From positions 1,057,554-1,121,553 of the forward strand of contig CBDBCY010000004.1 of the NCBI GenBank assembly GCA_965203555.1: DNA of 64,000 nt, given 5' to 3'. The notes beneath the pieces are model-generated. The model was given only the letters and a program-made list of their open reading frames with translations. It did no database searches and was not told the DNA's origin. Source of the DNA: Acidimicrobiia bacterium. GTDB lineage: Bacteria > Actinomycetota > Acidimicrobiia > Spongiisociales > ZC4RG35. This document shows positions 1 through 64,000 of this stretch, one piece after another. The first letter of the stretch is position 1, and the number at the start of each line of letters is the position of its first letter. The position numbers were made by a program, and so were the translations under genes.

Positions 1-1
1 G

Positions 2-376
2 GCCTACGGCGCCTGGGAAACCGCTCGAGCCGACATCGTCGAGAAGTGGAACTTCCTGGCCGACAAGGCCAACCTGGAACCCCGAGTGCCCCCCGCCCTC
101 CGCAGGGCCGCCGACGTGGTCCGCTCCCATCCCCCCGCCGCGATGAACCAGGACGAAATCGACCGGGCCGTCGACACCCTGCAGGCGCCCTACCCCGAAC
201 GGACCATCCGCCTCTTCCGGAACGCGCTGCGCACCTCGGACAATCCCTCCGAGCAGGCGACTCGCATCCTGGACACCATCCGCTCTCTCGGCCTCCAGCC
301 CTACACGCCGCCCCAACCCCTTCCCGAGATCACCCACGACGACGTGTACCCGGTCTGCTGGCTGGCCCTCACCTAG
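2..376 (+). CDS. Hypothetical protein, 5'-truncated by window start
   Basis: Open frame enters from window edge and stops at 376 (…AYGAWETARADIVEKWNFLADKANLEPRV…ITHDDVYPVCWLALT*). GC3-rich codon usage like neighbouring genes. No recognisable family. Confidence 0.4.
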   Translation, partial: AYGAWETARADIVEKWNFLADKANLEPRVPPALRRAADVVRSHPPAAMNQDEIDRAVDTLQAPYPERTIRLFRNALRTSDNPSEQATRILDTIRSLGLQPYTPPQPLPEITHDDVYPVCWLALT

Positions 377-689
377 CCGAGTCCCTCAACGCTCAAACAA
401 CCATCTGTAGTTGCGATAGCCAGGTTCCGAGTGGAAGGCTACGGCCTCGAATCGGTCCCCGGCTGGCCCAAGGAACCGCCGTCATGTGGTTCAGCCAGAA
501 ACGCTTCCACGTCCGCCCTGCGGTCGGAGTCCACAAGACTCAGCAGGTGTCGACGGTCTTCGGGGGGACGGAAAGAGATCTGCTGAACCGTTGCGTCACG
601 CCGCCGCTCAAGACTATCAGGGGCCGACACGATAGGTTCTGTGAAGATACTGATAGACGAGGACCTGAATATACGCCTTCGGCGCCTGT

Positions 690-1015
690 TCAAATACGAT
701 GAGCTCGGTCCCGATGCGGTTGAGCAGACAGATGGGGGGTGACGTCAAATCCGGAATCAGCCAGTTCGGCGGCCGGCTCCATGGTTGCCTCTATCCCCTT
801 GTTGGGCGAAGCCGTGACCGTGATCACCGACCCCTCGGGCAGGTACCGCGCCTGGGCCACCGCGTTCTTCAGGGGGATGATCTCGAACCGGACCCTGCGG
901 AGGACCGCGGCGATCGCCGAACGGAGGGACCCGTTCAGACCATCCAGCCGCTCGCCGTAATCGGAGGAGGCCATTATGCCTCGAAGTCCGGGGAGGTCTG
1001 TTTCTTCCGGGTTTC
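690..1015 (-). pseudogene. Truncated duplicate of the mtgB-3'end/metF-5'end junction (remnant copy)
   Basis: 690..974(-) encodes MASSDYGERLDGLNGSLRSAIAAVLRRVRFEIIPLKNAVAQARYLPEGSVITVTASPNKG…, ~95% identical at nt level to the N-terminus of MetF at 2135-2388. 975..1015 matches the last codons of the MttB-family gene (…KKQTSPDFEA vs …KKQTYPDFEA at 2389-2430). Confidence 0.6.
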
Positions 1016-1070
1016 GGGCTTGGCCGTGGCAGAGCGGCTATGATGCGACAGGAGAGAGAAGGCGCCATCG

Positions 1071-1409
1071 ATGCTGATGAGAATCGAACCCAGCGAGAAC
1101 GTTCCCTTGCTAGTTGACGAAGGAACTGGAACGATCCGGATACCGGGAACCCGTTTGAGGCTGGAAAACGTAATGGACATGCACCACAGGGGCTTTTCTG
1201 CTGAGGAAATGGCCTGGGAGCTCAGCACGCTCACGGTCGACGCCGCCCAGCGGATCATGGAGTGGTATCCCACGCGGAAACGGGAAGTGGACGACTACGT
1301 CGACTACACAGTAGAAGGAGCCGAGAGTGTCCGCTCTCGGCTGGAGCCCTTATACCAGCGTCGCACGCAAGAACTGTTGGAGAATGAAGGCGTAGCAGCC
1401 CCTCATTAA
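1071..1409 (+). CDS. DUF433 domain protein (antitoxin-like small HTH protein)
   Basis: …IRIPGTRLRLENVMDMHHRGFSAEEMAWELSTLTVDAAQRIMEWY… fits the DUF433 consensus (GTRIPV…G.S.EEI…YP.LT.E.I..AL.Y). Local GC (~57%) is lower than flanks (~68%). Confidence 0.6.
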   Translation: MLMRIEPSENVPLLVDEGTGTIRIPGTRLRLENVMDMHHRGFSAEEMAWELSTLTVDAAQRIMEWYPTRKREVDDYVDYTVEGAESVRSRLEPLYQRRTQELLENEGVAAPH

Positions 1410-1510
1410 GGCGGCGCCTGGTTGTACCATGATGTGGCGTGTGGGGAAGGGGAAAAGCGAACGTTTCACCCCCCTCAAGTCAACAAATCTGCCTGGAAAC
1501 CCCAGCTGAC

Positions 1511-2388
1511 CTAACCCTCGCCCAGGGCATCCAGGTATTCCCGGCGCCAAGCTTCGGTGGCCTCGCAGCGGTTGAAGGTGTAGACGTGCAAACCGTCGAT
1601 GGCCAGCAGGGGGTCGGTGAGGCTTTCTCCGAGGTCTTCCAGCAATTCCCCGGGATCGTATCCCCCGGGTCCCAGGAGCTTGGTCACCACCTTGGCGTTC
1701 TTGGAGAGAAACCTCATCGAATCACCCACCCCGATCCGGGCCGAGATCTGCAATAGCTTCATCCGGCCTCCCACCCCGGGCACGCCCAGCAGCGCGGGCA
1801 GCCGGATCCGGCGCTGTCGGGCGTCGGAAAGAAAAGAACGAATGGCTTCGGCGTCAAAGCACATCTGGGTGGCCAGATGGTCTGCATAGGGCTGTTTGTC
1901 AGACAGGGCCTGATCGAGCTTGGAGTCGGAAATCACCGGATGACCCTCCGGATAGGCGGGGATTCCCACCTCTTCGAAGGGGTGGCCGATTTCATCCATG
2001 GCCCGGAGCAGGGACAGGCCGTCGAAGAATTCACCCGGATGGAGATGGTCCCCACCCACCACGAATGCCCGGCGGATACCCAACCGCGCAGCCCGGTCCA
2101 GGGTTTCGGCCAGGTGAGCCCGGTCACGGTGCAGCCGAGCAGACAGATGGGGGGTGACGTCGAATCCGGAATCAGCCAGTTCGGCGGCCAGCTCCATGGT
2201 TGCCTCCATCCCCTTGTTGGGCGAAGCCGTGACGGTGATCACCGATCCCTCGGGCAGGTACCGGGCCTGGGCCACCGCGTTCTTCAGGGGGATGATCTCG
2301 AACCGGACCCGGCGGAGGACCGCGGCGATCGCCGAACGGAGGGACCCGTTCAGACCATCCAGCCGCTCGGCGTAATCGGAGGAGGCCA
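1511..2388 (-). CDS. metF: 5,10-methylenetetrahydrofolate reductase MetF
   Basis: C-terminal 292 aa of the track ORF 1511..3424 (MASSDYAERLDGL…FVVGGDHLHPGEFFDGLSLL…TFNRCEATEAWRREYLDALGEG) is MTHFR-like. Its ATG (2386-2388) directly abuts the upstream gene's stop (TAATG coupling). The upstream 345 aa of the track ORF is antisense read-through. Confidence 0.85.
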
Positions 2389-3855
2389 TTATGCCTCGAA
2401 GTCCGGGTAGGTCTGTTTCTTCCGGGCGACGTATTCCTGCAGAGCCTCGTCGACCGCCTCGTCGATCGGCGGCGGTTGATACTCGGCCAGTGACTTCTTC
2501 CACAGGGAGTTGGCCCGCTCCACCGACCGCAGCGACCCTTCCTCCGACCATTGCTCGTAGCTGTTGTTGTCGGCGGTGAACGACCGGTAGAAAGCCGTTT
2601 CGAAATTGGCCAGCGTGTGGGCTGTTCCCAGGTGATGTTGGCCCGGTCCGGTCTCGATCACCGCCTCCAGGGCCTGTCCGTTCTCGGAGAGATCCACCCC
2701 CGACAGCAGCGCCTCGGCCATGCCGCACTGGTCGGAGTCGAGGACGAACTTCTCGTACCCCATCGTCAACCCACCTTCCAGCCATCCCGCCGAATGCAGG
2801 ACGAAGTTGATTCCGGCCAACAGGGTGGGCTGAAAAGTGGCGGCCGACTCGTAGGCGGCCTGGGCGTCGGGAACCTTGGAAGCGGTCAGATTCCCGCCGG
2901 ACCGGAAGGGAATCCCCAACCTCCGACCCAACTGGGCCAGCACGAACAGCGTCAGCGAAGGCTCGGGAGTTCCGAAGGTGGGAGCTCCCGATTGCATGGA
3001 AAGCGAGGAGGCGAACGATCCGAAAATCACCGGCGCTCCCGGCCTGACCAACTGGGTGTAGGACAGGGCCACCAGCGCCTCCGCCAGGGTCTGGGCCGCC
3101 ACTCCCGCCACCGTGACCGGCGCCATCGCCCCGGCCAGGATGAAGGGGGTGATTATTGCCGCCTGGTTCCGCCTGGCGTATTCGCGGGCCGAACCCAGCA
3201 TGGCCTTGTCCCAGGTGAGAGGGGAGTTGGCATTGCACAGCCCCATGATCACCGTGTTCTCTTCCAGGAAGTCCTCCCCGAACACCAGGGCGGCCATCTC
3301 CACCGAATCGGCTGCCCGGTGGGGAGCGGTGACCGAGCCCATCAACGGCTTGTCGGACCACCGAAAGTGGGAGTAGACCATGTCCAGGTGACGTTTGGGG
3401 ATGGGCACGTCCACCGGCTCGCACAATGTCCCCCCGGAGTGATGCAGATAAGGAGTCATGTAGACCAGCTTCACGAAATTCCGGAAGTCCTCGATGGTGG
3501 CATAACGACGCCCTCCGTCGAGATCCCTCACGAAGGGAGAGCCGTAAGCGGGCGCCAGCACCATGTGGTCACCGCCGATCACCACCGACTTCTCGGGGTT
3601 GCGAGCCACCTGGGTGAACATGGACGGGGCGTTGTCGGTCACTATTCGGCGGCACATTCCCCGGGGGAAACGCACCCGCTGTCCCTCGACGTCGGCCCCG
3701 GCCTCACGGAAGGTCCGGACGGCCGGCTCATCGGTTATGTCCACGCCCACCCGCTCCAGAATGGTCTCGGCGTTGTGCTCGATTATCTCCAATCCTTCGG
3801 TGCTGAGCACCTCGTAGGGAGCGAGTTTGCTGGTGAGGAAGGGGGATCTGTTCAT
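2389..3855 (-). CDS. MttB-superfamily (non-pyrrolysine) quaternary-amine:corrinoid methyltransferase (glycine-betaine MtgB-like)
   Basis: …MNRSPFLTSKLAPYEVLSTEGLEIIEHNAETILERVGVDI…ITPFILAGAMAPVTVAGVAAQ…SGAPTFGTPEP…GINFVLHSAGWLEGGLTMGYEKFVLDSDQCGM… is the trimethylamine-methyltransferase (MttB) fold without an in-frame amber codon. Start chosen at ATG 3853-3855 (MNRSPF); an alternative ATG at 3921 (MSRRRR) is possible. Confidence 0.85.
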   Translation of the reverse strand: MNRSPFLTSKLAPYEVLSTEGLEIIEHNAETILERVGVDITDEPAVRTFREAGADVEGQRVRFPRGMCRRIVTDNAPSMFTQVARNPEKSVVIGGDHMVLAPAYGSPFVRDLDGGRRYATIEDFRNFVKLVYMTPYLHHSGGTLCEPVDVPIPKRHLDMVYSHFRWSDKPLMGSVTAPHRAADSVEMAALVFGEDFLEENTVIMGLCNANSPLTWDKAMLGSAREYARRNQAAIITPFILAGAMAPVTVAGVAAQTLAEALVALSYTQLVRPGAPVIFGSFASSLSMQSGAPTFGTPEPSLTLFVLAQLGRRLGIPFRSGGNLTASKVPDAQAAYESAATFQPTLLAGINFVLHSAGWLEGGLTMGYEKFVLDSDQCGMAEALLSGVDLSENGQALEAVIETGPGQHHLGTAHTLANFETAFYRSFTADNNSYEQWSEEGSLRSVERANSLWKKSLAEYQPPPIDEAVDEALQEYVARKKQTYPDFEA

Positions 3856-3913
3856 CTCCTGGGCGGCCGCACGGGCAGCCGCCCGGGCCCGCCGCCCTCC
3901 TGATCTTCTTCTC

Positions 3914-5911
3914 CTACTCATCACGGCCTCTCTTTGCTCTGCGGGAAGTCCGACGCCGGGTTCGGCGGGAAGACCTCCGTTTTGGATCGTCCCGGCCCTT
4001 GCTCGCACCGGGAAAGGACATGGACGCCACGAAGTGCTCCTGGAAACGGGACTCTATGGCAGTCTCGATTTTCTCAACTCTATTGATGACCTGTTCAATC
4101 TCGCGTCGACATTCTCCGCTCAACAGACACATCAACGCCCCCGTCCCCGCCGCATTGCCCGCCGAAGACGCCCGGTCGGCTTCGATCCGGGGAATAAGTC
4201 CCAGGGCCATGGAGTGGGAAGTGCTCAGATGGGACCCGAAGGCGCCGGCCAGACGGATTCGGTCCACACGATCGGACCCCAGATGATCCATCAACAACCT
4301 GGCCCCGGCCAGCAGCGCCGCCTTGGCCAGTTGCACCGCCCGAACATCATTTTGCGTAATTCGCACGACCGTTCCCTTGTCCCACAGGATATAGGAGTAG
4401 GTACGCCCGTCCTCTACCACCCGTGAGGAACGTTCACCGGCGGCGCCGTCGATTCTCCCGTTCGCCATTATCACCCCCGCCGCCGCCAATTCGGAGAGGA
4501 CCTCGATGATTCCCGATCCGCAGATGCCGGTAACGCCGATCTTTCCTTCCAACTCCGAGAACCCCGGCTCGTCGGACCAGGGGTCCATCCCGATCACCTT
4601 GATCCGGGGCTCCAGGGTGTGGGGATCGATGCGCACCCGTTCTATGGCTCCCGGCGCCGCTCTCTGTCCCGAAGAAATCTGTGCACCCTCCAATGCCGGA
4701 CCGGTGGGACTGGAGGCGGCCAGCAGCCGATCCTCGTTTCCCAGCACTATCTCGGCGTTGGTGCCGATGTCGCACAACAACATGATCTCTTCGGCGCCAT
4801 AGGGGCGTTCCGACAGGATCATCCCGGCCGCATCGGCGCCCACATGCCCGGCTATGCAGGGAAGAAGATAGATTCGGGTCGCCTCGTTCAAATCGATTCC
4901 CACTCTCGAAGCTGCAATCTCGACCGGGCCATCGGTGGCCAGGGTGAAGGGAGCCTGTCCCAGCGGACGCACGTCCAACCCCAGGAACAGGTGGTGCATG
5001 ATGGGATTGCCCACCACCACCATCTCCAGCACCGACTCCCGCTCAGCCCCGGCCTGCTCCAACAGGTCCGAACACAACTCCGAAACCGCCGAACGCACCA
5101 GGGAGGTCAGCTTCTGCGCTCCATCCTGGTTCAGAGCCACATATGAGACCCTGCTCATCAGGTCTTCCCCCAACCTGACCTGGGGATTCATCAAGCCATG
5201 GGAAGCCAGAACCTCTCCGGTGGTCAGATCGGCCAGGTGACCGGCGATGGTGGTCGAGCCCACATCCACCGCCACCCCCAGCACGTGCTCCTTGAATCCG
5301 GGCCATACCGACACCACTTCTTTTCGGTCCCGCACCGCGGCCGTCACTTTTCCGTCGCCGACCCGGAGTGCTTCCTGCAGCATTCCCAGAACTTCGGCCC
5401 CCACCGCCACGCCGGAAAGGACCCACTGCTCTTCCAGGGCCGCCAGCAGCCGCTGGGCGTCGCCCGGCGCATGTTCCAGGGTCGGGGCCTCCGTCACCAC
5501 GTAGTGGAGGGTGGTCACCGGGTCCAGCCGGAGCTTTCCCACGTCGACTTCCTTTCTGACCACCTGCCGATGAGTCTGGCTTTCGGGCGGCACATCCACC
5601 AGGACATCTTCCAGCACCCCCGCCATGCACCCCAGCCTGCGGTCGTCGGCCAACCCCCGCCGCTTGCGATAGGAAGACTCCGTTTCAGACCACTCCGTCA
5701 ACGCCTCCGGCCCCACCGAGATTCCGTGCTTGGCGAACTCTCCGAACACCGGCGTCATCTGGCAACGTCCGCAGATGCCTCTGCCGCCGCACAGGGAAGC
5801 AAGGTCGGCGCCCACCATTCGGGCCGCCTCCAGCACCGTCGTCCCCCGGGGAACCCGACCCCTCCTCCCCGAAGGTGTGAAGATTATCCGAGGATCAGCC
5901 GGCTCGGCCAT
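3914..5911 (-). CDS. Corrinoid reductive activase (RamA-like): N-terminal 2Fe-2S ferredoxin plus ASKHA/DUF4445 ATPase domain
   Basis: N-terminus PRIIFTPSGRRGRVPRGTTVLEAA…CGGRGICGRCQ is a plant-type 2Fe-2S ferredoxin. The remainder (…VAVDVGSTTIAGHLADL…LLCDIGTNAEIVLGN…ICGSGIIEV…) is an ASKHA-fold RACo C-terminal-like domain. Start taken at MAEPADP (5909-5911); the track start at 6022 would overlap the upstream gene by 127 nt. Confidence 0.8.
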   Translation of the reverse strand: MAEPADPRIIFTPSGRRGRVPRGTTVLEAARMVGADLASLCGGRGICGRCQMTPVFGEFAKHGISVGPEALTEWSETESSYRKRRGLADDRRLGCMAGVLEDVLVDVPPESQTHRQVVRKEVDVGKLRLDPVTTLHYVVTEAPTLEHAPGDAQRLLAALEEQWVLSGVAVGAEVLGMLQEALRVGDGKVTAAVRDRKEVVSVWPGFKEHVLGVAVDVGSTTIAGHLADLTTGEVLASHGLMNPQVRLGEDLMSRVSYVALNQDGAQKLTSLVRSAVSELCSDLLEQAGAERESVLEMVVVGNPIMHHLFLGLDVRPLGQAPFTLATDGPVEIAASRVGIDLNEATRIYLLPCIAGHVGADAAGMILSERPYGAEEIMLLCDIGTNAEIVLGNEDRLLAASSPTGPALEGAQISSGQRAAPGAIERVRIDPHTLEPRIKVIGMDPWSDEPGFSELEGKIGVTGICGSGIIEVLSELAAAGVIMANGRIDGAAGERSSRVVEDGRTYSYILWDKGTVVRITQNDVRAVQLAKAALLAGARLLMDHLGSDRVDRIRLAGAFGSHLSTSHSMALGLIPRIEADRASSAGNAAGTGALMCLLSGECRREIEQVINRVEKIETAIESRFQEHFVASMSFPGASKGRDDPKRRSSRRTRRRTSRRAKRGRDE

Positions 5912-6821
5912 CGGCGCCTCGTCCGGTACGCCGCCGACGACCACCTCCCCGCCGGACCCCCCTGCTGCCCGGAGGAGGGGAGGCGCGGTGAGCCCTGATC
6001 CAGCGAGAGCACTCCGGATCATTGGCCATCATCACATCCGCCGCCATCACCGCCGAGCGGACTTCCTGGTGAAGCGGATTGGTTATCGCCGAGGTCAGAC
6101 CGGCGCTGATCGCCATGGTGAGAAAAGCCGAGTTGATGCCCTGCCGGTTGGGAAGGCCGAAGCTGACGTTGGAGGCCCCGCAGGTGGAGTTGACGCCCAA
6201 CTCGTCTCTCAATCGACCCAGGATGCGAAAAACCTGCCGGCCGGCTTGCGCCAATGCACCGATCGGCATCACCAGCGGATCGACCACCACATCGGAAGCC
6301 GGGATGCCGTAGTCGGAGGCGCGGGAAACAATTCTGCGGGCCACCTCGAACCGGACGTCCGGGTCCTCGGAGATGCCCGTTTCGTCGTTGGAAATGGCCA
6401 CCACCGCCGCTCCGTGCTTTGCTACCAGGGGCAACACTCTCTCCATCACTTCATCCTCGCCCGTCACCGAATTGACCAGAGCCTTCCCCTGATACACCCC
6501 CAGCCCGGACTCCAATGCCTCGACGATGGAGGAATCGATAGAGATCGGGACATCGGTGAGCGACTGGACCAGCTTGATGGCCTCGGCCAGGATGGCGGGT
6601 TCATCCGCCAGGGGAATCCCGGCGTTGACATCCAGCATGTGTGCGCCTGCGCCCACCTGGGCCAATGCGTCGGCCTCCACCCGGCTGAAGTCGCCGCTCT
6701 TCATCTCCTGCGCCAACAGCTTGCGGCCGGTGGGGTTGATCCGCTCCCCGATGATCGTGAAGGGCCGGTTCGGCCCTATCACCCACTCCCGGGTGGCGGA
6801 GGAGACGACGGTCTCGGTCAT
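5895..6821 (-). CDS. Methyl-H4folate:corrinoid methyltransferase (pterin-binding, MtrH/AcsE/MtgA-like)
   Basis: MTETVVSSATREWVIGPNRPFTIIGERINPTGRK…GAHMLDVNAG…VPISIDSS…ALVNSVTGE…NSTCGASNVSFGLPNRQGINSAFL is a pterin-binding (DHPS-like) domain. A strong GGAGGAGGAG RBS lies 5' of its ATG. The R-rich C-terminal tail may be overlap read-through. Confidence 0.8.
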   Translation of the reverse strand: MTETVVSSATREWVIGPNRPFTIIGERINPTGRKLLAQEMKSGDFSRVEADALAQVGAGAHMLDVNAGIPLADEPAILAEAIKLVQSLTDVPISIDSSIVEALESGLGVYQGKALVNSVTGEDEVMERVLPLVAKHGAAVVAISNDETGISEDPDVRFEVARRIVSRASDYGIPASDVVVDPLVMPIGALAQAGRQVFRILGRLRDELGVNSTCGASNVSFGLPNRQGINSAFLTMAISAGLTSAITNPLHQEVRSAVMAADVMMANDPECSRWIRAHRASPPPGSRGVRRGGGRRRRTGRGADGRAG

Positions 6822-6836
6822 CTCCTCCTCCCGTGG

Positions 6837-7523
6837 CTAGGCATTGGCGCGTTGCTTTTCGACCAGGGTCTTGGCGGTCTCGGCCGCCACGGCTGCATCT
6901 CGGCAGTAGGCGTCCGCCCCCACCGCCTCGCCGAATTCCTCGTTGAGGGGCGCCCCGCCCACCATCACGATGATTTCCTCCCTGATGCCCTCTTCCTTGA
7001 GAGCGTCGATGACCACCTTCATGTACGGCATGGTGGTGGTCAGAAGCGCCGACATGCCCAGAATGTCGGGGCCGTGCTCCTCCAGCGCCTCCAGGAATTC
7101 CTGGGCGTCGGTGTTGATCCCCAGGTCGAACACCTCGAATCCCGCCCCCTCCAGCATCATGCCCACCAGGTTCTTGCCGATGTCGTGAATGTCTCCCTTG
7201 ACGGTGCCGATCACCACCTTGCCGATCGACTCGACACCCGACGCCGAAAGTATGGGCCGCAGTATCTCCATCCCGGCCTTCATGGCCTTGGCGGCCAGTA
7301 GCACTTCGGGGACGAAGAGGATTCCGTCGCGGAAATCTATCCCCACGATCCTCATGCCCTCCACCAGTGCGTCGTTCAGTACTCTTTGGGCGTCCCAGGA
7401 CCGGGCCAGTAGAATTTCGGTTCCCTCGGCTATCTCATCGGCTAAGCCGTCGTAAAGATCGTCATGCATCTGGTAGACGAGCTCCTCGTCATCAAGAGAA
7501 GCAAGGTCAAAATCTTCGGTCAT
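6837..7523 (-). CDS. Corrinoid (B12-binding) methyl-carrier protein (MtgC/MtbC-like)
   Basis: …GTVKGDIHDIGKNLVGMMLEGAGFEVFDLGINT… carries the DxHxxG cobalamin-binding motif and a Rossmann-like B12-binding domain, with an N-terminal helical cap. AGGTGA RBS 5 nt upstream of the ATG at 7523. Confidence 0.85.
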   Translation of the reverse strand: MTEDFDLASLDDEELVYQMHDDLYDGLADEIAEGTEILLARSWDAQRVLNDALVEGMRIVGIDFRDGILFVPEVLLAAKAMKAGMEILRPILSASGVESIGKVVIGTVKGDIHDIGKNLVGMMLEGAGFEVFDLGINTDAQEFLEALEEHGPDILGMSALLTTTMPYMKVVIDALKEEGIREEIIVMVGGAPLNEEFGEAVGADAYCRDAAVAAETAKTLVEKQRANA

Positions 7524-7621
7524 GATTTCACCTGTTGGAATGAGAAGGCTGGGGCTGATGGGGTTAGGGAACCGAACGGCAAAGAACTCTGACGAAAAAC
7601 CTCACCGTTGCGTCCGGTAGA

Positions 7622-7638
7622 GTTTACGCATTGTAAAC
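7622..7638. promoter_or_regulatory. Palindrome GTTTACgcattGTAAAC in the divergent mtgC / DMGDH intergenic region (candidate operator)
   Basis: Perfect 6-bp inverted arms with a 5-nt spacer. Sits in the 180-bp divergent promoter region between 7523(-) and 7704(+). Confidence 0.3.
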
Positions 7639-7703
7639 GATCCGTGCAACCACACCGACCGCCACAAGAACAATAACCCGTCCTCAGCATAGGGAGTAAA
7701 GAT

Positions 7704-10205
7704 ATGGACTTCCCCACCAGCGCCCATGTAATAGTGATTGGAGCAGGTATTGCAGGTAACTCGGTGGTAGGGCACCTTGCCGAAATGGGCTGGAGGAACA
7801 TTGTTCAAATCGACAAGGGACCTCTTCCCAATCCCGGAGGCTCCACCGGGCACGCCTCCAACTTCTGTTTCCCGGTCGATCACTCCAAGGAGATGACCCT
7901 GCTGACCCTGGATTCCACCAGGCAGTACGATGAGATGGGCGTGATGGTGGTTTCGGGGGGAATCGAGGTGGCCCGCACCCCCGAACGCATGGAGGAACTG
8001 CGTCGCCGCATGACCTCCGCCACGGCCTGGGGAGTCGAGTCGTATCTCATTTCCCCCGACGAAGTGCTCGAACTGGTGCCTTTTATAGACCGCGACGTCA
8101 TTACGGGCGGGTTCTACAGTCCCGGGGTGACGGTGGTCGACTCGCTGCGGGCGGGCACCATCATGCGCGAACGGGCCCAGGCCCTCGACGCCCTCACCGT
8201 GCTGCCCAACACCGAGATTCTGGACATGGAGGTGCGCAACGGCGCCATCCACGCCGTCATAACCGACCGCGGGCGGATAGAAACCGACTATGTGGTGATC
8301 GCATGCGGAGTGTGGAGTCCCCGCATCGCCGCAATGGCGGGGGCCACCATCCCGCTCACACCCGCCGTCCATCAAATGATCGACGTGGGCCCCATCCCGA
8401 TTCTGCAGGAGACTCGTTCGGAGATCGGGTATCCCATCGTTCGCGACATGGACACCTACATGTACGAGCGGCAGACGGCCGGGTCCATGGAGGTCGGCTC
8501 CTATGCCCACCGGCCGATCTTTCACCACCCCGATGACATTCCTTCCCTGGGGGAATCGCTGCTCTCCCCCACCGAGCTTCCCTTCACGGACGAGGACTTC
8601 GACCTGCAGATGGAACATGCCTTGGAATTGATGCCCGAGATCCTCTCGGAGGCCGAGATCCGCTACGCCATCAACGGCCTGCTGTCCCTCACCCCCGACG
8701 CCATGCCTCTTCTCGGAGAGACGGTGGAGGTGAAGAACCTCTGGTCGGCGGCGGCGGTGTGGATCAAGGAAGGCCCGGGGGTGGGAAAGATGGTGGCCCA
8801 GTGGATGACCCAGGGATATCCCGAAATCGATCCACACTCGTCCGACATAGCCCGGTTCTACCGGTTCGCCCGCACCGAGCACCACATCCATGCCCGCTGC
8901 TCGGAGCACTTCAACAAGACCTACGGCATCGTGCACCCCCGGGAGCAGTGGGAGTCCAACCGCAGAGTCCGCACCGTTCCCGCCTACCCGCGGCAGGTCG
9001 AATTGGGCGCCGTGTTCTACGAGGTGGGCGGATGGGAAAGACCCCAGTGGTACGAAGTCAACGCTCCGTTGGTGGAAAAGTACGGGGTCCGGGGGCGCGA
9101 CCACGAGTGGGACGCCCGCTGGTGGTCGCCCGTCATCAACGCCGAACATCTGGCCATGCGGGAGAACGTGGGGATGGTGGACCTCACCGCCTTCGCCATC
9201 TTCGACGTCACCGGACCCGGCGTGGTGGACTACATTCAGAAAATGGCCGTCAACCAGTGCGACGTAGCCGTGGGAAGGGCCGTCTACACCCCGCTCCTCA
9301 CGGAGACGGGGGGCTTTCGCGCCGACCTCACCATCCTCCGACTCGCCAAGCTGCACTATCGGGTGATCAGCGGCGGGGGCGACGGCGCCCGGGACCGCTA
9401 CTGGTTCCGCAAACATCTGCCCGAAGACGGGTCGGTCACTTTCGTGGACAACACCTCGGCCGTCTCCACGGTCGGTCTGTGGGGCCCGAATGCTCGCCGG
9501 GTAATAGAGAGCCTCACAGCCGACGACGTTTCAAACGAAGGATTCCCGTACGGATCGGTCAAAGAGGTCGACCTGCAGGGCATCGATGCCCTGATGTTCC
9601 GCATCTCCTATGTGGGGGAACTCGGATGGGAGATTTCGGTACCCATGGAACAGGGACTCCGCTTGTGGGACATGCTGTGGGAAGCCGGCCAGGACTGGGG
9701 AGTGGTGCCGGTGGGCATCGGAGTGTACGGGACCACCGGGCGGCTCGAGAAGGGATACCGGCTGATGGGGGCCGAGTTGGAGTCGGAGTACAACCCGGTG
9801 GAAGCCGGGCTTGCCCGGCCCAAGGTGAAGAAAGCCGACTTCATCGGCAAGGGTCCCTACCTTGCAGCCCGCCGGGAGGATCCGGCCACAATCCTTTGCA
9901 CGCTAACGGTCGAGGACCACACCTCGGCGTCGGGGATCGAACGGTACATGGGAGGCAACGAGCCGATCCTCACCCCCGACGGCGAGCGCATCACCGACAG
10001 TCACGGCCGTGCATCCTATGTCACCACCGCCGGCAACGGCCCTTCGGTGGGCAAGTACCTGCTGCTGGCATACCTGCCCCCGGCCCACGCGGTGGTCGGC
10101 CGGGAGTTGGCGGTTATGTACATGAACGAGTTGTACCCGGTGAAGGTGGCGGTGGCGGGCAGCACCCCGCTGTTCGATCCGCAGAACGCCCGGATGAAGT
10201 GCTGA
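7704..10205 (+). CDS. Dimethylglycine/sarcosine dehydrogenase family (FAD oxidoreductase plus GcvT-like folate-binding aminomethyltransferase domain)
   Basis: N-terminus VIVIGAGIAGNSVVGHLAE is a GxGxxG FAD site. The C-terminal half (…GELGWEISVPMEQGLRLWD…) is a glycine-cleavage-T-like fold. AGGGAG RBS 7 nt upstream. TGA stop is 1 nt from etfB's ATG. Confidence 0.9.
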   Translation: MDFPTSAHVIVIGAGIAGNSVVGHLAEMGWRNIVQIDKGPLPNPGGSTGHASNFCFPVDHSKEMTLLTLDSTRQYDEMGVMVVSGGIEVARTPERMEELRRRMTSATAWGVESYLISPDEVLELVPFIDRDVITGGFYSPGVTVVDSLRAGTIMRERAQALDALTVLPNTEILDMEVRNGAIHAVITDRGRIETDYVVIACGVWSPRIAAMAGATIPLTPAVHQMIDVGPIPILQETRSEIGYPIVRDMDTYMYERQTAGSMEVGSYAHRPIFHHPDDIPSLGESLLSPTELPFTDEDFDLQMEHALELMPEILSEAEIRYAINGLLSLTPDAMPLLGETVEVKNLWSAAAVWIKEGPGVGKMVAQWMTQGYPEIDPHSSDIARFYRFARTEHHIHARCSEHFNKTYGIVHPREQWESNRRVRTVPAYPRQVELGAVFYEVGGWERPQWYEVNAPLVEKYGVRGRDHEWDARWWSPVINAEHLAMRENVGMVDLTAFAIFDVTGPGVVDYIQKMAVNQCDVAVGRAVYTPLLTETGGFRADLTILRLAKLHYRVISGGGDGARDRYWFRKHLPEDGSVTFVDNTSAVSTVGLWGPNARRVIESLTADDVSNEGFPYGSVKEVDLQGIDALMFRISYVGELGWEISVPMEQGLRLWDMLWEAGQDWGVVPVGIGVYGTTGRLEKGYRLMGAELESEYNPVEAGLARPKVKKADFIGKGPYLAARREDPATILCTLTVEDHTSASGIERYMGGNEPILTPDGERITDSHGRASYVTTAGNGPSVGKYLLLAYLPPAHAVVGRELAVMYMNELYPVKVAVAGSTPLFDPQNARMKC

Positions 10206-10206
10206 G

Positions 10207-10968
10207 ATGAATATCCTGGTCTGTGTCAAGAGAGTGCCCGCCCCCGGGGCTCGGATCGTCCTGACCGACGACGCCCAGCAAATCGACACCCGGCATCTGG
10301 GTTTCACCACCAGCCCTCACGAAGAGTGCGCGGTGGAAGCCGCTGTCCAATTGAAGGAGAGGCACGGGGGGACCACCACCGTTCTCACCCTGGGACCGTC
10401 CGAAGCGACCGAACAACTACGCTATTCCGTCTCGGTCGGGGCCGACCGGGTGGTGCTGGTACCCGCCGACACCACCGAGTTGGACCCGCAGGCCACCGCC
10501 TCGGCCCTGGTGGACGCGATAGCGGAACTGGAGGCCGAGTCTGCATTCGACCTGGTCCTGTTCGGCAACGAGTCGGCGGATTCGGGAGGGTACCAGGTGG
10601 GTATCAGGGTGGCCCGCGCCCTGGGCCGTCCCGTCATCAGCGGATTGAAGGGGATCGAAATAGACGGTGACCACATGGTGGGAAGAAGGGAGACCGATGA
10701 GGGATTCGAGGTCTACCGTCTACCCCTCCCGGCCGTGGCGACCGCCAAGGAGGGAATAACCCTCCCCCGCTATCCCACCCTGCCGGGCCGTCTGAAGTCC
10801 CGAAGGGCGCAGATCGCCGAGGTGACGGTTGATTTCTCACCGGGAGGCCAGGAGATGGTCCACCTGTTGAAACCGGTGGAAGAGGTCACCGAGACAATCA
10901 TATTGGGTCATGGAGCGGACGCCGCCCCCCGGGTGGTGCGACTGTTGGAGGAGGTGGGTTTGCTATGA
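10207..10968 (+). CDS. etfB: Electron transfer flavoprotein beta subunit
   Basis: MNILVCVKRVPAPGARIVLTDD…LVLFGNESADSGGYQVG… is a typical EtfB. Overlaps etfA by ATGA. Confidence 0.9.
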   Translation: MNILVCVKRVPAPGARIVLTDDAQQIDTRHLGFTTSPHEECAVEAAVQLKERHGGTTTVLTLGPSEATEQLRYSVSVGADRVVLVPADTTELDPQATASALVDAIAELEAESAFDLVLFGNESADSGGYQVGIRVARALGRPVISGLKGIEIDGDHMVGRRETDEGFEVYRLPLPAVATAKEGITLPRYPTLPGRLKSRRAQIAEVTVDFSPGGQEMVHLLKPVEEVTETIILGHGADAAPRVVRLLEEVGLL

Positions 10969-11942
10969 GCCTCATCCTGGTTTTCCTGGACAATGACCGT
11001 GGTTCCCTGTCCCCCTCGGGGCCCGAGTCGCTCACACCCGCCCTCGAACTGGCCGCCGCCCTGGGCGCCCGGTTGGAGACGGCCACCGTCGGCGAAGCGG
11101 GCCGCGCCGCCCTGGAACAGTTGGGCCTGCCCGGACACGTCGTCTCCCACCCCGTCCTGTCGGACTACGCCCCCGAGGCCTACGGCGAGGCCCTTGCCCA
11201 GTTGGCGAACCACGCCGGGGCCTCGGTGCTGATGGCCCTGGGCGACGATCGGGGCGCCGAGGTAATGGCTCACGTCGCCGCCGTCCTGGAGGAGCCCCTG
11301 GTCGCCAACGTCACCGAGATCGTGGACGTTTCGCAGGGAACGGCGGGCGCCTGGGAGATGGTCCGGGTGAGGTGGGGAGGAAGTCTCCTCGAAAGAGCCC
11401 GACTGCAATCATCCCGAAAACTGCTGACCGTCGCTCCTCACACCTTCGCCCCGCCCGAGTCGGCCATGGGCGTTTCGACGGCGGCGAACACCTTCGTGCC
11501 GGACATACCGGACCATCTCGCCCGCACCCGGGTGGTGGAAAGAGTCCGCCTGGCGGAAGGGCTGACCCTCGCCACCGCGCCGGTGGTCGTCAGCGGGGGA
11601 AGAGGCGTGGGCAGCGCCGAAAACTTCGCCATTTTGGAGGAGTTGGCCGACTTGGTGGGCGGAGTGGTGGGGTGCTCGCGGGTCGCCACCAACAACGGAT
11701 GGAGGCCCCACTCCGATCAGGTGGGACAGACCGGCACCCGTATCGCTCCCGACCTCTACATCGCCTGCGGAATCTCCGGCGCCGTGCAGCACTGGGTCGG
11801 ATGCATGGCGTCGAAGCAGATACTGGCTATCAACACCGATCCCGAGGCGCCCCTGGTCACCAAGGCTGACTACGCCGTCATCGGAGACCTCCACGAGGTC
11901 CTGGCGGCGATCATCGCCGAAATCAGGACCCGAATCTCATAG
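10965..11942 (+). CDS. etfA: Electron transfer flavoprotein alpha subunit
   Basis: …VVVSGGRGVGSAENF…PDLYIACGISGAVQHWVGCMASKQILAINTDPEAPLVTKADYAVIGDL… carries the EtfA FAD-binding C-terminal signature. Confidence 0.9.
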   Translation: MSLILVFLDNDRGSLSPSGPESLTPALELAAALGARLETATVGEAGRAALEQLGLPGHVVSHPVLSDYAPEAYGEALAQLANHAGASVLMALGDDRGAEVMAHVAAVLEEPLVANVTEIVDVSQGTAGAWEMVRVRWGGSLLERARLQSSRKLLTVAPHTFAPPESAMGVSTAANTFVPDIPDHLARTRVVERVRLAEGLTLATAPVVVSGGRGVGSAENFAILEELADLVGGVVGCSRVATNNGWRPHSDQVGQTGTRIAPDLYIACGISGAVQHWVGCMASKQILAINTDPEAPLVTKADYAVIGDLHEVLAAIIAEIRTRIS

Positions 11943-12034
11943 GCGAGGCAACTGAACGGCTCGCAGTGCCCGAATCGAGCCGACGAAATTCCACCAGCCG
12001 GAACTATTTAGTTCTGGCCTTTCCAACCTCTACA

Positions 12035-12051
12035 GTTAACAGTCTGTTAAC
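12035..12051. promoter_or_regulatory. Perfect 17-bp palindrome GTTAACAGtCTGTTAAC upstream of proV (candidate operator)
   Basis: 8-bp perfect inverted arms with a 1-nt spacer, in an AT-richer stretch ~130 bp upstream of the proV GTG start. Confidence 0.3.
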
Positions 12052-12183
12052 TTAAGAGAGCAATATGAGCGAAACGACAAACAGCAGACATGAGCGCCAC
12101 GTATCCGCGTTTGGGGTCGCCACCGGAACCGGGCGCCTCGGTTCCACTGTGCGGGCCGCCAGGCCGCCGGCGGGAGGAGCATT

Positions 12184-13407
12184 GTGACCGCCGACGGCGA
12201 CGGGCTGATACGCTTGGAGAACATCTACAAGATCTTCGGACCCCAGCCACAGGGAAGGGCATTCGAACTCACCAAGTCAGGACTCAGCAAGGATGAGGTC
12301 CTGCGGCACTCGGGTCATGTGGTAGGCCTCAACAACGTCAATTTCTCGGTCAACAAAGGTGAGATTTTCGTGGTCATGGGCCTGTCCGGATCCGGCAAAT
12401 CCACCGCGCTCCGCACTGTCAACAAGCTCCTGACCGCCACCCACGGGCAGGTTTGGGTGGCGGGAACGGACGTGCAGACCCTGGACGGCAACGAGTTGCA
12501 GGCCTTCCGGCGAGAGAAAATGGGCATGGTGTTCCAGCATTTCGCCCTGTTCCCTCACCGGTCGGTGATCGAGAACGTGGGGTACGGGCTCAAGATACAG
12601 AAAATGTCGAGGAGTGCGCGGAATGCCGCCGCCATGAAGGCCCTGTCCCTGGTGGGGCTGAAGGACTACGCGAAATACTATCCCAAGAATTTGTCGGGTG
12701 GAATGCAGCAGCGGGTGGGTCTGGCCCGGGCGCTGGCGTCCGACCCCGACATCCTCCTGATGGACGAGGCGTTCTCCGCCCTCGACCCCCTGATTCGACG
12801 CCAGATGCAGGACGAGATGATGGAGATACAGAACGCCCTTCGCAAGACCATCTTGTTCATAACCCACGATCTGAACGAGGCGTTGCGCATCGGCGACCGG
12901 GTGTGCATCATGAAAGACGGGGCGGTGGTGCAGATCGGGACTCCCGAGGAGATTCTCACCAAACCGGCCACCGGCTATGTCGCCGAATTCGTCCAGGACG
13001 TCGACCAGGGCAGAGTCATCAAGGTCGACGACGTGATGAGCACACCGAAACCCATAAAGCTGAGCATGTCCCTGTCGGCGGCCATCACCCACCTGGGCGA
13101 GCGGGCCGGAGCGTTCGTCGTGGACGATCGAGGACACCCCACCCATCTGCTGACCATCGGAGACGGGATGCGGACCGCCGGCATGGGCACCAAAAACCTG
13201 AAAGCGGCGCTGCGCCAGGACTTCGACACCGTCCCGTCGGAGACTCATCTGAACGATGTCTACGCGGCGGCGGGCCGGGGGTTGCCCATTGCGGTGGTCG
13301 ACGAGGCCGACGCCTTGATCGGCAACCTCGATCCCCGCAAGATAATGGAGGAGATGGGCAGAGTGGAACGTCTGATCGATGACTACGAGCGAGAGGTGTT
13401 CATGTGA
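12184..13407 (+). CDS. proV: Glycine betaine/proline ABC transporter ATP-binding protein with C-terminal CBS domains (ProV/OpuAA)
   Basis: Walker A GLSGSGKST, LSGGMQQRVGLARAL signature, Walker B ILLMDEAFSALD, and a CBS-pair-like tail. GTG start preceded by GGGAGGAG. Its stop overlaps the proW start (GTGA). Confidence 0.9.
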   Translation: MTADGDGLIRLENIYKIFGPQPQGRAFELTKSGLSKDEVLRHSGHVVGLNNVNFSVNKGEIFVVMGLSGSGKSTALRTVNKLLTATHGQVWVAGTDVQTLDGNELQAFRREKMGMVFQHFALFPHRSVIENVGYGLKIQKMSRSARNAAAMKALSLVGLKDYAKYYPKNLSGGMQQRVGLARALASDPDILLMDEAFSALDPLIRRQMQDEMMEIQNALRKTILFITHDLNEALRIGDRVCIMKDGAVVQIGTPEEILTKPATGYVAEFVQDVDQGRVIKVDDVMSTPKPIKLSMSLSAAITHLGERAGAFVVDDRGHPTHLLTIGDGMRTAGMGTKNLKAALRQDFDTVPSETHLNDVYAAAGRGLPIAVVDEADALIGNLDPRKIMEEMGRVERLIDDYEREVFM

Positions 13408-15524
13408 AGTATTTAGGACCGATCCTCGCCCAGGCCGAAGGGGCGGAGGAGCCCCTGCGATTCTGGGACAACGCGGTGCTCGACTCGTGGGAGATCCCCT
13501 TCGGTTCCTGGATTGACGAGATGGTGGCTTGGGTGGTCGCCAACCTCGAGACCCTGCTGGACGTCATCAAATGGCCCTTCGCGTTCCTGTTCCGCAACTT
13601 CGTCATCAGTCCCGAATACCATCCCTGGTGGGAGTTGACGGACATGTCCTGGGTCCTGGTCTGCGGCATAGTGCTGGTGGTCGGGACACTGGTCCGCAAC
13701 CTGAAGGTGGGAGTGGGCCTGGCCTTGATGCTGGCCCTCTGCGGGCTGCTGGGCAACGAGTTCTGGGAGGAGACCGTCCTCACCATCGGCCTGGTGGTGG
13801 TCTCGGTGGTGATCTGCGCCGTGATCGGCATTCCCCTGGGGGTACTCTGCGGCCGCGTGGACGGAGTGTGGAACGCGGTGCGGCCGGTCCTCGACGCCAT
13901 GCAGGTGGTGCACTCCTTCGTCTACATCATTCCGTTCATCTTCTTCTTCGGGCTGGGACCGGAACCGGCCACCATGGTGACCATGGTGTTCGCCATACCC
14001 CCCTTGATACGGCTCACCAACCTGGGAATCCGCCAGGTCCCCGGCGATGTGGTGGAGGCGAGCCGCGCCTACGGCGCCACCGAGTGGCGGGTGTTGATCG
14101 ACGTGCAACTCCCGCTGGCCCGCCCCGCCATCATGACCGGGCTCAACCAGACCCTGCTGCTTTCCATATCGATGATCGGCATCGCCGCCATCATGGGCGC
14201 CAGCGGGCTGGGGCTTCTGGTGTTCCGGGCGGTCGTCAACGTCGACACTCCCCTCTCGGCCTCGGCAGGGCTGGCCCTCTTCATAGTGGCGGTGGTGCTG
14301 GACCGCATCTCCCAGACCCAGTCCGACGAGGGCGCCAATCTGATAACCCGTATCTACCGGGCCTGGGCTCATCGGCGCGACCCCGAACTGCTGCTGGATG
14401 ACAGCCAGGTCTCCTCGGTGCAGGCCGAGACTCCCGCTCCGGAAGGCACTCCGGCGCTGGTGGCGCCCAGGGAGCGCACCGGCGTGCTGATCGCTCTGGC
14501 CGGTTCGACGCTGGCGGCGATTTCGGTGTTCCTGCCCTGGGGAGAGAACTCGGGCCTTATCTCCGGATATAGCCGCGCCGCCGACTTGGATCTGGCCGGT
14601 TCGAGTTTCAACGGTCTGTCGGCCGCCGGGGGCAGCTACTACGGCTTGGCCGTGCTGGGAATGAGTCTGCTGGTGATTGGTTCGGCGGTGACCACCCTCA
14701 CCCGTCCCGGCAGGATAGCCCGCTGGTTCGGCGCCGACGGCGCCCTCATGTTCGCGGCGGGAAGCGTGATGGCCGCCCTCACCTATCTGTGGATAGACCC
14801 GTCGGCAGAGGCCGCCGCCTATGGGGACGGCATCGGAGTCTGGCTGGCGGTGGCAGGTGGGATCATCAGCATCCTGGGAGCGGTGATGTGGATCGGAGGC
14901 GCGCCTTACAGCCCGCTTCGCCCGCTGAAAGCCACCGTCTCTGTCAGCCGCATCGTCATTTCGGTAGCCGTAGTCGGCATGCTGGCGGTGGCGGGCCTGT
15001 CCTCCTGGTCGGTGGACTCGAGAGCGGAAGCGGTGATCACCCCCGAATTGCAGGCCGAGATCGATCGACTGGAGAAAGAAGCCCGAGAAGACCCGGCACA
15101 GGCAGGACTCAACGCTATCAGTATCGCCACCCTGGTCGCCGAGGCGCAGCGAAAGAACCCTGTGATCGTCGACGGGTACACCGGTCCTCGCCTGGGACAA
15201 CTGGCTCTGTGGCTGGGAGTGGTCGGAATCCTGGTCGGCCTTCCGGCCGCCGGCGCATTCGGGAGCAATGAACGGAGGCGCTGGGTGTGGAGCGTGGGAG
15301 TCGCGGCTCTCGGAGTGGGCATCATGGTGGCGTCGGGGGGGTGGATCGCCTCCCTGGTTCGTGCTTCCGATGCCAATTTCGTCAGCGGTCCCGGTGCATT
15401 TCTGTGCTTGCTGGCCGGATTCCTCCTGTTCATCTCCCCGCGCAGCGTTCTGAGAGAGTTCCGGCGCACCAAGGTATTCGCCGGAGACAAGGGACTGATG
15501 GATAAGGCGGAGAGTCCAGCATAG
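13404..15524 (+). CDS. proW: Glycine betaine ABC permease (ProW/OpuAB) with ~400-aa C-terminal multi-TM extension
   Basis: The first ~300 aa are a canonical ProW-type permease (…YIIPFIFFFGLGPEPATMVTMVFAIPPLIRLTNLGIRQVP…). A further ~400 aa of hydrophobic helices plus a coiled segment (ITPELQAEIDRLEKEARED) follow in the same frame with the same codon bias. Confidence 0.85.
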   Translation: MKYLGPILAQAEGAEEPLRFWDNAVLDSWEIPFGSWIDEMVAWVVANLETLLDVIKWPFAFLFRNFVISPEYHPWWELTDMSWVLVCGIVLVVGTLVRNLKVGVGLALMLALCGLLGNEFWEETVLTIGLVVVSVVICAVIGIPLGVLCGRVDGVWNAVRPVLDAMQVVHSFVYIIPFIFFFGLGPEPATMVTMVFAIPPLIRLTNLGIRQVPGDVVEASRAYGATEWRVLIDVQLPLARPAIMTGLNQTLLLSISMIGIAAIMGASGLGLLVFRAVVNVDTPLSASAGLALFIVAVVLDRISQTQSDEGANLITRIYRAWAHRRDPELLLDDSQVSSVQAETPAPEGTPALVAPRERTGVLIALAGSTLAAISVFLPWGENSGLISGYSRAADLDLAGSSFNGLSAAGGSYYGLAVLGMSLLVIGSAVTTLTRPGRIARWFGADGALMFAAGSVMAALTYLWIDPSAEAAAYGDGIGVWLAVAGGIISILGAVMWIGGAPYSPLRPLKATVSVSRIVISVAVVGMLAVAGLSSWSVDSRAEAVITPELQAEIDRLEKEAREDPAQAGLNAISIATLVAEAQRKNPVIVDGYTGPRLGQLALWLGVVGILVGLPAAGAFGSNERRRWVWSVGVAALGVGIMVASGGWIASLVRASDANFVSGPGAFLCLLAGFLLFISPRSVLREFRRTKVFAGDKGLMDKAESPA

Positions 15525-15659
15525 GACGGGGTGAAGGCCGGACCTTGATCGACAGACGCAGACCCGACACACAAGCATATGAGAGGACATTTGAAACAAA
15601 CCAGGCATAGGAAAACAACCCAGGCATGGGATTGAAGAAAGATCCCAGAAGGAGAAAAC

Positions 15660-17861
15660 ATGAAAAGGAATACCAAGATCAGATACCTGGTGGCGCTGCT
15701 TTCGGTGCTCGCCCTCCTGGCTACGGCCTGTGGAGACGATGAGGCCGATGCCCCCTCGGCAACCCCGACTACCGCCCCGGCCGCGGAGACTCCCGATGAC
15801 GCCATGGACGATGACGCCATGGACGATGACGCCATGGACGACGACACCATGGACGATGACACCATGGACGATGACACCATGGACATGGGCGACGACATGG
15901 CGCTGCCGGGTGAGGGTGTGTCGGTGACGATGGCCCGGGCCAACTGGTCGACCGGTTATATGCAGGCTGCTATCTATGCGTCGTTGCTGGCCGAGTTGGG
16001 CTATGATGTCTCCGACCCGGCCGATCTGGAGTTGGCGCCGTCCAACGCCTATGTGGCGATGGCCAACGGCGAGTTCGACTTCTGGGTCAACTCGTGGTTC
16101 CCCAACCACAACCAGTTCCTGGCCGGTGAGATGCCCGACGGATCGCTGGTCTCCGAGCACGTGACCACCCTGGGCAAAGAGATGGCCCTGGCCGGCGTGC
16201 AGGGGCTGATCACCAACAAGGCGTTCGCGGCAGAGAACGGGGTGACCACCCTCGACGCCCTGCTGTCCGATCCCGATCAGTTCGCTGCCTACGAGGCGGC
16301 GGACGCCTCTCCCGGTGACGGCATCCTTCAGATCATGGGATGCCCCGAGGGATGGGGTTGTCGAGTCAACATCGACGCCTGGATCGAGAACGCCGGCTGG
16401 ACCAACATCGAGCAGTTCGACATCGGAGGCTACGACGCCATGATCGCCGATGCCATCGCCCGTGACGCAGCCGGAGAGCCCTACATGGTCTACACGTGGG
16501 CGCCCAGTCACTACGTCAAGGACCTGCGACCCGGCGACAACTCGATCTGGCTGTCCATCTCCGACGAGTCGATCTCTCCCACCCAGATCGAAGGTCCCAA
16601 GTCGCTCGGCGGCTCGTGCACCACCGATAACTGCAACCTGGGCTGGGACGCAGCCGACATTTTGGTGACCGGCAACAACGACTTCCTGGCCGCCAACCCG
16701 GCCGCTGCCCGACTGTTCGAACTGGTGACCATCAACCCAGTCGACGTGACCCTCCAAAACGTGGCCTACAGCCTCGGAGAGGACACCGAAGACGACATCA
16801 AACGCCACGCCGCCGAATGGATCGCCGCCAACCGCGACACCGTCGACGCCTGGCTCCACGCCGCCAAGCAGCCGATCAACCTGACCCCGGGTGAGGGTGT
16901 GTCGGTGACGATGGCCCGGGCCAACTGGTCGACCGGTTATATGCAGGCTGCTATCTATGCGTCGTTGCTGGCCGAGTTGGGCTATGATGTCTCCGACCCG
17001 GCCGATCTGGAGTTGGCGCCGTCCAACGCCTATGTGGCGATGGCCAACGGCGAGTTCGACTTCTGGGTCAACTCGTGGTTCCCCAACCACAACCAGTTCC
17101 TGGCCGGTGAGATGCCCGACGGATCGCTGGTCTCCGAGCACGTGACCACCCTGGGCAAAGAGATGGCCCTGGCCGGCGTGCAGGGGCTGATCACCAACAA
17201 GGCGTTCGCGGCAGAGAACGGGGTGACCACCCTCGACGCCCTGCTGTCCGATCCCGATCAGTTCGCTGCCTACGAGGCGGCGGACGCCTCTCCCGGTGAC
17301 GGCATCCTTCAGATCATGGGATGCCCCGAGGGATGGGGTTGTCGAGTCAACATCGACGCCTGGATCGAGAACGCCGGCTGGACCAACATCGAGCAGTTCG
17401 ACATCGGAGGCTACGACGCCATGATCGCCGATGCCATCGCCCGTGACGCAGCCGGAGAGCCCTACATGGTCTACACGTGGGCGCCCAGTCACTACGTCAA
17501 GGACCTGCGACCCGGCGACAACTCGATCTGGCTGTCCATCTCCGACGAGTCGATCTCTCCCACCCAGATCGAAGGTCCCAAGTCGCTCGGCGGCTCGTGC
17601 ACCACCGATAACTGCAACCTGGGCTGGGACGCAGCCGACATTTTGGTGACCGGCAACAACGACTTCCTGGCCGCCAACCCGGCCGCTGCCCGACTGTTCG
17701 AACTGGTGACCATCAACCCAGTCGACGTGACCCTCCAAAACGTGGCCTACAGCCTCGGAGAGGACACCGAAGACGACATCAAACGCCACGCCGCCGAATG
17801 GATCGCCGCCAACCGCGACACCGTCGACGCCTGGCTCCAGACCGCCCGCCTGGTCGGCTAA
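15660..17861 (+). CDS. proX: Glycine-betaine-binding lipoprotein with two tandem, identical ProX/OpuAC substrate-binding domains
   Basis: Signal peptide plus lipobox (LLATACG), then an acidic DDAMD/DDTMD repeat linker. The SBD sequence (…WFPNHNQFLAGEMPDG…GCPEGWGC…) occurs twice with 100% identity. Confidence 0.85.
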   Translation: MKRNTKIRYLVALLSVLALLATACGDDEADAPSATPTTAPAAETPDDAMDDDAMDDDAMDDDTMDDDTMDDDTMDMGDDMALPGEGVSVTMARANWSTGYMQAAIYASLLAELGYDVSDPADLELAPSNAYVAMANGEFDFWVNSWFPNHNQFLAGEMPDGSLVSEHVTTLGKEMALAGVQGLITNKAFAAENGVTTLDALLSDPDQFAAYEAADASPGDGILQIMGCPEGWGCRVNIDAWIENAGWTNIEQFDIGGYDAMIADAIARDAAGEPYMVYTWAPSHYVKDLRPGDNSIWLSISDESISPTQIEGPKSLGGSCTTDNCNLGWDAADILVTGNNDFLAANPAAARLFELVTINPVDVTLQNVAYSLGEDTEDDIKRHAAEWIAANRDTVDAWLHAAKQPINLTPGEGVSVTMARANWSTGYMQAAIYASLLAELGYDVSDPADLELAPSNAYVAMANGEFDFWVNSWFPNHNQFLAGEMPDGSLVSEHVTTLGKEMALAGVQGLITNKAFAAENGVTTLDALLSDPDQFAAYEAADASPGDGILQIMGCPEGWGCRVNIDAWIENAGWTNIEQFDIGGYDAMIADAIARDAAGEPYMVYTWAPSHYVKDLRPGDNSIWLSISDESISPTQIEGPKSLGGSCTTDNCNLGWDAADILVTGNNDFLAANPAAARLFELVTINPVDVTLQNVAYSLGEDTEDDIKRHAAEWIAANRDTVDAWLQTARLVG
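15795..15887 (+). repeat. 18-bp tandem repeat (gatgacRccatggac x~5) encoding a (D-D-A/T-M-D-D) acidic Met-rich linker
   Basis: Read directly: gatgacgccatggac x3 then gatgacaccatggac x3, in frame within proX after the lipobox. Confidence 0.7.
15907..17840 (+). repeat. Perfect tandem duplication, period 981 bp (2 x ~953 bp identical)
   Basis: Track sub-ORFs recur exactly 981 bp apart (15976/16957, 16049/17030, 16450/17431, 16511/17492). The sequence from ccgggtgagggtgtgtcggtgacg… to …gacgcctggctcca is identical in both copies. The copies diverge only in the linker (16860-16887) and the gene 3' end. Confidence 0.8.
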
Positions 17862-17918
17862 TACCAGACCGTGAGAGATGAGGGTGCCATACGGCGCCTT
17901 CATCCTCTCTCTTTTCTA

Positions 17919-17962
17919 AAACGGGGCCTCGTCCTACCGGACGGGGCCCCGTTCTTCTGTTA
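17919..17962 (+). terminator. Putative intrinsic terminator after proX
   Basis: aaaACGGGGCCtcgtcctaccggacGGCCCCGTTcttctgtt: a GC-rich stem followed by a T-rich tract, ~60 nt after the proX stop. Confidence 0.4.
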
Positions 17963-17969
17963 ATGTCCA

Positions 17970-19064
17970 GTGTCAGTCATGTCCAATAGCTTCGGCACAA
18001 GGCTGACTGTCGGGTTGGCTGCGTTGGTACTGGTAACGGCGTCCTGTGCATCCGAAAGCCCCGACACCGACGCCCGAGAGATGCTGCCGGGTGAAGGCGT
18101 GTCGGTAACCATGGCAAGGGGGAACTGGTCGACCGGTTATATGCAGGCCGCTATCTACGCAGCCTTGCTGACTGAACTGGGCTATGAGGTAAGCCGTCCG
18201 GCTGACCTGGAATTGCCTCCCTCCAACGCCTACGTGGCCATGGCCAACGGCGAATTCGACTTCTGGGTCAACTCCTGGTTCCCCAACCACAACCAGTTCC
18301 TCGCCGGAGAGATGCCCGACGGCACCTTGGTGGGTGACCACCTGACGGTGCTCGGTTGGGAGATGCGCACCGGTGGCCTGCAGGGCGTCCTTACCAATAA
18401 GGACCTTGTGACAGAGCACGGAATAGAGACGCTCGACCAGATCGTGAACGATCCCGCCCTGTTCACGATCTTCGAGGAGGGCGATACCCATCCTGGCGAC
18501 GGCACACTCCAGTTGCTGGGATGCCCCGAGGGATGGGGATGTCACATAACCATCGACGCCTGGATCGAAAACGCGGGTTGGGAGAAGGTCGAGCAACTGG
18601 AGGTTGCTTCCTACGACGTCCTGATCGCCGAGGCCATCTCCCGGGACTCCGCCGGCATTCCGTACATCGTCTATTCCTGGGCCCCCAGTTCGTATGTGGC
18701 CGACCTGCGCCCGGGCGACAATGCCATCTGGCTGTCCACATCCCACGAGTCGATCTCCCCCAGCCAGACGGAAGGCCCGTCCACCCTGGAGGCGGGAGAG
18801 TGCTCCACCGACTCCTGCAACCTTGGGTGGGACGCAGCCGACATCCGCGTCACGGCCCACAACGATTTCCTGGCCGCCAATCCCGCCGCCGCTGCCCTCT
18901 TCGAGTTGGTGGTGATCAGCCCGATCGATGTTGCTTTGCAGAACGTTGCCTACGGCCTGGGCGAAAACACCGAGGACGACATCCACCGCCACGCTGCCGA
19001 ATGGATCGAAGGCAACCGCGACACAGTTAACCAATGGATCGCCGCTGCAAGGAGCGCAGGCTGA
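17970..19064 (+). CDS. Glycine-betaine-binding lipoprotein, single-domain paralog of proX (~75% aa identity)
   Basis: Lipobox LVTASCAS, then MLPGEGVSVTMARGNWSTGYMQAAIYAALLTELGYEV…WFPNHNQFLAGEMPDGT…GCPEGWGCHI…, colinear with each repeat unit of proX. Confidence 0.85.
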   Translation: MSVMSNSFGTRLTVGLAALVLVTASCASESPDTDAREMLPGEGVSVTMARGNWSTGYMQAAIYAALLTELGYEVSRPADLELPPSNAYVAMANGEFDFWVNSWFPNHNQFLAGEMPDGTLVGDHLTVLGWEMRTGGLQGVLTNKDLVTEHGIETLDQIVNDPALFTIFEEGDTHPGDGTLQLLGCPEGWGCHITIDAWIENAGWEKVEQLEVASYDVLIAEAISRDSAGIPYIVYSWAPSSYVADLRPGDNAIWLSTSHESISPSQTEGPSTLEAGECSTDSCNLGWDAADIRVTAHNDFLAANPAAAALFELVVISPIDVALQNVAYGLGENTEDDIHRHAAEWIEGNRDTVNQWIAAARSAG

Positions 19065-19163
19065 TCCACCGGACATACAGGCCACAGAGAGGAAGGATTC
19101 TGACCGGTCCGTCCCCCGGGCACAGGGAGGAAAGATCCCACCGCTTCCTTACACTGAACAGCC

Positions 19164-19946
19164 ATGGGTGAAGGTCTGCGGGTAGTCAAAGAGCCTCCCC
19201 TGCTGGAGGTGGTCATCGACCGGCCCAAAGCCAATGCCATAGATGCCGCGACCAGCCGGTTGATGGGAGATGTATTTGGAGCCTTCCGGGATGATCCCGC
19301 CTACCGGGTCGCCATCCTGACCGGCGCCGGGGATCGGTTCTTCTCGGCGGGCTGGGACCTGAAAGCCGCCTCGGAGGGGGAATCCTACGAAGCGGATTGG
19401 GGCTTGGGAGGTTTCGGAGGATTCCCCGAGTTGGAGGGCCTCAACAAGCCGGTGATCTGCGCGGTCAACGGCATCGCCGCCGGAGGAGGGTTCGAGATCG
19501 TGCTGGCTGCCGACCTGGTGGTGGCGGCGGACACCGCCCAGTTCCTGCTTCCCGAGGCATTCATGGGGTTTCCCCCCGACATCGGCGCCGTTCGCCTCCC
19601 CAGGCAGATCCCCCCACTGCTCGCCAAAGAGATCCTCTTGACGGGAAGACGAGTGGACATGGAGCAGGCCCTGCGGTGGGGAATGGTGAACCAGGTGGTT
19701 TCTCCCGGCCAACTCATGGATGCCGCCCGCCGCTTGGCCGAGCGGATCTGCGAAGCCGCTCCCCTGGCGGTGGAGGCCATTTTGGAGATGATCCGGGACA
19801 CCTCGCAAATGGGGGTGGCCGATGCTTTGACCCACATCCGGTCAGGCGAAGTGGCCGCATACCGCAGAGCCCTCGACTCCTCTGATGCCCTCGAAGGGCC
19901 GAGAGCCTTTGCCGAAAGACGTTCGCCCCGTTGGACCGGCGCCTAG
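19164..19946 (+). CDS. caiD: Carnitinyl-CoA dehydratase / crotonobetainyl-CoA hydratase (crotonase family)
   Basis: Near full-length colinearity with E. coli CaiD blocks recalled from memory: IDRPKANAIDAATS, FRDDP.YRVAILTGAGDRFFSAGWDLKAASEGE, KPVICAVNG.A.GGGFE..LAAD.VVAAD, and C-terminal ALEGPRAFAERRSPRW. Confidence 0.75.
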   Translation: MGEGLRVVKEPPLLEVVIDRPKANAIDAATSRLMGDVFGAFRDDPAYRVAILTGAGDRFFSAGWDLKAASEGESYEADWGLGGFGGFPELEGLNKPVICAVNGIAAGGGFEIVLAADLVVAADTAQFLLPEAFMGFPPDIGAVRLPRQIPPLLAKEILLTGRRVDMEQALRWGMVNQVVSPGQLMDAARRLAERICEAAPLAVEAILEMIRDTSQMGVADALTHIRSGEVAAYRRALDSSDALEGPRAFAERRSPRWTGA

Positions 19947-19979
19947 CGCGACGGTGACGCTTTTGGGTGGGGGGCTGTT

Positions 19980-21211
19980 TCATTTTCTCTGTTTGATCGG
20001 GCGTCGGCGCGTGGATCGGCGTCGGCCGCTCCGGTACTTAGGTCGGGGTGGGCGTCCCCATTGGGTGGGTGGCGGGCGGAGCCGGTAGGCGCCGGTTGTA
20101 GTGCGTTCAACCTGCCAGTCGTTGTCGTGTACTTTGTGGTGGCATCTGCTGCACAGAAGACACATGTTGTCCAGGTTGGTGGGACCCCGATCTTGCCAGT
20201 GGACGATGTGATGCGCCTGGCACCAGGAGGCCTTGGCGCCGCAACCGATGCAGTGTTTGTCGCGGGCGACAAGAGCGGCCCGTTGGGAACCGCTCGCCGT
20301 TCGCCGAGCCCGTCCCAAATCCAGCGGCACCGACGAACCCGAAAAGATCGCCGGGAGGATCTGAGCGTCACACGCCAACTGTCGCAGCGTCCGGGCGGGG
20401 AGGGGGGTTCCGTTCTCCAGGCGAGGGTTGCCCAACTGTTTGCTGACCGTGTCGTAGTCGGCGATCAACAACAACCTCACGCCCTGGGAACCACCGTCTT
20501 TTCCTTCCCGAGTCACCAGTTCGGCAATGGCGTCGGCCATCCGCTGACCCGCAGCAGCCCGATCCCTGGGGTCTTCCTTATGCCAGAGTTGGTTCATCAT
20601 GTGAGACACCGCCGTCTCCACCCGCGCACCCGTAACAGGGTCGAAACGCCCATACAACACGGTCATCCCGTCGTCCTGGTCAGTGGTGATCTTCGCGAAC
20701 CGCCGCGAACGCTGATGCTCCAACTTCGACACACCATCATCCTCTGAACGCCTCTGTTCGTGTTTGCGTACCGTACGGGCGAACTTGTCAGGAGACTGGG
20801 AACGGGCCCCGTCCAACAATTCGTCCTCGACGATGGTTCCCCTCTGGTTGGCGCCCGCCAAAATACGGGCGTTGTCAGCAGAGATCTCTCCCTTGCGTAA
20901 CCCTTCCCGGGTTTTGGGCAGTTCCTCCAACCCCGGGCGGTCTCCACCTCCGACCGGGCCTTCCGACGGCCCAACAGCCCGCCCTCCCGCAAAATCGTCT
21001 CCACCTTCTCTGTTCCCTGCCGTCGGCGCAACTCCGACACCGCCTGGGCGCGGACCGCGGCGGCTTGGTTCTGGACGCGGATGGTGGACTGGATACGCTG
21101 TTTCAGTTCTTCGACCGACGCATCCACGACCGGCAGAGAGGGTGACAGGAGCCTGGCCAGGTTGGCGGACCGTCGGCTGTTGACTGCTTGTTTCATGCTT
21201 ACAGTATGCAC
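19980..21211 (-). pseudogene. DUF222 / HNH endonuclease family gene, frameshifted (N-terminus in frame of 20663..21211, HNH C-terminus in frame of 19980..21278)
   Basis: The N-terminal frame gives MKQAVNSRRSANLARLLSPSL…VEELKQRIQSTIRVQNQAAAVRAQAVSELRRR… (DUF222-like). The other frame gives …HCIGCGAKASWCQAHHIVHWQDRGPTNLDNMCLLCSRCHHKVH… (HNH). The two are joined only by a ~+/-1 shift near 20780-20850. Confidence 0.55.
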
Positions 21212-21530
21212 AGAGGGTGTGACAAAACACCCCGCATATTGCTAAGTTGTGAAAACAAACACTAAAACTTTTCCGCAAGAATCCACCTCATAGTTCGACT
21301 GCTGCCGAGGGGTGACCACCCGGCAACCCCGCACACAGATACCGGGGGAACTCCAGTGATCTTGCAAAACCGAACCAATACGAGTGGAAATTCATGTAGA
21401 ATTGCAGACGTAGATCGTTCCGAGGAACCGGCGCCTATCAACCCCCGAAGATCGTTCGGAAGTCGGTTCCGGGAAGTCTTGACCACAGGCCTCACAGGCC
21501 ACCCTTTACATAAGGACGGCGTTACCTGCC

Positions 21531-22784
21531 ATGAAGCACTTAGCCGCGCTCTTTCTATCGATGTGCCTGCTTGGCGTCGGCCACGGCCTGGGCACCTCCC
21601 TCCTTGGAGTTCGCTCCACCATCGAGGGTTTTTCCGACCTGGCGGCGGGAATAGCCCTGTCCGGCTATTACGTCGGGTTCCTGGCGGGAAGCCGGTTCGT
21701 CGGGAACATGTTGGCCAACGTGGGACACATACGGGTGTTTGCCGGCCTGGCGGCCCTGATTTCCTCGGTCATGCTGCTGCACTCGCTGGTCCTGAGTCCT
21801 CCGGCATGGTTTATTCTCCGGTTGGCGGCCGGATTCTGCATGTCGGGAATCTACATCACCGCCGACAGTTGGCTGAACAACCAGGTCACCAACCACAACC
21901 GCGGCCGGGTTCTGGGCATCTACATGATGATGGGGATGGGAGGCATGGCGGTCGGACAGCTTCTGATCGGCGCCTCCGATCCCGGCGGATTCGCCCTGTT
22001 CATCCTGGTCTCGATGATGCTCTCGCTGTCCCTGGTACCGCTCTCTCTGACTCGAATAGACCCACCGGAGGTACCGGAGCGCAAGAAGGCAAACATCAGA
22101 GGCGTGTATCGGACCGCCCCGCTGGCGATCGTGGGCGCCGCCGCGGCGGGACTCACGCAGGGGGCCATCCTCACCATGGGTCCGGTGTACGGCGCCCAGG
22201 TGGGCCTGCCGAGCACCCAGGTGGGGTGGGTGATGAGCGCCCTGCTGTTCGGCTCGGCGGCGATGATCCCCCTGGGACGTCTCTCCGACCGCATCCCCCG
22301 GCGACGGGTGATCCTGGCAGTCACCGCGGGAGCGTTTGTTGTGAGCGTTCTCATGTCGATCGGGCCGGTCGACCCGGCGGCGTTCGCAGGCGTCATGCTG
22401 GCATACGGCGCGCTCACCTTCCCCGTGTATGCCTTGTCGATGAGCCATATGAACGATCTGTTGGAACGCTCCCAGCTCGTTCCCGGGATGGCCACCCTGG
22501 TCACCTTCATGGGCCTGGGCGCCATAGCCGGGCCGGTGCTCAGTTCCGCCCTGATGAGCCTGGTGGGACCGGACGGCCTGTGGATGGCCCTGGCCACCTT
22601 TCACGGCGCCTTCGCGGTCTACATTGTCTACCGGTTCGTGGAACGACCCAGAATCGCCTATCGCATGAAAAGAGCCTTCGTGCCGATAACCATCCGCAGT
22701 TCGGCGCGAGTGGCATATCTCACCAGGAGAAGCAAAAGAAGGTTCAGAGGGGGCGGACGGTTGCCCTCCTCACCGCCCACGTAG
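21531..22784 (+). CDS. MFS transporter (YcaD-like)
   Basis: 12-TM-like hydrophobic profile. The motif …NHNRGRVLGIYMMMGMGGMAVGQLL… resembles the YcaD family. Confidence 0.75.
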   Translation: MKHLAALFLSMCLLGVGHGLGTSLLGVRSTIEGFSDLAAGIALSGYYVGFLAGSRFVGNMLANVGHIRVFAGLAALISSVMLLHSLVLSPPAWFILRLAAGFCMSGIYITADSWLNNQVTNHNRGRVLGIYMMMGMGGMAVGQLLIGASDPGGFALFILVSMMLSLSLVPLSLTRIDPPEVPERKKANIRGVYRTAPLAIVGAAAAGLTQGAILTMGPVYGAQVGLPSTQVGWVMSALLFGSAAMIPLGRLSDRIPRRRVILAVTAGAFVVSVLMSIGPVDPAAFAGVMLAYGALTFPVYALSMSHMNDLLERSQLVPGMATLVTFMGLGAIAGPVLSSALMSLVGPDGLWMALATFHGAFAVYIVYRFVERPRIAYRMKRAFVPITIRSSARVAYLTRRSKRRFRGGGRLPSSPPT

Positions 22785-22921
22785 ATGAACGACCAGGCTG
22801 GTTGAAAGCGGCGCAGACGGACGCCGGTGGACACCCGCCGGGCCTTGTAACCACATCTGCTCCGGCAAGAACAGGCTGAGACATCCCCAACCTTGCAGCC
22901 GAGGCTATTAAAGTCTCCAGC

Positions 22922-24586
22922 ATGATGACCGGCGCCCAAGCGCTCGCCGAAATGCTCGACGGGTACGGGGTGACCCACGTCTTCATGGTCCCCGCCATCC
23001 TGCGGCGCACCATGGTGGAACTGGAGCGGTTCGGGGTGCACCGCATCCAGACCCATGGCGAGAAGCCGGCCGCCTACATGGCCGACGGCTTCGCCAGGAC
23101 GGCGGGCCGGCCCGGGGTGTGCATGGCCCAGGCGGTTGGCGCGCTCAACCTGGCCGCCGGGTTGCGCGACGCTCACCTGGCCAACTCCCCGGTGATCGCC
23201 CTCACGGGAGGCCTCCACCCCACCATGGCCGGCCGGGGCGTCTACCAGGAGGTCGACGATCTCCCCGCCTTCGCCAACGTCACCAAGTTCAACGCCTCCG
23301 TCGACCGGGTGGAGCAGATCCCCGACTTCATCCGCCAGGCCTTCCGTTCCGCGGTGTCGGGCTGTCCGGGACCGGCCCATGTCCGGTTCGCGGGCAACGA
23401 GGGCCAGATCGACCTCGCGGAGGGCGATCTCGACCCGCGGGTCGAGAGAGGATTCGCCTCCGTTCCGCCGGAGCGGCCGCTCCCCGACCCCGACGACGTG
23501 GCTGGGGCCCTGGAACTGTTGGACCGCGCCGAGCGGCCCGTGATCGTGGCGGGAGGGGGAGTCCGCATCTCCGGAGCTTCGAGCCAACTCACCGCCCTGG
23601 CCGAGCGTCTCTCCATCCCGGTGGTGACCTCCCTCAACGGGAAGGACACCGTCCCCGGTACCCATCCGCTGGCCGTCGGGGCGGTCGGCAGGTACTCTCG
23701 CAGCGCCGCCAACCGGGTGGTGAACCGGGCCGACCTGGTGTGCTTCGTCGGTTCCAGCACCAGCAGCATGACCACCCACTCCTGGCGGGTTCCGGCCCCG
23801 GGAACACCCGCCATCCAGGTCGACATCGACCCGGACATGCTGGGCCGCAACTACCCCCTGCAGGTGTCCATCAACGCCGATGCCCGGATGACCCTCGCCG
23901 CCATCCTGGAAAGAGCCGGCCCGCGGGATCCGGGACGGGAGGAGTGGCTGGCCGAGGTCCGCCGGGAGGTCATCGCCTGGCGGGAACAGCACCGGCGCCA
24001 TCTCGAATCCGACGCGGTGCCCATCCGCCCGGAGCGGATCTGCTCGGAACTGACCAGCCTGGTACCGGACGACGCCTGCGTGTTGGTCGACACCGGGCAC
24101 GCCGGCATGTGGATGGGCGGCATGTTCGACACCCGCACATCCGACCAGAGCTACCTGCGCAGCGCCGGTCACCTGGGCTGGGCCTTCCCGGCCTCCCTCG
24201 GCGCCAAGTGCGCGGCGCCGGACCGCCCCGTGGTCTGTTTCACCGGCGACGGGGGGTTCTGGTACCACATTGCCGAGGTGGAGACGGCGGTCCGATGGGG
24301 CATCAACACCGTCACCGTGGTCAACAACAACTCCTCGGGCAACCAGTCGACCATCGGCTTCGACCGGGCCTACGGCGGCCGGCAAACCCCGGAGGGACGC
24401 CGCCTCTGGACCTTTACCGACGTGGACTTCGCCCGCCTCGCCGAGGGAATGGGAGCCATCGGCATCCGGGTCACCAGACCCGGCCACCTCCGCTCAGCCC
24501 TGGAACAGGCGCTGGAGGCCGAGCGCCCGGTGGTCGTCGACGTGGTAACCGACATCGAAGCCCTCGCGCCCCTCCCAGTGATCTGA
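22922..24586 (+). CDS. Thiamine-pyrophosphate-dependent enzyme (acetolactate synthase / benzoylformate decarboxylase family)
   Basis: N-terminal Pyr domain (GVTHVFMVPAI…), central domain, and C-terminal PP domain with GDGGFWYH…N…N TPP-binding motif. Confidence 0.85.
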   Translation: MMTGAQALAEMLDGYGVTHVFMVPAILRRTMVELERFGVHRIQTHGEKPAAYMADGFARTAGRPGVCMAQAVGALNLAAGLRDAHLANSPVIALTGGLHPTMAGRGVYQEVDDLPAFANVTKFNASVDRVEQIPDFIRQAFRSAVSGCPGPAHVRFAGNEGQIDLAEGDLDPRVERGFASVPPERPLPDPDDVAGALELLDRAERPVIVAGGGVRISGASSQLTALAERLSIPVVTSLNGKDTVPGTHPLAVGAVGRYSRSAANRVVNRADLVCFVGSSTSSMTTHSWRVPAPGTPAIQVDIDPDMLGRNYPLQVSINADARMTLAAILERAGPRDPGREEWLAEVRREVIAWREQHRRHLESDAVPIRPERICSELTSLVPDDACVLVDTGHAGMWMGGMFDTRTSDQSYLRSAGHLGWAFPASLGAKCAAPDRPVVCFTGDGGFWYHIAEVETAVRWGINTVTVVNNNSSGNQSTIGFDRAYGGRQTPEGRRLWTFTDVDFARLAEGMGAIGIRVTRPGHLRSALEQALEAERPVVVDVVTDIEALAPLPVI

Positions 24587-24680
24587 CCCCTCCACCGGCG
24601 CGCAACCGCCGACCGCACCCCTCACCTGATCCTCGCACCCCAACCGAGGGGGTGGTCCGGAAACGCCGTCGGGGACCTGC

Positions 24681-24725
24681 AAAAAAAGAGAGTGACCGGT
24701 GGCCCCGCGGTCACCGGTCACTCTC
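24681..24725 (-). terminator. Intrinsic terminator for the minus-strand SBP gene (possibly bidirectional)
   Basis: aaaaaaaGAGAGTGACCGGTGgccccgcggtCACCGGTCACTCTC: a 14-bp perfect stem. On the minus strand it is followed by a 7-T run. Lies 24-70 nt beyond the 24749 stop. Confidence 0.55.
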
Positions 24726-24748
24726 AAGATGTCTGGTTGGTTAGTGGT

Positions 24749-26167
24749 TTACTGCTCGGCTACGTTGGCGCGCCAGCCTTCCTCGATGATCGGAACCCAG
24801 TCGCCCCGCAGTTCGGGGAGCCCGGAGATTTCACCGGGATCCACGACCGAGGGATGCCTCGGAACGTCGGCGAATGCCGACTGCGAAGCAGCGTTGAGCA
24901 CGTTGATCTGGCCCCAAACCTCGGGATAGGCCTTGTGCAACTGAGCGTCAAGGCTGAGCAGGAAGTCTGCTGCCACGAGGGTGGCTGCCTTGTTCGGAGA
25001 GTTGTAGGGAATAGCCACGAAGTTGGTGTTTCCGATCTGGCCACTGCTGAGACCGTAGGTCCTCGTCGACTCGGGGAAGACGCCGGTGTCCACCTTGGAA
25101 CCTGCGGAGGCAGGACCGTAGGCGAGGAAGTGGGTGACTTCGGAGTTGGAGTACAGGGTTTCCAGAGCGGGCTGGTCCACCGGGTAGGTGGTGCCTTCAC
25201 GCCACAGGCAGGGCTCGAGGTCGTTCAGGGTCTGCCAGGTCGCTTCGGCCACTTGGTCGTAGAGAGCCTGGTCGAAGGGGACCAACAGGTCGTTCAACCC
25301 GCCGGGGAGGATCTTCTCGGCTTCGCTGTAGAACACATGGCGCACGAACACGCTTCCGGTGAAGTCCGGAGGCGCCGGGTAGGTGAAGGTGCCCGGATTG
25401 GCGCAGGCGTGGGCCAGGAGGCCTTCGATGTCCGCGGGAGGATCGGGCAACAGGTCGCTGTTGTAGAACACCGCCGACTGGGCCTTGTTCCAGGGCACTT
25501 CGCACTCGTCAACCGGGGTGCCGAAGTCGAAGGTCAAGGTCCCGTCGTTCATGTCCACGTTCTGGAAGCTGGGAAGCAGGTCCCAATAGCCGCACAGCAG
25601 CAGGCCGCCCTGCTTCATGGTGCGGAAGTTCTCACCGTTTATCCAGATCATGTCCACCGATCCGCTGGTGTACTCGCCCGCCTCGGTCTCGCTGAGCACG
25701 GTGTCGACCGCGTTGACGGTGTCGGTGATCCTCACCTGGTTCAGGTCGATGTTGAACCGCGACTTGAGCTCGACTCCGACCCACTCGTTCACATAGGCGT
25801 TAATCGTGGCGCTGCCACCCCACATGAACCAGTTGACCCGGCCGCCGTCAGCGGCAGCCACGATCTCATCCCAGGACATTCCGCCGACCTCGGAATTGTC
25901 CACGTCCAGGAGTCCCGGACCGGTCGGGCCCATCATCATGGGCTCCTCTTCCTCCATGGCCTCTTCCTCGTGGTCGTGGTCGTCCTCTTCCATGTGCTCT
26001 TCTTCGGGAGCTTCGGTGGTGGCGGGCGCCGCAGTCGTGGCGGGCGCCGCAGTGGTAGCGGGCGCCGCAGTCGTGGCGGCGGGCTCGTCGTCGCCGCCGC
26101 ACGCAGCGGCTACCAGCATCAGGCACGCGGAAACAATCACCCAGCGCGCAAATCGGGAATTACGCAT
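24749..26167 (-). CDS. ABC transporter substrate-binding lipoprotein (family 1 SBP, YnjB/thiamine-type-like), orphan
   Basis: Start at MRNSRFARWVIVSACLMLVAAACGG (lipobox), with a GGAGG RBS upstream. An acidic His/Met-rich linker follows (EEEHMEEDDHDHEEEAMEEEEPMMM), then the SBP fold (…NWFMWGGSATINAYVNEWV…). Confidence 0.8.
   Translation of the reverse strand: MRNSRFARWVIVSACLMLVAAACGGDDEPAATTAAPATTAAPATTAAPATTEAPEEEHMEEDDHDHEEEAMEEEEPMMMGPTGPGLLDVDNSEVGGMSWDEIVAAADGGRVNWFMWGGSATINAYVNEWVGVELKSRFNIDLNQVRITDTVNAVDTVLSETEAGEYTSGSVDMIWINGENFRTMKQGGLLLCGYWDLLPSFQNVDMNDGTLTFDFGTPVDECEVPWNKAQSAVFYNSDLLPDPPADIEGLLAHACANPGTFTYPAPPDFTGSVFVRHVFYSEAEKILPGGLNDLLVPFDQALYDQVAEATWQTLNDLEPCLWREGTTYPVDQPALETLYSNSEVTHFLAYGPASAGSKVDTGVFPESTRTYGLSSGQIGNTNFVAIPYNSPNKAATLVAADFLLSLDAQLHKAYPEVWGQINVLNAASQSAFADVPRHPSVVDPGEISGLPELRGDWVPIIEEGWRANVAEQ
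26010..26090 (-). repeat. 18-bp tandem repeat encoding (A-P-A-T-T-A)n in the SBP signal-proximal linker
   Basis: Plus strand reads gtggcgggcgccgcagtc repeated ~3.5 times. Confidence 0.6.
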
Positions 26168-26456
26168 TTGTATGGTCCTCCTGTTCGTACAACTCGTTAC
26201 GGACCTGCCAACGGCGCGCAACGTTAGGCATCGCCCGCAAATCCGTTTCTCACCATAGCCCTACGCTGGCCCACCGGCAAAATCACAGCAGGTGAGGCCT
26301 ACTTCAGGTCCCCGCCTGCCCGCTTTACCCTCTCCGGCGTATCCAGGTTCGAAGCAGGCCATGTCTCCTTCCGCGTCTTCGCACAGTCCCGGATCCCGAC
26401 TCGACACACGCCCCGGGCTGATAGACCCATGTTTCAAATGAAAAGGGGGCGGTTAT

Positions 26457-26471
26457 GCACTGATGCAGTGC
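26457..26471. promoter_or_regulatory. Palindrome GCACTGatgCAGTGC overlapping the vapB promoter/start region (candidate VapB autorepression operator)
   Basis: Perfect 6-bp inverted repeat immediately 5' of vapB. Confidence 0.3.
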
Positions 26472-26487
26472 TATTATGACATGCATC

Positions 26488-26745
26488 ATGCGGACCACCA
26501 TTTCTCTCGAAGACCGACTGGCGAAGCAGGTGCGCCGGGCAGCCGCAACCCGTGGTCTCAGCGTAAGCGCCTTCATTTCCGAGACCCTGGACGATGCCCT
26601 GAAGCGTACCGAGCCATCAGAGCAGCCTCCCTTCGAGTTGATCACCGTGCGCGGGGTCCATCCTCTCCCAGGAGTCGACCTGGATCGGCCCAGAACGCTC
26701 GATGTGCAGGATGACGAAACCCGTTTCGCGTCCGGCAGTCGCTGA
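26488..26745 (+). CDS. vapB: Ribbon-helix-helix antitoxin (VapB/CopG-like)
   Basis: MRTTISLEDRLAKQVRRAAATRGLSVSAFISETLDDALKR is an RHH fold. The track ORF starts 12 nt earlier at 26476. Confidence 0.7.
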   Translation: MRTTISLEDRLAKQVRRAAATRGLSVSAFISETLDDALKRTEPSEQPPFELITVRGVHPLPGVDLDRPRTLDVQDDETRFASGSR

Positions 26746-26751
26746 TCCCGG

Positions 26752-27195
26752 ATGCTGCTTCCCGATGTCAATGTCCTGATCTATGCTCATATGGAGGACT
26801 CGACCATAGATCACGCCGAGTATGCGAGTTGGGTCACCCGTTTGGCGACGGGATCTGAACCGTTCGCTCTATCTGTGCTGGTTCTCGCCGGTTTTATCCG
26901 CATTGTGACCAATCCCCGGATCTTCAATCCTCCATCCAATCTCGACCGGTCCTTCGCTTTCGTATCTTCGCTCGTGGAGCGGCCCAAGGCCCGACTGGTG
27001 GGCCCCGGCCCCGAGCATCTGGACATATTCGAGAGACTGTGCCGGGAATCCGGGGCATCCGGGAAGCTGGTAGCCGACGCTCAACACGCAGCGGTCGCAA
27101 TAGAACATGGCTGCACAATGGTGTCAACCGACTCCGACTTCAACCGGTTCCCAGGACTCCGATGGCGGCATCCGTTGCGTCCCGCCGGCATCTAG
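26752..27195 (+). CDS. vapC: PIN-domain toxin VapC
   Basis: MLLPDVNVLIYA… carries the first conserved Asp. The acidic residues of a PIN fold follow (…VLAGF…, …TDSDF…). Starts 7 nt after vapB. Confidence 0.8.
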   Translation: MLLPDVNVLIYAHMEDSTIDHAEYASWVTRLATGSEPFALSVLVLAGFIRIVTNPRIFNPPSNLDRSFAFVSSLVERPKARLVGPGPEHLDIFERLCRESGASGKLVADAQHAAVAIEHGCTMVSTDSDFNRFPGLRWRHPLRPAGI

Positions 27196-27228
27196 CGCCC
27201 CCTGCCGGTCCCACAATCCAGCCTCTTT

Positions 27229-28428
27229 TCAACCCCGAAAGGTGTCCCCCCAGGTTTGCAGGGGGGCCAGTGCCCGGTCCGGGAACACTCCCAGGCCCGG
27301 CTCGTCGCTCAGTGTGAGCCGTCCGTCGGCCAGCGGGGGAAACGGCCGGGCCAGGCCCTCGCGAAGAGGGTTGGGGTTGCTGTCCACCTCCAATAACCCG
27401 TCGCCACCCGCCGCCGCCAGCAGATGGGCGGATGCCACCAGCCCGATACCCCCTCCCAAGTGGTGGGGACAGAACCTCCGTCCCGCTCCCAGGATCTCCC
27501 GGGCCACCGGCAGGCATCCCGATATCCCTCCCCACTTGGTGACGTCCGGTTGGATGACGGCCAGTGCGCCGGCCCCGATCGCCCGGCGGAACTCGCCCTC
27601 GCCACACAGGTTCTCCCCTCCCGCCAACCGAATCGGGGAAGCCCCGGCCAGTTCCGCCCACACCGAGTCCGGGTGGTTGGTCCGGATCGGCTCCTCCAGC
27701 CAGATCGGACCATAGGCCTCGAGAACCCTGCTCCACTTCGCTGCTTCTCCCGGAGACCAGGCCTGATTGGCGTCGACGGCAATGGGCGCCTCGGGCCCCG
27801 CCACCTCCCGCAGGGCTTCGAGGTTGGCGAGATCGGTCTCCTCTCCGAATCCGACCTTGAGCTTGAATGCCCGGTGGCCCGCCTCCGCGGCCTCCCGCGC
27901 CTGTTCTGCCACCCCATGCGGGCCGATTCCGCTGGCGTATGCGGGAACGCTCCCGCCACTCCGGCGCCCTCCCAGGAATCTCCACAGCGGATCACCTGCT
28001 CGTCGGGCCGCCATGTCCCACAGAGCGATGTCGATCCCGGCGATAGCCTGGGAAAAGGGACCCGGCTCTCCTGACTGGATCGCCACGACGCGGGTCATAG
28101 AAGAAAGGTGTTCGAACACCGCCGCCGGACCGGTCCATCGCCGGCCCACGATCAACGGCGCCAGAACCGAAAGGATCAGACGAGCGCGGTACTCGGCGGC
28201 GGGCGCGGGGAAGTTGCACCACGCCTCACCGTATCCGACGGCTCCCTCCGACGATCGGACTCCCACCACCACCGCCGGGCGATCGCTCATGGTCCCGAAG
28301 GAAGTCTGCACCGCCCGGGCCATCGGGGCGCGGTAGACATCCACCGAGACCGATTCGATCGTGAACGCATCGGTCTCGGGCCGGCCCGGAGGGTCCTCCC
28401 CCATCGATGGGCTGTCCTGGTCCTCCAT
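27229..28428 (-). CDS. Mandelate racemase / muconate-lactonizing enzyme family protein (enolase superfamily)
   Basis: The C-terminal 399 aa of the track ORF 27229..29193 (…AFKLKVGFGEETDLANLEALREV…PIAVDANQAWS…WLEEP…IQPDVTKWGGI…) is enolase-superfamily-like. The upstream ~255 aa is antisense read-through of the sulfatase gene. The start (MEDQD at 28428 vs MGED at 28404) is uncertain. Confidence 0.75.
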   Translation of the reverse strand: MEDQDSPSMGEDPPGRPETDAFTIESVSVDVYRAPMARAVQTSFGTMSDRPAVVVGVRSSEGAVGYGEAWCNFPAPAAEYRARLILSVLAPLIVGRRWTGPAAVFEHLSSMTRVVAIQSGEPGPFSQAIAGIDIALWDMAARRAGDPLWRFLGGRRSGGSVPAYASGIGPHGVAEQAREAAEAGHRAFKLKVGFGEETDLANLEALREVAGPEAPIAVDANQAWSPGEAAKWSRVLEAYGPIWLEEPIRTNHPDSVWAELAGASPIRLAGGENLCGEGEFRRAIGAGALAVIQPDVTKWGGISGCLPVAREILGAGRRFCPHHLGGGIGLVASAHLLAAAGGDGLLEVDSNPNPLREGLARPFPPLADGRLTLSDEPGLGVFPDRALAPLQTWGDTFRG

Positions 28429-28533
28429 CCGGCCAAGTATGGTTACCGGTGTCCGAAACGACGAAGCGTGCCGGACGCCCATCCAACCTCGTGCTGGACA
28501 AGACCCCGACGCAGGAAAGGGCGGTGAGTTTGA

Positions 28534-30798
28534 ATGCAACCGAACCCGATCTCCCCCGAGCCTGAAGACCTGCCAACCCCCTTCCCCGACGACGACTTCC
28601 CGGGAGTGATAGGACCGGACTTTCGCACGTCGACACCCTGGTGGCCGCCCATGGAGAACGACGCCCGCGGCAAGCCCGACGTGGTGGTGGTGGTGCTCGA
28701 CGACGTCGGCTTCGCCGGGCTGGGATGCTACGGGGCGGAGATCGACACGCCCACCATCGACTCTCTGGCCGAGGGCGGCGTGCGGTTCAACGACTTCAAC
28801 GTCACTCCCCTGTGTTCCCCCACCCGGGCCTGCCTGCTCACCGGGCGAAACCACCACAGCGTCGGGATGGCCTATCTCTCCAACGTCGACTCGGGCTTCC
28901 CCGGCTACCGGGGCCGGGTCACCGAGTCGGCCGCCACCATCGCCGAGGTCCTGCAGGACGCCGGTTACGGCACCCTGGCCATCGGCAAATGGCACCTCGC
29001 ACCCCTGGAGGAGACCACCGCGGTCGGCCCCTACCACCAGTGGCCCCTGGGACGCGGTTTCGGCCGCTACTACGGGTTCCTGGACGCCCTGACCGATCAT
29101 TTCTATCCCGACGTCGTGGAGGACAACCACCGGGTGGACCCGCCCGCAAGGCCCGAGGACGGTTACCACCTCACCGAGGACCTGATCGATCACGCCATTT
29201 CATACATAAGAGACCAGGTCTCGGTCAAGCCCGAACAACCCTTCTTCCTCTACCTGGCCTTCGGAACCGCCCACTGTCCCCACCAGGCGCCCCAAGAGTT
29301 TCTCGACAAATACCGCGGCCGCTACGACGAGGGATGGGATGTGATCCGCCAGCGCCGCTTCCAACAACAGAAAGAACTCGGGATCATCCCCCCCGACGCC
29401 GCCCTGGCGCCCCTCAACCCCGGTGTGGAGGAGTGGGCCGACCTGACCCCCGACCAGCAGCGACTGTTCGCCCGCTTCCAGGAGGCCTATGCGGCGATGC
29501 TCGACCACACCGACGCTGAACTGGGCAGGCTGGTGGCGTTTCTCGACTCGATCGGGAGGCTGGACAACACCATCGTGGTGGTGCTTTCCGACAACGGGGC
29601 CAGCCAGGAGGGCGGACCGGACGGCGGCGCCGACATCGTCACCTACGAGGAGGACCGGTTCTGCACGGTGGAGTTCAACCTGGAACGGTTCGACACCATC
29701 GGCGGTCCGCGCTCGCAGACCAACATCCCCTGGGGATGGGCGCAGGCCGCCAACACTCCCCTGCGGTGGTACAAGCAGAACACCTACGCCGGCGGGGTGC
29801 GGACGCCGCTGGTCATCTCCTGGCCGGAGGGGATCTCCGACGTCGGCGCGGTGCGGGCCCAGTTCGTGCACGCCATCGACATCGCCCCCACCCTGTTCGA
29901 CCTGGTCGGGGTGACCCCCAAGGCTTCCTACCAAGGCGTGGAACAGATGCCCTATCACGGCGCCAGCATCCGAGAGGTCCTCGACGACGCCTCCTCGCCG
30001 CCTGCCCGCGACCGCCAGTACTTCGAGATGATCGGCCACCGCGCCATGTGGCAGGACGGATGGAAGGCGCTGGCCCGCCATCGTCGGAACGAACCCTTCG
30101 AGAACGACCCCTGGGAGTTGTACCACATCGACACCGACTTCTCTGAAGTGCGGGACGTCGCCGCCGACCACCCTGACGTGCTTTCCGACCTGGTCGGCCA
30201 ATGGACCGAGGAGGCCGGGCAATATTCGGTGTTTCCCCTCGACGACCGCTACCTGGCCGTCCGCGCCTCCACCTTCCAGACCCCCGGGTCCCCCCGCGCC
30301 CGGGACACCTTCACCTACCTGGGAGGCGCCACCCGCGTCCCCGGAGGCGTCACGCCCATCATCTTCAACCGTTCCTTCTCGATCACCGCCCGGGTCGACC
30401 CGCTCACCGACTCCGACCAGGGAGTCCTGGTGGCGGTGGGCGACACCAGCGGCGGGTACGTTCTCTACCTGACCGAAGGCCGACTCGTGTTCGAGTACTG
30501 CTACCTCGGAGACCGCCAGACCCTGGCCTCCGCCCCCGCCTCGGCCAAACCCGGCACCACCGACCTGGCCTTCCGCTTCGAACGCACCGGCGACCACCGG
30601 GGCACCGGCCGGCTTGAGTCCGACGGCGAGGTGCTGAGCGAGCAGGACATGTTCGACATGGCCCGGGGCATGATCTCCTGGGGGTCGCTGAGCGTCGGCG
30701 CCGACACCCTCTCTCCGGTCAGCGACTCCTATGCGGGCGAGTTTCCCTTCAGCGGGAACATCGAACTGGTCGAATTCGCCCTCGGCGACCGCGGGTGA
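28534..30798 (+). CDS. Arylsulfatase (formylglycine-dependent sulfatase family, large mycobacterial AtsA-like form)
   Basis: PDVVVVVLDDVGFAGLGCYG… with LCSPTRACLLTGR (the C-x-P-x-R FGly motif), GKWHL, and a long C-terminal domain. The N-terminus FPGVIGPDFRTSTPWWPP resembles long AtsA forms. Confidence 0.85.
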   Translation: MQPNPISPEPEDLPTPFPDDDFPGVIGPDFRTSTPWWPPMENDARGKPDVVVVVLDDVGFAGLGCYGAEIDTPTIDSLAEGGVRFNDFNVTPLCSPTRACLLTGRNHHSVGMAYLSNVDSGFPGYRGRVTESAATIAEVLQDAGYGTLAIGKWHLAPLEETTAVGPYHQWPLGRGFGRYYGFLDALTDHFYPDVVEDNHRVDPPARPEDGYHLTEDLIDHAISYIRDQVSVKPEQPFFLYLAFGTAHCPHQAPQEFLDKYRGRYDEGWDVIRQRRFQQQKELGIIPPDAALAPLNPGVEEWADLTPDQQRLFARFQEAYAAMLDHTDAELGRLVAFLDSIGRLDNTIVVVLSDNGASQEGGPDGGADIVTYEEDRFCTVEFNLERFDTIGGPRSQTNIPWGWAQAANTPLRWYKQNTYAGGVRTPLVISWPEGISDVGAVRAQFVHAIDIAPTLFDLVGVTPKASYQGVEQMPYHGASIREVLDDASSPPARDRQYFEMIGHRAMWQDGWKALARHRRNEPFENDPWELYHIDTDFSEVRDVAADHPDVLSDLVGQWTEEAGQYSVFPLDDRYLAVRASTFQTPGSPRARDTFTYLGGATRVPGGVTPIIFNRSFSITARVDPLTDSDQGVLVAVGDTSGGYVLYLTEGRLVFEYCYLGDRQTLASAPASAKPGTTDLAFRFERTGDHRGTGRLESDGEVLSEQDMFDMARGMISWGSLSVGADTLSPVSDSYAGEFPFSGNIELVEFALGDRG

Positions 30799-30958
30799 TC
30801 GCCAGGAGGATTTCGTGGGCCCGGTCGCGAATCAAGAGGACCCCGTGGAGGTGGGCGCCGCCGGGTGCGGGTCCCGAAGGAAGACCAGCTTCTTCCCGGG
30901 GAGGAAGAAGCGAGACGGAAAACTCAGCACGAGTTCACCTTCTGACGAAAGGAAGCAA

Positions 30959-31375
30959 ATGCGAAAAGCGTTCGTGACGATGATGGTTGCCCTGGTGGCG
31001 CTGATACCCCTTGCGGCGTGTTCGAGCGACGCGGCGGTGGTGTCCAGCAACATCTCCGAGGCGGCCGACAACTTCGAGATCCAGAGACGGATCGTGTTTC
31101 TCAACGGGATCACCGACACCTATCTGCTCTCCATCGAAGGGCTGTGCTCCATCGAGGACCAGCAAATCCAACTGGAGGTCACCTGCCGGGTGGGTGAGGG
31201 TGAGTACCGAAAGCACTTCCTGGGCCTGTCCGACAACGTGACGTACTTCGCCGAGCAGTTGGCGCCGGCCCGGGTGTCCGCCTACCACTACCGGGTCACA
31301 TTCAAGCCGCAGGTGCTGTTGCCGGACATCGACTACCGAGCCGACGGTACCGACGGGCCGAGAACACAACCATAG
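30959..31375 (+). CDS. Hypothetical small lipoprotein
   Basis: MRKAFVTMMVALVALIPLAACSSD is a signal peptide plus lipobox. AGGAAG lies upstream. No family recognised. Confidence 0.5.
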   Translation: MRKAFVTMMVALVALIPLAACSSDAAVVSSNISEAADNFEIQRRIVFLNGITDTYLLSIEGLCSIEDQQIQLEVTCRVGEGEYRKHFLGLSDNVTYFAEQLAPARVSAYHYRVTFKPQVLLPDIDYRADGTDGPRTQP

Positions 31376-31562
31376 AAAGAGACAAGGACCGCCCCCCTGT
31401 GAGGCGAGGCCACATCCTCACCACGCGTTCCCCGTCGGAACCATCCAACCGCCTTCCGACTCACTGGCGGCGGGGGTGGGCCCGAAGGTGGCCGGTGTTT
31501 TCGCGGGATAGGGATCGATTTCGCAGCTTGGGAGGGTTCCCACCCATCCTCTCACCCAACCC

Positions 31563-32777
31563 ATGAGCCCGCTCCCCGACGACGCGGTGCTGGTGGCCGG
31601 GGTGGGCATGACCCCCTTCGTCGGGTTCCGGGACGACGCCGGCGTGCGGGACATGGTGGCCGAGGCCGCCCGGGCGGCTCTCTTCGATGCCGGGCTCAGG
31701 TCTCCCTCGCCGATCGACATGGGGATCGCCGCCTACGAGAGCGATCACTTCAACCGCCAGATGAGCCTCGGCCAGGTCCTCCACGACACCGTGGGCCTGG
31801 CGGGGAAGCCGGTGGTCCGGGTGGAGGGAGGCGGCGCCACCGGAGCGCTCGCCATCCGCACCGCGGCGATGGCGCTCCGCTCCGGAGAGGCCCGCTCGGT
31901 CCTGGTGTTCGGCGGGGAGACCAACGGGCGCTCGGTCGACCGGGCCACCGCCATCGAGATCCTCGCCCTCTCGGCTGACTTCGAATGGGAGACCCCGGTG
32001 TTCGGCACCTTCGCCGCTCCCTACGCACTGATGATCACCGAGCACATGCGCCGCTACGGCACCACCGCCGAGCAGTTCGCGCAGATCGCGGTCAAGAACC
32101 GCCGCCTTGCCCTGGACAATCCTCTCGCCCACCGGGGCATGTCGATCACGGTGGAGGACGTGCGCTCTTCGACGCCCCTCTCGGATCCCTACCGACTGTT
32201 CGACGCAAGCCTCCTGAGCGATGGAGCGGCGGCGGTGCTCCTCGCCACTAAGGCCTGGGCCGAACGGCACTCCCCCACCTTCACCGAGCGCCCGCCGGTG
32301 GCGATCCTGGGGAGCGGATCGGCAACCGACCATCCCCGCCTCTCGGACCGCACAGAGGAGATGTTTCCCCACTTTGAGGCCAAGCGGAAAGCCGCCGCCC
32401 AGGCCTACCGGGAGGCGGGCATCGATGATCCGGCCGGCCAGATCGACCTCGCCGAGATCTACGACTCCTTCAGCGGAGCGGAGTTGCAGGCCTACGAGGA
32501 CCTGGGGTTGTGCCCGGTCGGTCACGGGGGACGCTCCGCTTCGGAGGGACGCTTCGACCAGGGAGGGCAGGTGGTGGTGAACCCCTCGGGAGGCCTGATG
32601 GGACGTGGTTCGGCGGTGGGCGCCACCGGGATAGCCCAGGCGGTGGAGGTGGTCTCCCAGCTCCGCGGCGAGGTTGCCGGTGCCCGAGAAGTACCCGGCG
32701 CCCGCATCGGGATCACCGACACCCACGCCGGGGTGGGGTCGCTGTCCGTCGTGAACGTCTTCGGAAGGGCGGGCTGA
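31563..32777 (+). CDS. Thiolase-like SCP-x / lipid-transfer-protein-type thiolase
   Basis: Thiolase fold with …GETNGRS…, C-terminal GHGGRSASEG and NPSGGLMGRG motifs. Its stop overlaps the next start (TGATG). Confidence 0.85.
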   Translation: MSPLPDDAVLVAGVGMTPFVGFRDDAGVRDMVAEAARAALFDAGLRSPSPIDMGIAAYESDHFNRQMSLGQVLHDTVGLAGKPVVRVEGGGATGALAIRTAAMALRSGEARSVLVFGGETNGRSVDRATAIEILALSADFEWETPVFGTFAAPYALMITEHMRRYGTTAEQFAQIAVKNRRLALDNPLAHRGMSITVEDVRSSTPLSDPYRLFDASLLSDGAAAVLLATKAWAERHSPTFTERPPVAILGSGSATDHPRLSDRTEEMFPHFEAKRKAAAQAYREAGIDDPAGQIDLAEIYDSFSGAELQAYEDLGLCPVGHGGRSASEGRFDQGGQVVVNPSGGLMGRGSAVGATGIAQAVEVVSQLRGEVAGAREVPGARIGITDTHAGVGSLSVVNVFGRAG

Positions 32778-33253
32778 TGCGGGTGACGGGGACGGAACGG
32801 AGTGTCGGTCCCGGCGGCCGGGAGGTCTACCTGCTGGCCGTCGAGATGGCCCAGCGCTATCGCCATGCGGTGGGGTCCTCCAGCCCCTTCTACCTGGGTC
32901 TGGAACAACGGGTCCTCCGCGCCACCCGCTGCCCCGGTTGCGGAGCATCGTGGTTCCCTCCCCGCCGGTTCTGCGACGCTCACCTCACCGAGACCGCTTG
33001 GTATGATCTCCCCGGGACCGGAACGATCATGGCGGCGACCCGGGTGCACAGCCCTCCGCCGTTCGGAGGGATCGAACCGCCCTATATCCTTGCTTCGATC
33101 CGCCTGGACGGGGTGGAGGGAGGCATCACCCACAGAGTGATCGGCGCCGAGACGCCCCGGAAAGGAACGGTGGTCACCGTGACATTCATAGACGAAGCTC
33201 CCGCCCATCCCCTCCTGGCATTCGCCTTCGCGGCCACCGGGGAGACATCATGA
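32777..33253 (+). CDS. DUF35 Zn-ribbon/OB-fold protein (partner of SCP-x-type thiolases)
   Basis: …LRATRCPGCGASWFPPRRFC… zinc ribbon followed by an OB-fold. Classic thiolase-DUF35 pairing. Confidence 0.8.
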   Translation: MRVTGTERSVGPGGREVYLLAVEMAQRYRHAVGSSSPFYLGLEQRVLRATRCPGCGASWFPPRRFCDAHLTETAWYDLPGTGTIMAATRVHSPPPFGGIEPPYILASIRLDGVEGGITHRVIGAETPRKGTVVTVTFIDEAPAHPLLAFAFAATGETS

Positions 33254-34092
33254 GCCGCCCGGTAGGGATCGAGATCTTCTACTGGCTGGACAGCTGGTAC
33301 GACGACCAGTCCTCGGTGTTCCACAAGGCCGCCGAGGCGGGCTACGACGGGGTGGAGATGTCGTTCGTGGCCGGGACCGACGTGGGCGTGCGACAAATCG
33401 CCACCACCGCATCGTCCCTGGGACTGGATGTCCTGTGCAGCACCGGCCTCACCCCGGCCATGGACGTCTCGAGCCCCGATTCCGATATTCGCGCGGCGGG
33501 GATCTACCACCTGAAATGGTGTATCGATCAAGCCGCCGCTCTGGGAAGCCCGATCCTGGGAGGCGTCACCTACGCACCGTGGATGGGGTTCCCGGAAGGC
33601 GACCTGAGCGGTCACCGGCAACGATCCGCCGAGTCGCTGCACACGGTGGCCGAGTACGCCGCCTCGGTGGGAGTCGACCTTTGCCTGGAGGTGCTCAACC
33701 GCTTCGAGAGCTACATGTTCAACACGGTGTCGGACTGCCTGTCATTCATCGACGTGGTGGGACATGACTCCGTCAAGGTGGAACTCGACACCTTCCACAT
33801 GAACATGGAGGAAGACGATCTGGCCGGCGCGGTCCGCCAGGCGGCGGGACGGATCGGCCATGTCCAGGTGGCGGCCAACAACCGCCGCGCTCCCCAGTAC
33901 GGCCACATCGACTGGGCGTCTTTCCGACGTGCCCTGGACGACGTCGGCTACGACGGCTGGGTGGTGTTCGAGACTTTCCCCAACTCCGCGGTCCAGACCG
34001 GCCGTGACACCTACGCCTGGCGGGATCTCTATGACGACCTGGACGGAGAGGCGTCCGGCGCCGCCGCCTTCATCCGAGAGCATCTGGCATGA
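33250..34092 (+). CDS. Sugar phosphate isomerase/epimerase (xylose-isomerase-like TIM barrel)
   Basis: …GYDGVEMSF…, …CLEVLNRFESYMFNTVSD…, …VQVAANNRRAPQYGHIDW… is the AP-endonuclease-2/XI TIM-barrel family. ATGA overlaps on both sides. Confidence 0.8.
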   Translation: MSRPVGIEIFYWLDSWYDDQSSVFHKAAEAGYDGVEMSFVAGTDVGVRQIATTASSLGLDVLCSTGLTPAMDVSSPDSDIRAAGIYHLKWCIDQAAALGSPILGGVTYAPWMGFPEGDLSGHRQRSAESLHTVAEYAASVGVDLCLEVLNRFESYMFNTVSDCLSFIDVVGHDSVKVELDTFHMNMEEDDLAGAVRQAAGRIGHVQVAANNRRAPQYGHIDWASFRRALDDVGYDGWVVFETFPNSAVQTGRDTYAWRDLYDDLDGEASGAAAFIREHLA

Positions 34093-35105
34093 GCGTCCGC
34101 ACTCGTCTCTTTCTCAATGACCCCGCCCATGCGGTGGCGGAGATGCTGGAGGGCTACGCGGCCGCTCATTCCGACATCATCAGGTTGTCCGACGGGATGG
34201 TGGTCCGCGCCACGCCCAAGCCGGATGGTCACGTCGGGGTGGTGATCGGCAACGGCTCCGGTCACGAACCGGCCATGATCGGCTGGGTCGGAGAAGGCCT
34301 GTTCGACGTCAACGTGCCGGGCCCGATCTTCTCCTCGCCCGGTCCGGGAGGCATCCTCGAAGGCATCAAAGCCGCCGACCGGGGCGGAGGGGTGCTGCTG
34401 CTGGTCTCCAGCCACGCAGGCGACATTATGAACGCCGAGTTGGCCATCGACGAGGCCGATGACGAGGGGATCGAAGACGTGGAGATGGTGATCCTCTACG
34501 ACGACATCGCCTCCGCGCCCCCCGGCCGGATCACCGAGCGCCGGGGCGGAGCGGGGCTGTTCTTCGTGTGGAAGATCGTGGGCGCCCTAGCCGAGAGCGG
34601 CGCGTCTCTGACCGATTGCGTGAGGATCGCCAAGAAGGCACGGGACCGCACCCGCACTCTCTCCGCGGCGATGGGGACCGTCGCACACCCGGTCAGCGGC
34701 CAACCGCTGGGAGATCCCGGGGACACCTCGGTGGCAGTCGGCCTAGGAGTGCACGGAGAGGCGGGAACCCGCCTGGGTGAAGATGTACAGGCCGACCGGA
34801 TCTCGGAGCTGATGATCCGCCGCCTCGTGGAGGATGCCGAACTCGAGGCCGGAGCGGAGGTGGCCCTTCTGCTCAACAACGGAGGCTCCCTGACCATCAT
34901 GGAACTCTCGGTCCTCTACCGGGGAGCCCGCGCCGAACTGGAACGGCGCGGCATCAAGGTGGCCCGGTCATGGATCGGTCCCTACGCCACCACCCTCGAC
35001 ATGGCGGGATTCGCCTTCGCCATCTGCCACCTGGACGAAGAGCTGACCGACCTCTACGACGCTCCCGCCCGAGGTGCCGGATTCGGAATGCCAGGACGCG
35101 GTTAA
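34089..35105 (+). CDS. dhaK: Dihydroxyacetone-kinase-family subunit DhaK (Dak1 domain)
   Basis: …GHVGVVIGNGSGHEPAMIGWVGEGLFDVNVPGPIFSSP… and …LLVSSHAGDIMNA… are Dak1 signatures. Confidence 0.85.
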   Translation: MSVRTRLFLNDPAHAVAEMLEGYAAAHSDIIRLSDGMVVRATPKPDGHVGVVIGNGSGHEPAMIGWVGEGLFDVNVPGPIFSSPGPGGILEGIKAADRGGGVLLLVSSHAGDIMNAELAIDEADDEGIEDVEMVILYDDIASAPPGRITERRGGAGLFFVWKIVGALAESGASLTDCVRIAKKARDRTRTLSAAMGTVAHPVSGQPLGDPGDTSVAVGLGVHGEAGTRLGEDVQADRISELMIRRLVEDAELEAGAEVALLLNNGGSLTIMELSVLYRGARAELERRGIKVARSWIGPYATTLDMAGFAFAICHLDEELTDLYDAPARGAGFGMPGRG

Positions 35106-35257
35106 CTGCGAGGAACTCACCGCTCTGGAGGTCCTCGCCCAGGCGGTCCACCGCGAGCATTGAGGGGTTTCTCGTCCGCCGGCCCAAACCTACGGGTTGA
35201 GCGCCTTGCGGCTTTCGACAGGTGAATCGGGGTACCTGTCGGCATGCTCCTTTGGGG

Positions 35258-35548
35258 TCAGGCCGGAATCGAGTTCCGCCAACGTTCTGACAGTCCCAGA
35301 TGGGCGGCCAAGCCGGCGAAGACGTCGGCTGTGTCCTGAAAGTAGTTGGAGTGGGTGACTTTGATAGCCTCTATCGAGTCAGCACCCAGCAGCACAACCT
35401 CCACTCGGGAGTTGCTCCGGTACTGCTCTTCCCGCTCACTGTATGCCTTAAGAGCCTGGGCGGTGTTGCGGAACTCTTCAAGGCTGACCAACGCCCTTGC
35501 GTCATGGTCAAACGTGAGCAGAAAGTCAATGGTCTTCCGCTTTGCCAC
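35258..35548 (-). CDS. Hypothetical protein in the low-GC islet (may be the remnant C-terminal part of the disrupted RelA/SpoT-domain gene)
   Basis: 96-aa ORF with lower GC and atypical codon usage. No family recognised. Confidence 0.25.
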   Translation of the reverse strand: MAKRKTIDFLLTFDHDARALVSLEEFRNTAQALKAYSEREEQYRSNSRVEVVLLGADSIEAIKVTHSNYFQDTADVFAGLAAHLGLSERWRNSIPA

Positions 35549-35719
35549 TTTCTTCCTTCCCTCGCATTATGAGTCCGAATGCTGCCATCATAGCCAACTG
35601 GGTGAGAATATCCATGAGGTCTTCTGTGTAAGGCTGGCCAGGCTCTCGCATCGACAAGAGCGTCGACAATCTTCTGAGCTGTGCGTGTACCTCGTCTGGG
35701 CCGTCGCCGTTCTTAAAGT

Positions 35720-36364
35720 CTACGCCGGTTTGCTGGTCACATCTTCCACCATTTTGGCCCAACTGTCTTGTTCTCGGGTGCGGAGCTGCACCTCGATTCG
35801 CCGGCCGTGGTACCTCGTATAGATGTGGATGGCCCGATAACCCGAGGTTTGAGGCGACACAATATAGTCCTTGATCTTGTCGGCCTGCTGGTTGCGCCTG
35901 AGGCTGTTCGCACAGAAGCGCTCCAAGACCCGTTGGACCTGTTCTTGGGTCTTGAGAACGGCCCGACAGCCTCCGATATCCTGCATGGTCGAGAGCTTCA
36001 TCTCCGGGAGTCGTCGGAGTTTGTCCTCAATGGTGGGCAGCCTCTTGAGTCGCCGCGAGATGTCAAGATCGAAGCCCTCGGTAGTCAGGCATGATCGCAA
36101 CCCCATGTACGCGGCGTGCAAAGGCTCAGCATGAGCAGACCGGTAGGCGTCCACAACTTCCCGAGCCTTGCGGACTTCCTCAGACGACGGCCCTTGCCCC
36201 AAGGTGATCTGTGCCCGGCGCAATGTCTCACCGGCGCGTGTTACGTTGCCCAACGATCCAAAGGGAGGGAGGTTTGTGTCGGCCATCTGATCGTGTCCCA
36301 AGCTAATCGCTTGTAGCGCCCTCCTGTCCGCTAGGCCGATCTCCCGTCTCCAAAGGAAGAGCAT
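35720..36364 (-). CDS. RelA/SpoT-domain (alarmone-synthetase / toxSAS-like nucleotidyltransferase) protein, apparently truncated or frameshifted at the C-terminus
   Basis: …DIGGCRAVLKTQEQVQRVLERF… and …DYIVSPQTSGYRAIHIYTRYHGRRIEVQLRTREQDSWA… are the RelA_SpoT synthetase-fold motifs. The ORF ends 14 aa after the QLRT motif. A plausible continuation (…YTEDLMDILTQLAMMAAF…) lies in another frame (35526..35762). GC is well below the flanks. Confidence 0.5.
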   Translation of the reverse strand: MLFLWRREIGLADRRALQAISLGHDQMADTNLPPFGSLGNVTRAGETLRRAQITLGQGPSSEEVRKAREVVDAYRSAHAEPLHAAYMGLRSCLTTEGFDLDISRRLKRLPTIEDKLRRLPEMKLSTMQDIGGCRAVLKTQEQVQRVLERFCANSLRRNQQADKIKDYIVSPQTSGYRAIHIYTRYHGRRIEVQLRTREQDSWAKMVEDVTSKPA

Positions 36365-36708
36365 AACGGACTACCGCATCCTAACCAGACAAGACTCCTC
36401 AGATGACCCGAGGATCGGGCGACGTGACTCCTGCTCCGCGATAGCATGAGAGGAAGAGACTTCGGTTTGGCAGACCAGCGAGTGGCCCGGGGTCCCGGAC
36501 TCGATCCCACCGACGAGCCATCGGACGCCGGAGAGGTTCCCTTGGTGGCTCGGCAGGGCGGACGCCCACCGCTCAAGAGCCAAGGAGGAGGAAGCCGTCG
36601 AACGCCCTCTTGGTCTTTCACTGGCGATTATCCGACAGTGAGCCGCCTCCATACCAAGGTCAGCTGAGAAGACCGACCAAACATCGCCCACTACCGTTAG
36701 TCGCTGTG

Positions 36709-37347
36709 ATGGAGCCACGACTGGCCGAACGACTGATCCTTGCCGCCGCCGGGCGGGTGAGCGACCACCAGGACGAACTGTCCCGCCTGGACGCGGTGGC
36801 CGGCGACGGCGACCACGGCGTGAACATGGCCACAGCCCTGACCGAGGCAACCAGACGAATCACAGAGTCGTCTGACACCACTCCCGGCGACATCTTCCGG
36901 ACCACCGGTCGCTCATTCCACGAAACCGTGGGCGGCGCCGCCGGAGCGCTGTTCGGAGCCTTCTTCGGCGCGGTCGGCGGCCAACTCAACCGATCGGCCG
37001 TCCCCGCTTCGGCAGCCGACCTGGTGGCCGGCATGGAGAAGGGACTGGCGCGGGTGATGCGGATCGGAAAAGTCAGCACCGGCGAAAAGACGATGGTCGA
37101 CGCCCTGGCGCCTGCAGTGGACGACGCTCGAAACACATCGGGACAGGGAGCCTCGCTGTCCGGGGTGCTGGTCGCGGCCGCCCGCGCCGCCCGGCGGGGT
37201 GCTCGGTCCACCGCCTCCATGGAACCCCGCGCCGGGAGGGCCCGCTACGCCCGGGAACGCAGCATTGGGACAGAGGACCCCGGCGCCTGTACCGTGGCTC
37301 TCATATTCGAAGCCTGGGCTGAGACCGCTACAGAGGAATCAACGTGA
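36709..37347 (+). CDS. dhaL: Dihydroxyacetone-kinase-family subunit DhaL (Dak2 domain)
   Basis: MEPRLAERLILAAAGRVSDHQDELSRLDAVAGDGDHGVNM… is the Dak2 ADP-binding helical domain. The track ORF starts 33 codons upstream at 36610. Confidence 0.8.
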   Translation: MEPRLAERLILAAAGRVSDHQDELSRLDAVAGDGDHGVNMATALTEATRRITESSDTTPGDIFRTTGRSFHETVGGAAGALFGAFFGAVGGQLNRSAVPASAADLVAGMEKGLARVMRIGKVSTGEKTMVDALAPAVDDARNTSGQGASLSGVLVAAARAARRGARSTASMEPRAGRARYARERSIGTEDPGACTVALIFEAWAETATEEST

Positions 37348-38786
37348 AGAGTGACCGGCGGCTGAAAGTGGCATACGTGGGGGTGGCTTTCGGCACCTAC
37401 TACGCGGACGAGCACAACCAGTACGGCCGGGCGATCGGGGGCTTGCAACGCCTTTCAGACGAGATGGATTTCGACCTGGTGGCCATCGACAGCGGCGTTC
37501 CCGACATGGAGACCGCCCTCCGGGTGGCCGCCCGGCTGTCGGAGGAGCGAATCGACTTCCTGATGCTGCAGACCGCCGCCTGCGCCTCGGGCGAACTCCT
37601 GGAGCCCCTGGCGGAGGTAGCGCCGCGCCTGGGCATCTGGGCGACCCCCGAGCCGGTCCTGGAGGGGTCCATCCAACTCCACTCCCTGGTGTCCGCCAAC
37701 CACTACGCCTCCATCATCCGCCGCTACCTGCGAGACCGAAAGATCCCCTACAAGTGGTTCTTCGGCCACATCGACGAGCCCGATACCGAACGCCGACTCC
37801 GGGTCACCATCCGTGCTCTGCAGGGCATCAAGACCATGGCGTCGGCTCGGATCGGGTGGATAGGCGGCATCTCCCCGGGCTTCTACAACATGCAATTCGA
37901 CGAGGACTCCCTGCAGAGCCGGTTCGGCACCACCATCGGGACCCACTCGATCACAGACGTGGTGGACATCGCCCGCGCCATAGACGCCCACTCGGCCGGA
38001 TCGGTCGTCCGGGCCGCAACCGATCTGGCCACCGAGGTCACCGCTTCCGAGCTGGGCATGGACCGAAACGCCCGGGTCTACCTGGCGCTCGGCGAACTGA
38101 TCAAACGCGAGGGCTACGACGCCCTGGCGGTGCAGTGCTGGCCGACCTTCCAGGAGGAGTACCACATGGCTCCCTGCATGTCCTACAGCCTCCTCGGCTC
38201 CGAGGACGGCTTCGCGGTCTCCTGCGAGGGCGACGTCCCGGGAGCGGTCACCATGCTGCTGATGAACTCCATGTCACCGACCTTCGGCTCCTCCACCCTC
38301 CTGGACCTCACCGCACTCGACCAGGGCTCCGACGCCGCCCTGTTCTGGCACTGCGGGGTGACTCCCCGCCACTTCGGGGGCGACAACGGCATCCGGTGGG
38401 TGGAGCACGTCACCCTGGGTCGCAAGACCGACGTGAGCTACGGGGTCTCGGGTGACCTGATGTTCGCCCCCCAGCAGACCACCATCGCCTACACCGGCGA
38501 CGAGTTCACCGAGATGTTCATCGCCACCGCCGACGTGGTCGACACCGGAAAGGCAGGCTTCCACGGGACCCGCGGCTGGTTCACCAACTTCCGGCTCAAC
38601 GGAGAGCCGATTAATCTCGACGACCTGGTCAACACGGCGGTCGTCCAGGGACACGAGCACCACTACGCGGTGGCCCAGGGCGACCTCTCCTCGGAACTGG
38701 CCGAGGTGGCCGCCTGGCTGGGGATGCGGACCACCCGCCCCGTGCCCATCAGGGATTACCTGCAGATAGACGGGCTGAACGCCTGA
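37344..38786 (+). CDS. L-fucose/L-arabinose-isomerase-family sugar isomerase
   Basis: 480 aa whose N-terminal region and C-terminal domain (…VQCWPTFQEEYHMAPCMSYSLLGSEDGFAVSCEGDVPGAVTML…) match the FucI/AraA architecture. ATGA overlaps dhaL. Confidence 0.75.
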   Translation: MKSDRRLKVAYVGVAFGTYYADEHNQYGRAIGGLQRLSDEMDFDLVAIDSGVPDMETALRVAARLSEERIDFLMLQTAACASGELLEPLAEVAPRLGIWATPEPVLEGSIQLHSLVSANHYASIIRRYLRDRKIPYKWFFGHIDEPDTERRLRVTIRALQGIKTMASARIGWIGGISPGFYNMQFDEDSLQSRFGTTIGTHSITDVVDIARAIDAHSAGSVVRAATDLATEVTASELGMDRNARVYLALGELIKREGYDALAVQCWPTFQEEYHMAPCMSYSLLGSEDGFAVSCEGDVPGAVTMLLMNSMSPTFGSSTLLDLTALDQGSDAALFWHCGVTPRHFGGDNGIRWVEHVTLGRKTDVSYGVSGDLMFAPQQTTIAYTGDEFTEMFIATADVVDTGKAGFHGTRGWFTNFRLNGEPINLDDLVNTAVVQGHEHHYAVAQGDLSSELAEVAAWLGMRTTRPVPIRDYLQIDGLNA

Positions 38787-38896
38787 TCGGAGGCAGATTC
38801 CATCAACAGTGGCTGTTGAACACACTGCGCAGGCGGTGTCCAGGGTCGCTGAATACCCTCGGGCCAACTCTCCGGTACCCTCGATGACTGTTTTGG

Positions 38897-39331
38897 ATGG
38901 ATCGCCCCACATCATTACATCCGACCGATGTTTGTCACCCTATTACAATTCTGTGCATGGGTGAGCGCGAAGATGGCAACTTGAAGGTGCTCGGTCGTTG
39001 TGTTGACACCGGCGAGACACTGATTGAGGCCGACGATCTAGCTGACCTGCTGGCGTTGGCGCACAACCCCCCCGACCCCGATTCGGTGGGACGACCGCCC
39101 ACCATGAGAGAATCGGCCGATCTGGACGACGCCGCTGACAATCTCTTCCTGCACCTGACCGCCGAGGAACAGGCGCTCTACCTATCAGAGGTATCGGCGG
39201 AGGAGGCTGCCATGGACCTGGAGCGACTGACGCCTTCGCTCCGGGCGATTGTGTTCGACCTGCTTCCCCAGGTTCAGAGACAAGCCGTCGTGCGTAACTG
39301 GGATCGCCACGGTAAGGTCCTGTCCGCTTGA
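38897..39331 (+). CDS. Hypothetical protein in a degraded lower-GC region
   Basis: 144-aa ORF with no recognisable family. Weak support. Confidence 0.25.
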   Translation: MDRPTSLHPTDVCHPITILCMGEREDGNLKVLGRCVDTGETLIEADDLADLLALAHNPPDPDSVGRPPTMRESADLDDAADNLFLHLTAEEQALYLSEVSAEEAAMDLERLTPSLRAIVFDLLPQVQRQAVVRNWDRHGKVLSA

Positions 39332-39719
39332 GATTCGCCGGGTCGGCTTACGAACACGGCTACACGAAGGCGGATGTGACAATGGCTCTCAGGAAGAGGA
39401 TGGGAGATCGAATTGATTAACCGCGTGACGGCAGCCGCACCGTGGTGGCACCCGATCTGAGCGGCAATCCCATAGTTGTAATCGTGAACATACACGAAAA
39501 CATGGTGTACCACGTCTACCGCTACGAGAAATACGAAAAGGTGTTGTTCAGAGCGTTCAGGGACCGGTGAGATGTGAAGACGGCTTCAGTATGCCGATGC
39601 TGCTGAGACAACCGTCACCAAGGGGTTGTTGCCTCGTTCGACAGCCCAACCCTCCGACCACCGCCGACATCCGTCGGCGGAATTCTCGAGGTCAGGAAGT
39701 GACCAATCCGAGAGAATCC

Positions 39720-39940
39720 ATGGAAGCGCCAAACACACCAACCGGTACTGACCGGTCAGCCCGCCTCGCCACCGACACCGGACACTTCGCGGTCCTGGCC
39801 ATCGACCATGTGAGGTCCTTCGCCGCCACCGTACGACCCTACGACCCCGACTCGAAGAGCACCGAGGACATCTGGGCGGCCAAACGCCCCTTGGCGGAGA
39901 CCCTGTGCACTCACGCCTCAGCCAAGCTGGTGCACCGATA
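39720..39940 (+). pseudogene. Duplicated 5' fragment of the downstream aldolase gene (40279..)
   Basis: MEAPNTPTGTDRSARLATDTGHFAVLAIDHVRSFAATVRPYDPDSKSTEDIWAAKRPL… vs aldolase …RSARLDRVATATGHFAVLAIDHVASFAATVRPDDPGSMSTEDIWKTKLPL…, ~80% nt identity over ~200 bp, then diverges. Confidence 0.6.
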
Positions 39941-40278
39941 TCCTCCATCTCCAGTTCCGGGCATTTGGAATGACACACGTTATGGATCAGGAAACCGCCC
40001 GACCGGGCAGCTCTCAGATCAGTAGATTCTCACTGCTATTGTCCATTCCTGTCCCAGAGTTAGGGAGACACCCATATGGCCGCAGATAAGGATCAGGACC
40101 GAGAGGTAGTGCTCCGGGGCAAAAGCGAGAGCATGTCCGAACCAAAGCCTCTTCTCGACGATGCGTGGCCCCTCCACCGCACCGCGGTGTGGCCGGAGAG
40201 CCTGAGGCTCAGGCGTGAGGACCTCTATGAGGAATCGGGTGAGGACCTGATCCGACCCTGACCCATCCCCTACGCTCT

Positions 40279-41160
40279 GTGGAACCATCCACCTCACCGC
40301 TCCGATCGGCCCGCTTGGACAGGGTAGCCACCGCCACCGGACACTTCGCAGTCCTGGCGATCGATCATGTCGCTTCCTTCGCCGCCACCGTGCGACCCGA
40401 CGATCCCGGCTCGATGAGCACCGAGGACATCTGGAAGACCAAACTGCCGCTGATCGACGGGCTGGGTCCCCACGCCGGCGCGATGCTGATCGATCCGGGC
40501 TTTCTGCAAGGCTCCGGTTTCGAACGCTCCGAAGCCTTGTCCGAGACCGGCCTGATCCTGGGCATCGAGGACGGCGACTACGCGGACGTGCTCACCGCTC
40601 CTCGTTTCCTTCCCGGTTGGAGCGTGGAGAGAGCCGCTCTACTGGGGGTGGACGCGGTCAAGATCTCGATGTTCTTCGAACCCGGCGGCGACACCTCTGC
40701 GGCACAGGCCTTCGTCACCGAGGTGGTCGACCAGTGCCGACAGCAACACATGCCCCTCTTCGCCGAGCCCCTGGCCCTGTACGAGCACCCGCATGAAAGA
40801 AGAGATGCGGTCCTGGAAGGCGTAAGGCTCTTCGGACCCCTGGGCGCCGATGTCCTCAAGCTCCAGTTCCCCGAACCGGCCGAGAACACCTCCCCCGACT
40901 CCTGGGCCGAGGCCTGCCGTGAGATCGACCGGCTCAGCCCCGTCCCCTGGGCCATCCTCTCCGAGGGCGGCGACTACCACCTGTTCCGCCGTCAGCTCGC
41001 CATCGCCTGCCGAGCCGGCGCCTCCGGTTTCCTGGGCGGGCGTGCGGTCTGGCGGGAGGCAGCCACCGGCGAGGCCAGCCTGGACGGAGCAAAGGCCCGG
41101 ATCAGAGAGCTGAATTCAATCGCCGTGGCCGAGGGTGTAGATTGGAGAAGTCGAAAGTGA
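40279..41160 (+). CDS. Class I aldolase (LacD / tagatose-bisphosphate-aldolase-like DeoC-family)
   Basis: …HFAVLAIDHV… (LacD-like substrate loop), …GVDAVKISMFFEPGGD… (Schiff-base Lys region), and overall TIM-barrel aldolase layout. Confidence 0.7.
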   Translation: MEPSTSPLRSARLDRVATATGHFAVLAIDHVASFAATVRPDDPGSMSTEDIWKTKLPLIDGLGPHAGAMLIDPGFLQGSGFERSEALSETGLILGIEDGDYADVLTAPRFLPGWSVERAALLGVDAVKISMFFEPGGDTSAAQAFVTEVVDQCRQQHMPLFAEPLALYEHPHERRDAVLEGVRLFGPLGADVLKLQFPEPAENTSPDSWAEACREIDRLSPVPWAILSEGGDYHLFRRQLAIACRAGASGFLGGRAVWREAATGEASLDGAKARIRELNSIAVAEGVDWRSRK

Positions 41161-41176
41161 TCGAGAAAGGCATGGA

Positions 41177-42226
41177 ATGACCGTGTTTCCAAATGTGAGT
41201 GAGGACCGCCGTCAACAGATGTTCGCCGACCCCGACGGGCCCACCCGCGTCCTGATCGACACCGACACCAACAACGAGATCGACGACCAGTTCGCCATGG
41301 CCTGGGCGTTCCTGTCTCCCGAGCGGATCGAGGTGGAAGCCGTGGTGGCCGAGCCCTTCGGACACCTCCACTACCGCCAACGGGTGGTGGAGGCCGCCAA
41401 CGCCCTCCGGGCGGGCCGCGAACCCGACTCGGACAACCTGATGGGATACTGGGCGCGCCACCTGATCTCCGAGGGGATCGACCCCGCCACCATGGACATG
41501 TGGGGCCCCGCCGAGGGCATGGAAAGCTCCTACGAGGAGATCAAGACCGTGCTCGAAAAGATGGGCATCCCCTCCGACGGCCTGGCCTTCCGCGGAGCGC
41601 CTCAGTACATGCCGGCGCCCGACGTCCCCGTGGAGAGCGAAGGCGCGGAGAGAATCATCGAACTGGCCCTGGCGAACGACGAGCGCCCCCTGCACGTGGT
41701 GGCGATCGGATGCGTCACCAACGTCTCGTCGGCTCTTCTGATGGCGCCCGAGATCGCCACCAAGATGGTGGTGAGCTGGACCTCGGGCTTTCCCACCTGG
41801 ACCGACTTTTCGAACCACACCTCTCTCAACCTGGTGCAGGACCCCCACGCCTCGCGGCTCCTCTACGACGCAGGGGTCCCCCTGGTGTACCTGCCGGGCT
41901 TCTACATCGGCGCACAGCTGGTGATCTCCCTCCCCGAGATGGAAGCCTGGATCAGGGGAAAGGGCGAGATAGGCGACTACCTCTACCACCTGTACACCCA
42001 CAACCCGATCCGCATCGACCGGGGCGTCGGGATGTTCCCCGGCCAGTCCTGGATAGTCTGGGACCTCATCAACATCGCCTGGCTGATCAACCGGCTCCTG
42101 GGTCCCCACCCGCACCGTGCAGACCCCCCGCCTGGACGACAGACCTGGTCTGGCAACAACGAGCGGGCGCGCCCACCATGCTGGAGGCGATCAGCATCGA
42201 CCGGGACGCCATCTATCACGACCTGA
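41177..42226 (+). CDS. Nucleoside hydrolase (IU-NH family), 3' end probably frameshifted
   Basis: VLIDTDTNNEIDDQFAMAWA is the N-terminal DxDxxxDD Ca-binding motif. …HVVAIGCVTNVS… also matches. After ~aa 310 the natural continuation hops between three frames (42100-42300). Confidence 0.7.
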   Translation: MTVFPNVSEDRRQQMFADPDGPTRVLIDTDTNNEIDDQFAMAWAFLSPERIEVEAVVAEPFGHLHYRQRVVEAANALRAGREPDSDNLMGYWARHLISEGIDPATMDMWGPAEGMESSYEEIKTVLEKMGIPSDGLAFRGAPQYMPAPDVPVESEGAERIIELALANDERPLHVVAIGCVTNVSSALLMAPEIATKMVVSWTSGFPTWTDFSNHTSLNLVQDPHASRLLYDAGVPLVYLPGFYIGAQLVISLPEMEAWIRGKGEIGDYLYHLYTHNPIRIDRGVGMFPGQSWIVWDLINIAWLINRLLGPHPHRADPPPGRQTWSGNNERARPPCWRRSASTGTPSITT

Positions 42227-42312
42227 TCCACCAAGCTCGACCGACCAGGACGATATCCTCGGCGCCTACCGCACCGGGACCGCCGGGTTGAGGAGGAGAG
42301 TCCACACCACCG

Positions 42313-43366
42313 ATGAGAGCCGCGGTCCTGTCATCCCGAAGGGCGGACTCGAGATCGAGGAGCGCCCGGTCCCAGAACCCGGACCCGACGAGGTGCTGGT
42401 CTCCCCCCGGCTGGTGGGCATATGCGGATCGGACCTCCACTACTACAAGGAGGGCCGCATCGGCGACTGGCAGGTCCTCGAACCACACGTCCTGGGACAC
42501 GAGTTCGCAGGCGGTGGTGGAAGAGAGCCGGACCCGGACACCGAAACCGTCCCCGAGTGGGAACGCCACGTGGCGGTGGAACCCATCCTCCCCTGCCGGA
42601 GCCTGTGAAACCTGCCAAACGCGGCATCTACAACCTCTGCCCGCAGTCATCTCCGCTTCACCGGATCTCCCCACACCGACGGAGCCCTCCAGGAGTCGGT
42701 GGTGGTCCCCTCCCACACCCTCCACCCCCTCCCCGACGACATGGCCTTCGAACTGGGAGCCCTGGTCGAGCCCACCTCCATCGCCGTCCACGCCGTCCGA
42801 AGGAGCCAACTGCGACCCGGAGAGACGGTGACCATCATCGGCGCCGGCCCGATCGGGCTCCTGATCCTCTCGGTCTGCCGCGTCCTATCGGTGCCGGAGC
42901 AATCCACATCACCGACATCGACCCCGGACGGCTAGCCGGATAGCCGAGACCCTGGGCGCCACCACCACTCTCGATGTCCGCGGGCATGGACCCACGACGA
43001 GATCCGCCGAATGCACCGACCCCCGGAGGAACCGACATAGCATTCGAGGCGGTGGGAAGCCCCGCAACCCTCGAGACCGCCATGCACCTGGCCCGCCCCA
43101 GCGGACGGGTGATCGCGGTGGGCGTCAACATCACAGAACGCATCGCATTCAACATGATGCTCGCCCAGTCCAAGGAGACCACGGTCATCCCCATCTACCT
43201 GGGACGGGACGCTTTCGGAGAGGCGATCGAACTCCTGGCTTCGGGGCGGATCCGGGGAGACCGGCTGATCAGCCACCGCTTCCCCTTGGAACGGGCCACC
43301 GAAGCCATGGACACCGCGCTCGACGGCGGGGAGGCGGTCAAAGTGCTGATCGAAGTGAACGAGTGA
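42313..43366 (+). pseudogene. Zn-dependent polyol/sorbitol-dehydrogenase-like MDR alcohol dehydrogenase with at least 5 frameshifts
   Basis: Homologous segments are scattered over three frames: MRAAVL (42313); …EERPVPEPGPDEVLV…VGICGSDLHYYKEGRIGDWQVLEPHVLGHEFAG…VAVEPILPC; …GIYNLCP…; …MAFELGALVEPTSIAVHAVRRSQLRPGETVTIIGAGPIGLLI…; …DIAFEAVGSPATLETAMHLARPSGRVIAVGV…FPLERATEAMDTALDGGEAVKVLIEV (42974..43366). Confidence 0.6.
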
Positions 43367-43381
43367 TCGCGCCGTGAAGCG

Positions 43382-44266
43382 ATGAACAGATTCCGCCTGT
43401 CGGAGAAGGGCGCCGAGCGTCTCAGCATCGGGTTCCTCCTCACCCCCGCCATCGCCGTCATCATCCTCCTCTTCCTGGGAGGCCTGGCCTCCGGCTTCCT
43501 GCGCAGTCTCAACTACTTCCCCCTGATCGGGCTGAACGACTTCAACCTCGACGCGTATGTCGCCATCTTCACCGACAACGGGTTCATCCAGAGCCTGGTG
43601 CTCACCTTCCACATCGCCTTCACCTCCACTCTCATCGCCAGCGTCCTGGCGGTGGCCTCCGCGCTGCTGCTCCGCCCGGCCTTCCGGGGAAAGCGCATCG
43701 TCCACTTCTTCTTCTCTCTCAACCTCACCATCCCGCACCTGGTGGGCGCCATCGGAGTCCTCTACCTCTTCCAGAACAGCGGACTGATCTCCCGCATCCT
43801 GACCGGGATGGACATCATCTCCAAGCCCGCCGACTTCCCGGCCATGGTGTTCGACCCGTGGGCGATCGGGATCATCATCCAGTACGTGTGGAAGGAGATC
43901 CCCTTCATCGGGGTGATCGTCCTCGCCATCCTGCTGTCGGTGGGAGAGGACTACGAGTCGGTGGCAAGATCCCTGGGAGCCAACCGCTGGCAGGCCTTCC
44001 GCCAGGTCACCCTGCCGCTCATCATGCCCGGGGTGGTCTCCGCGTCCGTCATCGTGTTCGCCTTCACCTTCGGCGCCTTCGAGATCCCCTACCTCCTGGG
44101 ACGGACCTTCCCCGCCGCACTTCCCGTCCTGGCCTACCAGAGCTACACCGACGTGGATCTGGCGGCGCGTCCCCAGGCCATGGCCATGGCGATGGTGATC
44201 GCCTTCATCTCCACGCTCCTGATCATGGCCTACATGAAGCTCTCGCGCGTCTACATCAGAGAATGA
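43382..44266 (+). CDS. ABC transporter permease (PotB/ThiP-like)
   Basis: Six TM segments and an EAA-like loop (…LGANRWQAFRQVTLPLIMPGV…). Confidence 0.8.
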   Translation: MNRFRLSEKGAERLSIGFLLTPAIAVIILLFLGGLASGFLRSLNYFPLIGLNDFNLDAYVAIFTDNGFIQSLVLTFHIAFTSTLIASVLAVASALLLRPAFRGKRIVHFFFSLNLTIPHLVGAIGVLYLFQNSGLISRILTGMDIISKPADFPAMVFDPWAIGIIIQYVWKEIPFIGVIVLAILLSVGEDYESVARSLGANRWQAFRQVTLPLIMPGVVSASVIVFAFTFGAFEIPYLLGRTFPAALPVLAYQSYTDVDLAARPQAMAMAMVIAFISTLLIMAYMKLSRVYIRE

Positions 44267-44279
44267 CAGTGGGACAACC

Positions 44280-45129
44280 ATGACCACCGCGCCCGCGCCC
44301 ATGCCGCACTTCAACACCCGCTCGATCGGGCGGATCACCCTCCGCTGGGTGGGCATCACCGGCCTCCTCGCCTTCCTGGTGGCGCCCATGGTGCCCCTTT
44401 TCATCTGGTCGATCAGCTTCCGGTGGTTCTATCCCGAACATCCTCCCCAGCGAGTACTCCGCACGCGCCTGGGAACAGGTGATCTCGCCCACCAACAACG
44501 TGATCGGCGCCGCCTGGCAGACCACCCTGATCGCCCTGTTGGTGACCGTCCTCTCGGTCCTCTTCGGAGTCCCCGCCGGCCGCGCCCTGGGCCTCTACAA
44601 CTTCCCCGGAAAGCGCATAGTCGAGATCATGATCCTCGCTCCCATCATCGTCCCCGGCCTGGCGGTGGTGCTCGGCATCGACACCATGTTCATCCGCTAC
44701 GGCCTGTCGGGGAACATCATCGGAGTCTCCCTGGTGCACCTGGTGCCCACCCTCCCCTACATGACGCTGGTGATGTCGGGGGTGTACGCCAACTACGACG
44801 TCGACTACGAACTCCAGGCGCGCTCTCTCGGCGCGGGACGCTGGGCCACCCAGCGCTACGTGACCCTCCCGGCGGTCTTCCCCGGAGTGGTGGTGGGCGC
44901 CCTGTTCACCTTCCTGATCTCCTGGAGCCAGTACGTCCTCACCCTCCTGATCGGTGACGGACAGGTGGAGACCCTCCCCATCCTGTTGTTCAATTTCGCC
45001 CGCTCCGAACCCGCCATCGCCGGCGCGCTGAGCGTGGTCTTCATCCTGCCGGGCATACTGGTGCTGCTGCTCAGCTCCAAGTACCTGTCCGGCGACAGCG
45101 CCGCAGTAGGAGGTATCGGCAACATATGA
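44280..45129 (+). pseudogene. ABC transporter permease (PotC-like) interrupted by a single frameshift near 44436
   Basis: The N-terminus (MTTAPAPMPHF…LVAPMVPLFIWSISFRWF) is in one frame. The rest (…PSEYSARAWEQVISPTNNV…LGAGRWATQRYVTLPAVFPGV…) is in the +1 frame of the track ORF 44479..45129. Confidence 0.6.
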
Positions 45130-46202
45130 CCCAAGTGACACTCACCGGACTGACCAAGATCTTCGACCAGAAGAACCCTCCCGCGGTGGACAACCTGGAC
45201 CTGGAGATCGAATCCGGAAAGCTCACCGCCCTCCTGGGACCCTCGGGATGCGGCAAGACCACCACCATGAAGATGATCGCCGGCCTCCTCCGACCCACCT
45301 CGGGAGACATCCTATTCGACGGCGACTCCATCCTCAGCATCAAGCCCGAGGAACGCGGTGCGGTAATGGTGTTCCAGAACTACCTGCTGTTCCCCTACAT
45401 GAACATCGCCGACAACATCGGCTTCGGCCTGAAGATGCGAAAAGTCAACAAAAAAGAGATCAGATCCCGCGTCGAAGACATGCTCGACCTGGTCCAACTC
45501 CCCGGATTCGAGGACCGAAAGCCCAACCAACTCTCGGGAGGACAGCAGCAACGCATCGCCCTGGCCCGCGCGCTGATCGTCGAGCCAAACGTCCTCCTCT
45601 TGGACGAACCACTCTCCAACCTCGACGCACACCTCCGCGACGAGATGCGCGTCCTGATCAGAAGAATCCAGACCGAGATGGGGATCACCACAGTCTTCGT
45701 CACCCACGACCAGGAGGAGGCAGTCGTCCTGGCCGACAAGGTGGCGCTCTTATTCGACGGTCGCCTCCAGCAGTTCGACGGTCCCGACTCCTTCTACGAG
45801 ACACCCAACACAGTCGAGATCGCCACCTTCTTCGGCGGCACCAACTTCATACCCGGCCGGTACCAAAACGGGCAGATCACCACCGCCATCGGCAAGTTCG
45901 CGGCGCCCCACTCACTGGTCCCCGACGGAGAGGCGATACTCAGCATCCGCCCCGAAGCGGTCGACCTGGGCGCGGCAGGGGAGAACAGCGTAGAAGGGAC
46001 CGTCCTATCCCACGTCTACGCCGGACGCTACGCGCGCTTCCAGGTACGGATCGGCGACACCGAGATCGAAGCGGTCACCGAACCCGGACAGGTCAAGTTG
46101 TTCGCCGACGGAGACAATATCCCGGTGAAGTTCGATCCCGAAAAGATCTGGATCCTGGGACCCAACGCCGCAGAGCAACAGGCCGCCGATTCCACCGGAT
46201 AG
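45126..46202 (+). CDS. ABC transporter ATP-binding protein (PotA/MalK-type importer ATPase)
   Basis: Walker A GPSGCGKTT, Q-loop, LSGGQQQRIALARAL, Walker B LLLDEPLSNLD, H-loop, and a C-terminal TOBE-like domain. Confidence 0.9.
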   Translation: MTQVTLTGLTKIFDQKNPPAVDNLDLEIESGKLTALLGPSGCGKTTTMKMIAGLLRPTSGDILFDGDSILSIKPEERGAVMVFQNYLLFPYMNIADNIGFGLKMRKVNKKEIRSRVEDMLDLVQLPGFEDRKPNQLSGGQQQRIALARALIVEPNVLLLDEPLSNLDAHLRDEMRVLIRRIQTEMGITTVFVTHDQEEAVVLADKVALLFDGRLQQFDGPDSFYETPNTVEIATFFGGTNFIPGRYQNGQITTAIGKFAAPHSLVPDGEAILSIRPEAVDLGAAGENSVEGTVLSHVYAGRYARFQVRIGDTEIEAVTEPGQVKLFADGDNIPVKFDPEKIWILGPNAAEQQAADSTG

Positions 46203-46206
46203 GCGG

Positions 46207-47430
46207 TTGACCCGCCCCGGCTCCGAAAACGGGTCCCCACCAATCGGACACCAAACCCGATGGGGCCTGATCGCCGCCGGATGGTCGGTCTACGCCATCT
46301 ACTACCTGGGCAGGGTCAACTTCTCGGTAGCGGTACCCGGACTCGAGGACGAAGCCGGCCTCGACGCCACCAGGATCGGCACCCTGGCAGCCGGATTCTT
46401 CTGGGTCTACTCCCTCTCCGCAGTACCTGTTGGGCGCCTAGCCGACCGGATCGGCGCACGCCTCCTGGTGGGGCTGGGCCTGGTGGGAAGCGGGCTGATG
46501 AACGTCCTGTTCATCCTGTTCATCGAGAACTTTGCGCTGTCGCTGGTCGTATGGTCGGCCAACGGGATCTTCCAGGCCATGGGATGGACGCCACTGATCG
46601 GCGCGGTGGGGCGCTGGGCATCCGACAGGGGCGCCGCTCGGGTGATCGCCTCCTTTGGCTCCTGCTTCGTCGCCGGGACCGCTCTCACCTTCGCCTTGGG
46701 GGGACTCATTATCGAACGTGGCGGAGTCGAAGCCGTGTTCATCGCCGCAGCCACCGTGCTGATACCGGTCGGCATCGCCTGGTGGATCGGGGTACGAGAT
46801 CCGATCGAGACATCTTCTGAGGCCGAGCAACCCGGTGGCTCGACTGGACAAGCACTCTGGCTCCTCCCCCCGGCAGCAGCCATCGGAGCCGCCTATGTTG
46901 CGCTGGTGGTCTGGACACCCGCCTACTTCGTCGAAGTTCACAACGAGGCGGTGGGCCGCTCCGGCTTGCTCGCTGCAGCCATGCCCGCTTTCGCCATCCT
47001 GGCCACAATCACTGTGGGGCGCTGGTTTCGAGACGCCATCGGACCGGGTTCCGCCCTGAAGGGCGGTCTGGTCCTGGGAGTCACCTCGGTTGCTCTAGGC
47101 ATGGTTAGCCAGGCTGACGATCTCTTGGCGGGATTCGCCACAGTCGCCATCGCCACTGCGCTGGTAGGCGCGTCCTCCTCGATCGTCCTAGGCCTGTTCC
47201 CTAGGATGACATCACCCGAAGGCGTGGCACTGGTCAGCGGCATTTACGCACTGGGCTTTAACCTGGGGGGCGGTGCAGGCTCACCGGTGGTGGGCAGGTT
47301 GGTGGATCAGGATGCCTGGGATGGGGTGTTCCTGTTCCTCGCCGGTGTGGTCCTGGTCGGTGCAATCTGGACGGTCGGCTGGTATGTCTGGGCCCGATCC
47401 CACATGCCGACAGAAAGGCTCGCCTCATGA
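46207..47430 (+). CDS. MFS transporter
   Basis: ~12 predicted TM helices and a …GRLADRIGAR… MFS motif-A-like loop. Confidence 0.75.
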   Translation: MTRPGSENGSPPIGHQTRWGLIAAGWSVYAIYYLGRVNFSVAVPGLEDEAGLDATRIGTLAAGFFWVYSLSAVPVGRLADRIGARLLVGLGLVGSGLMNVLFILFIENFALSLVVWSANGIFQAMGWTPLIGAVGRWASDRGAARVIASFGSCFVAGTALTFALGGLIIERGGVEAVFIAAATVLIPVGIAWWIGVRDPIETSSEAEQPGGSTGQALWLLPPAAAIGAAYVALVVWTPAYFVEVHNEAVGRSGLLAAAMPAFAILATITVGRWFRDAIGPGSALKGGLVLGVTSVALGMVSQADDLLAGFATVAIATALVGASSSIVLGLFPRMTSPEGVALVSGIYALGFNLGGGAGSPVVGRLVDQDAWDGVFLFLAGVVLVGAIWTVGWYVWARSHMPTERLAS

Positions 47431-48215
47431 CCGATCGCCCTTCGAAGCACCGGGCGGTAATGGACCTCAGCCGTGAGGAGTGGCTGGATGCGCTGGGCAT
47501 GGACGCCGCGGACATCCCGAAGGCTGTCATCATGGAAGGTTCCTGGTGGCGAGCGCAACGCACAGAGTGGCGTCTGAGCTACCTGGACGACGTGCGGGAA
47601 CTCGCCTTTCCCGACATGTTCTACGGATTCTGGCAAGGGTCACCGGTTGTGTACTCCTGCGTCTACGGAGCACCCAGAGCTGTTGAATTGGCGCACCTGT
47701 TCGGAGTGCTGGGGACATCCCGGATGGTCATGATCGGCACGTGCGGCGCCCTGGATCCCGGATTGGCTACCGGCGACGTGGTCGTACCTTCGCAAGCGGT
47801 GGCTCGGGAAGGGGTTGCTCACCTTTACCAAGACGTGGCGGAAGACACCGGAGTCGTCTTCTCCGACCCGGATCTCACCCGAAGGGGAAAGGCCGCCCTA
47901 GAGAACAGAGGAGTCAGGACTGCCGACTCCCTGCATCTGACATGGAGTTCCATCTTCGCTCAGAGCGGAGCCATGGTCGAGGAGTGGCGGGAAAGGGGCT
48001 ACGGATCCGTGGACATGGAAGCCGCCACTCTCTTCGCCGTAGCGAGACACTTCCAATTCGCCGCCACGGCTCTGCTGGTGGTGTGGGACCAACTAGCCGC
48101 CGACCGCAGCTTCCTCGACCCCCTCACCCCAACAGAACAAAGCCATCTTCATACAGCAAACGCGGCTGTTCATAAAGTTGCTCTAGAAATAGCAATCGAC
48201 TCTGCTACCGATTGA
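47427..48215 (+). CDS. Nucleoside phosphorylase (PNP/UDP phosphorylase superfamily)
   Basis: …VMIGTCGALDPGLATGDVVVPSQAV…, …GSVDMEAATLFAVA… is the PNP_UDP_1 fold. ATGA overlaps the MFS gene. Confidence 0.8.
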   Translation: MTDRPSKHRAVMDLSREEWLDALGMDAADIPKAVIMEGSWWRAQRTEWRLSYLDDVRELAFPDMFYGFWQGSPVVYSCVYGAPRAVELAHLFGVLGTSRMVMIGTCGALDPGLATGDVVVPSQAVAREGVAHLYQDVAEDTGVVFSDPDLTRRGKAALENRGVRTADSLHLTWSSIFAQSGAMVEEWRERGYGSVDMEAATLFAVARHFQFAATALLVVWDQLAADRSFLDPLTPTEQSHLHTANAAVHKVALEIAIDSATD

Positions 48216-48353
48216 AGGCTGTAGGTGTGAACCACCCTCCAAGGCTTAGTGTCCACACTGCCGAGTATCTGGCAACCCCCAGCTGAAATCCGAAGGGGCT
48301 TATCTCCAGATGCGACCCAGGGTCTCTATCATTGTTAATATAAACTGTCCACA

Positions 48354-49322
48354 ATGTCCCATGACGCCTCTAATGGTCCCACACACGATGGCAATCTGGC
48401 AACATCCTCTGGCCGGTATGCACAACGTGCCCTTGCCTGCTACGCACAAGGTGACTGGGAGGGCTTTGTTGTCAATGCCTGTACCGCCGTGGAGTTGCTA
48501 GCCAAAGCGGTTCTTGCAAAGGTAAATATTCTGCTGATAGCAGATTGTAGAGAGAAGAGCCTTTTAGAACTAGCGTTAAGCAATCCTAGACGAGGATTTC
48601 CAACTTCGGCCCGAACAATCGGCATCGGGGCGTGCCTCAGCCGCATCAACGCGATCGGAGTGAGGTTGGACTACCGGGACGAGGTGCTGGCTTTATCCAA
48701 GATGCGTAACAGTTTGCTACATAGTGGACATTATGACCCTGATGCTGTGGATGAATCTCTACTAAGGGTTTGGGTGAGTGCATTAGTCCAACTCGCTGAT
48801 CACGGTCAATACGGCAGATCCATGATCTTCGGGGTTCACACGGAGTTTGCGGAAACCCAGATTAGCCAACACGAGGATGACTTAGCAGCTCTCCTGGCAA
48901 AGAAGATGGCGGCTGCCCAAAGTCGGTGGCGAGAGCTAGCTGATCTTGACTCGCTCAGCATCCCATTGATGCATGAAGTCCTACTAACCCAGCTTATTGC
49001 CGATAATTCCGTGGATCCAACCATCCAGTGTATGCCCTGCCCCGTCTGTGACATGCCAGCCGGTCTTTTCGGGGAATTTGAACCTGAGCCAGAATATGAC
49101 AGGATCGACGGAGAAATGATGGCTGTTGGTGTTTATCACGAATACGTGCCGGAACAACTCTTCTGTCAAACCTGTCGGTTACACTTGGACTCACGGGAAC
49201 TGGTAGAGCGATCTGGGGTGTTAGACAATTGGGAGGTCTCTGATGATGATCGTGAGCGATGGGATAAGATAGTTGCTGAAGAGGAGCTTTGGAATGACAA
49301 GGAGTGGCGATTCGACTTCTAG
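48354..49322 (+). CDS. Hypothetical protein with HEPN-like R-x4-H motif and C-terminal CxxC…CxxC zinc ribbon (candidate defense gene)
   Basis: First gene of the lower-GC island. KMRNSLLHSG is an Rx4H HEPN-type motif at the end of an alpha-helical ~150-aa N-terminal region. …CMPCPVCDM…(~45 aa)…CQTCRLH has four Cys in ribbon spacing. Confidence 0.55.
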   Translation: MSHDASNGPTHDGNLATSSGRYAQRALACYAQGDWEGFVVNACTAVELLAKAVLAKVNILLIADCREKSLLELALSNPRRGFPTSARTIGIGACLSRINAIGVRLDYRDEVLALSKMRNSLLHSGHYDPDAVDESLLRVWVSALVQLADHGQYGRSMIFGVHTEFAETQISQHEDDLAALLAKKMAAAQSRWRELADLDSLSIPLMHEVLLTQLIADNSVDPTIQCMPCPVCDMPAGLFGEFEPEPEYDRIDGEMMAVGVYHEYVPEQLFCQTCRLHLDSRELVERSGVLDNWEVSDDDRERWDKIVAEEELWNDKEWRFDF

Positions 49323-49704
49323 CCGGAGGACTGTTGAGCGGTGAGGAAGGATACTATTGTCAATGGCATGCAACCCCCGCAGATGCAATGGGATCCGCTT
49401 AACATCAGCCCTCATTGAGGCCTCCTGAATAGGCGACACAGTACCGCCCAACATCAGCGAGGCCTTAACCCCTGAACAAGGACCTCAACCATCCCCACTC
49501 CCCAACAATTCGCGAAGCCTCGATTCGCTAAGTCGCACAATCCACACAGAGGTATGGTGAACACAGCGTCCGCTCCGAAGGACAGAACACCGGCTGAGGG
49601 ACTAGGCGCTTTGCGAGTTCTTCGGATAGGAGTAAGGGGAGGCTGCGCGTTTCCATTACCGTCAGGCCCACCGCCGTCTCCAAGACCATCGACCGGACTG
49701 AGGC

Positions 49705-51918
49705 CTAAAAGGGATCCTCATAGTCGCTGTACCCACCCCGCATTTTCTCCCCTGCCGAATCCCTTCTTGCAAAGACACGACCTTCCCATTTTGCGCAAAT
49801 CTCCTCGAAGTTCGGTACCTTCTCCTCTTCGACCCAACTCTTGTACATCTGCGGATTGATGCTTTGCGGCACTGGATACGCTTCCCTAATGAGAGCTAAC
49901 GAAGGGATTTGTATACATTGCCCTAGCACCAAAGCGGTACGAGAGGGTAAGGTAGGAAGCTGATCAAGAAGTTCCGAATAGATGTTAGGAACTATCGCAC
50001 GAAAGTAGTGGAGATCTGCAGGGTTCTGCAATCGATGGACGATAAAACTATTGCATTGCGCCAGAACCGTGCGTGAGAGTTCGCTGGGTCGTTGAGAGGC
50101 TATTACCAATCCCAATCCACACTTTCTGCCCTCTCTGGCAATGCGTTCAAATATCTCCTTTGAAATAGAATCTTCCTCTGCTCGGCCAGTTTCCCGTATA
50201 TAATTGTGCGCTTCATCGAGGATCAGGACGACTGGATAATCTCCTCTCTCGACACCACTGATCGGATCAGAGAGTCGCTGCAGGAATTCGTGAATGAGCC
50301 GACCCAGAAGGGCTGTAACATTCTCAAGTGCTTCCGTAGCAAGAAGGCTCAAATCAACGATCACCACATTAGACCCGGATGATCCCTGCCGCTGCCGTTT
50401 GTAAAAGGGAAATACTTCCGGGGAAAGGGTGCAGGTGCCAATGCTGTGATCATTATCCCGAGAGCTAGCGCCGAGAATATCCCGCAAAAAGGTAGCCAAG
50501 GCATGCTCTACCTGTGGCCATTCGCTATCTGTCGGACCAAAGAGAAAGTCAAACCGGGAGTCTGCCAGGAGTCTATATATCCGCAATAGCATTGTAGAAC
50601 AATAGTCTCGGGTTCGAGGGGAATAGGCCTCGCTGCTAGCGAGAGCATCTTCGAGATACAGATCGCGAAAATCGCTCTTACTGAAGAATCTGGGGCTGTC
50701 CACAGAGGCGGCACCTCGGTGACCAGTCAACTGAGGAACACCCGCCAACTCCATAATCAAGGATTGAGCCACTTGGTTCACTTCTTGTCTAAGAGCCATA
50801 GTCAACGGATCGTAATCGCGGTCGCTCCTCCTTCTCACCTTCTTTCGTAGCTCGTGGAGTGTCTCCACTACCTCCTCTTGCAATATTGTTGGGTAGTGAC
50901 TAAGCAGTTCTCCAAGTGCACCGGCATTACCTGGGTCCTGTAGATAGGAAACAATCCCCTTGCACAATACGTCAATGGTGTTTCTTTCTTGCCATCGCCC
51001 CTCTCTTGCTGCAGTCATCATGCGTTGGCACTCTATCCGTAAGTCTTCTCTTAGTTTAACCCATGTTGGACTCTCTCCAGATTCCCGCGCGGCGGTGAGA
51101 GCTTCTAGCAACACTGGCTGCTGTACCCCCGGTGACGCTCGGAACAACCGTACAAAGTCGTCGGCGTTCATGAACCAGTATGGTATCGCCAGTTTGTCAG
51201 ATGCATCTGCGGCCGTGGGAATGTATAGAGTCTTATAGGACTCATGCACATCTGTCCAAGAGCCTTGTGGACTCCGTCGTTGGAAAGCGGAACGGTATTC
51301 GCCGTGTGTGTCAAAAATAATAAACCTGGTTTGCTTGACTGCGGGCGTATGCAGAATTGCTTGTATGATCGAAGAGATAGTACAGGACTTTCCGGAGCCG
51401 GTGCTACCGAGAACAGCGGCATGCATGCCAAAGAAGGCATCTACGTCAATGTTGATTGCGTATTCCGGGAAGACAGCGGAGCGACCAATGGACAAATGAG
51501 AATCGCCTCCCAAGGGAAAGCCTGGTTCAATGGCTCTTTGGAATATCGCATCAAGATCCTGCTGTGTTGGCATGAGAACAGGAGAATCCAGCACAGGATG
51601 GCTGCTAATGCCTTGCTGATAGATTCCTTCTTCAACAACGCCAGTCATTACTCCTCGTAGCATCTTCCTAGCGGACGGCAGGTGCACCGTATTGCCAGCA
51701 GCAGTAGCGCTTCCATCCTCCTTCACATAAAGGCGAGTAACAATAGCTACATTGCGATGTCCACCCACCGGAATGACGACATAGGAGTTTATATGCCCGG
51801 CATCCTTGGTCCCTTCAATCGTTGAACGAGTAAAACTCTTGAGATCGCTCTCTAGAGCTACCGTCACTTGTGCGGCATCTACGGCGACGACTCTACCGAT
51901 CCTGTAATCATCCATCAT
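49705..51918 (-). CDS. herA: HerA-like FtsK/HerA-superfamily ATPase of a Sir2-HerA defense pair
   Basis: Walker A GSTGSGKS, Walker B VVLILDEAHNY, …LVIASQRPSEL… (arginine-finger region). 737 aa, immediately downstream (14 bp) of the SIR2 gene on the same strand. Confidence 0.85.
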   Translation of the reverse strand: MMDDYRIGRVVAVDAAQVTVALESDLKSFTRSTIEGTKDAGHINSYVVIPVGGHRNVAIVTRLYVKEDGSATAAGNTVHLPSARKMLRGVMTGVVEEGIYQQGISSHPVLDSPVLMPTQQDLDAIFQRAIEPGFPLGGDSHLSIGRSAVFPEYAINIDVDAFFGMHAAVLGSTGSGKSCTISSIIQAILHTPAVKQTRFIIFDTHGEYRSAFQRRSPQGSWTDVHESYKTLYIPTAADASDKLAIPYWFMNADDFVRLFRASPGVQQPVLLEALTAARESGESPTWVKLREDLRIECQRMMTAAREGRWQERNTIDVLCKGIVSYLQDPGNAGALGELLSHYPTILQEEVVETLHELRKKVRRRSDRDYDPLTMALRQEVNQVAQSLIMELAGVPQLTGHRGAASVDSPRFFSKSDFRDLYLEDALASSEAYSPRTRDYCSTMLLRIYRLLADSRFDFLFGPTDSEWPQVEHALATFLRDILGASSRDNDHSIGTCTLSPEVFPFYKRQRQGSSGSNVVIVDLSLLATEALENVTALLGRLIHEFLQRLSDPISGVERGDYPVVLILDEAHNYIRETGRAEEDSISKEIFERIAREGRKCGLGLVIASQRPSELSRTVLAQCNSFIVHRLQNPADLHYFRAIVPNIYSELLDQLPTLPSRTALVLGQCIQIPSLALIREAYPVPQSINPQMYKSWVEEEKVPNFEEICAKWEGRVFARRDSAGEKMRGGYSDYEDPF

Positions 51919-51932
51919 GGAAGCTGGCGTTT

Positions 51933-53336
51933 CTACTGCTTGTCTCTGGATAGCGCCATTTTGTTGTAAGTCTGGACGACCTTCAGGGAAAGCTCTTCTT
52001 CCCGCAAATTGGGTAGCAGTGTGTCAACAAACGCATCAAAATGCCCCAGTGTCCCGCTCACAATCCATACTCGCTCATCCTTTAGCTCTTCCAGACTCGC
52101 CACAAATTCGCTCCGAGGATTAGGATCTACCACAACCAAGGTGAAGCTTGGGATTGCCAAAGCTTGACGTATTTGCGCGTTAACATGTTCGTCCCCAAAT
52201 CCGTAGCCTACAACCACCAGTGTTGATTGCGGTTGGGCAACAGCATTACCAAACCTCCGAAACATCTCCGAGTAGGGCAACCCCAAAGACTGGCCATACT
52301 TCAGCGGTGATGGGTAGATAAGCACGTCTTTATCCTCTGTTGATTCACCATATAGGGTCGCATAGAGTCCAAAAGGATTCAACCACGATGCCTCACAGCT
52401 GTGCCAATTAATGGACCCATGAAGCTTATACAGTTGTATTACCCTGTCATAGCGATGAACTCGCCCTTCAGTGGTCTGGGCGGGAAAGTAGAAGTCTATA
52501 TCATAGGACTCTGGCCTGAACACGCGGCGTAGTGTTCCGACAAAGCCATCCATCATAATCACTCCTTCAGCATCACCTGCTTGTTCAATGAGCGTATCAT
52601 AATTGAGTGTAAACAGATGAGTGCGACGCAGATTGAGGGGTCGGGTCAGAAGCTTCCTTAGTAGCAAACGATGAGTGCGGAGACTACCCTCTTTAGCAGG
52701 CACCGGTAAATCAAGCAAACGCGTTAGAGTATCCTCAATAGTCCTGATCAATGTTGCCAATACGCATTTGTTAATGTGGATGTATTCCTCATTGCACAAA
52801 ACTAGAGTGTCCGTTGATGTGAGCATACTAGCCGACCATGTGTGCAGTAGGCTCAAGAGGTGTTCTAAATTCAACGGGATGGGCTCAACCGAAGTATCCG
52901 AGGATGGACACTCCGTGCTCCGCTCTTCAAATGACAAGTCCTGTCCAGTAAGAATGGAAGCTACCTTATAGAAGAGGTCAAGCCAATCCGGCATGGAATC
53001 AGACGACCGCGGCATCCCTGCTCTTTGAATCAGATGCTTTTCCAATGGCCAAGGTATTGCAGCAAGCGATACACCACCGGCATCAATGGAAGCCCCTGCG
53101 CCCAATAGAAAGGACACATTTTCGGTCTTTAGGATCGTGCCAAATCGAACACGCATCCGCTTGAGAGTGTTCTCAAGAGCTGCTTGGGCCACCGTTGCTT
53201 GGGCTTCGTCCTCTGGATCTAAGGGGTTGAGGGCGTCCAGAGCCTGGCTTATGATGTCATCCTTGCCTAGCAGGATCCGGGAATCAGTGTAAGGAAGTGC
53301 TGACTTGTGGTTCATTGTTTCGCCGCGCGGAGTCAT
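51933..53336 (-). CDS. SIR2-family NADase-like protein of a Sir2-HerA defense pair
   Basis: FLLGAGASIDAGG (SIR2 GAGxS NAD-binding loop), LYKLHGSINW (catalytic His), VVGYGFGDEHVN (GYSFxD motif). An alternative start at 53315 (MNHKS) is possible. Confidence 0.85.
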   Translation of the reverse strand: MTPRGETMNHKSALPYTDSRILLGKDDIISQALDALNPLDPEDEAQATVAQAALENTLKRMRVRFGTILKTENVSFLLGAGASIDAGGVSLAAIPWPLEKHLIQRAGMPRSSDSMPDWLDLFYKVASILTGQDLSFEERSTECPSSDTSVEPIPLNLEHLLSLLHTWSASMLTSTDTLVLCNEEYIHINKCVLATLIRTIEDTLTRLLDLPVPAKEGSLRTHRLLLRKLLTRPLNLRRTHLFTLNYDTLIEQAGDAEGVIMMDGFVGTLRRVFRPESYDIDFYFPAQTTEGRVHRYDRVIQLYKLHGSINWHSCEASWLNPFGLYATLYGESTEDKDVLIYPSPLKYGQSLGLPYSEMFRRFGNAVAQPQSTLVVVGYGFGDEHVNAQIRQALAIPSFTLVVVDPNPRSEFVASLEELKDERVWIVSGTLGHFDAFVDTLLPNLREEELSLKVVQTYNKMALSRDKQ

Positions 53337-54014
53337 AGGATTTCGTTACGGAAGGATACCAATGGAGGTGATGAGGCAAGCGTATTTTGGGAATTTGGGA
53401 TGTAAGTGGGGAGTGCCACTGGACGGCGCGCAGGTAGAATCAACCGAATCGACGTCGCATGGCGGCGTGGTCACGGGTCTTTGATCTAATCGACACCCGA
53501 TGGTACGGATACCTGAGCGAAAGTGTCGTGGAGAGCTGGACCCACTCCCATCTCATCCCGCCAAGAGAGCGGCACTTGTGTGAGGTGCTCGCCAAGGGGA
53601 ACGCCAGGGTCACAGCGGAGGCTTAACCAGGTCGCGAATCCTTCCCGCACCGACTCAGCAGAACGGTGGCAACAGGGCAAACCCCACCCTCTCAGACCGA
53701 CCAAGTCAAGGTATCACCCTTGTCAACCTCCCCCCTGGCAACATCAGGTGGAAGGGGGAAGTGCACCCTTTGGTTGGTCACGCCGAGATGAACGACAACG
53801 TGGTTAAGGTCACAAACGCAGAGAAATCTGAACCACTCCGAGTGTCCGGAGGTGCAGCCCTTGGGAGGTGCAGCCCTTGGGAGATCCAGCTTAGGGAAAG
53901 ACAAGAAGAAACGTTAGCCGGAAGTCCGCTAGAGGGCTGTTCGGTTGATGTTCGTTGGTAAGCGCGAGCGTCGGTAGCAGTGGGCGGCGATTCATTGATC
54001 ACCGAGAAGGCGGG

Positions 54015-57000
54015 ATGTTGTCTGAAACCCTGCGTAAGTGGGTTGTCAGTCAGAATGCGAGTGCCTTGCCAGATCCAGCGGGGCCATGCTCAGTTTTCGC
54101 CGATACTTGGTGGAGAGCAGACATTAGGGTTCATCGAGTCTCCCGAGCCAGCCTATGGATGTCACACCCGGTAGGTAATCTGGCAGGGGAACGCATCAGA
54201 GGAGGACCATCCCAAGTGCAGTTGGAAGACCTAGCGCCCGGAACGGTGGTGGATGGATTGGTTGTGGGCGAGCGGGCTACCGTGGTGGCGGTCGATTGGC
54301 ATGGTGCGGGCACCGTCCAGGTGGTTTACCGAACGTTCCAAGGTGTCTCGGAGAGACTGCTCTCCCGGGCCGATGAGGCCCGTCTGTCGGTTGCCACCGA
54401 AGAGCGACCCTGGACGCTCGATGCGCCGGGGCACGCATTCAAGCTTGCCTCGGAGGCGCACCGCATCCAGCTGGCGCATCTGTTCGACCCCTACCTGGCT
54501 GTCCAGGGATCCAACATCGATCCTCTCCCGCACCAGATCGAGGCGGTATATCAGGAGATGCTTCCCCGTCAGCCGCTCCGGTTCCTTCTGGCTGATGATC
54601 CGGGAGCAGGCAAAACGATCATGTCGGGACTCCTGATCCGAGAATTGGATATACGAGGAGACGCCGACCAGGTGCTAATCGTGGCTCCGGGATCGTTGGT
54701 GGAACAGTGGCAGGAGGAACTTCATCAGAGATTCCACCTCTCTTTCGACATCTTCTCCCGTGACATGGTGGAGGCGGCTCGTACGGGCAATCCCTTCAAG
54801 GAACGCTCCCGCTTGATCGCTCGTCTAGATCAGTTGGCCAGAAACGAGGAACTGCAGGAACGGCTGAAGGCCTCAGAGTGGGACCTGGTGGTGGTCGATG
54901 AGGCTCACAAGATGTCTGCTCACCTCTATGGCCAAAAGCTGGAGAAGACCAAACGCTATCGGGTGGGAGAGATCCTCAGGGCCATTACTCGCCACTTTCT
55001 GCTGCTTACCGCCACCCCGCACAACGGTAAGGAAGAAGAATTTCACCTTTTCCTGGCCCTACTGGACCCCGACCGATTCGAGGGACGGTTAAAGGGAGAG
55101 GCCATTCCCGATTACTCCGATGCTATGCGCCGCTACGTAAAGGAGAAACTTCTCACCTTCGACGGTCGCCGCCTGTTCCCGGAGCGATTTGCTATCTCGG
55201 CCCAATACGAACTGTCGCTACCGGAGCAGGAGCTCTACGAGGCGGTCACGTCCTATGTGCGGATAGGCATGAACCGGGCCAAGCAGATGGAAGAGGGTGG
55301 TGATCGCCGGCGGGGATTGGCCGTGGGCTTTGCTTTGGCCGCTCTGCAAAGAAGATTGGCCTCATCCCCACAAGCCATCCATAGGTCTCTAGAGCGCCGA
55401 CGGGATCGCTTGAACAAGCGGCTCGATGAAATGAGAGACATCGCCGAGGGGAAAGCAGTTCCCAAAACCTCCACCAAGTCCGCAAAGCGAACGATCAACT
55501 TCGACGATTTCGACTTCGACGACTTCCGCGATGATGAGTTGGAGGAAATCGAAGACGCAGTCATCGACCAGGAAACCGCCGCCCGCACTATCCCAGAACT
55601 GGAAATAGAAATCTCCCAGCTCGCAGACCTAGAGAAAAAGGCTGCCCGATTGCGGGGTTTGAAGACCGACCGCAAATGGGAAGAGCTCCGGTCAATCCTC
55701 CACTCCGAAGAGATGACCTCTGCCAATGGTGTGGCTCGCAAGATCATCATCTTCACCGAACACCGGGACACGCTCGAGTACTTGGTGGCACGGATCGGAA
55801 CTCTGATAGGACGCTCCGAGGCGGTGGGATGGATACACGGTGGGATGAAGCGACACGACCGCCGCCGAGTCCAGCATGCCTTCGTCAACGATCCCAATCT
55901 GCGAGTGCTGGTGGCAACCGACGCTGCCGGAGAGGGAGTGAACCTACAACGAGCAAACCTGATGGTGAATTACGACCTCCCTTGGAATCCCAACCGTATC
56001 GAACAGCGTTTCGGTCGCATCCACCGGATCGGGCAGACGGAGGTTTGTTACCTGTGGAACCTGGTGGCACACGAAACGCGGGAAGGCGCGGTCTTCCATC
56101 GATTGTTCGAGAAGATCGAACAGCAACGGAAGGCGCTGGGCGGCCAGGTGTACGATGTGCTGGGTGACTCGATGATCGGGAAGTCCCTACGAGAGCTTCT
56201 GATCGAGGCGATCCGCTACGGGGACGATCCCAAAGTGAAAGCAAAGCGGGACGAAGTGATCGACGCCGATGTGGGCGAGCGCCTGCGGGACCTGGTGGAA
56301 CACCAGCAACTCGCTGAGGGGTGGATGGGGATAGACAAACTGTCCGACATTCGGGATGAGATGGAACGAGCCAGAGTCCGAAAGCTCCAGCCTGGATTCA
56401 TCCAAGCCTTCTTCATCGACGCCTTTCGCTTGCTACGTGGACGGATCCCCGAACGGGAGAAGAACCGATTCCAGATCACCCGCGTACCCCAGGGGCTCCG
56501 GGCCGACCCCTTGACCACCGTAGCCCGGGAATACGAGAGAGTCACCTTCGAACCCAGCCTGGAGACCGTGGAGGGAAAACCACCCGCTGAAGTCTTGAGC
56601 CCTGGACATCCACTCCTGGATGTGGTCATAGGGGCGATCAGAGCACAGTACGGTCGCTTTTTGCAGACCGGCACGGTGCTGGTTGATCCCGACGACTCGG
56701 GTACTACACCACGGGTCGTGGTGTATCTGGAACATCGGATCACCGATGGCAAACCCGAACGCAATGGTCGCCGTCCGGTGTCTCGACGATATCAGTACAT
56801 AGAGATACCGAAAGATGGGAAGCCCACCAGCGCCGGGCAGGCACCCTATCTGGACTACCGGCCTATCCGTGACGAAGAGCAGTCGATGATTAAGGCATTG
56901 GCTGAGGATGATTGGATCACGACCGCTCTGACGACCACCGCTCAGAGGTATGCCATAGAGCACCTGGCCCAAGTCCACTACCAGGAAGTTTCCCGCATCG

Positions 57001-57269
57001 TCACCACTCGGGTACAGAAGGTGAGAGCAGCGGTGAAGGAACGTTTGAAGAAAGAGATCCGCTACTGGGACGAACGGGTGTACGCCCTCAAGGAAAGGGA
57101 ATTGGCTGGCAAATCGACCGGTGGGTTCACCTCCGGGCACGCTCGCAATTTCGCCGACGATCTCGAGGCGCGCCTAGAGCGGCGCAATCGAGAACTCGAC
57201 CAAGAACTTGATCTTTCCAACCTGGATCCACCGGTGGGTTTGGTGGTGTGGGGTGGTGAAATGCTGTGA
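54015..57269 (+). CDS. SNF2-family (COG0553) helicase, C-terminally truncated by IS insertion (BrxHII-like / DUF3883-helicase)
   Basis: N-terminal SH3/Tudor-like region, then helicase motifs LADDPGAGKT (I), DLVVVDEAHK (II), LLLTATP (III), and C-terminal helicase motifs …LVATDAAGEGVNLQ…, …QRFGRIHRIGQ… (VI). The ORF terminates at 57269, exactly at the left IS junction. The track start at 53955 is a TTG, so the ATG at 54015 is preferred. Confidence 0.8.
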   Translation: MLSETLRKWVVSQNASALPDPAGPCSVFADTWWRADIRVHRVSRASLWMSHPVGNLAGERIRGGPSQVQLEDLAPGTVVDGLVVGERATVVAVDWHGAGTVQVVYRTFQGVSERLLSRADEARLSVATEERPWTLDAPGHAFKLASEAHRIQLAHLFDPYLAVQGSNIDPLPHQIEAVYQEMLPRQPLRFLLADDPGAGKTIMSGLLIRELDIRGDADQVLIVAPGSLVEQWQEELHQRFHLSFDIFSRDMVEAARTGNPFKERSRLIARLDQLARNEELQERLKASEWDLVVVDEAHKMSAHLYGQKLEKTKRYRVGEILRAITRHFLLLTATPHNGKEEEFHLFLALLDPDRFEGRLKGEAIPDYSDAMRRYVKEKLLTFDGRRLFPERFAISAQYELSLPEQELYEAVTSYVRIGMNRAKQMEEGGDRRRGLAVGFALAALQRRLASSPQAIHRSLERRRDRLNKRLDEMRDIAEGKAVPKTSTKSAKRTINFDDFDFDDFRDDELEEIEDAVIDQETAARTIPELEIEISQLADLEKKAARLRGLKTDRKWEELRSILHSEEMTSANGVARKIIIFTEHRDTLEYLVARIGTLIGRSEAVGWIHGGMKRHDRRRVQHAFVNDPNLRVLVATDAAGEGVNLQRANLMVNYDLPWNPNRIEQRFGRIHRIGQTEVCYLWNLVAHETREGAVFHRLFEKIEQQRKALGGQVYDVLGDSMIGKSLRELLIEAIRYGDDPKVKAKRDEVIDADVGERLRDLVEHQQLAEGWMGIDKLSDIRDEMERARVRKLQPGFIQAFFIDAFRLLRGRIPEREKNRFQITRVPQGLRADPLTTVAREYERVTFEPSLETVEGKPPAEVLSPGHPLLDVVIGAIRAQYGRFLQTGTVLVDPDDSGTTPRVVVYLEHRITDGKPERNGRRPVSRRYQYIEIPKDGKPTSAGQAPYLDYRPIRDEEQSMIKALAEDDWITTALTTTAQRYAIEHLAQVHYQEVSRIVTTRVQKVRAAVKERLKKEIRYWDERVYALKERELAGKSTGGFTSGHARNFADDLEARLERRNRELDQELDLSNLDPPVGLVVWGGEML

Positions 57270-58908
57270 AGTGCCTCTCTGACCTGGGAGAATAGCTGTT
57301 ACCAAACACGGCTATTTGCCCTGGCAGAGGAGGCACTTCTTGTGAAAATGATAACCAGGTTGGACAGGTTGGAGGTGAGGTTCGACGAGGGGTCGTTGGT
57401 CGCAGACGCGGGTCTGCTACTGGCCGGGAGTTTTTTGTCCCGGTTGGGTGTGGAACAGTTGGTGGACGACACCGTGAACATTCCCGGCAAACAGGGCGGC
57501 GCCCGTCCGGGCCGCAAGATACTGTCGTTGGTGGCGTCGATGCTGCTGGGCGGCACCCATATCGATCATGCCGATCGGCTGCGGTCTGCAGCCACCCGTA
57601 GGGTGCTGCCGTTTCGGGTGATGGCCCCTTTTCACGCTGGGAACGTTTCTTCGTTCTTTCACATGGGGTCATGTCTGCCAGTTGAACAAAGCCTTGGGAC
57701 TGCTGCTGGCCCGGGTCTGGTCCCAGCCGGGCATCGGCCCGGGCGACCGTCCGTTGATTATTGATGTGGACTCCACCATCTGCGAGGTTCACGGCAAGAA
57801 AAAGGAAGGCGCCGTCTACGGTCACACCGGTGTGTTGGGATACCATCCGCTGACGGCGATCGTGTCCGACACCGGCGAGATTGTTCATCATCGCCTGCGG
57901 AAAGGATCCTCGCAGAGAGGAAACACCCGGTTCATGGTGGAGACGGTCAACCGGGTGAGACGGGCCGGAGCGACCGGTACGATCACCGTCCGGGCGGACA
58001 AGGGCTTTTGGTCGGGTAAGACCGTGCAGAAACTGGAGTCCATGGGAGCGGAGTGGTTTATCGGTGTTCGACGATATCCCAACGTTAAACGTGCTATAGA
58101 GAACATAGACAAGGACGATTGGGTGGATATCGGCTACACCCCGGACGGTCAGGCGCAGGTGGCCGAGACCACTATCACCACCAAGATCGACAAAGAAGAA
58201 CACACCCTGCGGGTGGTGGTCAGACGCACCCGCCTCACCGACCGCCAACACCCCCCAGTTGCCGATCTGGTCCGACTGGCGACACCACGCGTTCGCCACC
58301 AGCAACCGTGTCCTCGAAGCGGTGGAAGCCGACAGTATGTACCGCCGTCATGCCTGTGTGGAACTGGGCATCCGCGACCTCAAACACCACGCCGGACTGG
58401 CCCACTGTCCATCAGGGCGGTTCTTCGCCAACGCCGCCTGGATGGCCGCCGCGGTGGCGGCTCACAACCTGTACCGGTGGATCAACCACCACACCGGCGC
58501 AACACCGAAGGGAAAGCTCACCTGCGGTCGCACGGTCCGCACCCGCCTTTTCAACCTGCCCGGAAGAATCGTCAACCACAGCCACAAACTCCTCCTGCGA
58601 CTACCCACCCGCTGGCCATGGGCACACACCTACCACACCGCTCTCAACAGCATCCGCACCCTGCCACAACTCTGCTGAACAACCCCGCCAGCAACCCAAA
58701 CCCTCTATCAGGACTGCATCACCCCGGCTGCCGCATACCCCAAAAGCCCCCCACCGGACCGTTCCCACCCCGCAACCCCACCGACAGACCCCGACCACCG
58801 TCCAAAGAACAAAACCCGCCCGCCAAAACACCAAAAACAAGCCCGATCACACCAACCACACCCACCCAAACCACCCGATCGGTGGATTGAGGTTCCAACC
58901 ATCCGCCT
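57262..58908 (+). mobile_element. IS1380-family insertion sequence (boundaries approximate) with frameshifted transposase
   Basis: The transposase is spread over three frames (57342..57764, 57682..~58260, 58259..58678) with IS1380-like blocks: …DVDSTICEVHGKKKEGAVYGHTGVLGYHPL…, …RADKGFWS…, …RHACVELGIRDLKHHAGLAHCPSGRFFANAAWMAAAVAAHNLYRW…. It is followed by a ~230-bp C/A-rich tail. It interrupts the helicase reading frame between …PPVGLVVWGG and VVGGALIIPQ…. Confidence 0.7.
57342..58678 (+). pseudogene. IS1380-family DDE transposase with two or more frameshifts
   Basis: See the mobile_element entry. Colinear homology needs +1/-1 shifts near ~57690 and ~58255. Confidence 0.65.
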
Positions 58909-59376
58909 GTGGTGGTTGGGGGTGCATTGATCATCCCACAGGGATTGCTCGAAGTTGAGAACCCGACGTTGCCCGTGAACCCGGACAGTCGGGAGGAGAT
59001 CGACCGGCGAGCGGTAGCAGCAGTGATGGCTGCCGAGCGCCGTCTGAGCCGAGAGCCGACCGAGATGGAGCATCACAACCCCGGGTACGACATCGAAAGC
59101 AAATGCCCCGCCACAGGTGACCTGTACTTCATCGAGGTGAAAGGGCGGATCGAAGGAGCCGATGCCATAAGCGTCAAGTCTCGGCAGATCCGCCAAGGTC
59201 TCAACCATCCGCATCGGTTCATTTTGGCTGTCGTGCAGGTGCCATCCGACCCCGATCCTGAGCCAGTCGTGCGCTATGTGCGCCATCCATTCAAAGGTGT
59301 GACTATGCCCTTCAGCACATATTCGGTCAACCTTCCTCTGAAAGAACTGCTAACTCGATCCACGGATCCATCATGA
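58891..59376 (+). pseudogene. Orphaned DUF3883 C-terminal domain of the IS-split SNF2 helicase
   Basis: …HHNPGYDIESKCPATGDLYFIEVKGRIEGAD… is the DUF3883 signature (GYDI.S…IEVKG). The open frame resumes immediately after the IS at 58891. It has no good own start (track calls GTG 58909) and continues the helicase C-terminus (…LVVWGG // VVGGALII…). Confidence 0.65.
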
Positions 59377-59460
59377 CCCAGAGTCGACCGAAGGAGTGCT
59401 TGTTACCCTTCCATGGGGCCTATCCCATACCCTGCCCCGACATCCGTGCGAAGTTACACC

Positions 59461-62214
59461 ATGGCCTATAAGAAGAAGCTGATCGAGGTGGCGTTGCCGT
59501 TGCAGACCATCAGCAAAGAGGCGGCACGGGAGAAGTCAATTCGTCATGGACACCCTTCTACCTTGCATCTGTGGTGGGCACGGCGCCCGCTGGCAGCGGC
59601 TCGTGCAGTGCTGTGGGCGTCGCTGGTAGATGACCCCTCGGCTCATCCCGGCCGATTTCCTACCGAACAGGATCAGTCGGATGAACGGAAGCGACTGTTC
59701 GAAACGCTCACAGACTTGGTGAAGTGGAAGAACACCAATAACGTCCAGGTGCTGTCCGCTGCGAAGGCCGAGATCCTGGCATCCTGTGACGGTGAGTTAC
59801 CCAACATCCTGGACCCCTTCTGCGGGGGCGGGACTATTCCTTTGGAAGCGCAGCGGCTGGGATTGCCTGCCTATGGCGGGGATTTGAATCCGGTGGCGGT
59901 CTTGATCTCGAAGGCCATGGTAGAGATTCCACCCCGGTTTGCAGGAATACCGCCGATCAACCCCGAAGCGGGGAACAGCATGGACGTTGGTTCTTGGGAA
60001 GGGGCACGAGGTCTGGCTGAAGACATTGTCTATTACGGCCGGTGGGTGCGAGACCAGGCTTTAAAGCGTATCGGACATCTCTACCCAAGAGCTCAGGTCC
60101 CCGAAGGTGTCGGAGGGCGGAGGGAGACTGTTATCGCCTGGATATGGGCTCGCACCGTCCAGTCCCCGGACCCGGCTTGGGACGGGCACGTGCCGCTTGT
60201 CGGCTCATGGGTATTGCGAAGGAGACCCGGGAAGCCGTGGGTATGGGTGAAGCCTTTGGTTGATCACGACACCCAAACCATCAGCTATCAAATCCGAGAG
60301 GGAGGCACACCTCCCAAAGGCACAGTAAAGCGGGCAGTTGGCACCTGCATAGCCACCGGGGCCACCATCCCAAATGCCTACATTAAAGAAGAGGGACAGG
60401 CAGGAAGGATGGGGCAACACCTGATAGCCGTGGTTTGTGAGGGACATGACGGACGCCGGTACCTGCCACCAGAAAGCACTCCACATGTAGAAGTGCCTAT
60501 ACCGGAGTGGGAACCTAGGGGAAGGCTGGACGGCAAGGCAGGGGATCAAATGCCTCTCTATGGCTCCACTCATTGGAGACATCTGTTCACAGATCGTCAA
60601 CTTGTCGCGCTGACCACCTTCTCGGATCTTCTGCTGGAGGTTCGATCATCCATAGAGCAAGATGCGCGAAAGGCGGATCTCCCCGCAGACAACAGGCCCC
60701 TTCGACAGGGGGGTTCTGGAGCCAACGCCTATGGTGAAGCTCTTCTGACCTTCCTGGCGTTTGCATTAGACCGATGCGCGGTTAGGTGGTCGGAATGCGT
60801 TCCATGGCATGCTGGCCGCGAAACCGTGGAACACGTGTTCGGGCGTCAGGCCATCGCAATGGTGTGGTACTTCCCGGAAGCCAACCCCTTCTCTTCCTCC
60901 ACCGGCAACTGGTTGGGACAGCTCACTTGGATCGGCAAGGTGGTCGAGAACCTCCCGGCTCAAGGATTGGGGGAGGTGTTTCAGCAGGATGCCCGAGCAC
61001 GGCTGAGTTCAGTTCCTAATCCGGTTGTGACCACCGATCCACCCTATTACGACAACATCTGCTATGCCGATATCTCGGACTTCTTCTACGTGTGGCTTCG
61101 ACACAACCTCCGCTCTATCTGGCCCGATGAGTTGTCCACCCTTGCTACCCCCAAGGCGGAAGAACTGATTGCCAGTGCCTACCGCCACCAGAGCAAAACA
61201 GCAGCCGCGCACTTTTTCGAGTCTGGAATGAGGGAAGTCTTGGGAGAAGCCGCTCAGGTGCAGCATCCCGATTTTCCAGTCTCCATTTTCTACGCTTTCA
61301 AACAAGCAGAAACCAAAAAAGGCGAAACCGTCTCCACCGGATGGCAGACGTTTCTCCAGGCACTCAACGACACAGGACTCAGAGTCTTGGCCACCTGGCC
61401 CATGCGCACAGAGATGACTTCCGGACTTAGGAGCCTGGCTTCCACGTTGGCATCATCAATCGTGATCGTATGCCGCCCTCGACCCGCCAATTCACCCCTG
61501 GCCACTCGTGGCGAGCTACTGGCGGCTCTCCGCTCTGAACTCCCTTCCGCTATGCGACTGTTACGAGAACAGGCTATTGCTCCTGTGGACATGGACCAAT
61601 CCATGATCGGCCCGGGTATGGCAGTGTTTTCCCGTTACTCCCGGGTACTAAATGCCGATGGAACCGCCATGTCGGTCCGTCAGGCCTTGGCTCTCATCGA
61701 CCAGATAAAGGAAGAGACCCTCTCGGAGGAAGAGACCGAGTTCGACTACGAGACCCGGTGGGCTCTCACATGGTATCGACAGTTTGGGGCAGACCTCGGC
61801 TCCTACGGAGACGCAGAGACCCTATCGAAAGCCAAGAACACCTCGGTGTCCAGCGTGGTCAGAGCCGGAATCGCCACTTCTGTGGCTGGTAAGGTGCAAC
61901 TCGTCCCGCGCGCCGACCTTAACCCAAACTGGGATCCTAGGGCAGATCCCAGCCCGAAGGTGTGGCAGGTTACTCAGCACCTTTTGGACCGCTTGGAGAG
62001 ATCCGAGACCGAAGCCGCCGATCTTCTCCGTCAAGCCGGTTCGGGTATGGGCGATCGAGCCCGGCAACTCGCCTATTTGCTCTATCAAACCGCGGATCGC
62101 CGGGGGTGGGCGCAAGAGAGAATCGTTTACAACATGCTGGTGACCGTCTGGCCGACTCTCGTTGACTTGGCTGCCCAGCCATCCCCCGGACAAGGCAGCC
62201 TCCTGGAAGCATGA
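59461..62214 (+). CDS. DUF1156 (COG1743) putative adenine-specific DNA methyltransferase of defense systems (PglXI-like)
   Basis: MAYKKKLIEVALPLQTISKEAAREKSIRHGHPSTLHLWWARRPLAAARAVLWASLVDDP is the conserved DUF1156 N-terminus. …DPFCGGGTIPLEAQRLGL… is a motif-I-like SAM-binding loop. …VVTTDPPYYDNICYADISDFFYVW… is a DPPY motif IV. The track ORF begins 16 codons earlier at 59413. Confidence 0.85.
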   Translation: MAYKKKLIEVALPLQTISKEAAREKSIRHGHPSTLHLWWARRPLAAARAVLWASLVDDPSAHPGRFPTEQDQSDERKRLFETLTDLVKWKNTNNVQVLSAAKAEILASCDGELPNILDPFCGGGTIPLEAQRLGLPAYGGDLNPVAVLISKAMVEIPPRFAGIPPINPEAGNSMDVGSWEGARGLAEDIVYYGRWVRDQALKRIGHLYPRAQVPEGVGGRRETVIAWIWARTVQSPDPAWDGHVPLVGSWVLRRRPGKPWVWVKPLVDHDTQTISYQIREGGTPPKGTVKRAVGTCIATGATIPNAYIKEEGQAGRMGQHLIAVVCEGHDGRRYLPPESTPHVEVPIPEWEPRGRLDGKAGDQMPLYGSTHWRHLFTDRQLVALTTFSDLLLEVRSSIEQDARKADLPADNRPLRQGGSGANAYGEALLTFLAFALDRCAVRWSECVPWHAGRETVEHVFGRQAIAMVWYFPEANPFSSSTGNWLGQLTWIGKVVENLPAQGLGEVFQQDARARLSSVPNPVVTTDPPYYDNICYADISDFFYVWLRHNLRSIWPDELSTLATPKAEELIASAYRHQSKTAAAHFFESGMREVLGEAAQVQHPDFPVSIFYAFKQAETKKGETVSTGWQTFLQALNDTGLRVLATWPMRTEMTSGLRSLASTLASSIVIVCRPRPANSPLATRGELLAALRSELPSAMRLLREQAIAPVDMDQSMIGPGMAVFSRYSRVLNADGTAMSVRQALALIDQIKEETLSEEETEFDYETRWALTWYRQFGADLGSYGDAETLSKAKNTSVSSVVRAGIATSVAGKVQLVPRADLNPNWDPRADPSPKVWQVTQHLLDRLERSETEAADLLRQAGSGMGDRARQLAYLLYQTADRRGWAQERIVYNMLVTVWPTLVDLAAQPSPGQGSLLEA

Positions 62215-62222
62215 GATAGGAC

Positions 62223-64000
62223 ATGGCTCTTTCCAACCACGAACGTGTAGGACAGGCACTCACTCTGCTCCGCGACGGCATCAGTGTTGGGGTGGAGCGA
62301 GCCTGGCGGGAAATATACGGTCTTTCCTGGATGCAAAAGGTCAACAGCTTTTTGCATCAGCCGGATCACAGCCCCTCTGCCGACGACCTATCGTTTTTGC
62401 TTAAGGGTGTACAGGCCACCTGGAACCCTATCTTCGGCAAAGTCCTCCCCTACCAAACCCGCAACTATGTGTCCCTCTTGCGAGACGCCCGCAACAAATG
62501 GGCTCACAATCGCAAGTTCGGTTCAGACGAAACCATCCGCATCCTCGACCAGTGCGAGGTAGTGCTCAAAGACTTCAAGGCACCCGAACAAGCCGAGCAG
62601 GTCCGGAGTCTGAAAAAAGCGTTGCAGAGACAGGTGTACGAGCAGGAAGGTCGCGACGAACGCAAACGGCTAATCAGTGTCTCGGATCTCACTAAGGGAC
62701 AGCCTGCGGGTCAGTACCCGCCTTGGCGGGAGGTGGTGGCTCCCCATCCCGATGTCCGGGAAGGCCGCTTCACCCAGGCCGAGTTCGCCGCCGACCTCTG
62801 GCAGGTGCTCAACGGACGGGCCGAAGAGGAGTATCAAGACCCGGCAGCCTTCTTTGCCCGCACCTTTATCACCGACGGTCTGGCGGATTTGATTCGCATC
62901 GCCGCCCAGCGTCTCTCGGGTCAGGGCGGAGAGCCGGTAGTGGAACTCCAAACCAGCTTCGGCGGTGGCAAGACCCACAGCCTGATCGCCCTTTACCACT
63001 TGGCGTCGGAGACCTCCACCCACAAACTGCCCGGAGTGGACGAATTATTGATCCGTGAGAACCTGACCATCCCGAAGACGGTCAACCGGGCAGCATTTGT
63101 CGGTCAGGCTTTTTCGGCTTCCGATCCCGCTCCTAAACCGGACGGCACGCCGGTGCGCACCCTGTGGGGAGAAATCGCTTGGCAACTTGGCGGCCCGGAG
63201 GCTTATGCCATCTTGGCTAAGGACGATCAAAACGCCACCAACCCCGGCGCCAAGCTGGTGGAGTTGTTCGAGAGATTCGGACCCGCCCTGGTTTTGATCG
63301 ATGAATGGGTGGCCTACGCCCGCGACCTCCCGACCCGGACGGACGAGACCCGAGTAGCTGGCGGGGACTTCGACACCCAGTTCACCTTTGCGCAGGCACT
63401 CACGGAAGCTGCCGCAGCCGCGAAGAACGCCTTGGTGCTGGTTTCCATTCCCTCCTCGAACATGGAAGTGGGAGGAGAAAAAGGACAGCAGGCCCTGGAA
63501 AAGCTCAAGAATGTCGTGTCACGCCGAGCAACCGAGTGGCGGGCCGCCACCACGGACGAGTCTTTCGAGATCGTGCGCCGCCGTCTGTTCGAACCACTCC
63601 CCCACGGATCGGCCCGTAAACGTGACGCGGTCATCCGGGCCTATCACGATCTGTACCGAAACCAGCCCGATCACTTTCCGCCCGAAACCCGTGAAACCTC
63701 CTACCGGAAACGGATGAAGGGATCCTATCCAATCCATCCGGAGCTATTCGACCGGCTCTACGAGGACTGGTCAACTCTGGAACGTTTCCAACGGACCCGA
63801 GGAATGCTGCGACTGATGGCCGCGGTAATCGCCAGCCTATGGGAACAAGGTGATCCTTCACAAATGATCATGCCGGGCATCCTCCCAATGGAATCCGGAA
63901 GAGTGCTTCCGGAGATCACCAAATACCTTGAGGACCGCTGGGATCCGATCATCCACACCGATGTGGACGGCCCCAACAGCTTGCCCCGCCGTATCGACAA
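62223..64000 (+). CDS. HEPN(Swt1-like)-DUF499 (COG1483) AAA-type ATPase, 3'-truncated by window end (BrxC/PglY-related)
   Basis: Not in the ORF track because it has no stop in the window. My own translation from ATG 62223 gives MALSNHERVGQALTLLRDGISV…LRDARNKWAHNRKF (Rx4H HEPN) …VVELQTSFGGGKTHSLIALYHL (P-loop) …LVLIDEWVAY (Walker B) …, open to the window end. It starts 6 nt after the DUF1156 stop. Confidence 0.85.
   Translation, partial: MALSNHERVGQALTLLRDGISVGVERAWREIYGLSWMQKVNSFLHQPDHSPSADDLSFLLKGVQATWNPIFGKVLPYQTRNYVSLLRDARNKWAHNRKFGSDETIRILDQCEVVLKDFKAPEQAEQVRSLKKALQRQVYEQEGRDERKRLISVSDLTKGQPAGQYPPWREVVAPHPDVREGRFTQAEFAADLWQVLNGRAEEEYQDPAAFFARTFITDGLADLIRIAAQRLSGQGGEPVVELQTSFGGGKTHSLIALYHLASETSTHKLPGVDELLIRENLTIPKTVNRAAFVGQAFSASDPAPKPDGTPVRTLWGEIAWQLGGPEAYAILAKDDQNATNPGAKLVELFERFGPALVLIDEWVAYARDLPTRTDETRVAGGDFDTQFTFAQALTEAAAAAKNALVLVSIPSSNMEVGGEKGQQALEKLKNVVSRRATEWRAATTDESFEIVRRRLFEPLPHGSARKRDAVIRAYHDLYRNQPDHFPPETRETSYRKRMKGSYPIHPELFDRLYEDWSTLERFQRTRGMLRLMAAVIASLWEQGDPSQMIMPGILPMESGRVLPEITKYLEDRWDPIIHTDVDGPNSLPRRID

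What the first reader, a model, noticed from the sequence alone, without database searches (positions are those of the whole stretch)
1511..7523. Corrinoid-dependent quaternary-amine demethylation operon with translationally coupled MetF
The minus-strand operon encodes, in order: a B12-binding corrinoid protein, a pterin-binding methyl-H4folate:corrinoid methyltransferase, a RamA-like 2Fe-2S/ASKHA reductive activase, a non-pyrrolysine MttB-superfamily methyltransferase, and MetF.

This is the full MtgABC plus activase logic described for glycine betaine, proline betaine, carnitine and gamma-butyrobetaine demethylation in anaerobes. Here it sits in a high-GC, probably aerobic actinobacterial genome. 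MetF is attached by a TAATG overlap, so CH3-H4folate from the pathway would be oxidised to CH2-H4folate.

The MttB homolog has no in-frame UAG, so it is not a trimethylamine enzyme.
Basis: partly seen in the sequence, partly recalled or inferred. Interest (0 to 1): 0.6.

Follow-up and report, generated by a model that had tools for sequence, protein, structure and literature searches.

The report
Cobalamin-dependent glycine betaine demethylation operon
This is a real five-gene operon that most likely strips a methyl group from the osmolyte glycine betaine using vitamin B12 and folate; the same pathway was published for aerobic bacteria in 2025, so this is a new actinobacterial example, not a new kind of system.

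Summary
Window 1511-7523 (minus strand) encodes five tightly packed genes:
- a B12-binding corrinoid protein;
- a MeTr/MetH-type pterin methyltransferase;
- a RACo-type [2Fe-2S]/ASKHA reductive activase;
- a non-pyrrolysine MttB-family methyltransferase;
- a small MTHFR joined by a TAATG overlap.

A dimethylglycine-oxidase homolog, EtfBA and a betaine-type ABC importer are transcribed divergently. This points to glycine betaine as the substrate.

The MttB homolog is 60% identical to S. meliloti 4YYC, and the S. meliloti gene lies in the published mtgBCDE cluster. It is 42% identical to D. hafniense MtgB. Leu replaces pyrrolysine. Three of MtgB's four betaine-contact residues are kept.

The five-gene order recurs in most Actinomycetota and Chloroflexota loci examined.

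The pathway logic (MtgB/C/D, activase, MetF2) was described for aerobic bacteria by Mausz et al. 2025, so this is a new member of a known kind.

Two details differ from the proteobacterial clusters. The MTHFR is not their MetF/MetV pair. It belongs to a sister clade of the methyl-THF-oxidising "type 4" S6MTHFR and lacks most type-4 motifs. DUF1638 is absent.

All functions are inferred from homology and context. Interest is modest.

The parts
6837..7523 (-). Corrinoid (B12-binding) protein, MtgC-like, 228 aa; first gene of the operon
   Evidence: PF02607 + PF02310. DxHxxG motif GDIHDIG. Best NCBIfam match is MtgC_2, 214 bits, below its 370 cut-off. Best PDB match is 1Y80, 197 bits. 71-80% identical to the corrinoid gene in proteobacterial, chloroflexal and actinobacterial mtg clusters.
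5895..6821 (-). Pterin-binding methyl-corrinoid:THF methyltransferase, MeTr/MetH-pterin type (MtgD-like), 308 aa
   Evidence: PF00809. NF005719 scores 344.6 bits against a cut-off of 259. PDB matches: MeTr 2YCK 134 bits, MetH 1Q7M 130 bits. No hit to MtgA 6SJ8.
3914..5911 (-). RACo-type ATP-dependent reductive activase of corrinoid proteins (N-terminal [2Fe-2S] domain + ASKHA), 665 aa
   Evidence: RACo_linker, Raco_middle and RACo_C_ter. AcsV model matched over positions 2-624 of 632. Full-length match to 3ZYY, 294 bits. CGGRGICGRC motif.
2389..3921 (-). Non-pyrrolysine MttB-superfamily methyltransferase, aerobic MtgB-like (predicted glycine betaine:corrinoid methyltransferase), 510 aa
   Evidence: PF06253, E 1e-220. 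60% identical to 4YYC and 42% to D. hafniense MtgB. Leu345 (CUG) at the Pyl position. Y126, R340 and H376 match MtgB Y97, R312 and H348. G384 replaces F356, and W380 is invariant.
1511..2389 (-). Small single-subunit MTHFR (MetF), predicted to oxidise CH3-THF to CH2-THF; its start overlaps the MttB stop (TAATG)
   Evidence: PF02219, 48.9 bits. Best PDB match is S6MTHFR 7XG9, 108.6 bits, against 28 bits or less for canonical MetF. Clade analysis. Lies directly downstream of the MttB gene in 34 of 42 Actinomycetota and Chloroflexota loci.
7622..7638 (.). Perfect palindrome GTTTAC-N5-GTAAAC in the 180-bp divergent intergenic region; candidate operator
   Evidence: Sequence. Conserved in L004 and partly in L001/L003. 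Function is inferred only.
7704..10205 (+). Dimethylglycine oxidase/dehydrogenase homolog (DAO-FAO_M-GCV_T), 833 aa, transcribed divergently
   Evidence: Pfam domains. Full-length match to A. globiformis DMGO 1PJ5, 492 bits.
10207..11942 (+). Electron-transfer flavoprotein beta (10207-10968) and alpha (10965-11942), coupled to the DMG dehydrogenase gene
   Evidence: PF01012 and PF00766. 1-nt gap and 4-nt overlap between the genes.
12184..19064 (+). Betaine-type ABC importer: ProV-like ATPase (12184-13407), permease (13404-15524), tandem double OpuAC binding protein (15660-17861), single OpuAC (17970-19064)
   Evidence: TIGR01186 proV scores 375 bits against a cut-off of 326.6. BPD_transp_1 and OpuAC domains. 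The three OpuAC domains are about 71% identical to each other.

Best explanation
The operon encodes a cobalamin-dependent glycine betaine demethylation system of the type recently described in aerobic bacteria (MtgB/MtgC/MtgD plus activase plus an MTHFR).

Inferred sequence of events:
1. Glycine betaine enters through the adjacent Opu/ProV-type ABC importer.
2. The MttB-family enzyme transfers one N-methyl group to the Co(I) corrinoid protein. The products are dimethylglycine and CH3-Co(III).
3. The MeTr-type pterin methyltransferase moves the methyl group to tetrahydrofolate. This gives CH3-THF and regenerates Co(I).
4. The RACo-type activase uses ATP and its [2Fe-2S] centre to re-reduce corrinoid that has slipped to Co(II).
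5. The translationally coupled small MTHFR oxidises CH3-THF to CH2-THF for C1 oxidation or assimilation. Its electron acceptor is unknown.
6. The divergently encoded DMG dehydrogenase removes the next methyl group and passes electrons to EtfAB.

Every step is inferred from homology and gene context. None is demonstrated for this organism.
For: - **Domain assignments** are all far above threshold.
- **The MttB homolog belongs to the aerobic clade.** It is 60% identical to S. meliloti 4YYC. The 61%-identical S. meliloti gene lies between the cobalamin-binding protein, DUF1638, MTHFR, methyl-THF:cobalamin methyltransferase and ASKHA genes, 6 kb from bmt. That is the mtgBCDE cluster of PMC12478193.
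- **Betaine-contact residues.** Y97, R312 and H348 of D. hafniense MtgB (PMC13080624) are conserved in 207 of 207 relatives.
- **Betaine-related neighbours.** These are a full-length DMGO homolog at 492 bits, EtfBA, a ProV-type ATPase above the proV cut-off and three OpuAC domains.
- **Relatives add more betaine-pathway genes.** Some add carnitine-to-betaine genes (BKACE plus a 3HCDH/4HBT fusion). One adds a GMC choline-dehydrogenase-like gene.
- **Operon unity.** Junctions are +15, -17, -8 and -1 nt. In loci with enough flank, MtgC, pterin MT and RACo lie upstream on the same strand in 19-21 of 21 Actinomycetota and 9 of 10 Chloroflexota. MetF lies directly downstream in 23 of 28 and 11 of 14.
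- **MetF direction.** The best solved relative is the CH3-THF-oxidising S6MTHFR (108.6 bits against 28 or less; PMC11868366). In a simple NJ tree its clade is sister to type 4 and includes a Rhodococcus opacus MetF inside a LigM-like/PurU/FolD cluster. MetF2 was the most strongly induced protein on betaine in R. pomeroyi.
Against: - No biochemical assay exists for any member of the aerobic MttB clade. In R. pomeroyi only mtgC and mtgD were mutated.
- Identity to the characterised MtgB is only 42%. MtcB and MtyB share 53% identity yet prefer different substrates.
- The fourth contact residue, F356, is Gly here. F356L raised Km about 800-fold in MtgB. Whether the invariant W380 compensates could not be tested.
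- The MetF lacks most type-4 signature residues: L48->S, R78->L, F215->I, C219->I, and PFGG->TFNR, the last resembling canonical enzymes. Its direction is therefore unproven.
- Promoter and terminator scans were uninformative.
- No sarcosine oxidase, FolD or PurU was found among the window ORFs scanned.
Confidence: 0.7

Rival explanations
1. The machinery is the same, but the MttB-family enzyme demethylates a different methylated compound (proline betaine, carnitine, gamma-butyrobetaine, choline/phosphocholine or another methylated osmolyte) instead of glycine betaine.
For: - The superfamily diversifies by substrate. Marine aerobes carry up to seven paralogs.
- MtcB and MtyB are 53% identical but have different preferred substrates.
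- Identity to MtgB is 42%, and the aromatic F356 of the betaine pocket is replaced by Gly.
- R312, and to a lesser extent H348, are also kept in MtcB, MtpB, MthB and MtyB, so they do not discriminate between substrates.
Against: - The product-consuming enzyme for glycine betaine, a DMG oxidase/dehydrogenase homolog, is the immediate divergent neighbour. It recurs next to the operon in other lineages.
- Y97 is conserved here, whereas the aromatic pair is not conserved in the other characterised enzymes.
- Neighbouring pathways in relatives converge on glycine betaine: carnitine-to-betaine genes and a choline-dehydrogenase-like gene.
- There is only one MttB paralog in the 64-kb window.
Confidence: 0.15
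2. The operon is primarily anabolic. It is a split cobalamin-dependent methionine synthase in which MetF makes CH3-THF (the reductive direction) and the pterin and corrinoid proteins pass the methyl group to a homocysteine-binding module encoded elsewhere. The MttB gene would be an accessory.
For: [quoted passage not shown]
- The corrinoid and pterin proteins are unusually conserved across phyla (71-81%), compared with 62-72% for MttB and 52-61% for RACo.
- The 95%-identical relative L004 has a PF02574 homocysteine S-methyltransferase gene about 9 kb away.
- The MetF loop beta8-alpha11 (YTFNR) resembles canonical reductive enzymes.
Against: - There is no PF02574 module in the operon or anywhere in the 64-kb window.
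- The MttB gene sits between the activase and MetF and is translationally coupled to both.
- The operon is paired divergently with betaine catabolism and uptake genes.
- The MetF clade is linked to catabolic demethylases elsewhere and is only 27% identical to a canonical MetF.
- A dual role, catabolic plus methionine synthesis, is not excluded and would be compatible with the main explanation.
Confidence: 0.1
3. The MttB-family gene encodes a genuine pyrrolysine-dependent trimethylamine methyltransferase.
For: - An Rfam PYLIS_3 hit lies inside the gene, at 38.8 bits against a gathering score of 38.
- Automatic annotations call the family 'trimethylamine methyltransferase'.
Against: - There is no in-frame stop codon.
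- The UAG of the PYLIS model aligns to CUG, and Pyl334 of MttB aligns to Leu345.
- TIGR02369 scores 253 bits against a cut-off of 525.
- Only the C-terminal half aligns to 7XCL, at 105 bits.
Confidence: 0.01

Closest known systems
Aerobic MtgBCD(E) glycine betaine demethylase / split methionine synthase with RamA, DUF1638 and MetF2 (Ruegeria pomeroyi, S. meliloti and others; Mausz et al. 2025, PMC12478193)
   Same: - Same module set and logic: a pfam06253 methyltransferase, a pfam02310 corrinoid protein, a pfam00809 THF methyltransferase, an ASKHA activase and an MTHFR for CH3-THF oxidation.
- The genes are colocated with DMG demethylation and betaine transport genes.
- The MttB, corrinoid, pterin and activase proteins are 52-81% identical to those of proteobacterial clusters.
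   Different: - A different phylum (Actinomycetota) and one compact five-gene operon.
- The MTHFR is a 292-aa S6MTHFR-like enzyme. It is not the MetF(363 aa)/MetV(PF12225) pair of the proteobacterial clusters (BLASTP E 0.013).
- DUF1638 and the small PF13769 protein are absent from this lineage's locus.
- No MtgE is present in the window.
MtgB/MtgC/MtgA plus RamA of Desulfitobacterium hafniense (anaerobic glycine betaine:THF methyl transfer; Ticak 2014; Picking 2026, PMC13080624)
   Same: - The three-component scheme of substrate methyltransferase, corrinoid protein and THF methyltransferase.
- The MttB-superfamily TIM-barrel enzyme is 42% identical, with Y97, R312 and H348 equivalents and Leu at the Pyl position.
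   Different: - F356 is replaced by Gly, with an invariant Trp four residues earlier.
- The corrinoid protein scores below both NCBIfam MtgC cut-offs.
- The THF methyltransferase is of the MeTr/MetH type, not MtgA.
- The activase is of the RACo type with an N-terminal [2Fe-2S] domain.
- An MTHFR is part of the operon.
Type 4 MTHFR (S6MTHFR of Sphingobium lignivorans SYK-6) coupled to THF-dependent demethylases (Yu et al. 2025, PMC11868366)
   Same: - A small single-domain MTHFR encoded next to a system that produces CH3-THF by demethylation.
- S6MTHFR is the best solved homolog (35% identity, 108.6 bits).
- The catalytic Glu21 equivalent, Thr46, Pro49, Tyr267 and Phe269 are kept.
   Different: - Leu48, Arg78, Phe215, Cys219 and the Pro268-Gly270-Gly271 loop residues are not kept.
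- The clade has its own conserved signature, T-A-S-P and (Y/F)-T-F-N.
- In an NJ tree it forms a sister clade to type 4.
cmuABC/metF2 chloromethane pathway of Methylorubrum extorquens CM4 (aerobic corrinoid-dependent methyl transfer to THF followed by MetF2; cited in PMC11868366, otherwise own knowledge)
   Same: An aerobic bacterium uses a corrinoid methyltransferase system to load THF with a methyl group and a dedicated MTHFR paralog to oxidise it.
   Different: The substrate-activating enzyme is CmuA, a fused methyltransferase/corrinoid protein, not an MttB-family TIM barrel. The substrate is chloromethane.
MeTr / CoFeSP / RACo of the Wood-Ljungdahl pathway (Carboxydothermus hydrogenoformans, Moorella)
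   Same: These are the closest solved structures for the pterin methyltransferase (2YCK, 1F6Y) and the activase (3ZYY).
   Different: - Methyl flow in acetogenesis runs from CH3-THF to the corrinoid.
- The corrinoid partner here is a small MtgC/MttC-like protein, not the two-subunit CoFeSP.

Membership tests
MttB superfamily (PF06253 / COG5598) | Full-length match to the family profile above the curated cut-off | tested here: met
   733.4 bits against a cut-off of 25, profile positions 1-499 of 500.
Pyrrolysine-dependent trimethylamine methyltransferase MttB | In-frame UAG (pyrrolysine) at the active-site position | tested here: not met
   No internal stop codon. Pyl334 of 7XCL aligns to Leu345, codon CUG.
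Pyrrolysine-dependent trimethylamine methyltransferase MttB | Score above the NCBIfam TIGR02369 equivalog cut-off | tested here: not met
   253.5 bits against a cut-off of 525.
MtgB (glycine betaine:corrinoid methyltransferase, D. hafniense type) | Carboxylate-binding R312 and H348 | tested here: met
   R340 and H376, conserved in 207 of 207 clade members. Residue roles from PMC13080624.
MtgB (glycine betaine:corrinoid methyltransferase, D. hafniense type) | Aromatic pair Y97 + F356 for cation-pi binding of the quaternary amine | tested here: not met
   Y126 is present, but the F356 position is Gly384 in 206 of 207 sequences. W380 is invariant four residues upstream. Whether Trp fills the same space needs coordinates of 4YYC and 9YCE.
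MtgB (glycine betaine:corrinoid methyltransferase, D. hafniense type) | [quoted passage not shown] | not testable with these tools
   Requires an enzyme assay.
Aerobic MtgBCD system (Mausz et al. 2025) | pfam06253 MtgB orthologous to the gene in the S. meliloti / roseobacter mtg cluster | tested here: met
   61% identity to the S. meliloti gene flanked by cobalamin-binding, DUF1638, MTHFR, methyl-THF:cobalamin MT, ASKHA and bmt genes.
Aerobic MtgBCD system (Mausz et al. 2025) | pfam02310 corrinoid protein (MtgC) and pfam00809 THF methyltransferase (MtgD) encoded with it | tested here: met
   70-81% identity to the corresponding genes of proteobacterial loci.
Aerobic MtgBCD system (Mausz et al. 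2025) | Reductive reactivation modules: ASKHA activase and DUF1638 | tested here: inconclusive
   The activase is present. DUF1638 is absent from the window and from L001-L004, although it is present in 46 of the other loci. It could lie elsewhere in the genome.
Aerobic MtgBCD system (Mausz et al. 2025) | Homocysteine-binding MtgE (pfam02574), giving the dual role in methionine synthesis | tested here: inconclusive
   No homolog in the 64-kb window. Relative L004 has one about 9 kb away. The whole genome is not available.
Aerobic MtgBCD system (Mausz et al. 2025) | Associated MetF2 of the proteobacterial cluster type | tested here: not met
   The window MetF compared with the S. meliloti cluster MetF gives BLASTP E 0.013. 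The MetF363/MetV pair occurs only in proteobacterial loci. An MTHFR is present, but it is of another clade.
Type 4 MTHFR (S6MTHFR type) | Three signature motifs: Leu48-Pro49 with Arg78, Phe215/Cys219 on helix alpha8, and the Pro268-Phe269-Gly-Gly loop | tested here: not met
   The equivalents are Ser-Pro with Leu, Ile/Ile, and Thr-Phe-Asn-Arg. Only Pro49, Tyr267 and Phe269 are kept.
Type 4 MTHFR (S6MTHFR type) | Encoded together with a THF-dependent demethylase | tested here: met
   Overlaps the MttB gene stop codon. The linkage is conserved in 34 of 42 Actinomycetota and Chloroflexota loci.
Type 4 MTHFR (S6MTHFR type) | CH3-THF oxidation without NADH reactivity | not testable with these tools
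   Requires an enzyme assay.
RACo (reductive activator of corrinoid proteins) | N-terminal [2Fe-2S] ferredoxin domain, linker, middle domain and C-terminal ASKHA ATPase domain | tested here: met
   Three Pfam RACo domains. AcsV model matched over positions 2-624 of 632, although 340 bits is below the 800 cut-off for the exact AcsV family. 3ZYY aligns over residues 5-634. C-x5-C-x2-C motif.
RamA (methylamine corrinoid protein activase, TIGR04270) | Score above the family cut-off | tested here: not met
   101 bits against a cut-off of 500.
MtgA (D. hafniense methylcobalamin:THF methyltransferase) | Sequence similarity to MtgA (PDB 6SJ8/6SK4) | tested here: not met
   The PDB search at E<=0.01 returns MeTr, MetH and MT2DH but no MtgA entry. 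The MtgA entries exist in the PDB according to PMC7154762.

The most novel reading that the evidence does not exclude
The 292-aa MetF may represent an uncharacterised clade of demethylase-coupled MTHFRs. It is sister to the 'type 4' S6MTHFR family, with its own conserved T-A-S-P and (Y/F)-T-F-N signatures. The clade is found in Actinomycetota, Chloroflexota, Rhodococcus lignin-demethylation clusters and haloarchaeal megaplasmids.

On this reading, the clade has replaced the MetF/MetV pair in Gram-positive-type mtg operons. It would oxidise CH3-THF by a structural solution different from that of S6MTHFR, perhaps with a different electron acceptor. ETF is encoded next door, but that link is pure speculation.

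In parallel, the aerobic MtgB clade would bind betaine with a Tyr/Trp pair in place of the Tyr/Phe aromatic pair of D. hafniense MtgB.
Probability: 0.4. Interest if true: 0.45.

Novelty: new member of a known kind. Interest (0 to 1): 0.3.

Why it matters
Glycine betaine is one of the most abundant osmolytes, and its first demethylation step in aerobes was only resolved in 2025. This locus, and about 40 syntenic ones found here, show that the cobalamin-dependent route is also encoded in Actinomycetota (Acidimicrobiia, Gaiellales/Thermoleophilia) and Chloroflexota (Limnocylindrales-like). There it is a self-contained operon that would be easy to express heterologously.

This widens the set of organisms whose betaine turnover depends on B12. 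It also warns against annotating these genes as "trimethylamine methyltransferase", or their coding sequence as a PYLIS element. Finally, it points to an unstudied MTHFR clade that may help define what makes an MTHFR run in the oxidative direction.

Tried and rejected
- **Exact look-up.** An exact look-up of the MttB-family protein found no record. Context was obtained through 87-95% relatives instead.
- **Species-representative scan.** The source species was not identified. Taxonomy therefore rests on the names of homolog clusters.
- **Phylogeny against other characterised enzymes.** A phylogeny against MtpB, MtcB, MtyB, MthB and R. pomeroyi SPO2108/SPO2134 could not be built. Their sequences were not retrievable, and the supplements were absent or carried no sequences. 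Only MtgB, 4YYC and Pyl-MttB could be compared.
- **Promoter, terminator and repeat scans.** These gave nothing above the shuffle expectation.
- **Riboswitches.** No cobalamin or glycine riboswitch, or other relevant RNA, was found at Rfam gathering thresholds.
- **ETF linked independently of the DMG dehydrogenase.** I considered that ETF might be linked to the mtg operon independently, as a possible MetF acceptor. Inspection of L041 and L013 showed that ETF there also accompanies a DMGDH-like or GMC oxidoreductase gene. No independent link was found.
- **Flavin-free mycobacterial MTHFR.** No such structure appeared among the PDB hits, so this was not pursued.
- **PYLIS_3 hit.** It is coding-sequence homology only.

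Full report
**1. Observation**

Window 1511-7523 carries five consecutive minus-strand genes.

| Gene | Coordinates | Length | Key evidence |
|---|---|---|---|
| Corrinoid protein | 7523-6837 | 228 aa | PF02607 + PF02310; GDIHDIG = DxHxxG |
| Pterin-binding methyltransferase | 6821-5895 | 308 aa | PF00809; NF005719 344.6 bits, cut-off 259 |
| Activase | 5911-3914 | 665 aa | RACo linker, middle and C-terminal ASKHA domains; CGGRGICGRC [2Fe-2S] motif |
| MttB-family protein | 3921-2389 | 510 aa | PF06253, E 1e-220; no internal stop codon |
| MTHFR | 2389-1511 | 292 aa | PF02219, 48.9 bits, cut-off 24 |

The junctions are +15 nt (preceded by GGAGGAGGAG), -17, -8 and -1 nt. The last is the TAATG at 2391-2387. 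The start codons agree with independent gene calls for a 95%-identical relative.

**2. Surroundings**

A second gene set is transcribed divergently from the same 180-bp intergenic region:
- an 833-aa DAO/FAO_M/GCV_T protein that aligns full-length with Arthrobacter dimethylglycine oxidase 1PJ5 (492 bits);
- EtfB and EtfA, tightly coupled to it;
- a ProV-type ATPase above the proV cut-off;
- a permease;
- three OpuAC betaine-binding domains.

The enzyme that would consume the product of glycine betaine demethylation, and a betaine-type importer, therefore sit next to the operon.

Close relatives of 80-86% DNA identity (L001-L004) have the same locus. Downstream of MetF they also carry an IclR regulator, a BKACE enzyme and a 3HCDH/4HBT fusion. 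These are typical of carnitine-to-betaine conversion; that assignment rests on my own knowledge of the family. A chloroflexal relative has a GMC (choline-dehydrogenase-like) gene beside its EtfBA. All these contexts converge on glycine betaine.

**3. The MttB-family enzyme**

- Its best solved relative is S. meliloti 4YYC (685 bits, 60% identity).
- Next comes D. hafniense MtgB, 2QNE/9YCE (406 bits, 42% identity).
- Pyl-containing MttB 7XCL aligns only over the C-terminal half (105 bits).
- Pyrrolysine of MttB aligns to Leu345 (CUG). An Rfam PYLIS_3 hit inside the gene is therefore coding homology.

The betaine-contact residues of MtgB were defined by mutagenesis and a ligand-bound structure (PMC13080624). 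Of these, Y97, R312 and H348 are conserved here and in all 207 clade members examined. F356 is Gly in 206 of 207, and a Trp four residues upstream is invariant.

The 61%-identical S. meliloti gene lies in a cluster with cobalamin-binding protein, DUF1638, MTHFR/MetV, methyl-THF:cobalamin methyltransferase and ASKHA genes, with bmt 6 kb away. This is the mtgBCDE locus discussed by Mausz et al. 2025. The window protein is therefore an ortholog of the aerobic MtgB candidates. Neither it nor they have been assayed.

**4. The other components**

- The pterin methyltransferase resembles MeTr, the MetH pterin domain and MT2DH (126-134 bits). It gives no hit to D. hafniense MtgA, which is in the PDB as 6SJ8.
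- The activase aligns end to end with RACo 3ZYY. It scores far better on the AcsV model than on the RamA model.
- The corrinoid protein scores below both NCBIfam MtgC cut-offs. It is nevertheless 70-80% identical to the corrinoid genes of proteobacterial, chloroflexal and other actinobacterial mtg clusters.

**5. The MTHFR**

Its best solved relative is S6MTHFR from Sphingobium SYK-6 (108.6 bits, 35% identity). That enzyme defines "type 4" MTHFRs, which oxidise CH3-THF and do not use NADH. Canonical MetFs score 28 bits or less.

The type-4 signature is mostly absent: L48->S, R78->L, F215->I, C219->I, and PFGG->TFNR. In its place, a signature of T-A-S-P and (Y/F)-T-F-N is conserved in 38 MttB-linked MetFs. 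It is partly kept ((Y/F)-T-F-N; S-P in Haloarcula only) in a Rhodococcus opacus MetF that sits between a LigM-like aminomethyltransferase and PurU/FolD, and in a Haloarcula MetF.

In a simple NJ tree without bootstrap, these sequences form a sister clade to S6MTHFR. They are separate from T. thermophilus MetF and from the MetF(363 aa)/MetV pair of the proteobacterial mtg clusters. The window enzyme is barely alignable to that pair (E 0.013). The oxidative direction is therefore supported by context and relatedness, not by the published motifs.

**6. Conservation of the operon**

| Group | Loci scored (upstream / downstream) | MtgC-pterin-RACo upstream, same strand | Small MetF directly downstream |
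|---|---|---|---|
| Actinomycetota | 21 / 28 | 19-21 of 21 | 23 of 28 |
| Chloroflexota | 10 / 14 | 9 of 10 | 11 of 14 |
| Pseudomonadota | 25 / 28 | 0 of 25 on the same strand; present within 10 kb, mostly in the opposite orientation, in 12-15 of 19 loci | 0 of 28 |

Counts are from loci with enough flanking sequence. The proteobacterial clusters carry MetF363/MetV instead (18 loci). DUF1638 and a small PF13769 protein occur in most loci of all three groups. They are missing from the window and from L001-L004.

**7. Mechanism and rivals**

The best-supported reading (confidence 0.7) runs as follows:
1. Betaine is taken up.
2. The MttB enzyme transfers a methyl group to the Co(I) corrinoid.
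3. The pterin methyltransferase transfers it to THF.
4. The RACo-type activase repairs oxidised corrinoid.
5. MetF oxidises CH3-THF.
6. The DMG dehydrogenase removes the next methyl group, with ETF as electron acceptor.

The rivals are:
- a different quaternary-amine substrate (0.15), because close paralogs can differ in substrate and F356 is not conserved;
- a mainly anabolic split methionine synthase (0.1), which is weakened by the lack of any PF02574 module in the window, although a dual role as in R. pomeroyi remains possible;
- a Pyl-dependent TMA methyltransferase, which the sequence refutes.

**8. Novelty**

That paper also notes that 5% of ocean mtgC reads are actinobacterial. "mttb" is already used as a betaine-degradation marker in marine work.

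Their genome survey listed no Actinomycetota or Chloroflexota. I found no paper in the held library describing this operon form.

The finding is therefore a new member of a known kind. Its lineage-specific features are a compact operon, a swapped MTHFR clade and no DUF1638. An aerobic lifestyle is plausible but not shown. It is suggested by ETF-linked dehydrogenases and by orthologs in Sinorhizobium and Paracoccus.

Noticed in passing
window 699-1013 (- strand), compared with 2113-2428: A second copy of about 315 bp holds the last ~35 nt of the MttB-family gene plus the first 92 codons of MetF, including the TAATG junction. It is 94.6% identical at the protein level. It lies about 500 bp downstream of the intact MetF and then breaks off. 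It may be a rearrangement scar or an assembly artefact.
   Followed up: partly
window 1-1510, compared with L001-L004 12440-20200: In close relatives MetF is followed by a Na/Ca exchanger, an IclR regulator and carnitine-to-betaine genes (BKACE, 3HCDH/4HBT fusion, acyl-CoA dehydrogenase). None of these is in the window. Here the region holds small ORFs instead, including a weak DUF433-like one at 1071-1409 (+).
   Followed up: partly
window 2790-2889 (-): An Rfam PYLIS_3 (mttB pyrrolysine insertion sequence) hit sits just above the gathering score, inside the non-Pyl MttB-family ORF. The model's UAG aligns to a Leu CUG codon, so the hit is coding-sequence homology. It is a likely source of false PYLIS annotations.
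   Followed up: yes
window 7622-7638: A perfect palindrome, GTTTAC-N5-GTAAAC, lies in the divergent intergenic region between the operon and the DMG dehydrogenase gene. It is conserved in L004 and partly in L001/L003. It is a candidate operator, but no regulator gene lies nearby in the window.
   Followed up: partly
window 15660-19064 (+): There are three OpuAC substrate-binding domains, about 71% identical to one another. Two are fused in one 733-aa protein and the third is a separate 364-aa protein. They follow a 706-aa permease.
   Followed up: no
window 49705-53336 (-): A SIR2 (51933-53336) and HerA (49705-51918) pair gives strong PADLOC matches to the SIR2-HerA anti-phage system.
   Followed up: no
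window 53955-62214 (+): An Hma-type defence system is present. HmaA (53955-57269) matches profile positions 2-1016. Its C-terminal part (positions 1015-1172) is a separate ORF at 58909-59376, so HmaA appears split by about 1.6 kb. That insert contains an Rfam Ms_IGR-7 actinobacterial sRNA hit (57222-57341, -). The HmaB DUF1156 methylase follows at 59413-62214.
   Followed up: no
loci L005-L084, L087, L088: DUF1638 and a small PF13769 ('virulence factor') protein or domain are conserved parts of mtg clusters across Pseudomonadota, Chloroflexota and most Actinomycetota. The role of PF13769 in these clusters appears undescribed.
   Followed up: partly
window 3835-3921, 3914-4000 and 5895-5985 (-): Arg-rich, low-complexity tails occur at three places: the N-terminus of the MttB-family protein (also present in 4YYC), the C-terminus of the activase and the C-terminus of the pterin methyltransferase. 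All are encoded around the overlapping gene junctions.
   Followed up: no
L055 8995-9900 (+): In a Minwuiaceae (alphaproteobacterial) MAG, an MTHFR that keeps most type-4 signature residues (I-P, C219, FPFGAL; not Arg78 or Phe215) lies directly upstream of the MttB homolog. This is a direct pairing of an S6MTHFR-type enzyme with an MttB-family gene.
   Followed up: no

What the first reader, a model, noticed from the sequence alone, without database searches (positions are those of the whole stretch)
1511..19946. Hybrid betaine catabolic supercluster: corrinoid demethylase plus DMG-dehydrogenase-family/EtfAB plus ProVWX importer plus caiD
The mtg operon is divergent, across a shared 180-bp promoter region, from a dimethylglycine/sarcosine-dehydrogenase-family gene that is translationally coupled to etfB-etfA. 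A ProV/ProW/ProX-type importer follows, with two extra ProX domains and a paralog, and then caiD.

This combines an 'anaerobic-type' corrinoid first demethylation step with an 'aerobic-type' flavoprotein second step plus an ETF electron sink. That would give betaine -> DMG -> sarcosine without BHMT. The presence of caiD suggests the true substrate may be carnitine- or crotonobetaine-related rather than glycine betaine.
Basis: inference. Interest (0 to 1): 0.55.

Follow-up and report, generated by a model that had tools for sequence, protein, structure and literature searches.

The report
Cobalamin-dependent glycine betaine demethylation cluster
This is a real gene cluster in an uncultured marine-type actinobacterium (class Acidimicrobiia) that most likely imports glycine betaine and removes two of its three methyl groups. 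It is a new example, in a new phylum, of a pathway shown experimentally in marine Proteobacteria in 2025, so it is not a new kind of system.

Summary

**Minus-strand operon.** Five coupled genes: corrinoid protein, methyl-THF:corrinoid methyltransferase, RACo-type reductive activase, non-pyrrolysine MttB-family methyltransferase (2389-3921) and a divergent MTHFR (1511-2389). The 637-aa ORF at 1511-3424 is a high-GC artefact.

**Plus strand.** 180 bp away, a four-domain dimethylglycine dehydrogenase/oxidase homologue is coupled to etfB-etfA. Then come proV, proW, a two-domain ProX lipoprotein, a ProX paralogue and a CaiD-like enoyl-CoA hydratase.

**Conservation.** The eight-gene core recurs in Acidimicrobiia and Chloroflexota. 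Of 36 fully flanked orthologous loci, 32 keep MttB within 10 kb, in at least six gene orders.

**Reading.** Glycine betaine goes to dimethylglycine, then sarcosine. Both methyl groups end as methylene-THF and electrons go to ETF. This matches the aerobic MtgBCD/MetF2 pathway shown in Ruegeria pomeroyi (PMC12478193).

**The caiD idea is not supported.**
- caiD is peripheral and scores below the CaiD cut-off.
- ProX keeps the E. coli betaine-binding Trp box.
- Close relatives carry carnitine dehydrogenase and a BKACE enzyme on the other flank, which suggests carnitine feeds in upstream of betaine.

**Side observation.** The two tandem ProX domains are 98-100% identical within each of six genomes but only 61-88% identical between genomes.

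Verdict: new member of a known kind; modest interest.

The parts
1511..2389 (-). Divergent MTHFR (MetF2-like, 292 aa). Proposed to oxidise methyl-THF to methylene-THF.
   Evidence: PF02219 at 48.8 bits. Best solved relative is Sphingobium S6MTHFR 7XG9 at 108.6 bits, against at most 28 bits for ordinary MTHFRs. The ATG overlaps the MttB stop by 1 nt. Conserved next to MttB in 40 loci.
2389..3921 (-). Non-pyrrolysine MttB-superfamily methyltransferase (510 aa). Proposed glycine betaine:corrinoid methyltransferase (MtgB-like).
   Evidence: PF06253 at 733 bits over the full length. Homologues are 510-514 aa. 684.6 bits to S. meliloti 4YYC and 406 bits to D. hafniense MtgB 2QNE/9YCE, but 105 bits to true TMA MttB. 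No in-frame stop.
3914..5913 (-). RACo/RamA-type ATP-dependent reductive activase of corrinoid proteins, with an N-terminal [2Fe-2S] domain. The likely start is the ATG at 5911-5913; the ORF extends to 6022.
   Evidence: RACo_linker, RACo_middle and RACo_C_ter at 69, 162 and 275 bits. Cys pattern C-X5-C-X2-C-X44-C, and candidate starts. The relative's gene is 663 aa.
5895..6821 (-). Methyl-THF:corrinoid methyltransferase (the MtgA of anaerobes, MtgD of Mausz et al.).
   Evidence: NF005719 at 344.6 bits, above the cut-off of 259; Pterin_bind at 99 bits.
6837..7523 (-). Corrinoid (B12-binding) protein, MtgC-like.
   Evidence: B12-binding and B12-binding_2 domains. Best NCBIfam match is MtgC_2 at 214 bits, below the cut-off of 370. 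DxHxxG motif DIHDIG at residue 111.
7524..7703 (.). 180-bp divergent control region with the dyad GTTTACGCATTGTAAAC at 7622-7638.
   Evidence: Sequence. The dyad pattern occurs only here and at 12035 in the 64 kb. The same position carries close variants in relatives.
7704..10205 (+). Dimethylglycine dehydrogenase/oxidase-family flavoenzyme (833 aa).
   Evidence: DAO, FAO_M, GCV_T and GCV_T_C domains. Full-length match to A. globiformis dimethylglycine oxidase 1PJ5 at 492 bits. The residues aligned with its His48, His225 and Tyr259 are conserved.
10207..10968 (+). Electron transfer flavoprotein beta subunit.
   Evidence: PF01012. The start lies 1 nt after the DMGDH stop. Follows the DMGDH orthologue in 76 of 85 loci held.
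10965..11942 (+). Electron transfer flavoprotein alpha subunit.
   Evidence: PF01012 and PF00766. ATGA overlap with etfB.
12035..12051 (.). Second copy of the dyad (GTTAACAGTCTGTTAAC), upstream of proV.
   Evidence: Variants at the same place in L081, L002, L005, L006, L008 and L049.
12184..13407 (+). ProV-type ABC ATPase.
   Evidence: TIGR01186 at 375 bits, above the cut-off of 326.6.
13404..15524 (+). ProW-type permease (residues about 29-308) fused to a lineage-specific hydrophobic C-terminal extension of about 390 aa.
   Evidence: BPD_transp_1; choline/ProW permease models at 232 and 213 bits, below their cut-offs. The extension has no significant Pfam match (only a sub-threshold DUF3487 hit) and only 7 homologues in 5.8 billion proteins. 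Sequence.
15660..17861 (+). Lipoprotein with an acidic (DDDA/TM)x6 linker and two tandem ProX domains.
   Evidence: NF008334 at 428 bits, above the cut-off of 215, in two stretches. The copies are identical over 953 nt, 15906-16858 against 16887-17839. The Trp box of E. coli ProX is conserved.
17877..17953 (+). Two terminator-like hairpins after the tandem proX.
   Evidence: 12-pair and 15-pair stems followed by T-rich tails.
17970..19064 (+). Single-domain ProX paralogue (lipoprotein).
   Evidence: NF008334 at 217.7 bits, above the cut-off of 215. 74% nucleotide identity (about 71% protein) to the tandem copies; orthologous to the third copy in L002 and L003.
19164..19946 (+). CaiD-like enoyl-CoA hydratase. 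Peripheral and probably not part of the core pathway.
   Evidence: ECH_1 at 196 bits. NF002936 at 347.5 bits, below the cut-off of 500. Present only in the closest relatives and, unlinked, in L041.

Best explanation
This is a glycine betaine uptake and demethylation locus of an aerobic-type Acidimicrobiia bacterium.

Proposed pathway:
1. ProVW, with lipoprotein-anchored ProX domains, imports glycine betaine.
2. The MttB-family enzyme transfers one N-methyl group of betaine to the Co(I) corrinoid protein, giving dimethylglycine.
3. The pterin-binding methyltransferase passes the methyl group to tetrahydrofolate.
4. The RACo-type activase re-reduces corrinoid that has been inadvertently oxidised, using ATP.
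5. The divergent MTHFR oxidises methyl-THF to methylene-THF.
6. The DMGDH-family flavoenzyme oxidatively demethylates dimethylglycine to sarcosine. This gives a second methylene-THF, and its electrons go to the co-translated EtfAB and then to the respiratory chain.

Shown here: gene identities, operon structure, conserved linkage, and conserved ligand and cofactor residues.

Inferred: the substrates, the direction of the MTHFR reaction, co-regulation through the shared dyad, and the fate of sarcosine, which must be handled elsewhere in the genome.
For: - Family assignments.
- Tight coupling of the five minus-strand genes (15-nt gap, then overlaps of 17, 8 and 1 nt) and of DMGDH-etfB-etfA.
- Conserved linkage: 32 of 36 fully flanked DMGDH orthologue loci carry MttB within 10 kb, in at least six gene orders, across Acidimicrobiia and Chloroflexota.
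- The reverse view, starting from MttB homologues, shows the same operon of corrinoid protein, pterin methyltransferase, RACo, MttB and MTHFR. It sits next to DMGDH-ETF in one case and next to GMC (choline-dehydrogenase-like) oxidoreductases in two others. All of these are betaine-related.
- MttB scores about four times higher against the two glycine betaine methyltransferase structures than against TMA MttB. It keeps the residues aligned with Y97, R312 and H348 of D. hafniense MtgB (residues from PMC13080624).
- The DMGDH homologue aligns end to end with dimethylglycine oxidase. The histidine aligned with the flavin-linked His48, and H225/Y259, are conserved.
- ProX keeps W65, W140, W188, H69 and the Cys pair of E. 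coli ProX.
- Betaine-type proV/proW genes accompany the core in 23 loci.
- The same biochemistry was shown genetically and proteomically in R. pomeroyi, including a strongly induced MetF2 next to the pterin methyltransferase (PMC12478193).
- The closest solved relative of the MTHFR is an enzyme shown to oxidise methyl-THF (PMC11868366).
Against: - No experiment exists for this organism.
- The fourth betaine-contacting residue of MtgB (F356) aligns with Gly384. A Trp four residues upstream, shared with the S. meliloti structure, might substitute, but that is a guess.
- The corrinoid protein and ProW score below NCBIfam's equivalog cut-offs.
- Three of the five checked residues said to define the methyl-THF-oxidising type 4 MTHFR are changed here: L48 to S, R78 to L, P268 to T.
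- No sarcosine-demethylating enzyme, ETF:quinone oxidoreductase or regulator was found in the 64 kb.
- DUF1638, which accompanies the system in Ruegeria and in more distant relatives, is absent from the window.
Confidence: 0.8

Rival explanations
1. The true substrate of the MttB enzyme and the transporter is carnitine, crotonobetaine or gamma-butyrobetaine (an MtcB/MtyB-like function), with caiD acting on the CoA ester.
For: - The hydratase's best family match is crotonobetainyl-CoA hydratase, more than 100 bits above the next family.
- Close relatives carry carnitine 3-dehydrogenase-thioesterase, a BKACE enzyme, an acyl-CoA dehydrogenase and a CoA ligase on the other flank.
- MtgB's aromatic pair is only half conserved.
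Against: - The caiD match is below the family cut-off. No caiA, caiB, caiC or caiT is present in the window.
- caiD is separated from the transporter operon by two terminators. It is absent from the conserved core outside the closest clade.
- Demethylating carnitine would not yield a substrate for a DMG-type dehydrogenase, yet that enzyme is the invariable neighbour.
- Carnitine dehydrogenase plus BKACE plus thioesterase is the established aerobic route from carnitine to glycine betaine (own knowledge; CdhABC is named in PMC12478193). That places carnitine upstream of betaine, not in place of it.
- ProX has the glycine-betaine/proline-betaine Trp box.
Confidence: 0.05
2. The substrate is proline betaine (stachydrine) or another small N-methylated betaine. 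MttB would act like MtpB, and the DMGDH-family enzyme would demethylate the N-methyl amino acid product.
For: - E. coli-type ProX binds both glycine betaine and proline betaine (own knowledge; the PDB entries 1R9L and 1R9Q share the matched chain).
- F356 of MtgB is not conserved.
- Specificity within the MttB superfamily cannot be read from overall similarity.
Against: - The flavoenzyme's best solved match, over its full length and with catalytic residues conserved, is dimethylglycine oxidase.
- MttB scores 406 bits against two glycine betaine methyltransferase structures.
- Choline-dehydrogenase-like and carnitine-to-betaine genes lie next to the module in relatives. Both make glycine betaine.
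Confidence: 0.07
3. The corrinoid module serves mainly as a split methionine synthase: methyl-THF to corrinoid to homocysteine through an MtgE/BHMT-like protein. MttB would then be only an accessory methyl input.
For: [quoted passage not shown]
- A BHMT/MtgE-type gene (NF005718, 341 bits, above the cut-off of 338) lies near the cluster in the closest relative. One is adjacent in 11 other loci.
Against: - No homocysteine-binding gene is present anywhere in this 64-kb window.
- The module is operonic with MttB and an S6MTHFR-related MTHFR, and divergent from DMGDH-ETF. That is a catabolic layout.
- A dual role is compatible with the best explanation and does not replace it.
Confidence: 0.05

Closest known systems
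[quoted passage not shown]
   Same: - An MttB-family (pfam06253) methyltransferase, a separate corrinoid protein, a pterin-binding methyltransferase, a RamA/RACo-type activase and a metF paralogue next to the pterin gene.
- Genes for later demethylation steps nearby.
- An organism that is not a strict anaerobe.
   Different: - A different phylum, Actinomycetota (class Acidimicrobiia).
- All parts sit in one divergent locus, whereas they are scattered in Ruegeria.
- A dedicated EtfAB is coupled to the DMG enzyme.
- A ProVWX-type ABC importer takes the place of the BCCT OpuD.
- No DUF1638 and no MtgE in the window.
- Whether the corrinoid protein also serves methionine synthesis here is unknown.
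MtgB/MtgC/MtgA of Desulfitobacterium hafniense, the anaerobic glycine betaine:THF methyl transfer system (2QNE, 9YCE; PMC13080624)
   Same: A three-component architecture. MttB here scores 406 bits against MtgB, and the residues aligned with Y97, R312 and H348 are conserved.
   Different: - F356 is replaced by Gly.
- The closest structure is the uncharacterised S. meliloti homologue 4YYC (684.6 bits).
- The methyl group is oxidised through MTHFR and respiration, not used in acetogenic or sulfite-reducing metabolism.
- A DMG dehydrogenase removes the product.
Arthrobacter globiformis dimethylglycine oxidase (1PJ5) and mammalian dimethylglycine dehydrogenase (4PAA, 5L46)
   Same: The same four-domain architecture. 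The histidine aligned with His48 (the covalent flavin attachment site; own knowledge), the catalytic His/Tyr and the folate-binding GCV_T domain are all present.
   Different: Here the gene is translationally coupled to etfBA. That suggests a dehydrogenase that uses ETF, as the mammalian enzyme does, and not an oxidase.
S6MTHFR, a 'type 4' methyl-THF-oxidising MTHFR of Sphingobium lignivorans SYK-6 (7XG9; PMC11868366)
   Same: It is the best solved relative, and it also lies next to a demethylase system that produces methyl-THF.
   Different: Three of the five checked motif residues said to block NADH binding differ here. The window has S-P for L48-P49, L for R78 and T-F for P268-F269.
E. coli ProU (ProVWX) glycine betaine/proline betaine ABC importer
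   Same: ProV and ProX score above the NCBIfam cut-offs, and the ProX Trp box is conserved.
   Different: - ProX is a lipoprotein with two identical tandem binding domains, plus a separate paralogue.
- ProW carries a lineage-specific C-terminal membrane extension of about 390 aa.

Membership tests
MtgB (glycine betaine:corrinoid methyltransferase, non-Pyl MttB superfamily) | Full-length PF06253 (MTTB) TIM-barrel domain | tested here: met
   733 bits, residues 35-534 of the long ORF against profile positions 1-499 of 500.
MtgB (glycine betaine:corrinoid methyltransferase, non-Pyl MttB superfamily) | No in-frame UAG/pyrrolysine codon | tested here: met
   Uninterrupted ORF at 2389-3921. The Rfam PYLIS_3 hit inside the gene is at threshold (38.8 against 38) and has no UAG.
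MtgB (glycine betaine:corrinoid methyltransferase, non-Pyl MttB superfamily) | Betaine-contacting residues Y97, R312, H348 and F356 of D. hafniense MtgB (PMC13080624) | tested here: inconclusive
   By the phmmer alignment to 2QNE, Y126, R340 and H376 are conserved and F356 aligns with G384. W380 is nearby, as in S. meliloti 4YYC.
MtgB (glycine betaine:corrinoid methyltransferase, non-Pyl MttB superfamily) | [quoted passage not shown] | not testable with these tools
   Needs an enzyme assay.
Aerobic MtgBCD/MetF2 system (PMC12478193) | Separate corrinoid protein with a His-on B12 motif, plus a pterin-binding methyltransferase | tested here: met
   DIHDIG at residue 111. NF005719 at 344.6 bits, above the cut-off of 259.
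Aerobic MtgBCD/MetF2 system (PMC12478193) | metF paralogue linked to the methyltransferase genes | tested here: met
   The MTHFR-like gene overlaps the MttB stop by 1 nt.
Aerobic MtgBCD/MetF2 system (PMC12478193) | DUF1638 reactivation partner and MtgE (homocysteine-binding module) | tested here: not met
   Neither is found in the 64-kb window by tblastn. DUF1638 is present in more distant relatives and MtgE/BHMT in relatives. The rest of this genome could not be searched.
Dimethylglycine dehydrogenase/oxidase | DAO + FAO_M + GCV_T + GCV_T_C architecture with the flavin-linked His and the catalytic His/Tyr | tested here: met
   Alignment to 1PJ5 shows the residues aligned with H48, H225 and Y259 conserved. 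The roles of these residues come from my own knowledge of the DMGO literature.
Dimethylglycine dehydrogenase/oxidase | Activity on dimethylglycine, with ETF as electron acceptor | not testable with these tools
   Only the coupling to etfBA supports it. That coupling is conserved in 76 of 85 loci held.
ProU-type betaine ABC importer | ProV and ProX above the curated cut-offs, and the ProX aromatic box | tested here: met
   ProV TIGR01186 at 375 bits against 326.6. ProX NF008334 at 428 and 217.7 bits against 215. W65, W140 and W188 conserved against 1R9L. ProW is below its cut-offs: 232 against 363 and 213 against 439.
CaiD (crotonobetainyl-CoA hydratase / carnitinyl-CoA dehydratase) | Score above the equivalog cut-off | tested here: not met
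   NF002936 at 347.5 bits against a cut-off of 500.
CaiD (crotonobetainyl-CoA hydratase / carnitinyl-CoA dehydratase) | cai operon context (caiT, caiA, caiB, caiC, caiE) | tested here: not met
   The neighbours are a ProX paralogue, an HNH/DUF222 gene and an MFS transporter. A relative's acyl-CoA dehydrogenase and CoA ligase have no match in the window.
Type 4 (methyl-THF-oxidising) MTHFR | Motif residues L48-P49, R78 and P268-F269 of S6MTHFR | tested here: not met
   The alignment to 7XG9 gives S-P, L and T-F (motifs from PMC11868366). It is still the closest solved relative, at 108.6 bits.

The most novel reading that the evidence does not exclude
The conserved eight-gene module may be a self-contained cassette in which the dedicated EtfAB accepts electrons from two enzymes: the dimethylglycine dehydrogenase and the methyl-THF-oxidising MTHFR. 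The physiological electron acceptor of that MTHFR type is explicitly unknown (PMC11868366). If so, both methyl groups would reach methylene-THF with all electrons going to the quinone pool. The module's presence in two phyla at similar identity (DMGDH 68-70% in Chloroflexota, 68-75% in distant Acidimicrobiia) would then reflect horizontal spread of a complete unit.
Probability: 0.12. Interest if true: 0.55.

Novelty: new member of a known kind. Interest (0 to 1): 0.3.

Why it matters
- It extends the recently established cobalamin-dependent route of glycine betaine demethylation in non-anaerobes from Proteobacteria to Acidimicrobiia and Chloroflexota. Both groups are abundant and largely uncultured.
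- It shows the route in its most compact form, with methyltransferase system, MTHFR, DMG dehydrogenase and ETF in one locus.
- That compact locus is a clean marker set for annotating betaine catabolism in metagenomes. In such data these MttB genes are still read as 'trimethylamine methyltransferase' and have been taken for methanogenesis genes (PMC9999580).
- It also adds to the cobalamin demand expected of these bacteria.
- It does not change the understanding of the pathway itself.

Tried and rejected
- **Long ORFs.** I first took the 637-aa ORF (1511-3424) and the 507-aa ORF (21356-22879) as genes. Third-position GC and homologues showed both are wrong frames or read-throughs.
- **Regulatory RNA.** An Rfam scan of the whole window found no cobalamin riboswitch or other regulatory RNA in the cluster. 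It gave only a threshold PYLIS_3 hit inside mttB, which I read as coding-sequence homology.
- **Promoters.** The sigma-70 consensus scan found nothing in the 180-bp divergent region.
- **The dyad.** The strict dyad pattern matched in only 2 of 85 loci. Looser matching was needed to see it conserved in the close clade. More distant loci carry a different palindrome (GTnCCAC-N3-GTGGnAC), so the dyad is clade-specific. It may also simply be back-to-back -35 boxes: TTGACA reads on the minus strand in several relatives.
- **caiD beyond the closest clade.** I tested whether caiD is functionally tied to the module there. In L041 it lies 5 kb from etfA, behind genes for DUF3039, homogentisate dioxygenase, an IclR regulator and formate-THF ligase. 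I therefore rejected it as a core member.
- **The relatives' left-flank genes.** I searched the window for carnitine dehydrogenase, BKACE, acyl-CoA dehydrogenase, CoA ligase, BHMT/MtgE, IclR, and also DUF1638. None was found.
- **ProW extension.** A homology search for the C-terminal extension gave only 7 proteins from the same small clade, so I did not attempt a structure prediction.
- **Literature.** A search for Acidimicrobiia + sponge + betaine + dimethylglycine found nothing.

Full report
**What is in the sequence**

The window is high in GC (about 63%), so long spurious ORFs are common. I called genes by third-position GC and by homology.

On the minus strand, read 5' to 3', there are five genes:
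- a corrinoid protein at 6837-7523, with B12-binding and B12-binding_2 domains and the DxHxxG motif DIHDIG;
- a pterin-binding methyl-THF:corrinoid methyltransferase at 5895-6821 (NF005719, 344.6 bits, above its cut-off of 259);
- a RACo/RamA-type reductive activase with a four-Cys [2Fe-2S] domain (stop at 3914, likely start at 5911-5913);
- a non-pyrrolysine MttB-family methyltransferase at 2389-3921 (PF06253, 733 bits);
- a divergent MTHFR at 1511-2389.

These five genes are separated by a 15-nt gap and then overlaps of 17, 8 and 1 nt. The 637-aa ORF that spans 1511-3424 is a read-through artefact.

Across exactly 180 bp (7524-7703) lies an 833-aa protein with DAO, FAO_M, GCV_T and GCV_T_C domains. 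Its stop codon is 1 nt before the etfB start, and etfB overlaps etfA by ATGA.

The rest of the plus strand follows after gaps:
- proV (TIGR01186, 375 bits, above 326.6);
- a 706-aa ProW;
- a 733-aa lipoprotein with two ProX domains;
- two strong terminator-like hairpins (17877-17953);
- a 364-aa ProX paralogue;
- a 260-aa enoyl-CoA hydratase.

An HNH/DUF222 gene on the opposite strand (19980-21278) follows. It is absent at this place in L006 and L009, where caiD is followed directly by the MFS transporter gene that in the window lies at 21531-22784.

**Whose genome**

The closest loci are all metagenome-assembled Acidimicrobiia (Actinomycetota). The DMGDH orthologues are 88-92% identical and MttB is up to 95% identical. 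Several isolate names look like sponge or coral holobiont bins. That is my reading of the names and is not verified.

**Is the association real**

I fetched the 80 closest DMGDH loci from one genome per species and mapped the window's proteins onto them.
- Of the 36 loci with at least 8 kb on both sides, 32 have an MttB gene within 10 kb.
- 19 of those have exactly the window's arrangement.
- The others show at least five further orders, including fully co-linear operons: corrinoid protein, methyltransferase, RACo, MttB, DMGDH, etfB, etfA.
- The loci come from Acidimicrobiia and from Chloroflexota (Anaerolineae, Promineifilaceae, Ardenticatenaceae, Caldilineaceae).

Linkage that survives this much rearrangement indicates function.

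Starting instead from MttB homologues of about 70% identity gives the same picture. The operon of corrinoid protein, (DUF1638, PF13769), pterin methyltransferase, RACo, MttB and MTHFR recurs with a divergent IclR regulator. It lies next to DMGDH-ETF in one case and next to GMC (choline-dehydrogenase-like) oxidoreductases in two others.

Accessory genes are more variable:

| Gene near the core | Loci (of 85 held) |
|---|---|
| Betaine-type proV / proW | 23 / 18 |
| IclR regulator | 33 |
| MFS transporter | 14 |
| BHMT/MtgE-type S-methyltransferase | 12 |
| caiD | 6 |

All six caiD loci are in the window's close clade except L041. In L041, caiD is 5 kb from etfA with unrelated genes between.

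**What each part most likely does**

*MttB.* It scores 684.6 bits against the uncharacterised S. meliloti structure 4YYC. It scores 406 bits against the two D. hafniense glycine betaine methyltransferase entries (2QNE, 9YCE), but only 105 bits against true TMA MttB. Picking et al. 2026 (PMC13080624) showed that Y97 and F356 (cation-pi) and R312 and H348 (carboxylate) bind betaine. They also showed that the aromatic pair is not conserved in the carnitine, proline-betaine, butyrobetaine and phosphocholine enzymes. In the alignment, the window protein keeps Tyr, Arg and His. It has Gly at the F356 position, with a Trp four residues earlier, as does 4YYC. So three of four residues are met and one is open.

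*The flavoenzyme.* It aligns end to end with Arthrobacter dimethylglycine oxidase (492 bits). The residues aligned with the flavin-linked His48 and with His225 and Tyr259 are conserved. Its coupling to etfBA points to a dehydrogenase.

*The MTHFR.* It is only weakly similar to ordinary MTHFRs (at most 28 bits). It scores 108.6 bits against S6MTHFR, which oxidises methyl-THF and cannot use NADH. Three of that type's five checked motif residues differ here, so I call it related, not a member.

*ProX.* Each domain aligns with E. coli ProX with W65, H69, C136/C142, W140 and W188 conserved.

Together these give a coherent pathway:
1. Betaine is imported.
2. It is demethylated on the corrinoid to dimethylglycine.
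3. The methyl group goes to THF and is oxidised to methylene-THF.
4. Dimethylglycine is oxidised to sarcosine plus a second methylene-THF.
5. Electrons go to ETF.

**Comparison with what is known**

This is the pathway that Mausz et al. (PNAS 2025, PMC12478193) established in Ruegeria pomeroyi.
- MtgB (pfam06253), MtgC, MtgD, RamA, DUF1638 and a strongly induced MetF2 were all more abundant on betaine.
- mtgC and mtgD knockouts abolished growth on betaine.
- The authors note that genes for later demethylation steps are often co-located with mtgBCD in Alpha-, Gamma- and Deltaproteobacteria.
- About 5% of oceanic mtgC reads were assigned to Actinomycetota.

They do not describe actinobacterial loci, ETF coupling or ProX-type importers. 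This window is a compact actinobacterial member of the system.

**The caiD question**

The hydratase is CaiD-like but below the family cut-off (347.5 against 500). It has no cai neighbours, sits behind terminators and is not part of the conserved core.

In the window's closest relatives, the other flank (beyond MTHFR) carries:
- a Na/Ca exchanger and an IclR regulator;
- a BKACE enzyme;
- a carnitine 3-dehydrogenase-thioesterase fusion (534 bits, against a cut-off of 592);
- in L081, also an acyl-CoA dehydrogenase, a CoA ligase and a BHMT/MtgE-type gene (341 bits, above 338).

Carnitine dehydrogenase plus BKACE plus thioesterase is the known aerobic route from carnitine to glycine betaine. So carnitine is more likely a feeder of the pathway than the MttB substrate.

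In this window that flank is missing. Synteny with L081 ends at 1517. A 312-nt, 95% identical duplicate of the mttB-3'/MTHFR-5' junction lies at 700-1011, which marks a rearrangement.

**Regulation (inference)**

A 17-bp dyad, GTTWAC-N5-GTWAAC, occurs only twice in the 64 kb: in the divergent region (7622) and upstream of proV (12035). I derived the pattern from these two sites, so the chance estimate is circular. Close variants do sit at both places in the nearest relatives. None lies before the ProX paralogue or caiD. The dyad may be a shared operator or paired -35 boxes. The window has no regulator gene near the cluster.

**Side findings**

- The two ProX domains of the 733-aa lipoprotein are identical over 953 nt.
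- In five other genomes the two copies are likewise 98-100% identical to each other. Between genomes they are 80-88% identical, and 61-63% for L006. The separate paralogue evolves as an ordinary orthologue. This pattern fits concerted evolution of an intragenic tandem duplication.
- The ProW C-terminal extension is hydrophobic, has no significant Pfam match (only a sub-threshold DUF3487 hit), and has only seven homologues in 5.8 billion proteins.

**Verdict**

- Observation: confirmed, with corrections.
- Interpretation: partly supported. The pathway reading is right and the carnitine reading is not.
- Novelty: new member of a known kind.
- Interest: 0.3.

Noticed in passing
window 15906-16858 and 16887-17839 (also L002, L003, L006, L007, L009): The two tandem ProX domains within one gene are 100% identical over 953 nt (period 981). 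In five other genomes the two copies are 98-100% identical to each other. Between genomes they are only 80-88% identical, and 61-63% for L006. The separate paralogue diverges normally. This looks like concerted evolution (gene conversion or unequal crossing-over) of a duplicated binding domain. Assembly artefact seems unlikely, because assemblies from several independent projects agree.
   Followed up: partly
window 14364-15524: ProW carries a hydrophobic C-terminal extension of about 390 aa, with roughly eight predicted membrane segments by eye. It has no significant Pfam match (only a sub-threshold DUF3487 hit) and only 7 homologues in 5.8 billion proteins. Most of these are also fused to a ProW permease. 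Its function is unknown.
   Followed up: partly
window 15794-15898: A 15-nt repeat after the lipoprotein signal of the tandem ProX encodes (D-D-D-A/T-M) six times. It forms a very acidic, Met-containing linker.
   Followed up: no
window 700-1011 versus 2115-2426: A 312-nt, 95% identical direct duplicate of the junction between the mttB 3' end and the MTHFR 5' end. It leaves a truncated MTHFR pseudogene (ORF 690-1037, minus strand). A DUF433-like ORF (1071-1409) lies between the copies. Synteny with the closest relative ends here, so the carnitine/IclR flank of the relatives has been displaced.
   Followed up: partly
window 2790-2889 (-): An Rfam PYLIS_3 (pyrrolysine insertion sequence of mttB) hit at 38.8 bits, against a gathering score of 38, inside the non-Pyl MttB gene. 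There is no in-frame UAG. It is most likely coding-sequence homology and not a functional element.
   Followed up: partly
window 19980-21278 (-): A DUF222 + HNH endonuclease gene between caiD and the MFS transporter. It is absent at this place in L006 and L009, so it is probably a mobile insertion.
   Followed up: partly
window 21531-22784 (+): An MFS transporter whose homologues lie next to the mtg/DMGDH module in 14 loci, including distant ones and on either side of the module. It may be a second betaine- or product-related transporter.
   Followed up: no
window about 48000-62200: A low-GC (50-58%) stretch with SIR2-like and HerA/DUF87 genes, an SNF2-family helicase, a DUF1156 methyltransferase-like protein and a DDE transposase. 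It looks like an acquired phage-defence island and is unrelated to the finding.
   Followed up: no
L010, L018-L023, L025, L027 and others (intergenic region between corrinoid protein and DMGDH): More distant loci carry a different conserved palindrome, GTnCCAC-N3-GTGGnAC, in the divergent region. It often lies close to the corrinoid-protein start, and many of these loci also have an adjacent IclR regulator gene. It is a candidate operator.
   Followed up: no
L041 8574-10307 and 12252-13502: In one distant locus, genes for formate-THF ligase and a creatinase/M24-family protein lie near the DMGDH-ETF genes. This hints at a wider neighbourhood for C1 and sarcosine metabolism.
   Followed up: no

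What the first reader, a model, noticed from the sequence alone, without database searches (positions are those of the whole stretch)
15907..17840. Perfect 981-bp tandem duplication creating a two-SBD ProX lipoprotein, with a third diverged paralog downstream
Two ~953-bp blocks are 100% identical (offset 981 bp) inside one ORF. The result is a lipoprotein with two identical betaine-binding domains joined by a short linker. A third copy (17970-19064) is ~75% identical at aa level, so the locus has undergone repeated substrate-binding-domain amplification.

Perfect identity means either a very recent duplication, ongoing gene conversion, or an assembly artefact.
Basis: seen in the sequence. Interest (0 to 1): 0.55.

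Follow-up and report, generated by a model that had tools for sequence, protein, structure and literature searches.

The report
Two-domain betaine-binding lipoprotein kept identical by recombination
The perfect 953-bp repeat is real, but it is an old fusion of two betaine-binding domains that recombination keeps rewriting to identity, and the same pattern appears in about forty related sponge-associated bacterial species.

Summary
Window 15906-16858 and 16887-17839 are 100% identical (953 bp, offset 981) inside one ORF (15660-17861, 733 aa). That ORF encodes a lipoprotein with two ProX/OpuAC domains, in a proV-proW-proX operon.

It is not a fresh duplication. The 28-bp linker between the copies matches neither flank, and it is conserved in 10 related species that differ from the window by 14-16% at the DNA level. 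A related linker occurs in 14 more species.

Forty-six tandem pairs were found in Acidimicrobiia genomes, many of them complete chromosomes. In 38 pairs the two domains are closer to each other than to any ortholog (p about 0-0.02 against 0.07-0.29). Ten loci have zero mismatches over 905-961 bp.

Repeat edges keep position-specific differences that are shared across species. Some species show mosaic tracts. The third paralog (17970-19064) diverges normally and groups with its orthologs.

This is concerted evolution of an ancient two-domain fusion by gene conversion or unequal exchange. The Trp cage of E. coli ProX is intact in both domains, and the neighbouring genes encode glycine betaine demethylation.

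The functional benefit of two identical domains is inferred, not shown. The window's own reads could not be checked.

The parts
12184..13407 (+). proV, ABC ATPase of the betaine/proline/choline family
   Evidence: PF00005, TIGR01186 proV at 375 bits, weak CBS hit
13404..15524 (+). proW permease (706 aa), core plus a C-terminal multi-TM extension of about 386 aa
   Evidence: PF00528 at residues 142-301; ProW and ChoW models match below their cut-offs. The extension is conserved in 62 of 63 Acidimicrobiia loci that hold proW, tandem or single SBD
15660..17861 (+). proX2: one ORF encoding a lipoprotein with two identical ProX substrate-binding domains (733 aa)
   Evidence: P0002 is the identical protein, recorded on a 3.14-Mb contig
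15660..15731 (+). Signal peptide with lipobox (…LLATA-C24)
   Evidence: Read from the translation. The Cys is conserved in the homolog alignment. No dedicated predictor was run
15794..15884 (+). 15-bp tandem repeat x6.1 encoding an acidic, Met-rich (DDAMD/DDTMD)n tether
   Evidence: (family D5)
15906..16858 (+). Repeat copy 1 = SBD1 coding core
   Evidence: E. coli ProX 1R9L E = 1.3e-34, with Trp65/Trp140/Trp188 conserved
16859..16886 (+). Unique 28-bp inter-domain linker (…H-AAKQPINLT-PGEG…), the ancestral junction
   Evidence: Matches neither flank. Conserved in 10 clade-A species in protein; blastn matches 87-91% over 23-27 nt in four of five close relatives tested
16887..17839 (+). Repeat copy 2 = SBD2 coding core, 100% identical to copy 1
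17840..17861 (+). C-terminal tail (QTARLVG) and stop codon; conserved tail motif ARL[VAIT]G
17970..19064 (+). proX3: separate single-SBD ProX lipoprotein, a diverged paralog that is not being converted
   Evidence: NF008334 217.7 bits. 73.7% nt identity to the repeat, longest exact run 26 nt. Its nearest neighbours are the third copies of other species, p = 0.164-0.168
2389..11942 (.). Adjacent glycine betaine demethylation genes: MttB-family methyltransferase (2389-4008, -), pterin-binding methyltransferase (5895-6821, -), corrinoid protein (6837-7523, -), DAO+GCV_T dehydrogenase (7704-10205, +), ETF beta/alpha (10207-11942, +)
   Evidence: Pfam hits

Best explanation
proX2 is an old, inherited gene for a lipid-anchored substrate-binding protein with two ProX-type domains in tandem. 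It serves the adjacent ProV/ProW ABC importer.

The two 953-bp domain-coding halves lie 28 bp apart. Homologous recombination between them, by gene conversion and/or unequal sister-chromatid exchange, repeatedly overwrites one with the other. They therefore stay identical at synonymous sites too, while the gene as a whole diverges between species. This is concerted evolution.

Homogenisation stops where homology stops, at the linker and at the N- and C-terminal flanks. The third paralog, proX3, has fallen to about 74% DNA identity and has escaped this process.

Function is inferred. Both domains bind glycine betaine or a close quaternary amine through the conserved Trp cage. They feed an uptake system coupled to betaine demethylation. 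Two binding sites per anchored molecule would raise the local SBD concentration at the translocator. Persistence of a deletion-prone perfect repeat in dozens of species implies selection for the two-domain state.
For: 1) The repeat is exact over 953 bp, but the 28-bp junction matches neither flank.

2) The junction is homologous across species. The clade-A motif [HE]xA[KQM]QPI[NS][LM]T occurs in 10 species and AxAxxP[VP]xxT in 14 clade-B species. blastn matches the linker at 87-91% in four of five close relatives whose operons are otherwise 70-88% identical and syntenic.

3) In 38 of 46 tandem pairs, within-genome D1-D2 distance is below the distance to the nearest ortholog. Two of the eight exceptions are duplicate contigs of a single MAG. 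Ten loci have 0 mismatches over 905-961 bp, six of them in assemblies titled chromosome or complete sequence.

4) In the core (nt 13-915), within-genome p is 0.016 (clade A) and 0.006 (clade B) against 0.12 and 0.21 between genomes, with D1vD1 = D2vD2 = D1vD2. At the clade-B 3' edge, within-genome D1vD2 is 0.315, higher than between-genome D1vD1 (0.201) and D2vD2 (0.262). So the edges follow position and the core follows genome.

5) Partial tracts occur: L072 has a diverged 5' half and an identical 3' half, only the first 80 nt of L006 differ, and L003 and L005 are mosaic.

6) D1 differs from its nearest orthologs at 77-90 synonymous codons out of 318, but from D2 at none, so protein-level selection cannot explain the identity.

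7) Internal control: proX3 groups with the third copies of other species.

8) In related genomes, non-adjacent copies are identical (1018-1174 bp, 0 mismatches, 2.4-3.5 kb apart) while the adjacent copy differs by 5-11%.

9) Function: ProX equivalog hits, a conserved 1R9L Trp cage, and a betaine-catabolism neighbourhood.
Against: No reads were available, so the copy number and exact identity in this assembly are unverified. The window's sequencing technology is unknown, and short-read assemblers or polishing can homogenise near-identical repeats. One public contig (L078) made only of this repeat shows that assemblers do mishandle it.

Gene conversion cannot be separated from cycles of unequal crossing-over (2 to 3 to 2 copies) with these data.

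A single origin is shown only for clades A and B. Other clades have linkers of different length, which may reflect independent fusions.

The functional advantage of two identical SBDs is pure inference. The AlphaFold model of the full protein was unusable (pLDDT 44).
Confidence: 0.85

Rival explanations
1. A very recent tandem duplication of one SBD-coding segment in this lineage, too young to have accumulated differences.
For: 100% identity over 953 bp with head-to-tail arrangement.
Against: A simple duplication of a 981-bp unit would give at least 981 identical bases and a junction built from the unit's ends. Here 28 bp are unique. The same junction and architecture occur in 10 to 24 other species that are 14-25% diverged. 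Recent independent events in about 40 species with the same boundaries are not credible.
Confidence: 0.03
2. Assembly artefact: the assembler duplicated a single SBD, or collapsed two slightly different SBDs into one consensus written twice.
For: Perfect repeats are a classic assembler problem. L078 is a 12.4-kb 'circular, 0x' contig consisting only of 12.7 copies of this unit, mostly frame-broken. No reads could be examined.
Against: An assembler does not invent a 28-bp in-frame linker that is homologous to the linkers of other species. The two-SBD gene occurs in many records titled chromosome or complete sequence and in independent short-read MAGs. Chromosome-level assemblies show both 0 and up to 59 mismatches between copies, so copies are not being forced to identity. 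The window's protein lies on a 3.14-Mb contig.
Confidence: 0.07
3. Homogenisation occurs by copy-number cycling through unequal sister-chromatid exchange (2 to 3 to 2 units), not by copy-number-neutral gene conversion.
For: Identical direct repeats 28 bp apart are good substrates for unequal exchange. Three-unit intermediates would retain the linker. Some relatives carry extra copies, such as the whole tandem gene duplicated in L036 with 2320 bp perfect identity.
Against: No genome-resolved locus shows three SBDs in one ORF; the only multi-copy array is the suspect L078. Identity between non-adjacent copies in different genes, with a diverged copy between them (L023, L031), requires non-reciprocal conversion. 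Both mechanisms may contribute.
Confidence: 0.25
4. The two domains are kept identical only by strong purifying selection on the protein sequence, without recombination.
For: ProX domains are well conserved, with many invariant residues.
Against: Synonymous sites are identical too. D1 and D2 have 0 synonymous differences, against 77-90 synonymous codon differences to the nearest orthologs and third-position p = 0.28-0.30.
Confidence: 0.01

Closest known systems
E. coli ProX, periplasmic glycine betaine/proline betaine-binding protein of ProU (PDB 1R9L/1R9Q)
   Same: Each repeat unit aligns end to end with it (E = 1.3e-34). It keeps Trp65, Trp140, Trp188, His69 and the Cys136/Cys142 pair, and it sits in a proV-proW-proX operon.
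   Different: Here two such domains lie in one polypeptide, lipid-anchored through a long acidic tether in a monoderm actinobacterium. The neighbouring genes point to catabolism rather than osmoprotection.
Lactococcus lactis OpuA (two SBDs per complex, each fused to a TMD)
   Same: It is a betaine ABC importer of the OpuAC family in which two identical SBDs work next to one translocator. The SBDs act cooperatively and interact transiently at millimolar local concentration (PMC11065425).
   Different: In OpuA the two SBDs are identical because the subunit is a homodimer and each is fused to its TMD. Here they are two copies in one separate lipoprotein gene. A stop codon and a 135-nt gap lie between proW and proX2, and proX2 has its own signal peptide.
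GlnPQ-type importers with tandem SBDs (L. lactis, streptococci)
   Same: Two substrate-binding domains in tandem on one polypeptide, joined by a short linker.
   Different: From my own knowledge, not tested here: GlnPQ SBDs belong to a different SBP family (PF00497), are fused to the permease, and have diverged in sequence and specificity. The present SBDs are unfused and kept identical.
Concerted evolution of bacterial duplicates and of near-identical tandem domain repeats in surface proteins (for example tufA/tufB, rRNA operons, 'periscope' repeat proteins)
   Same: Paralogous copies within a genome are more alike than orthologs between genomes. Homogenisation depends on recombination and stops at the edge of homology. 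The named examples are from my own knowledge.
   Different: The unit here is a whole 318-aa ligand-binding domain of a transporter component. Copy number is fixed at two across dozens of species instead of varying. The held literature gave no report of this for ABC substrate-binding proteins.

Membership tests
ProX / OpuAC substrate-binding protein (PF04069; NCBIfam NF008334 ProX) | Significant full-length match to the family models | tested here: met
   PF04069 E = 1.2e-55 with two stretches. NF008334 427.9 bits against a cut-off of 215, two stretches.
ProX / OpuAC substrate-binding protein (PF04069; NCBIfam NF008334 ProX) | Aromatic cage for the quaternary ammonium group (Trp65, Trp140, Trp188 of E. 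coli ProX; the role of these residues is from my own knowledge) | tested here: met
   The alignment to 1R9L places W at all three positions in each domain (W146/W232/W280 and W473/W559/W607). All are invariant in 17 homologs.
ProX / OpuAC substrate-binding protein (PF04069; NCBIfam NF008334 ProX) | Actual binding of glycine betaine or proline betaine | not testable with these tools
   Needs ITC or fluorescence titration of the purified protein.
ProU/OpuA-type ABC importer operon | Adjacent ATPase (ProV) and permease (ProW) genes on the same strand | tested here: met
   proV 12184-13407 (TIGR01186, 375 bits) and proW 13404-15524 (PF00528; ProW and ChoW models match below cut-off). The order is syntenic in five close relatives.
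Bacterial lipoprotein | Basic N-region, hydrophobic core, lipobox ending in Cys | tested here: inconclusive
   MKRNTKIRYLVALLSVLALLATA-C24 fits the lipobox pattern by eye. The Cys is conserved in homologs (…AAACGDD, …VAGCGND). No signal-peptide predictor was available.
Tandem-SBD ABC importers of the GlnPQ type | Two or more SBDs in one polypeptide | tested here: met
   Two complete domains at residues 83-400 and 410-726.
Tandem-SBD ABC importers of the GlnPQ type | SBDs covalently fused to the transmembrane domain | tested here: not met
   proW ends with a stop at 15524. proX2 starts at 15660 with its own signal peptide.
Concerted evolution by gene conversion or unequal exchange | Paralogous copies within a genome are more similar than orthologous copies between genomes | tested here: met
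   True for 38 of 46 tandem pairs. For the window, p = 0.001 against 0.136 to the nearest ortholog.
Concerted evolution by gene conversion or unequal exchange | The duplication predates the species splits (shared junction, position-specific flanks) | tested here: met
   The linker and tail are conserved in clades A and B. At the clade-B 3' edge, same-position copies from different genomes are more alike than the two copies within one genome.
Concerted evolution by gene conversion or unequal exchange | Patchy or mosaic tracts and identity at synonymous sites | tested here: met
   Mismatch maps for L003, L005, L006 and L072. There are 0 synonymous differences between D1 and D2, against 77-90 to the nearest orthologs.
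Concerted evolution by gene conversion or unequal exchange | Direct observation of conversion events, or dependence on RecA | not testable with these tools
   Needs population long-read data or genetics.
Simple recent tandem duplication | Junction composed only of the ends of the duplicated unit; absent from relatives | tested here: not met
   The 28-bp junction is unique and is present in related species.

The most novel reading that the evidence does not exclude
In sponge-associated Acidimicrobiia the ProX domain behaves as a recombining cassette. Conversion homogenises SBD modules within the tandem gene, and in some genera also between separate genes, such as the tandem ProX and a ProX-BMP fusion 2.4-3.5 kb away. 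Selection holds the tandem gene at exactly two identical binding domains because paired SBDs improve scavenging of host-derived betaines. If so, this is a natural, phylogenetically replicated experiment on why ABC importers multiply their binding domains.
Probability: 0.35. Interest if true: 0.7.

Novelty: new variant of a known kind. Interest (0 to 1): 0.55.

Why it matters
Studied tandem substrate-binding domains, as in GlnPQ, are fused to the permease and have diverged in specificity. Here is a free, lipid-anchored protein whose two binding domains have been held identical for a long evolutionary time in dozens of species.

This gives a clean, replicated example of intragenic concerted evolution in bacteria, with visible tract boundaries and a non-converted paralog as an internal control.

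It also raises a testable question about transporter design: does doubling identical SBDs on one tether raise capture rate or give cooperativity, as reported for OpuA?

In practical terms, perfect kilobase repeats in these genomes should not be 'fixed' as assembly errors. Short-read MAGs may also miscount or collapse them.

The genomic context of betaine demethylation genes, and the sponge-symbiont taxa, link the feature to nutrient exchange in the holobiont.

Tried and rejected
- AlphaFold2 of the full 733-aa protein with a 17-sequence alignment gave pLDDT 43.9 and pTM 0.30. It is unusable, so no fold search was run.
- The look-up of encoding contigs found no record for the window's exact protein, although P0002 is identical. 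The source contig could not be inspected.
- The listing of cluster members gave no accession or name.
- TRF cannot see the 981-bp period because its maximum period is 500.
- Literature searches for concerted evolution or gene conversion of tandem SBDs found nothing relevant. One search was badly posed, since it required only one of the terms.
- Deep position-specific sites in the core were sought across species. Almost none survive; there are 8 concordant sites, only between the close pair L005/L006. This fits thorough homogenisation but gives no extra proof of a single origin.
- I tested whether the ProW C-terminal extension goes with the tandem SBD. It does not, because single-SBD loci have it too.
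- P0001/L078, with at least 4 and then 12.7 copies, was considered as evidence for natural copy-number expansion. I rejected it as a probable assembler product: the contig is named '0x' and circular, and most units are frame-broken at 980 bp.
Full report
**1. The observation**

A direct-repeat scan and an offset-981 self-comparison show that window 15906-16858 and 16887-17839 are identical at all 953 positions. The copies are separated by 28 unique bases (16859-16886).

Both copies lie in one ORF, 15660-17861 (+), 733 aa. The ORF carries two PF04069 OpuAC stretches. It scores 427.9 bits against the NCBIfam ProX equivalog NF008334, whose cut-off is 215.

Its N-terminus, MKRNTKIRYLVALLSVLALLATA-C24, reads as a lipoprotein signal. 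The Cys is conserved in homologs. No predictor was run.

A 15-bp repeat (x6.1, 15794-15884) encodes an acidic, Met-rich tether between the lipobox and the first domain.

The downstream paralog, 17970-19064, is a separate single-domain ProX. It is 72% identical in protein and 73.7% in DNA to the repeat unit.

The genes immediately upstream are proV (12184-13407) and proW (13404-15524).

**2. Not a fresh duplication**

A simple tandem duplication of a 981-bp unit would leave at least 981 identical bases and a junction made from the unit's own ends. Here the 28-bp junction differs from both the sequence before copy 1 and the sequence after copy 2.

It encodes …WLH-AAKQPINLT-PGEG…. The first residues resemble the C-terminal tail (WLQTARLVG*), and the last residues resemble the segment before domain 1 (MAL-PGEG). 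So it looks like an old, diverged fusion joint.

**3. Relatives**

A protein search found the identical protein on a 3.14-Mb contig (P0002), plus dozens of 640-790-aa homologs at 43-89% identity that cover both domains. Within each of these proteins the two domains are 86-100% identical to each other. Only more distant proteins have 56-72%.

A scan of one genome per species returned 77 loci, all from Acidimicrobiia MAGs. Many are named Candidatus Spongiisociaceae, Spongiisocius or Poriferisocius, and many are titled chromosome or complete sequence.

At the DNA level, 45 loci contain an internal direct repeat with an offset of 978-1080 bp and 84-100% identity. Ten have zero mismatches over 905-961 bp. 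Six of those ten are chromosome-level records.

Single-domain loci (L050-L077) belong to more distant Acidimicrobiia.

**4. Evidence for concerted evolution**

*Within-genome versus between-genome distance.* In a codon alignment of 155 domain copies, D1 and D2 of the same genome are nearest neighbours in 38 of 46 tandem pairs. Two of the eight exceptions are duplicate contigs of one MAG. Within-genome p is mostly 0-0.02. The closest ortholog lies at 0.07-0.29. For the window the values are 0.001 and 0.136.

*The junction is inherited.* Ten clade-A species share [HE]xA[KQM]QPI[NS][LM]T. Fourteen clade-B species share AxAxxP[VP]xxT. The tail motif ARL[VAIT]G* is also conserved. blastn matches the window's linker at 87-91% over 23-27 nt in four of five close relatives. 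In those relatives the rest of the operon is syntenic and diverged:

| Segment | nt identity to the window |
|---|---|
| proV | 77-81% |
| proW core | 82-88% |
| proW extension | 70-73% |
| SBD | 84-86% |
| proX3 | 75-82% |
| ech | 78-82% |

*Core and edge give incongruent signals*.

| Region | Clade | Within-genome D1vD2 | Between-genome D1vD1 | Between-genome D2vD2 |
|---|---|---|---|---|
| Core, nt 13-915 | A | 0.016 | 0.122 | 0.123 |
| Core, nt 13-915 | B | 0.006 | 0.207 | 0.208 |
| 3' edge, nt 916-954 | B | 0.315 | 0.201 | 0.262 |

In the core there is no positional signal, because D1vD1, D2vD2 and D1vD2 between genomes are equal. At the clade-B 3' edge the two copies within one genome differ more than same-position copies from different genomes. 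The edge therefore tracks position and the core tracks genome.

*Mismatch maps show tracts.* In most species the differences sit only in the first ~10 and last ~40 nt. L006 differs only in the first 80 nt. L072 has a diverged 5' half and a perfect 3' half. L003 and L005 are mosaics.

*Synonymous sites.* D1 differs from its nearest orthologs at 77-90 synonymous and 32-40 nonsynonymous codons out of 318. Within the 953 bp it differs from D2 at none. Protein-level selection therefore cannot explain the identity.

*Control.* proX3 groups with the third copies of L005, L006 and L022 (p = 0.164-0.168). It shares at most 26 consecutive identical bases with the repeat, so it evolves as an ordinary ortholog.

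*Conversion between non-adjacent copies.* In Poriferisocius-type genomes, D1 of the tandem gene is 100% identical over 1018-1174 bp to the SBD of a downstream ProX-BMP fusion gene 2.4-3.5 kb away. The adjacent D2 differs by 5-11% (L023, L031). Tandem duplication cannot produce this. Non-reciprocal conversion can.

*Contrast.* Very distant tandem ProX proteins (P0146, P0191) have 40-43% identical domains, which is the ordinary fate of an old domain duplication.

**5. Assembly artefact?**

I could not see reads, so the copy number and exact identity in this particular assembly remain unverified.

Three points argue against an artefact:
- An assembler cannot invent an in-frame linker that is homologous to those of other species.
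- The architecture recurs in about 40 independent assemblies.
- Chromosome-level assemblies show anything from 0 to 59 differences between copies, so they are not being forced to identity.

One public contig (L078, 'ctg51003_0x_c') consists solely of 12.7 copies of the 980/981-bp unit, and most units break the reading frame. I regard it as an assembler product and not as evidence for natural expansion.

**6. Function (inferred)**

Each domain aligns end to end with E. coli ProX (1R9L, E = 1.3e-34). It keeps Trp65, Trp140, Trp188, His69 and Cys136/Cys142. These positions are invariant in 17 homologs. That these residues form the betaine cage is my own knowledge.

Upstream lie these genes:
- an MttB-family methyltransferase
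- a corrinoid protein
- a pterin-binding methyltransferase
- a DAO+GCV_T dehydrogenase of the dimethylglycine/sarcosine type
- ETF beta and alpha subunits

Non-pyrrolysine MttB homologs are known glycine betaine methyltransferases, and such genes are expressed in sponge microbiomes (PMC9999580). The transporter therefore probably feeds betaine catabolism.

Why two identical domains? In L. lactis OpuA, two identical SBDs next to one translocator act cooperatively and meet at about 4 mM local concentration (PMC11065425). A tandem lipoprotein would give the same local doubling without fusion to the permease.

A perfect 953-bp direct repeat should be prone to recombinational deletion, which would leave an in-frame single-SBD gene. 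Its persistence across dozens of species in two orders suggests selection for the two-domain state. None of this is shown.

**7. Comparison and novelty**

The parts are known:
- ProX/OpuAC binding proteins
- ABC importers with tandem SBDs (GlnPQ)
- concerted evolution of bacterial duplicates and of repeat domains in surface proteins

The combination seems undescribed in the searched literature. It is a free, lipid-anchored, two-SBD binding protein. Copy number is fixed at two, and the domains are kept identical by recombination across a whole symbiont radiation.

I rate it a new variant of a known kind, of moderate interest. The open points are:
- conversion versus unequal exchange
- one origin or several across clades, since linker lengths differ
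- the functional pay-off

**8. Dead ends**

- The AlphaFold model was unusable.
- The source contig could not be retrieved.
- The ProW C-terminal extension is not linked to the tandem state.

Noticed in passing
window 13404-15524 (residues ~321-706 of ProW): ProW carries a C-terminal extension of about 386 aa with several hydrophobic segments and no Pfam hit. It is conserved (24-68% aa identity to the window's) in 62 of 63 Acidimicrobiia loci that hold proW, whether the SBP is tandem or single. Its function is unknown.
   Followed up: partly
window 15794-15884: A 15-bp tandem repeat (x6.1) encodes a (DDAMD/DDTMD)n acidic, Met-rich tether after the lipobox. Clade-B relatives have EEAQMALEEA-type helical repeats at the same place instead, so the tether is replaced while the SBDs are conserved.
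   Followed up: partly
window 15594-15631: A 19-bp unit (AAACAAACCAGGCATAGGA) occurs twice in tandem in the relatively AT-rich proW-proX2 intergenic region. It may be a regulatory site.
   Followed up: no
window 2389-11942: A betaine demethylation cluster: MttB-family methyltransferase, corrinoid protein, pterin-binding methyltransferase, DAO+GCV_T dehydrogenase and ETF beta/alpha, directly upstream of proVWX.
   Followed up: partly
window 48000-57300: GC content drops from about 0.64 to 0.50-0.52. The genes here include a SIR2-like protein (51933-53336, -) next to a HerA/DUF87 ATPase (49705-51918, -) and an SNF2-family helicase (53955-57269, +). This looks like an acquired anti-phage defence island.
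   Followed up: partly
window 19980-21278 (-): A DUF222 + HNH endonuclease gene lies just downstream of the proX3-enoyl-CoA hydratase pair. Genes of this kind are often associated with mobile elements in actinobacteria.
   Followed up: no
L078 1-12427 (ENA ERZ25068833 ctg51003_0x_c): A whole contig consists of 12.7 head-to-tail copies of the 980/981-bp SBD+linker unit, 86% identical to the window's unit. Most units are 980 bp and frame-broken. This is probably an assembler product of the repeat.
   Followed up: yes
L023 5852-7025 vs 8257-9430; L031 6012-7029 vs 8466-9483; L032, L027: In Poriferisocius-type genomes, SBD1 of the tandem gene, together with its upstream tether and the start of its linker, is 100% identical to the SBD of a downstream ProX-BMP (PF02608) fusion gene. 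SBD2 between them differs by 5-11%. This indicates inter-gene conversion and domain shuffling among binding proteins.
   Followed up: partly
L036 3867-9463: Five SBD copies in a row (2+2+1). The whole tandem gene is duplicated with 2320 bp of perfect identity.
   Followed up: partly
L014 and L043 (both OZ243930.1, ~230 kb apart): A single-SBD ProX elsewhere on the same chromosome is only 2.1-2.6% different from the tandem SBDs. This points to long-range conversion or a recent dispersed copy.
   Followed up: no
proteins P0125, P0140, P0163, P0179, P0215: Many ProX-family cluster representatives are 1000-2000 aa long, with the ProX domain at the C-terminus of large multidomain proteins. Some homologs carry SLH or LRR domains. 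This is an unusual architectural diversity for a binding protein.
   Followed up: no
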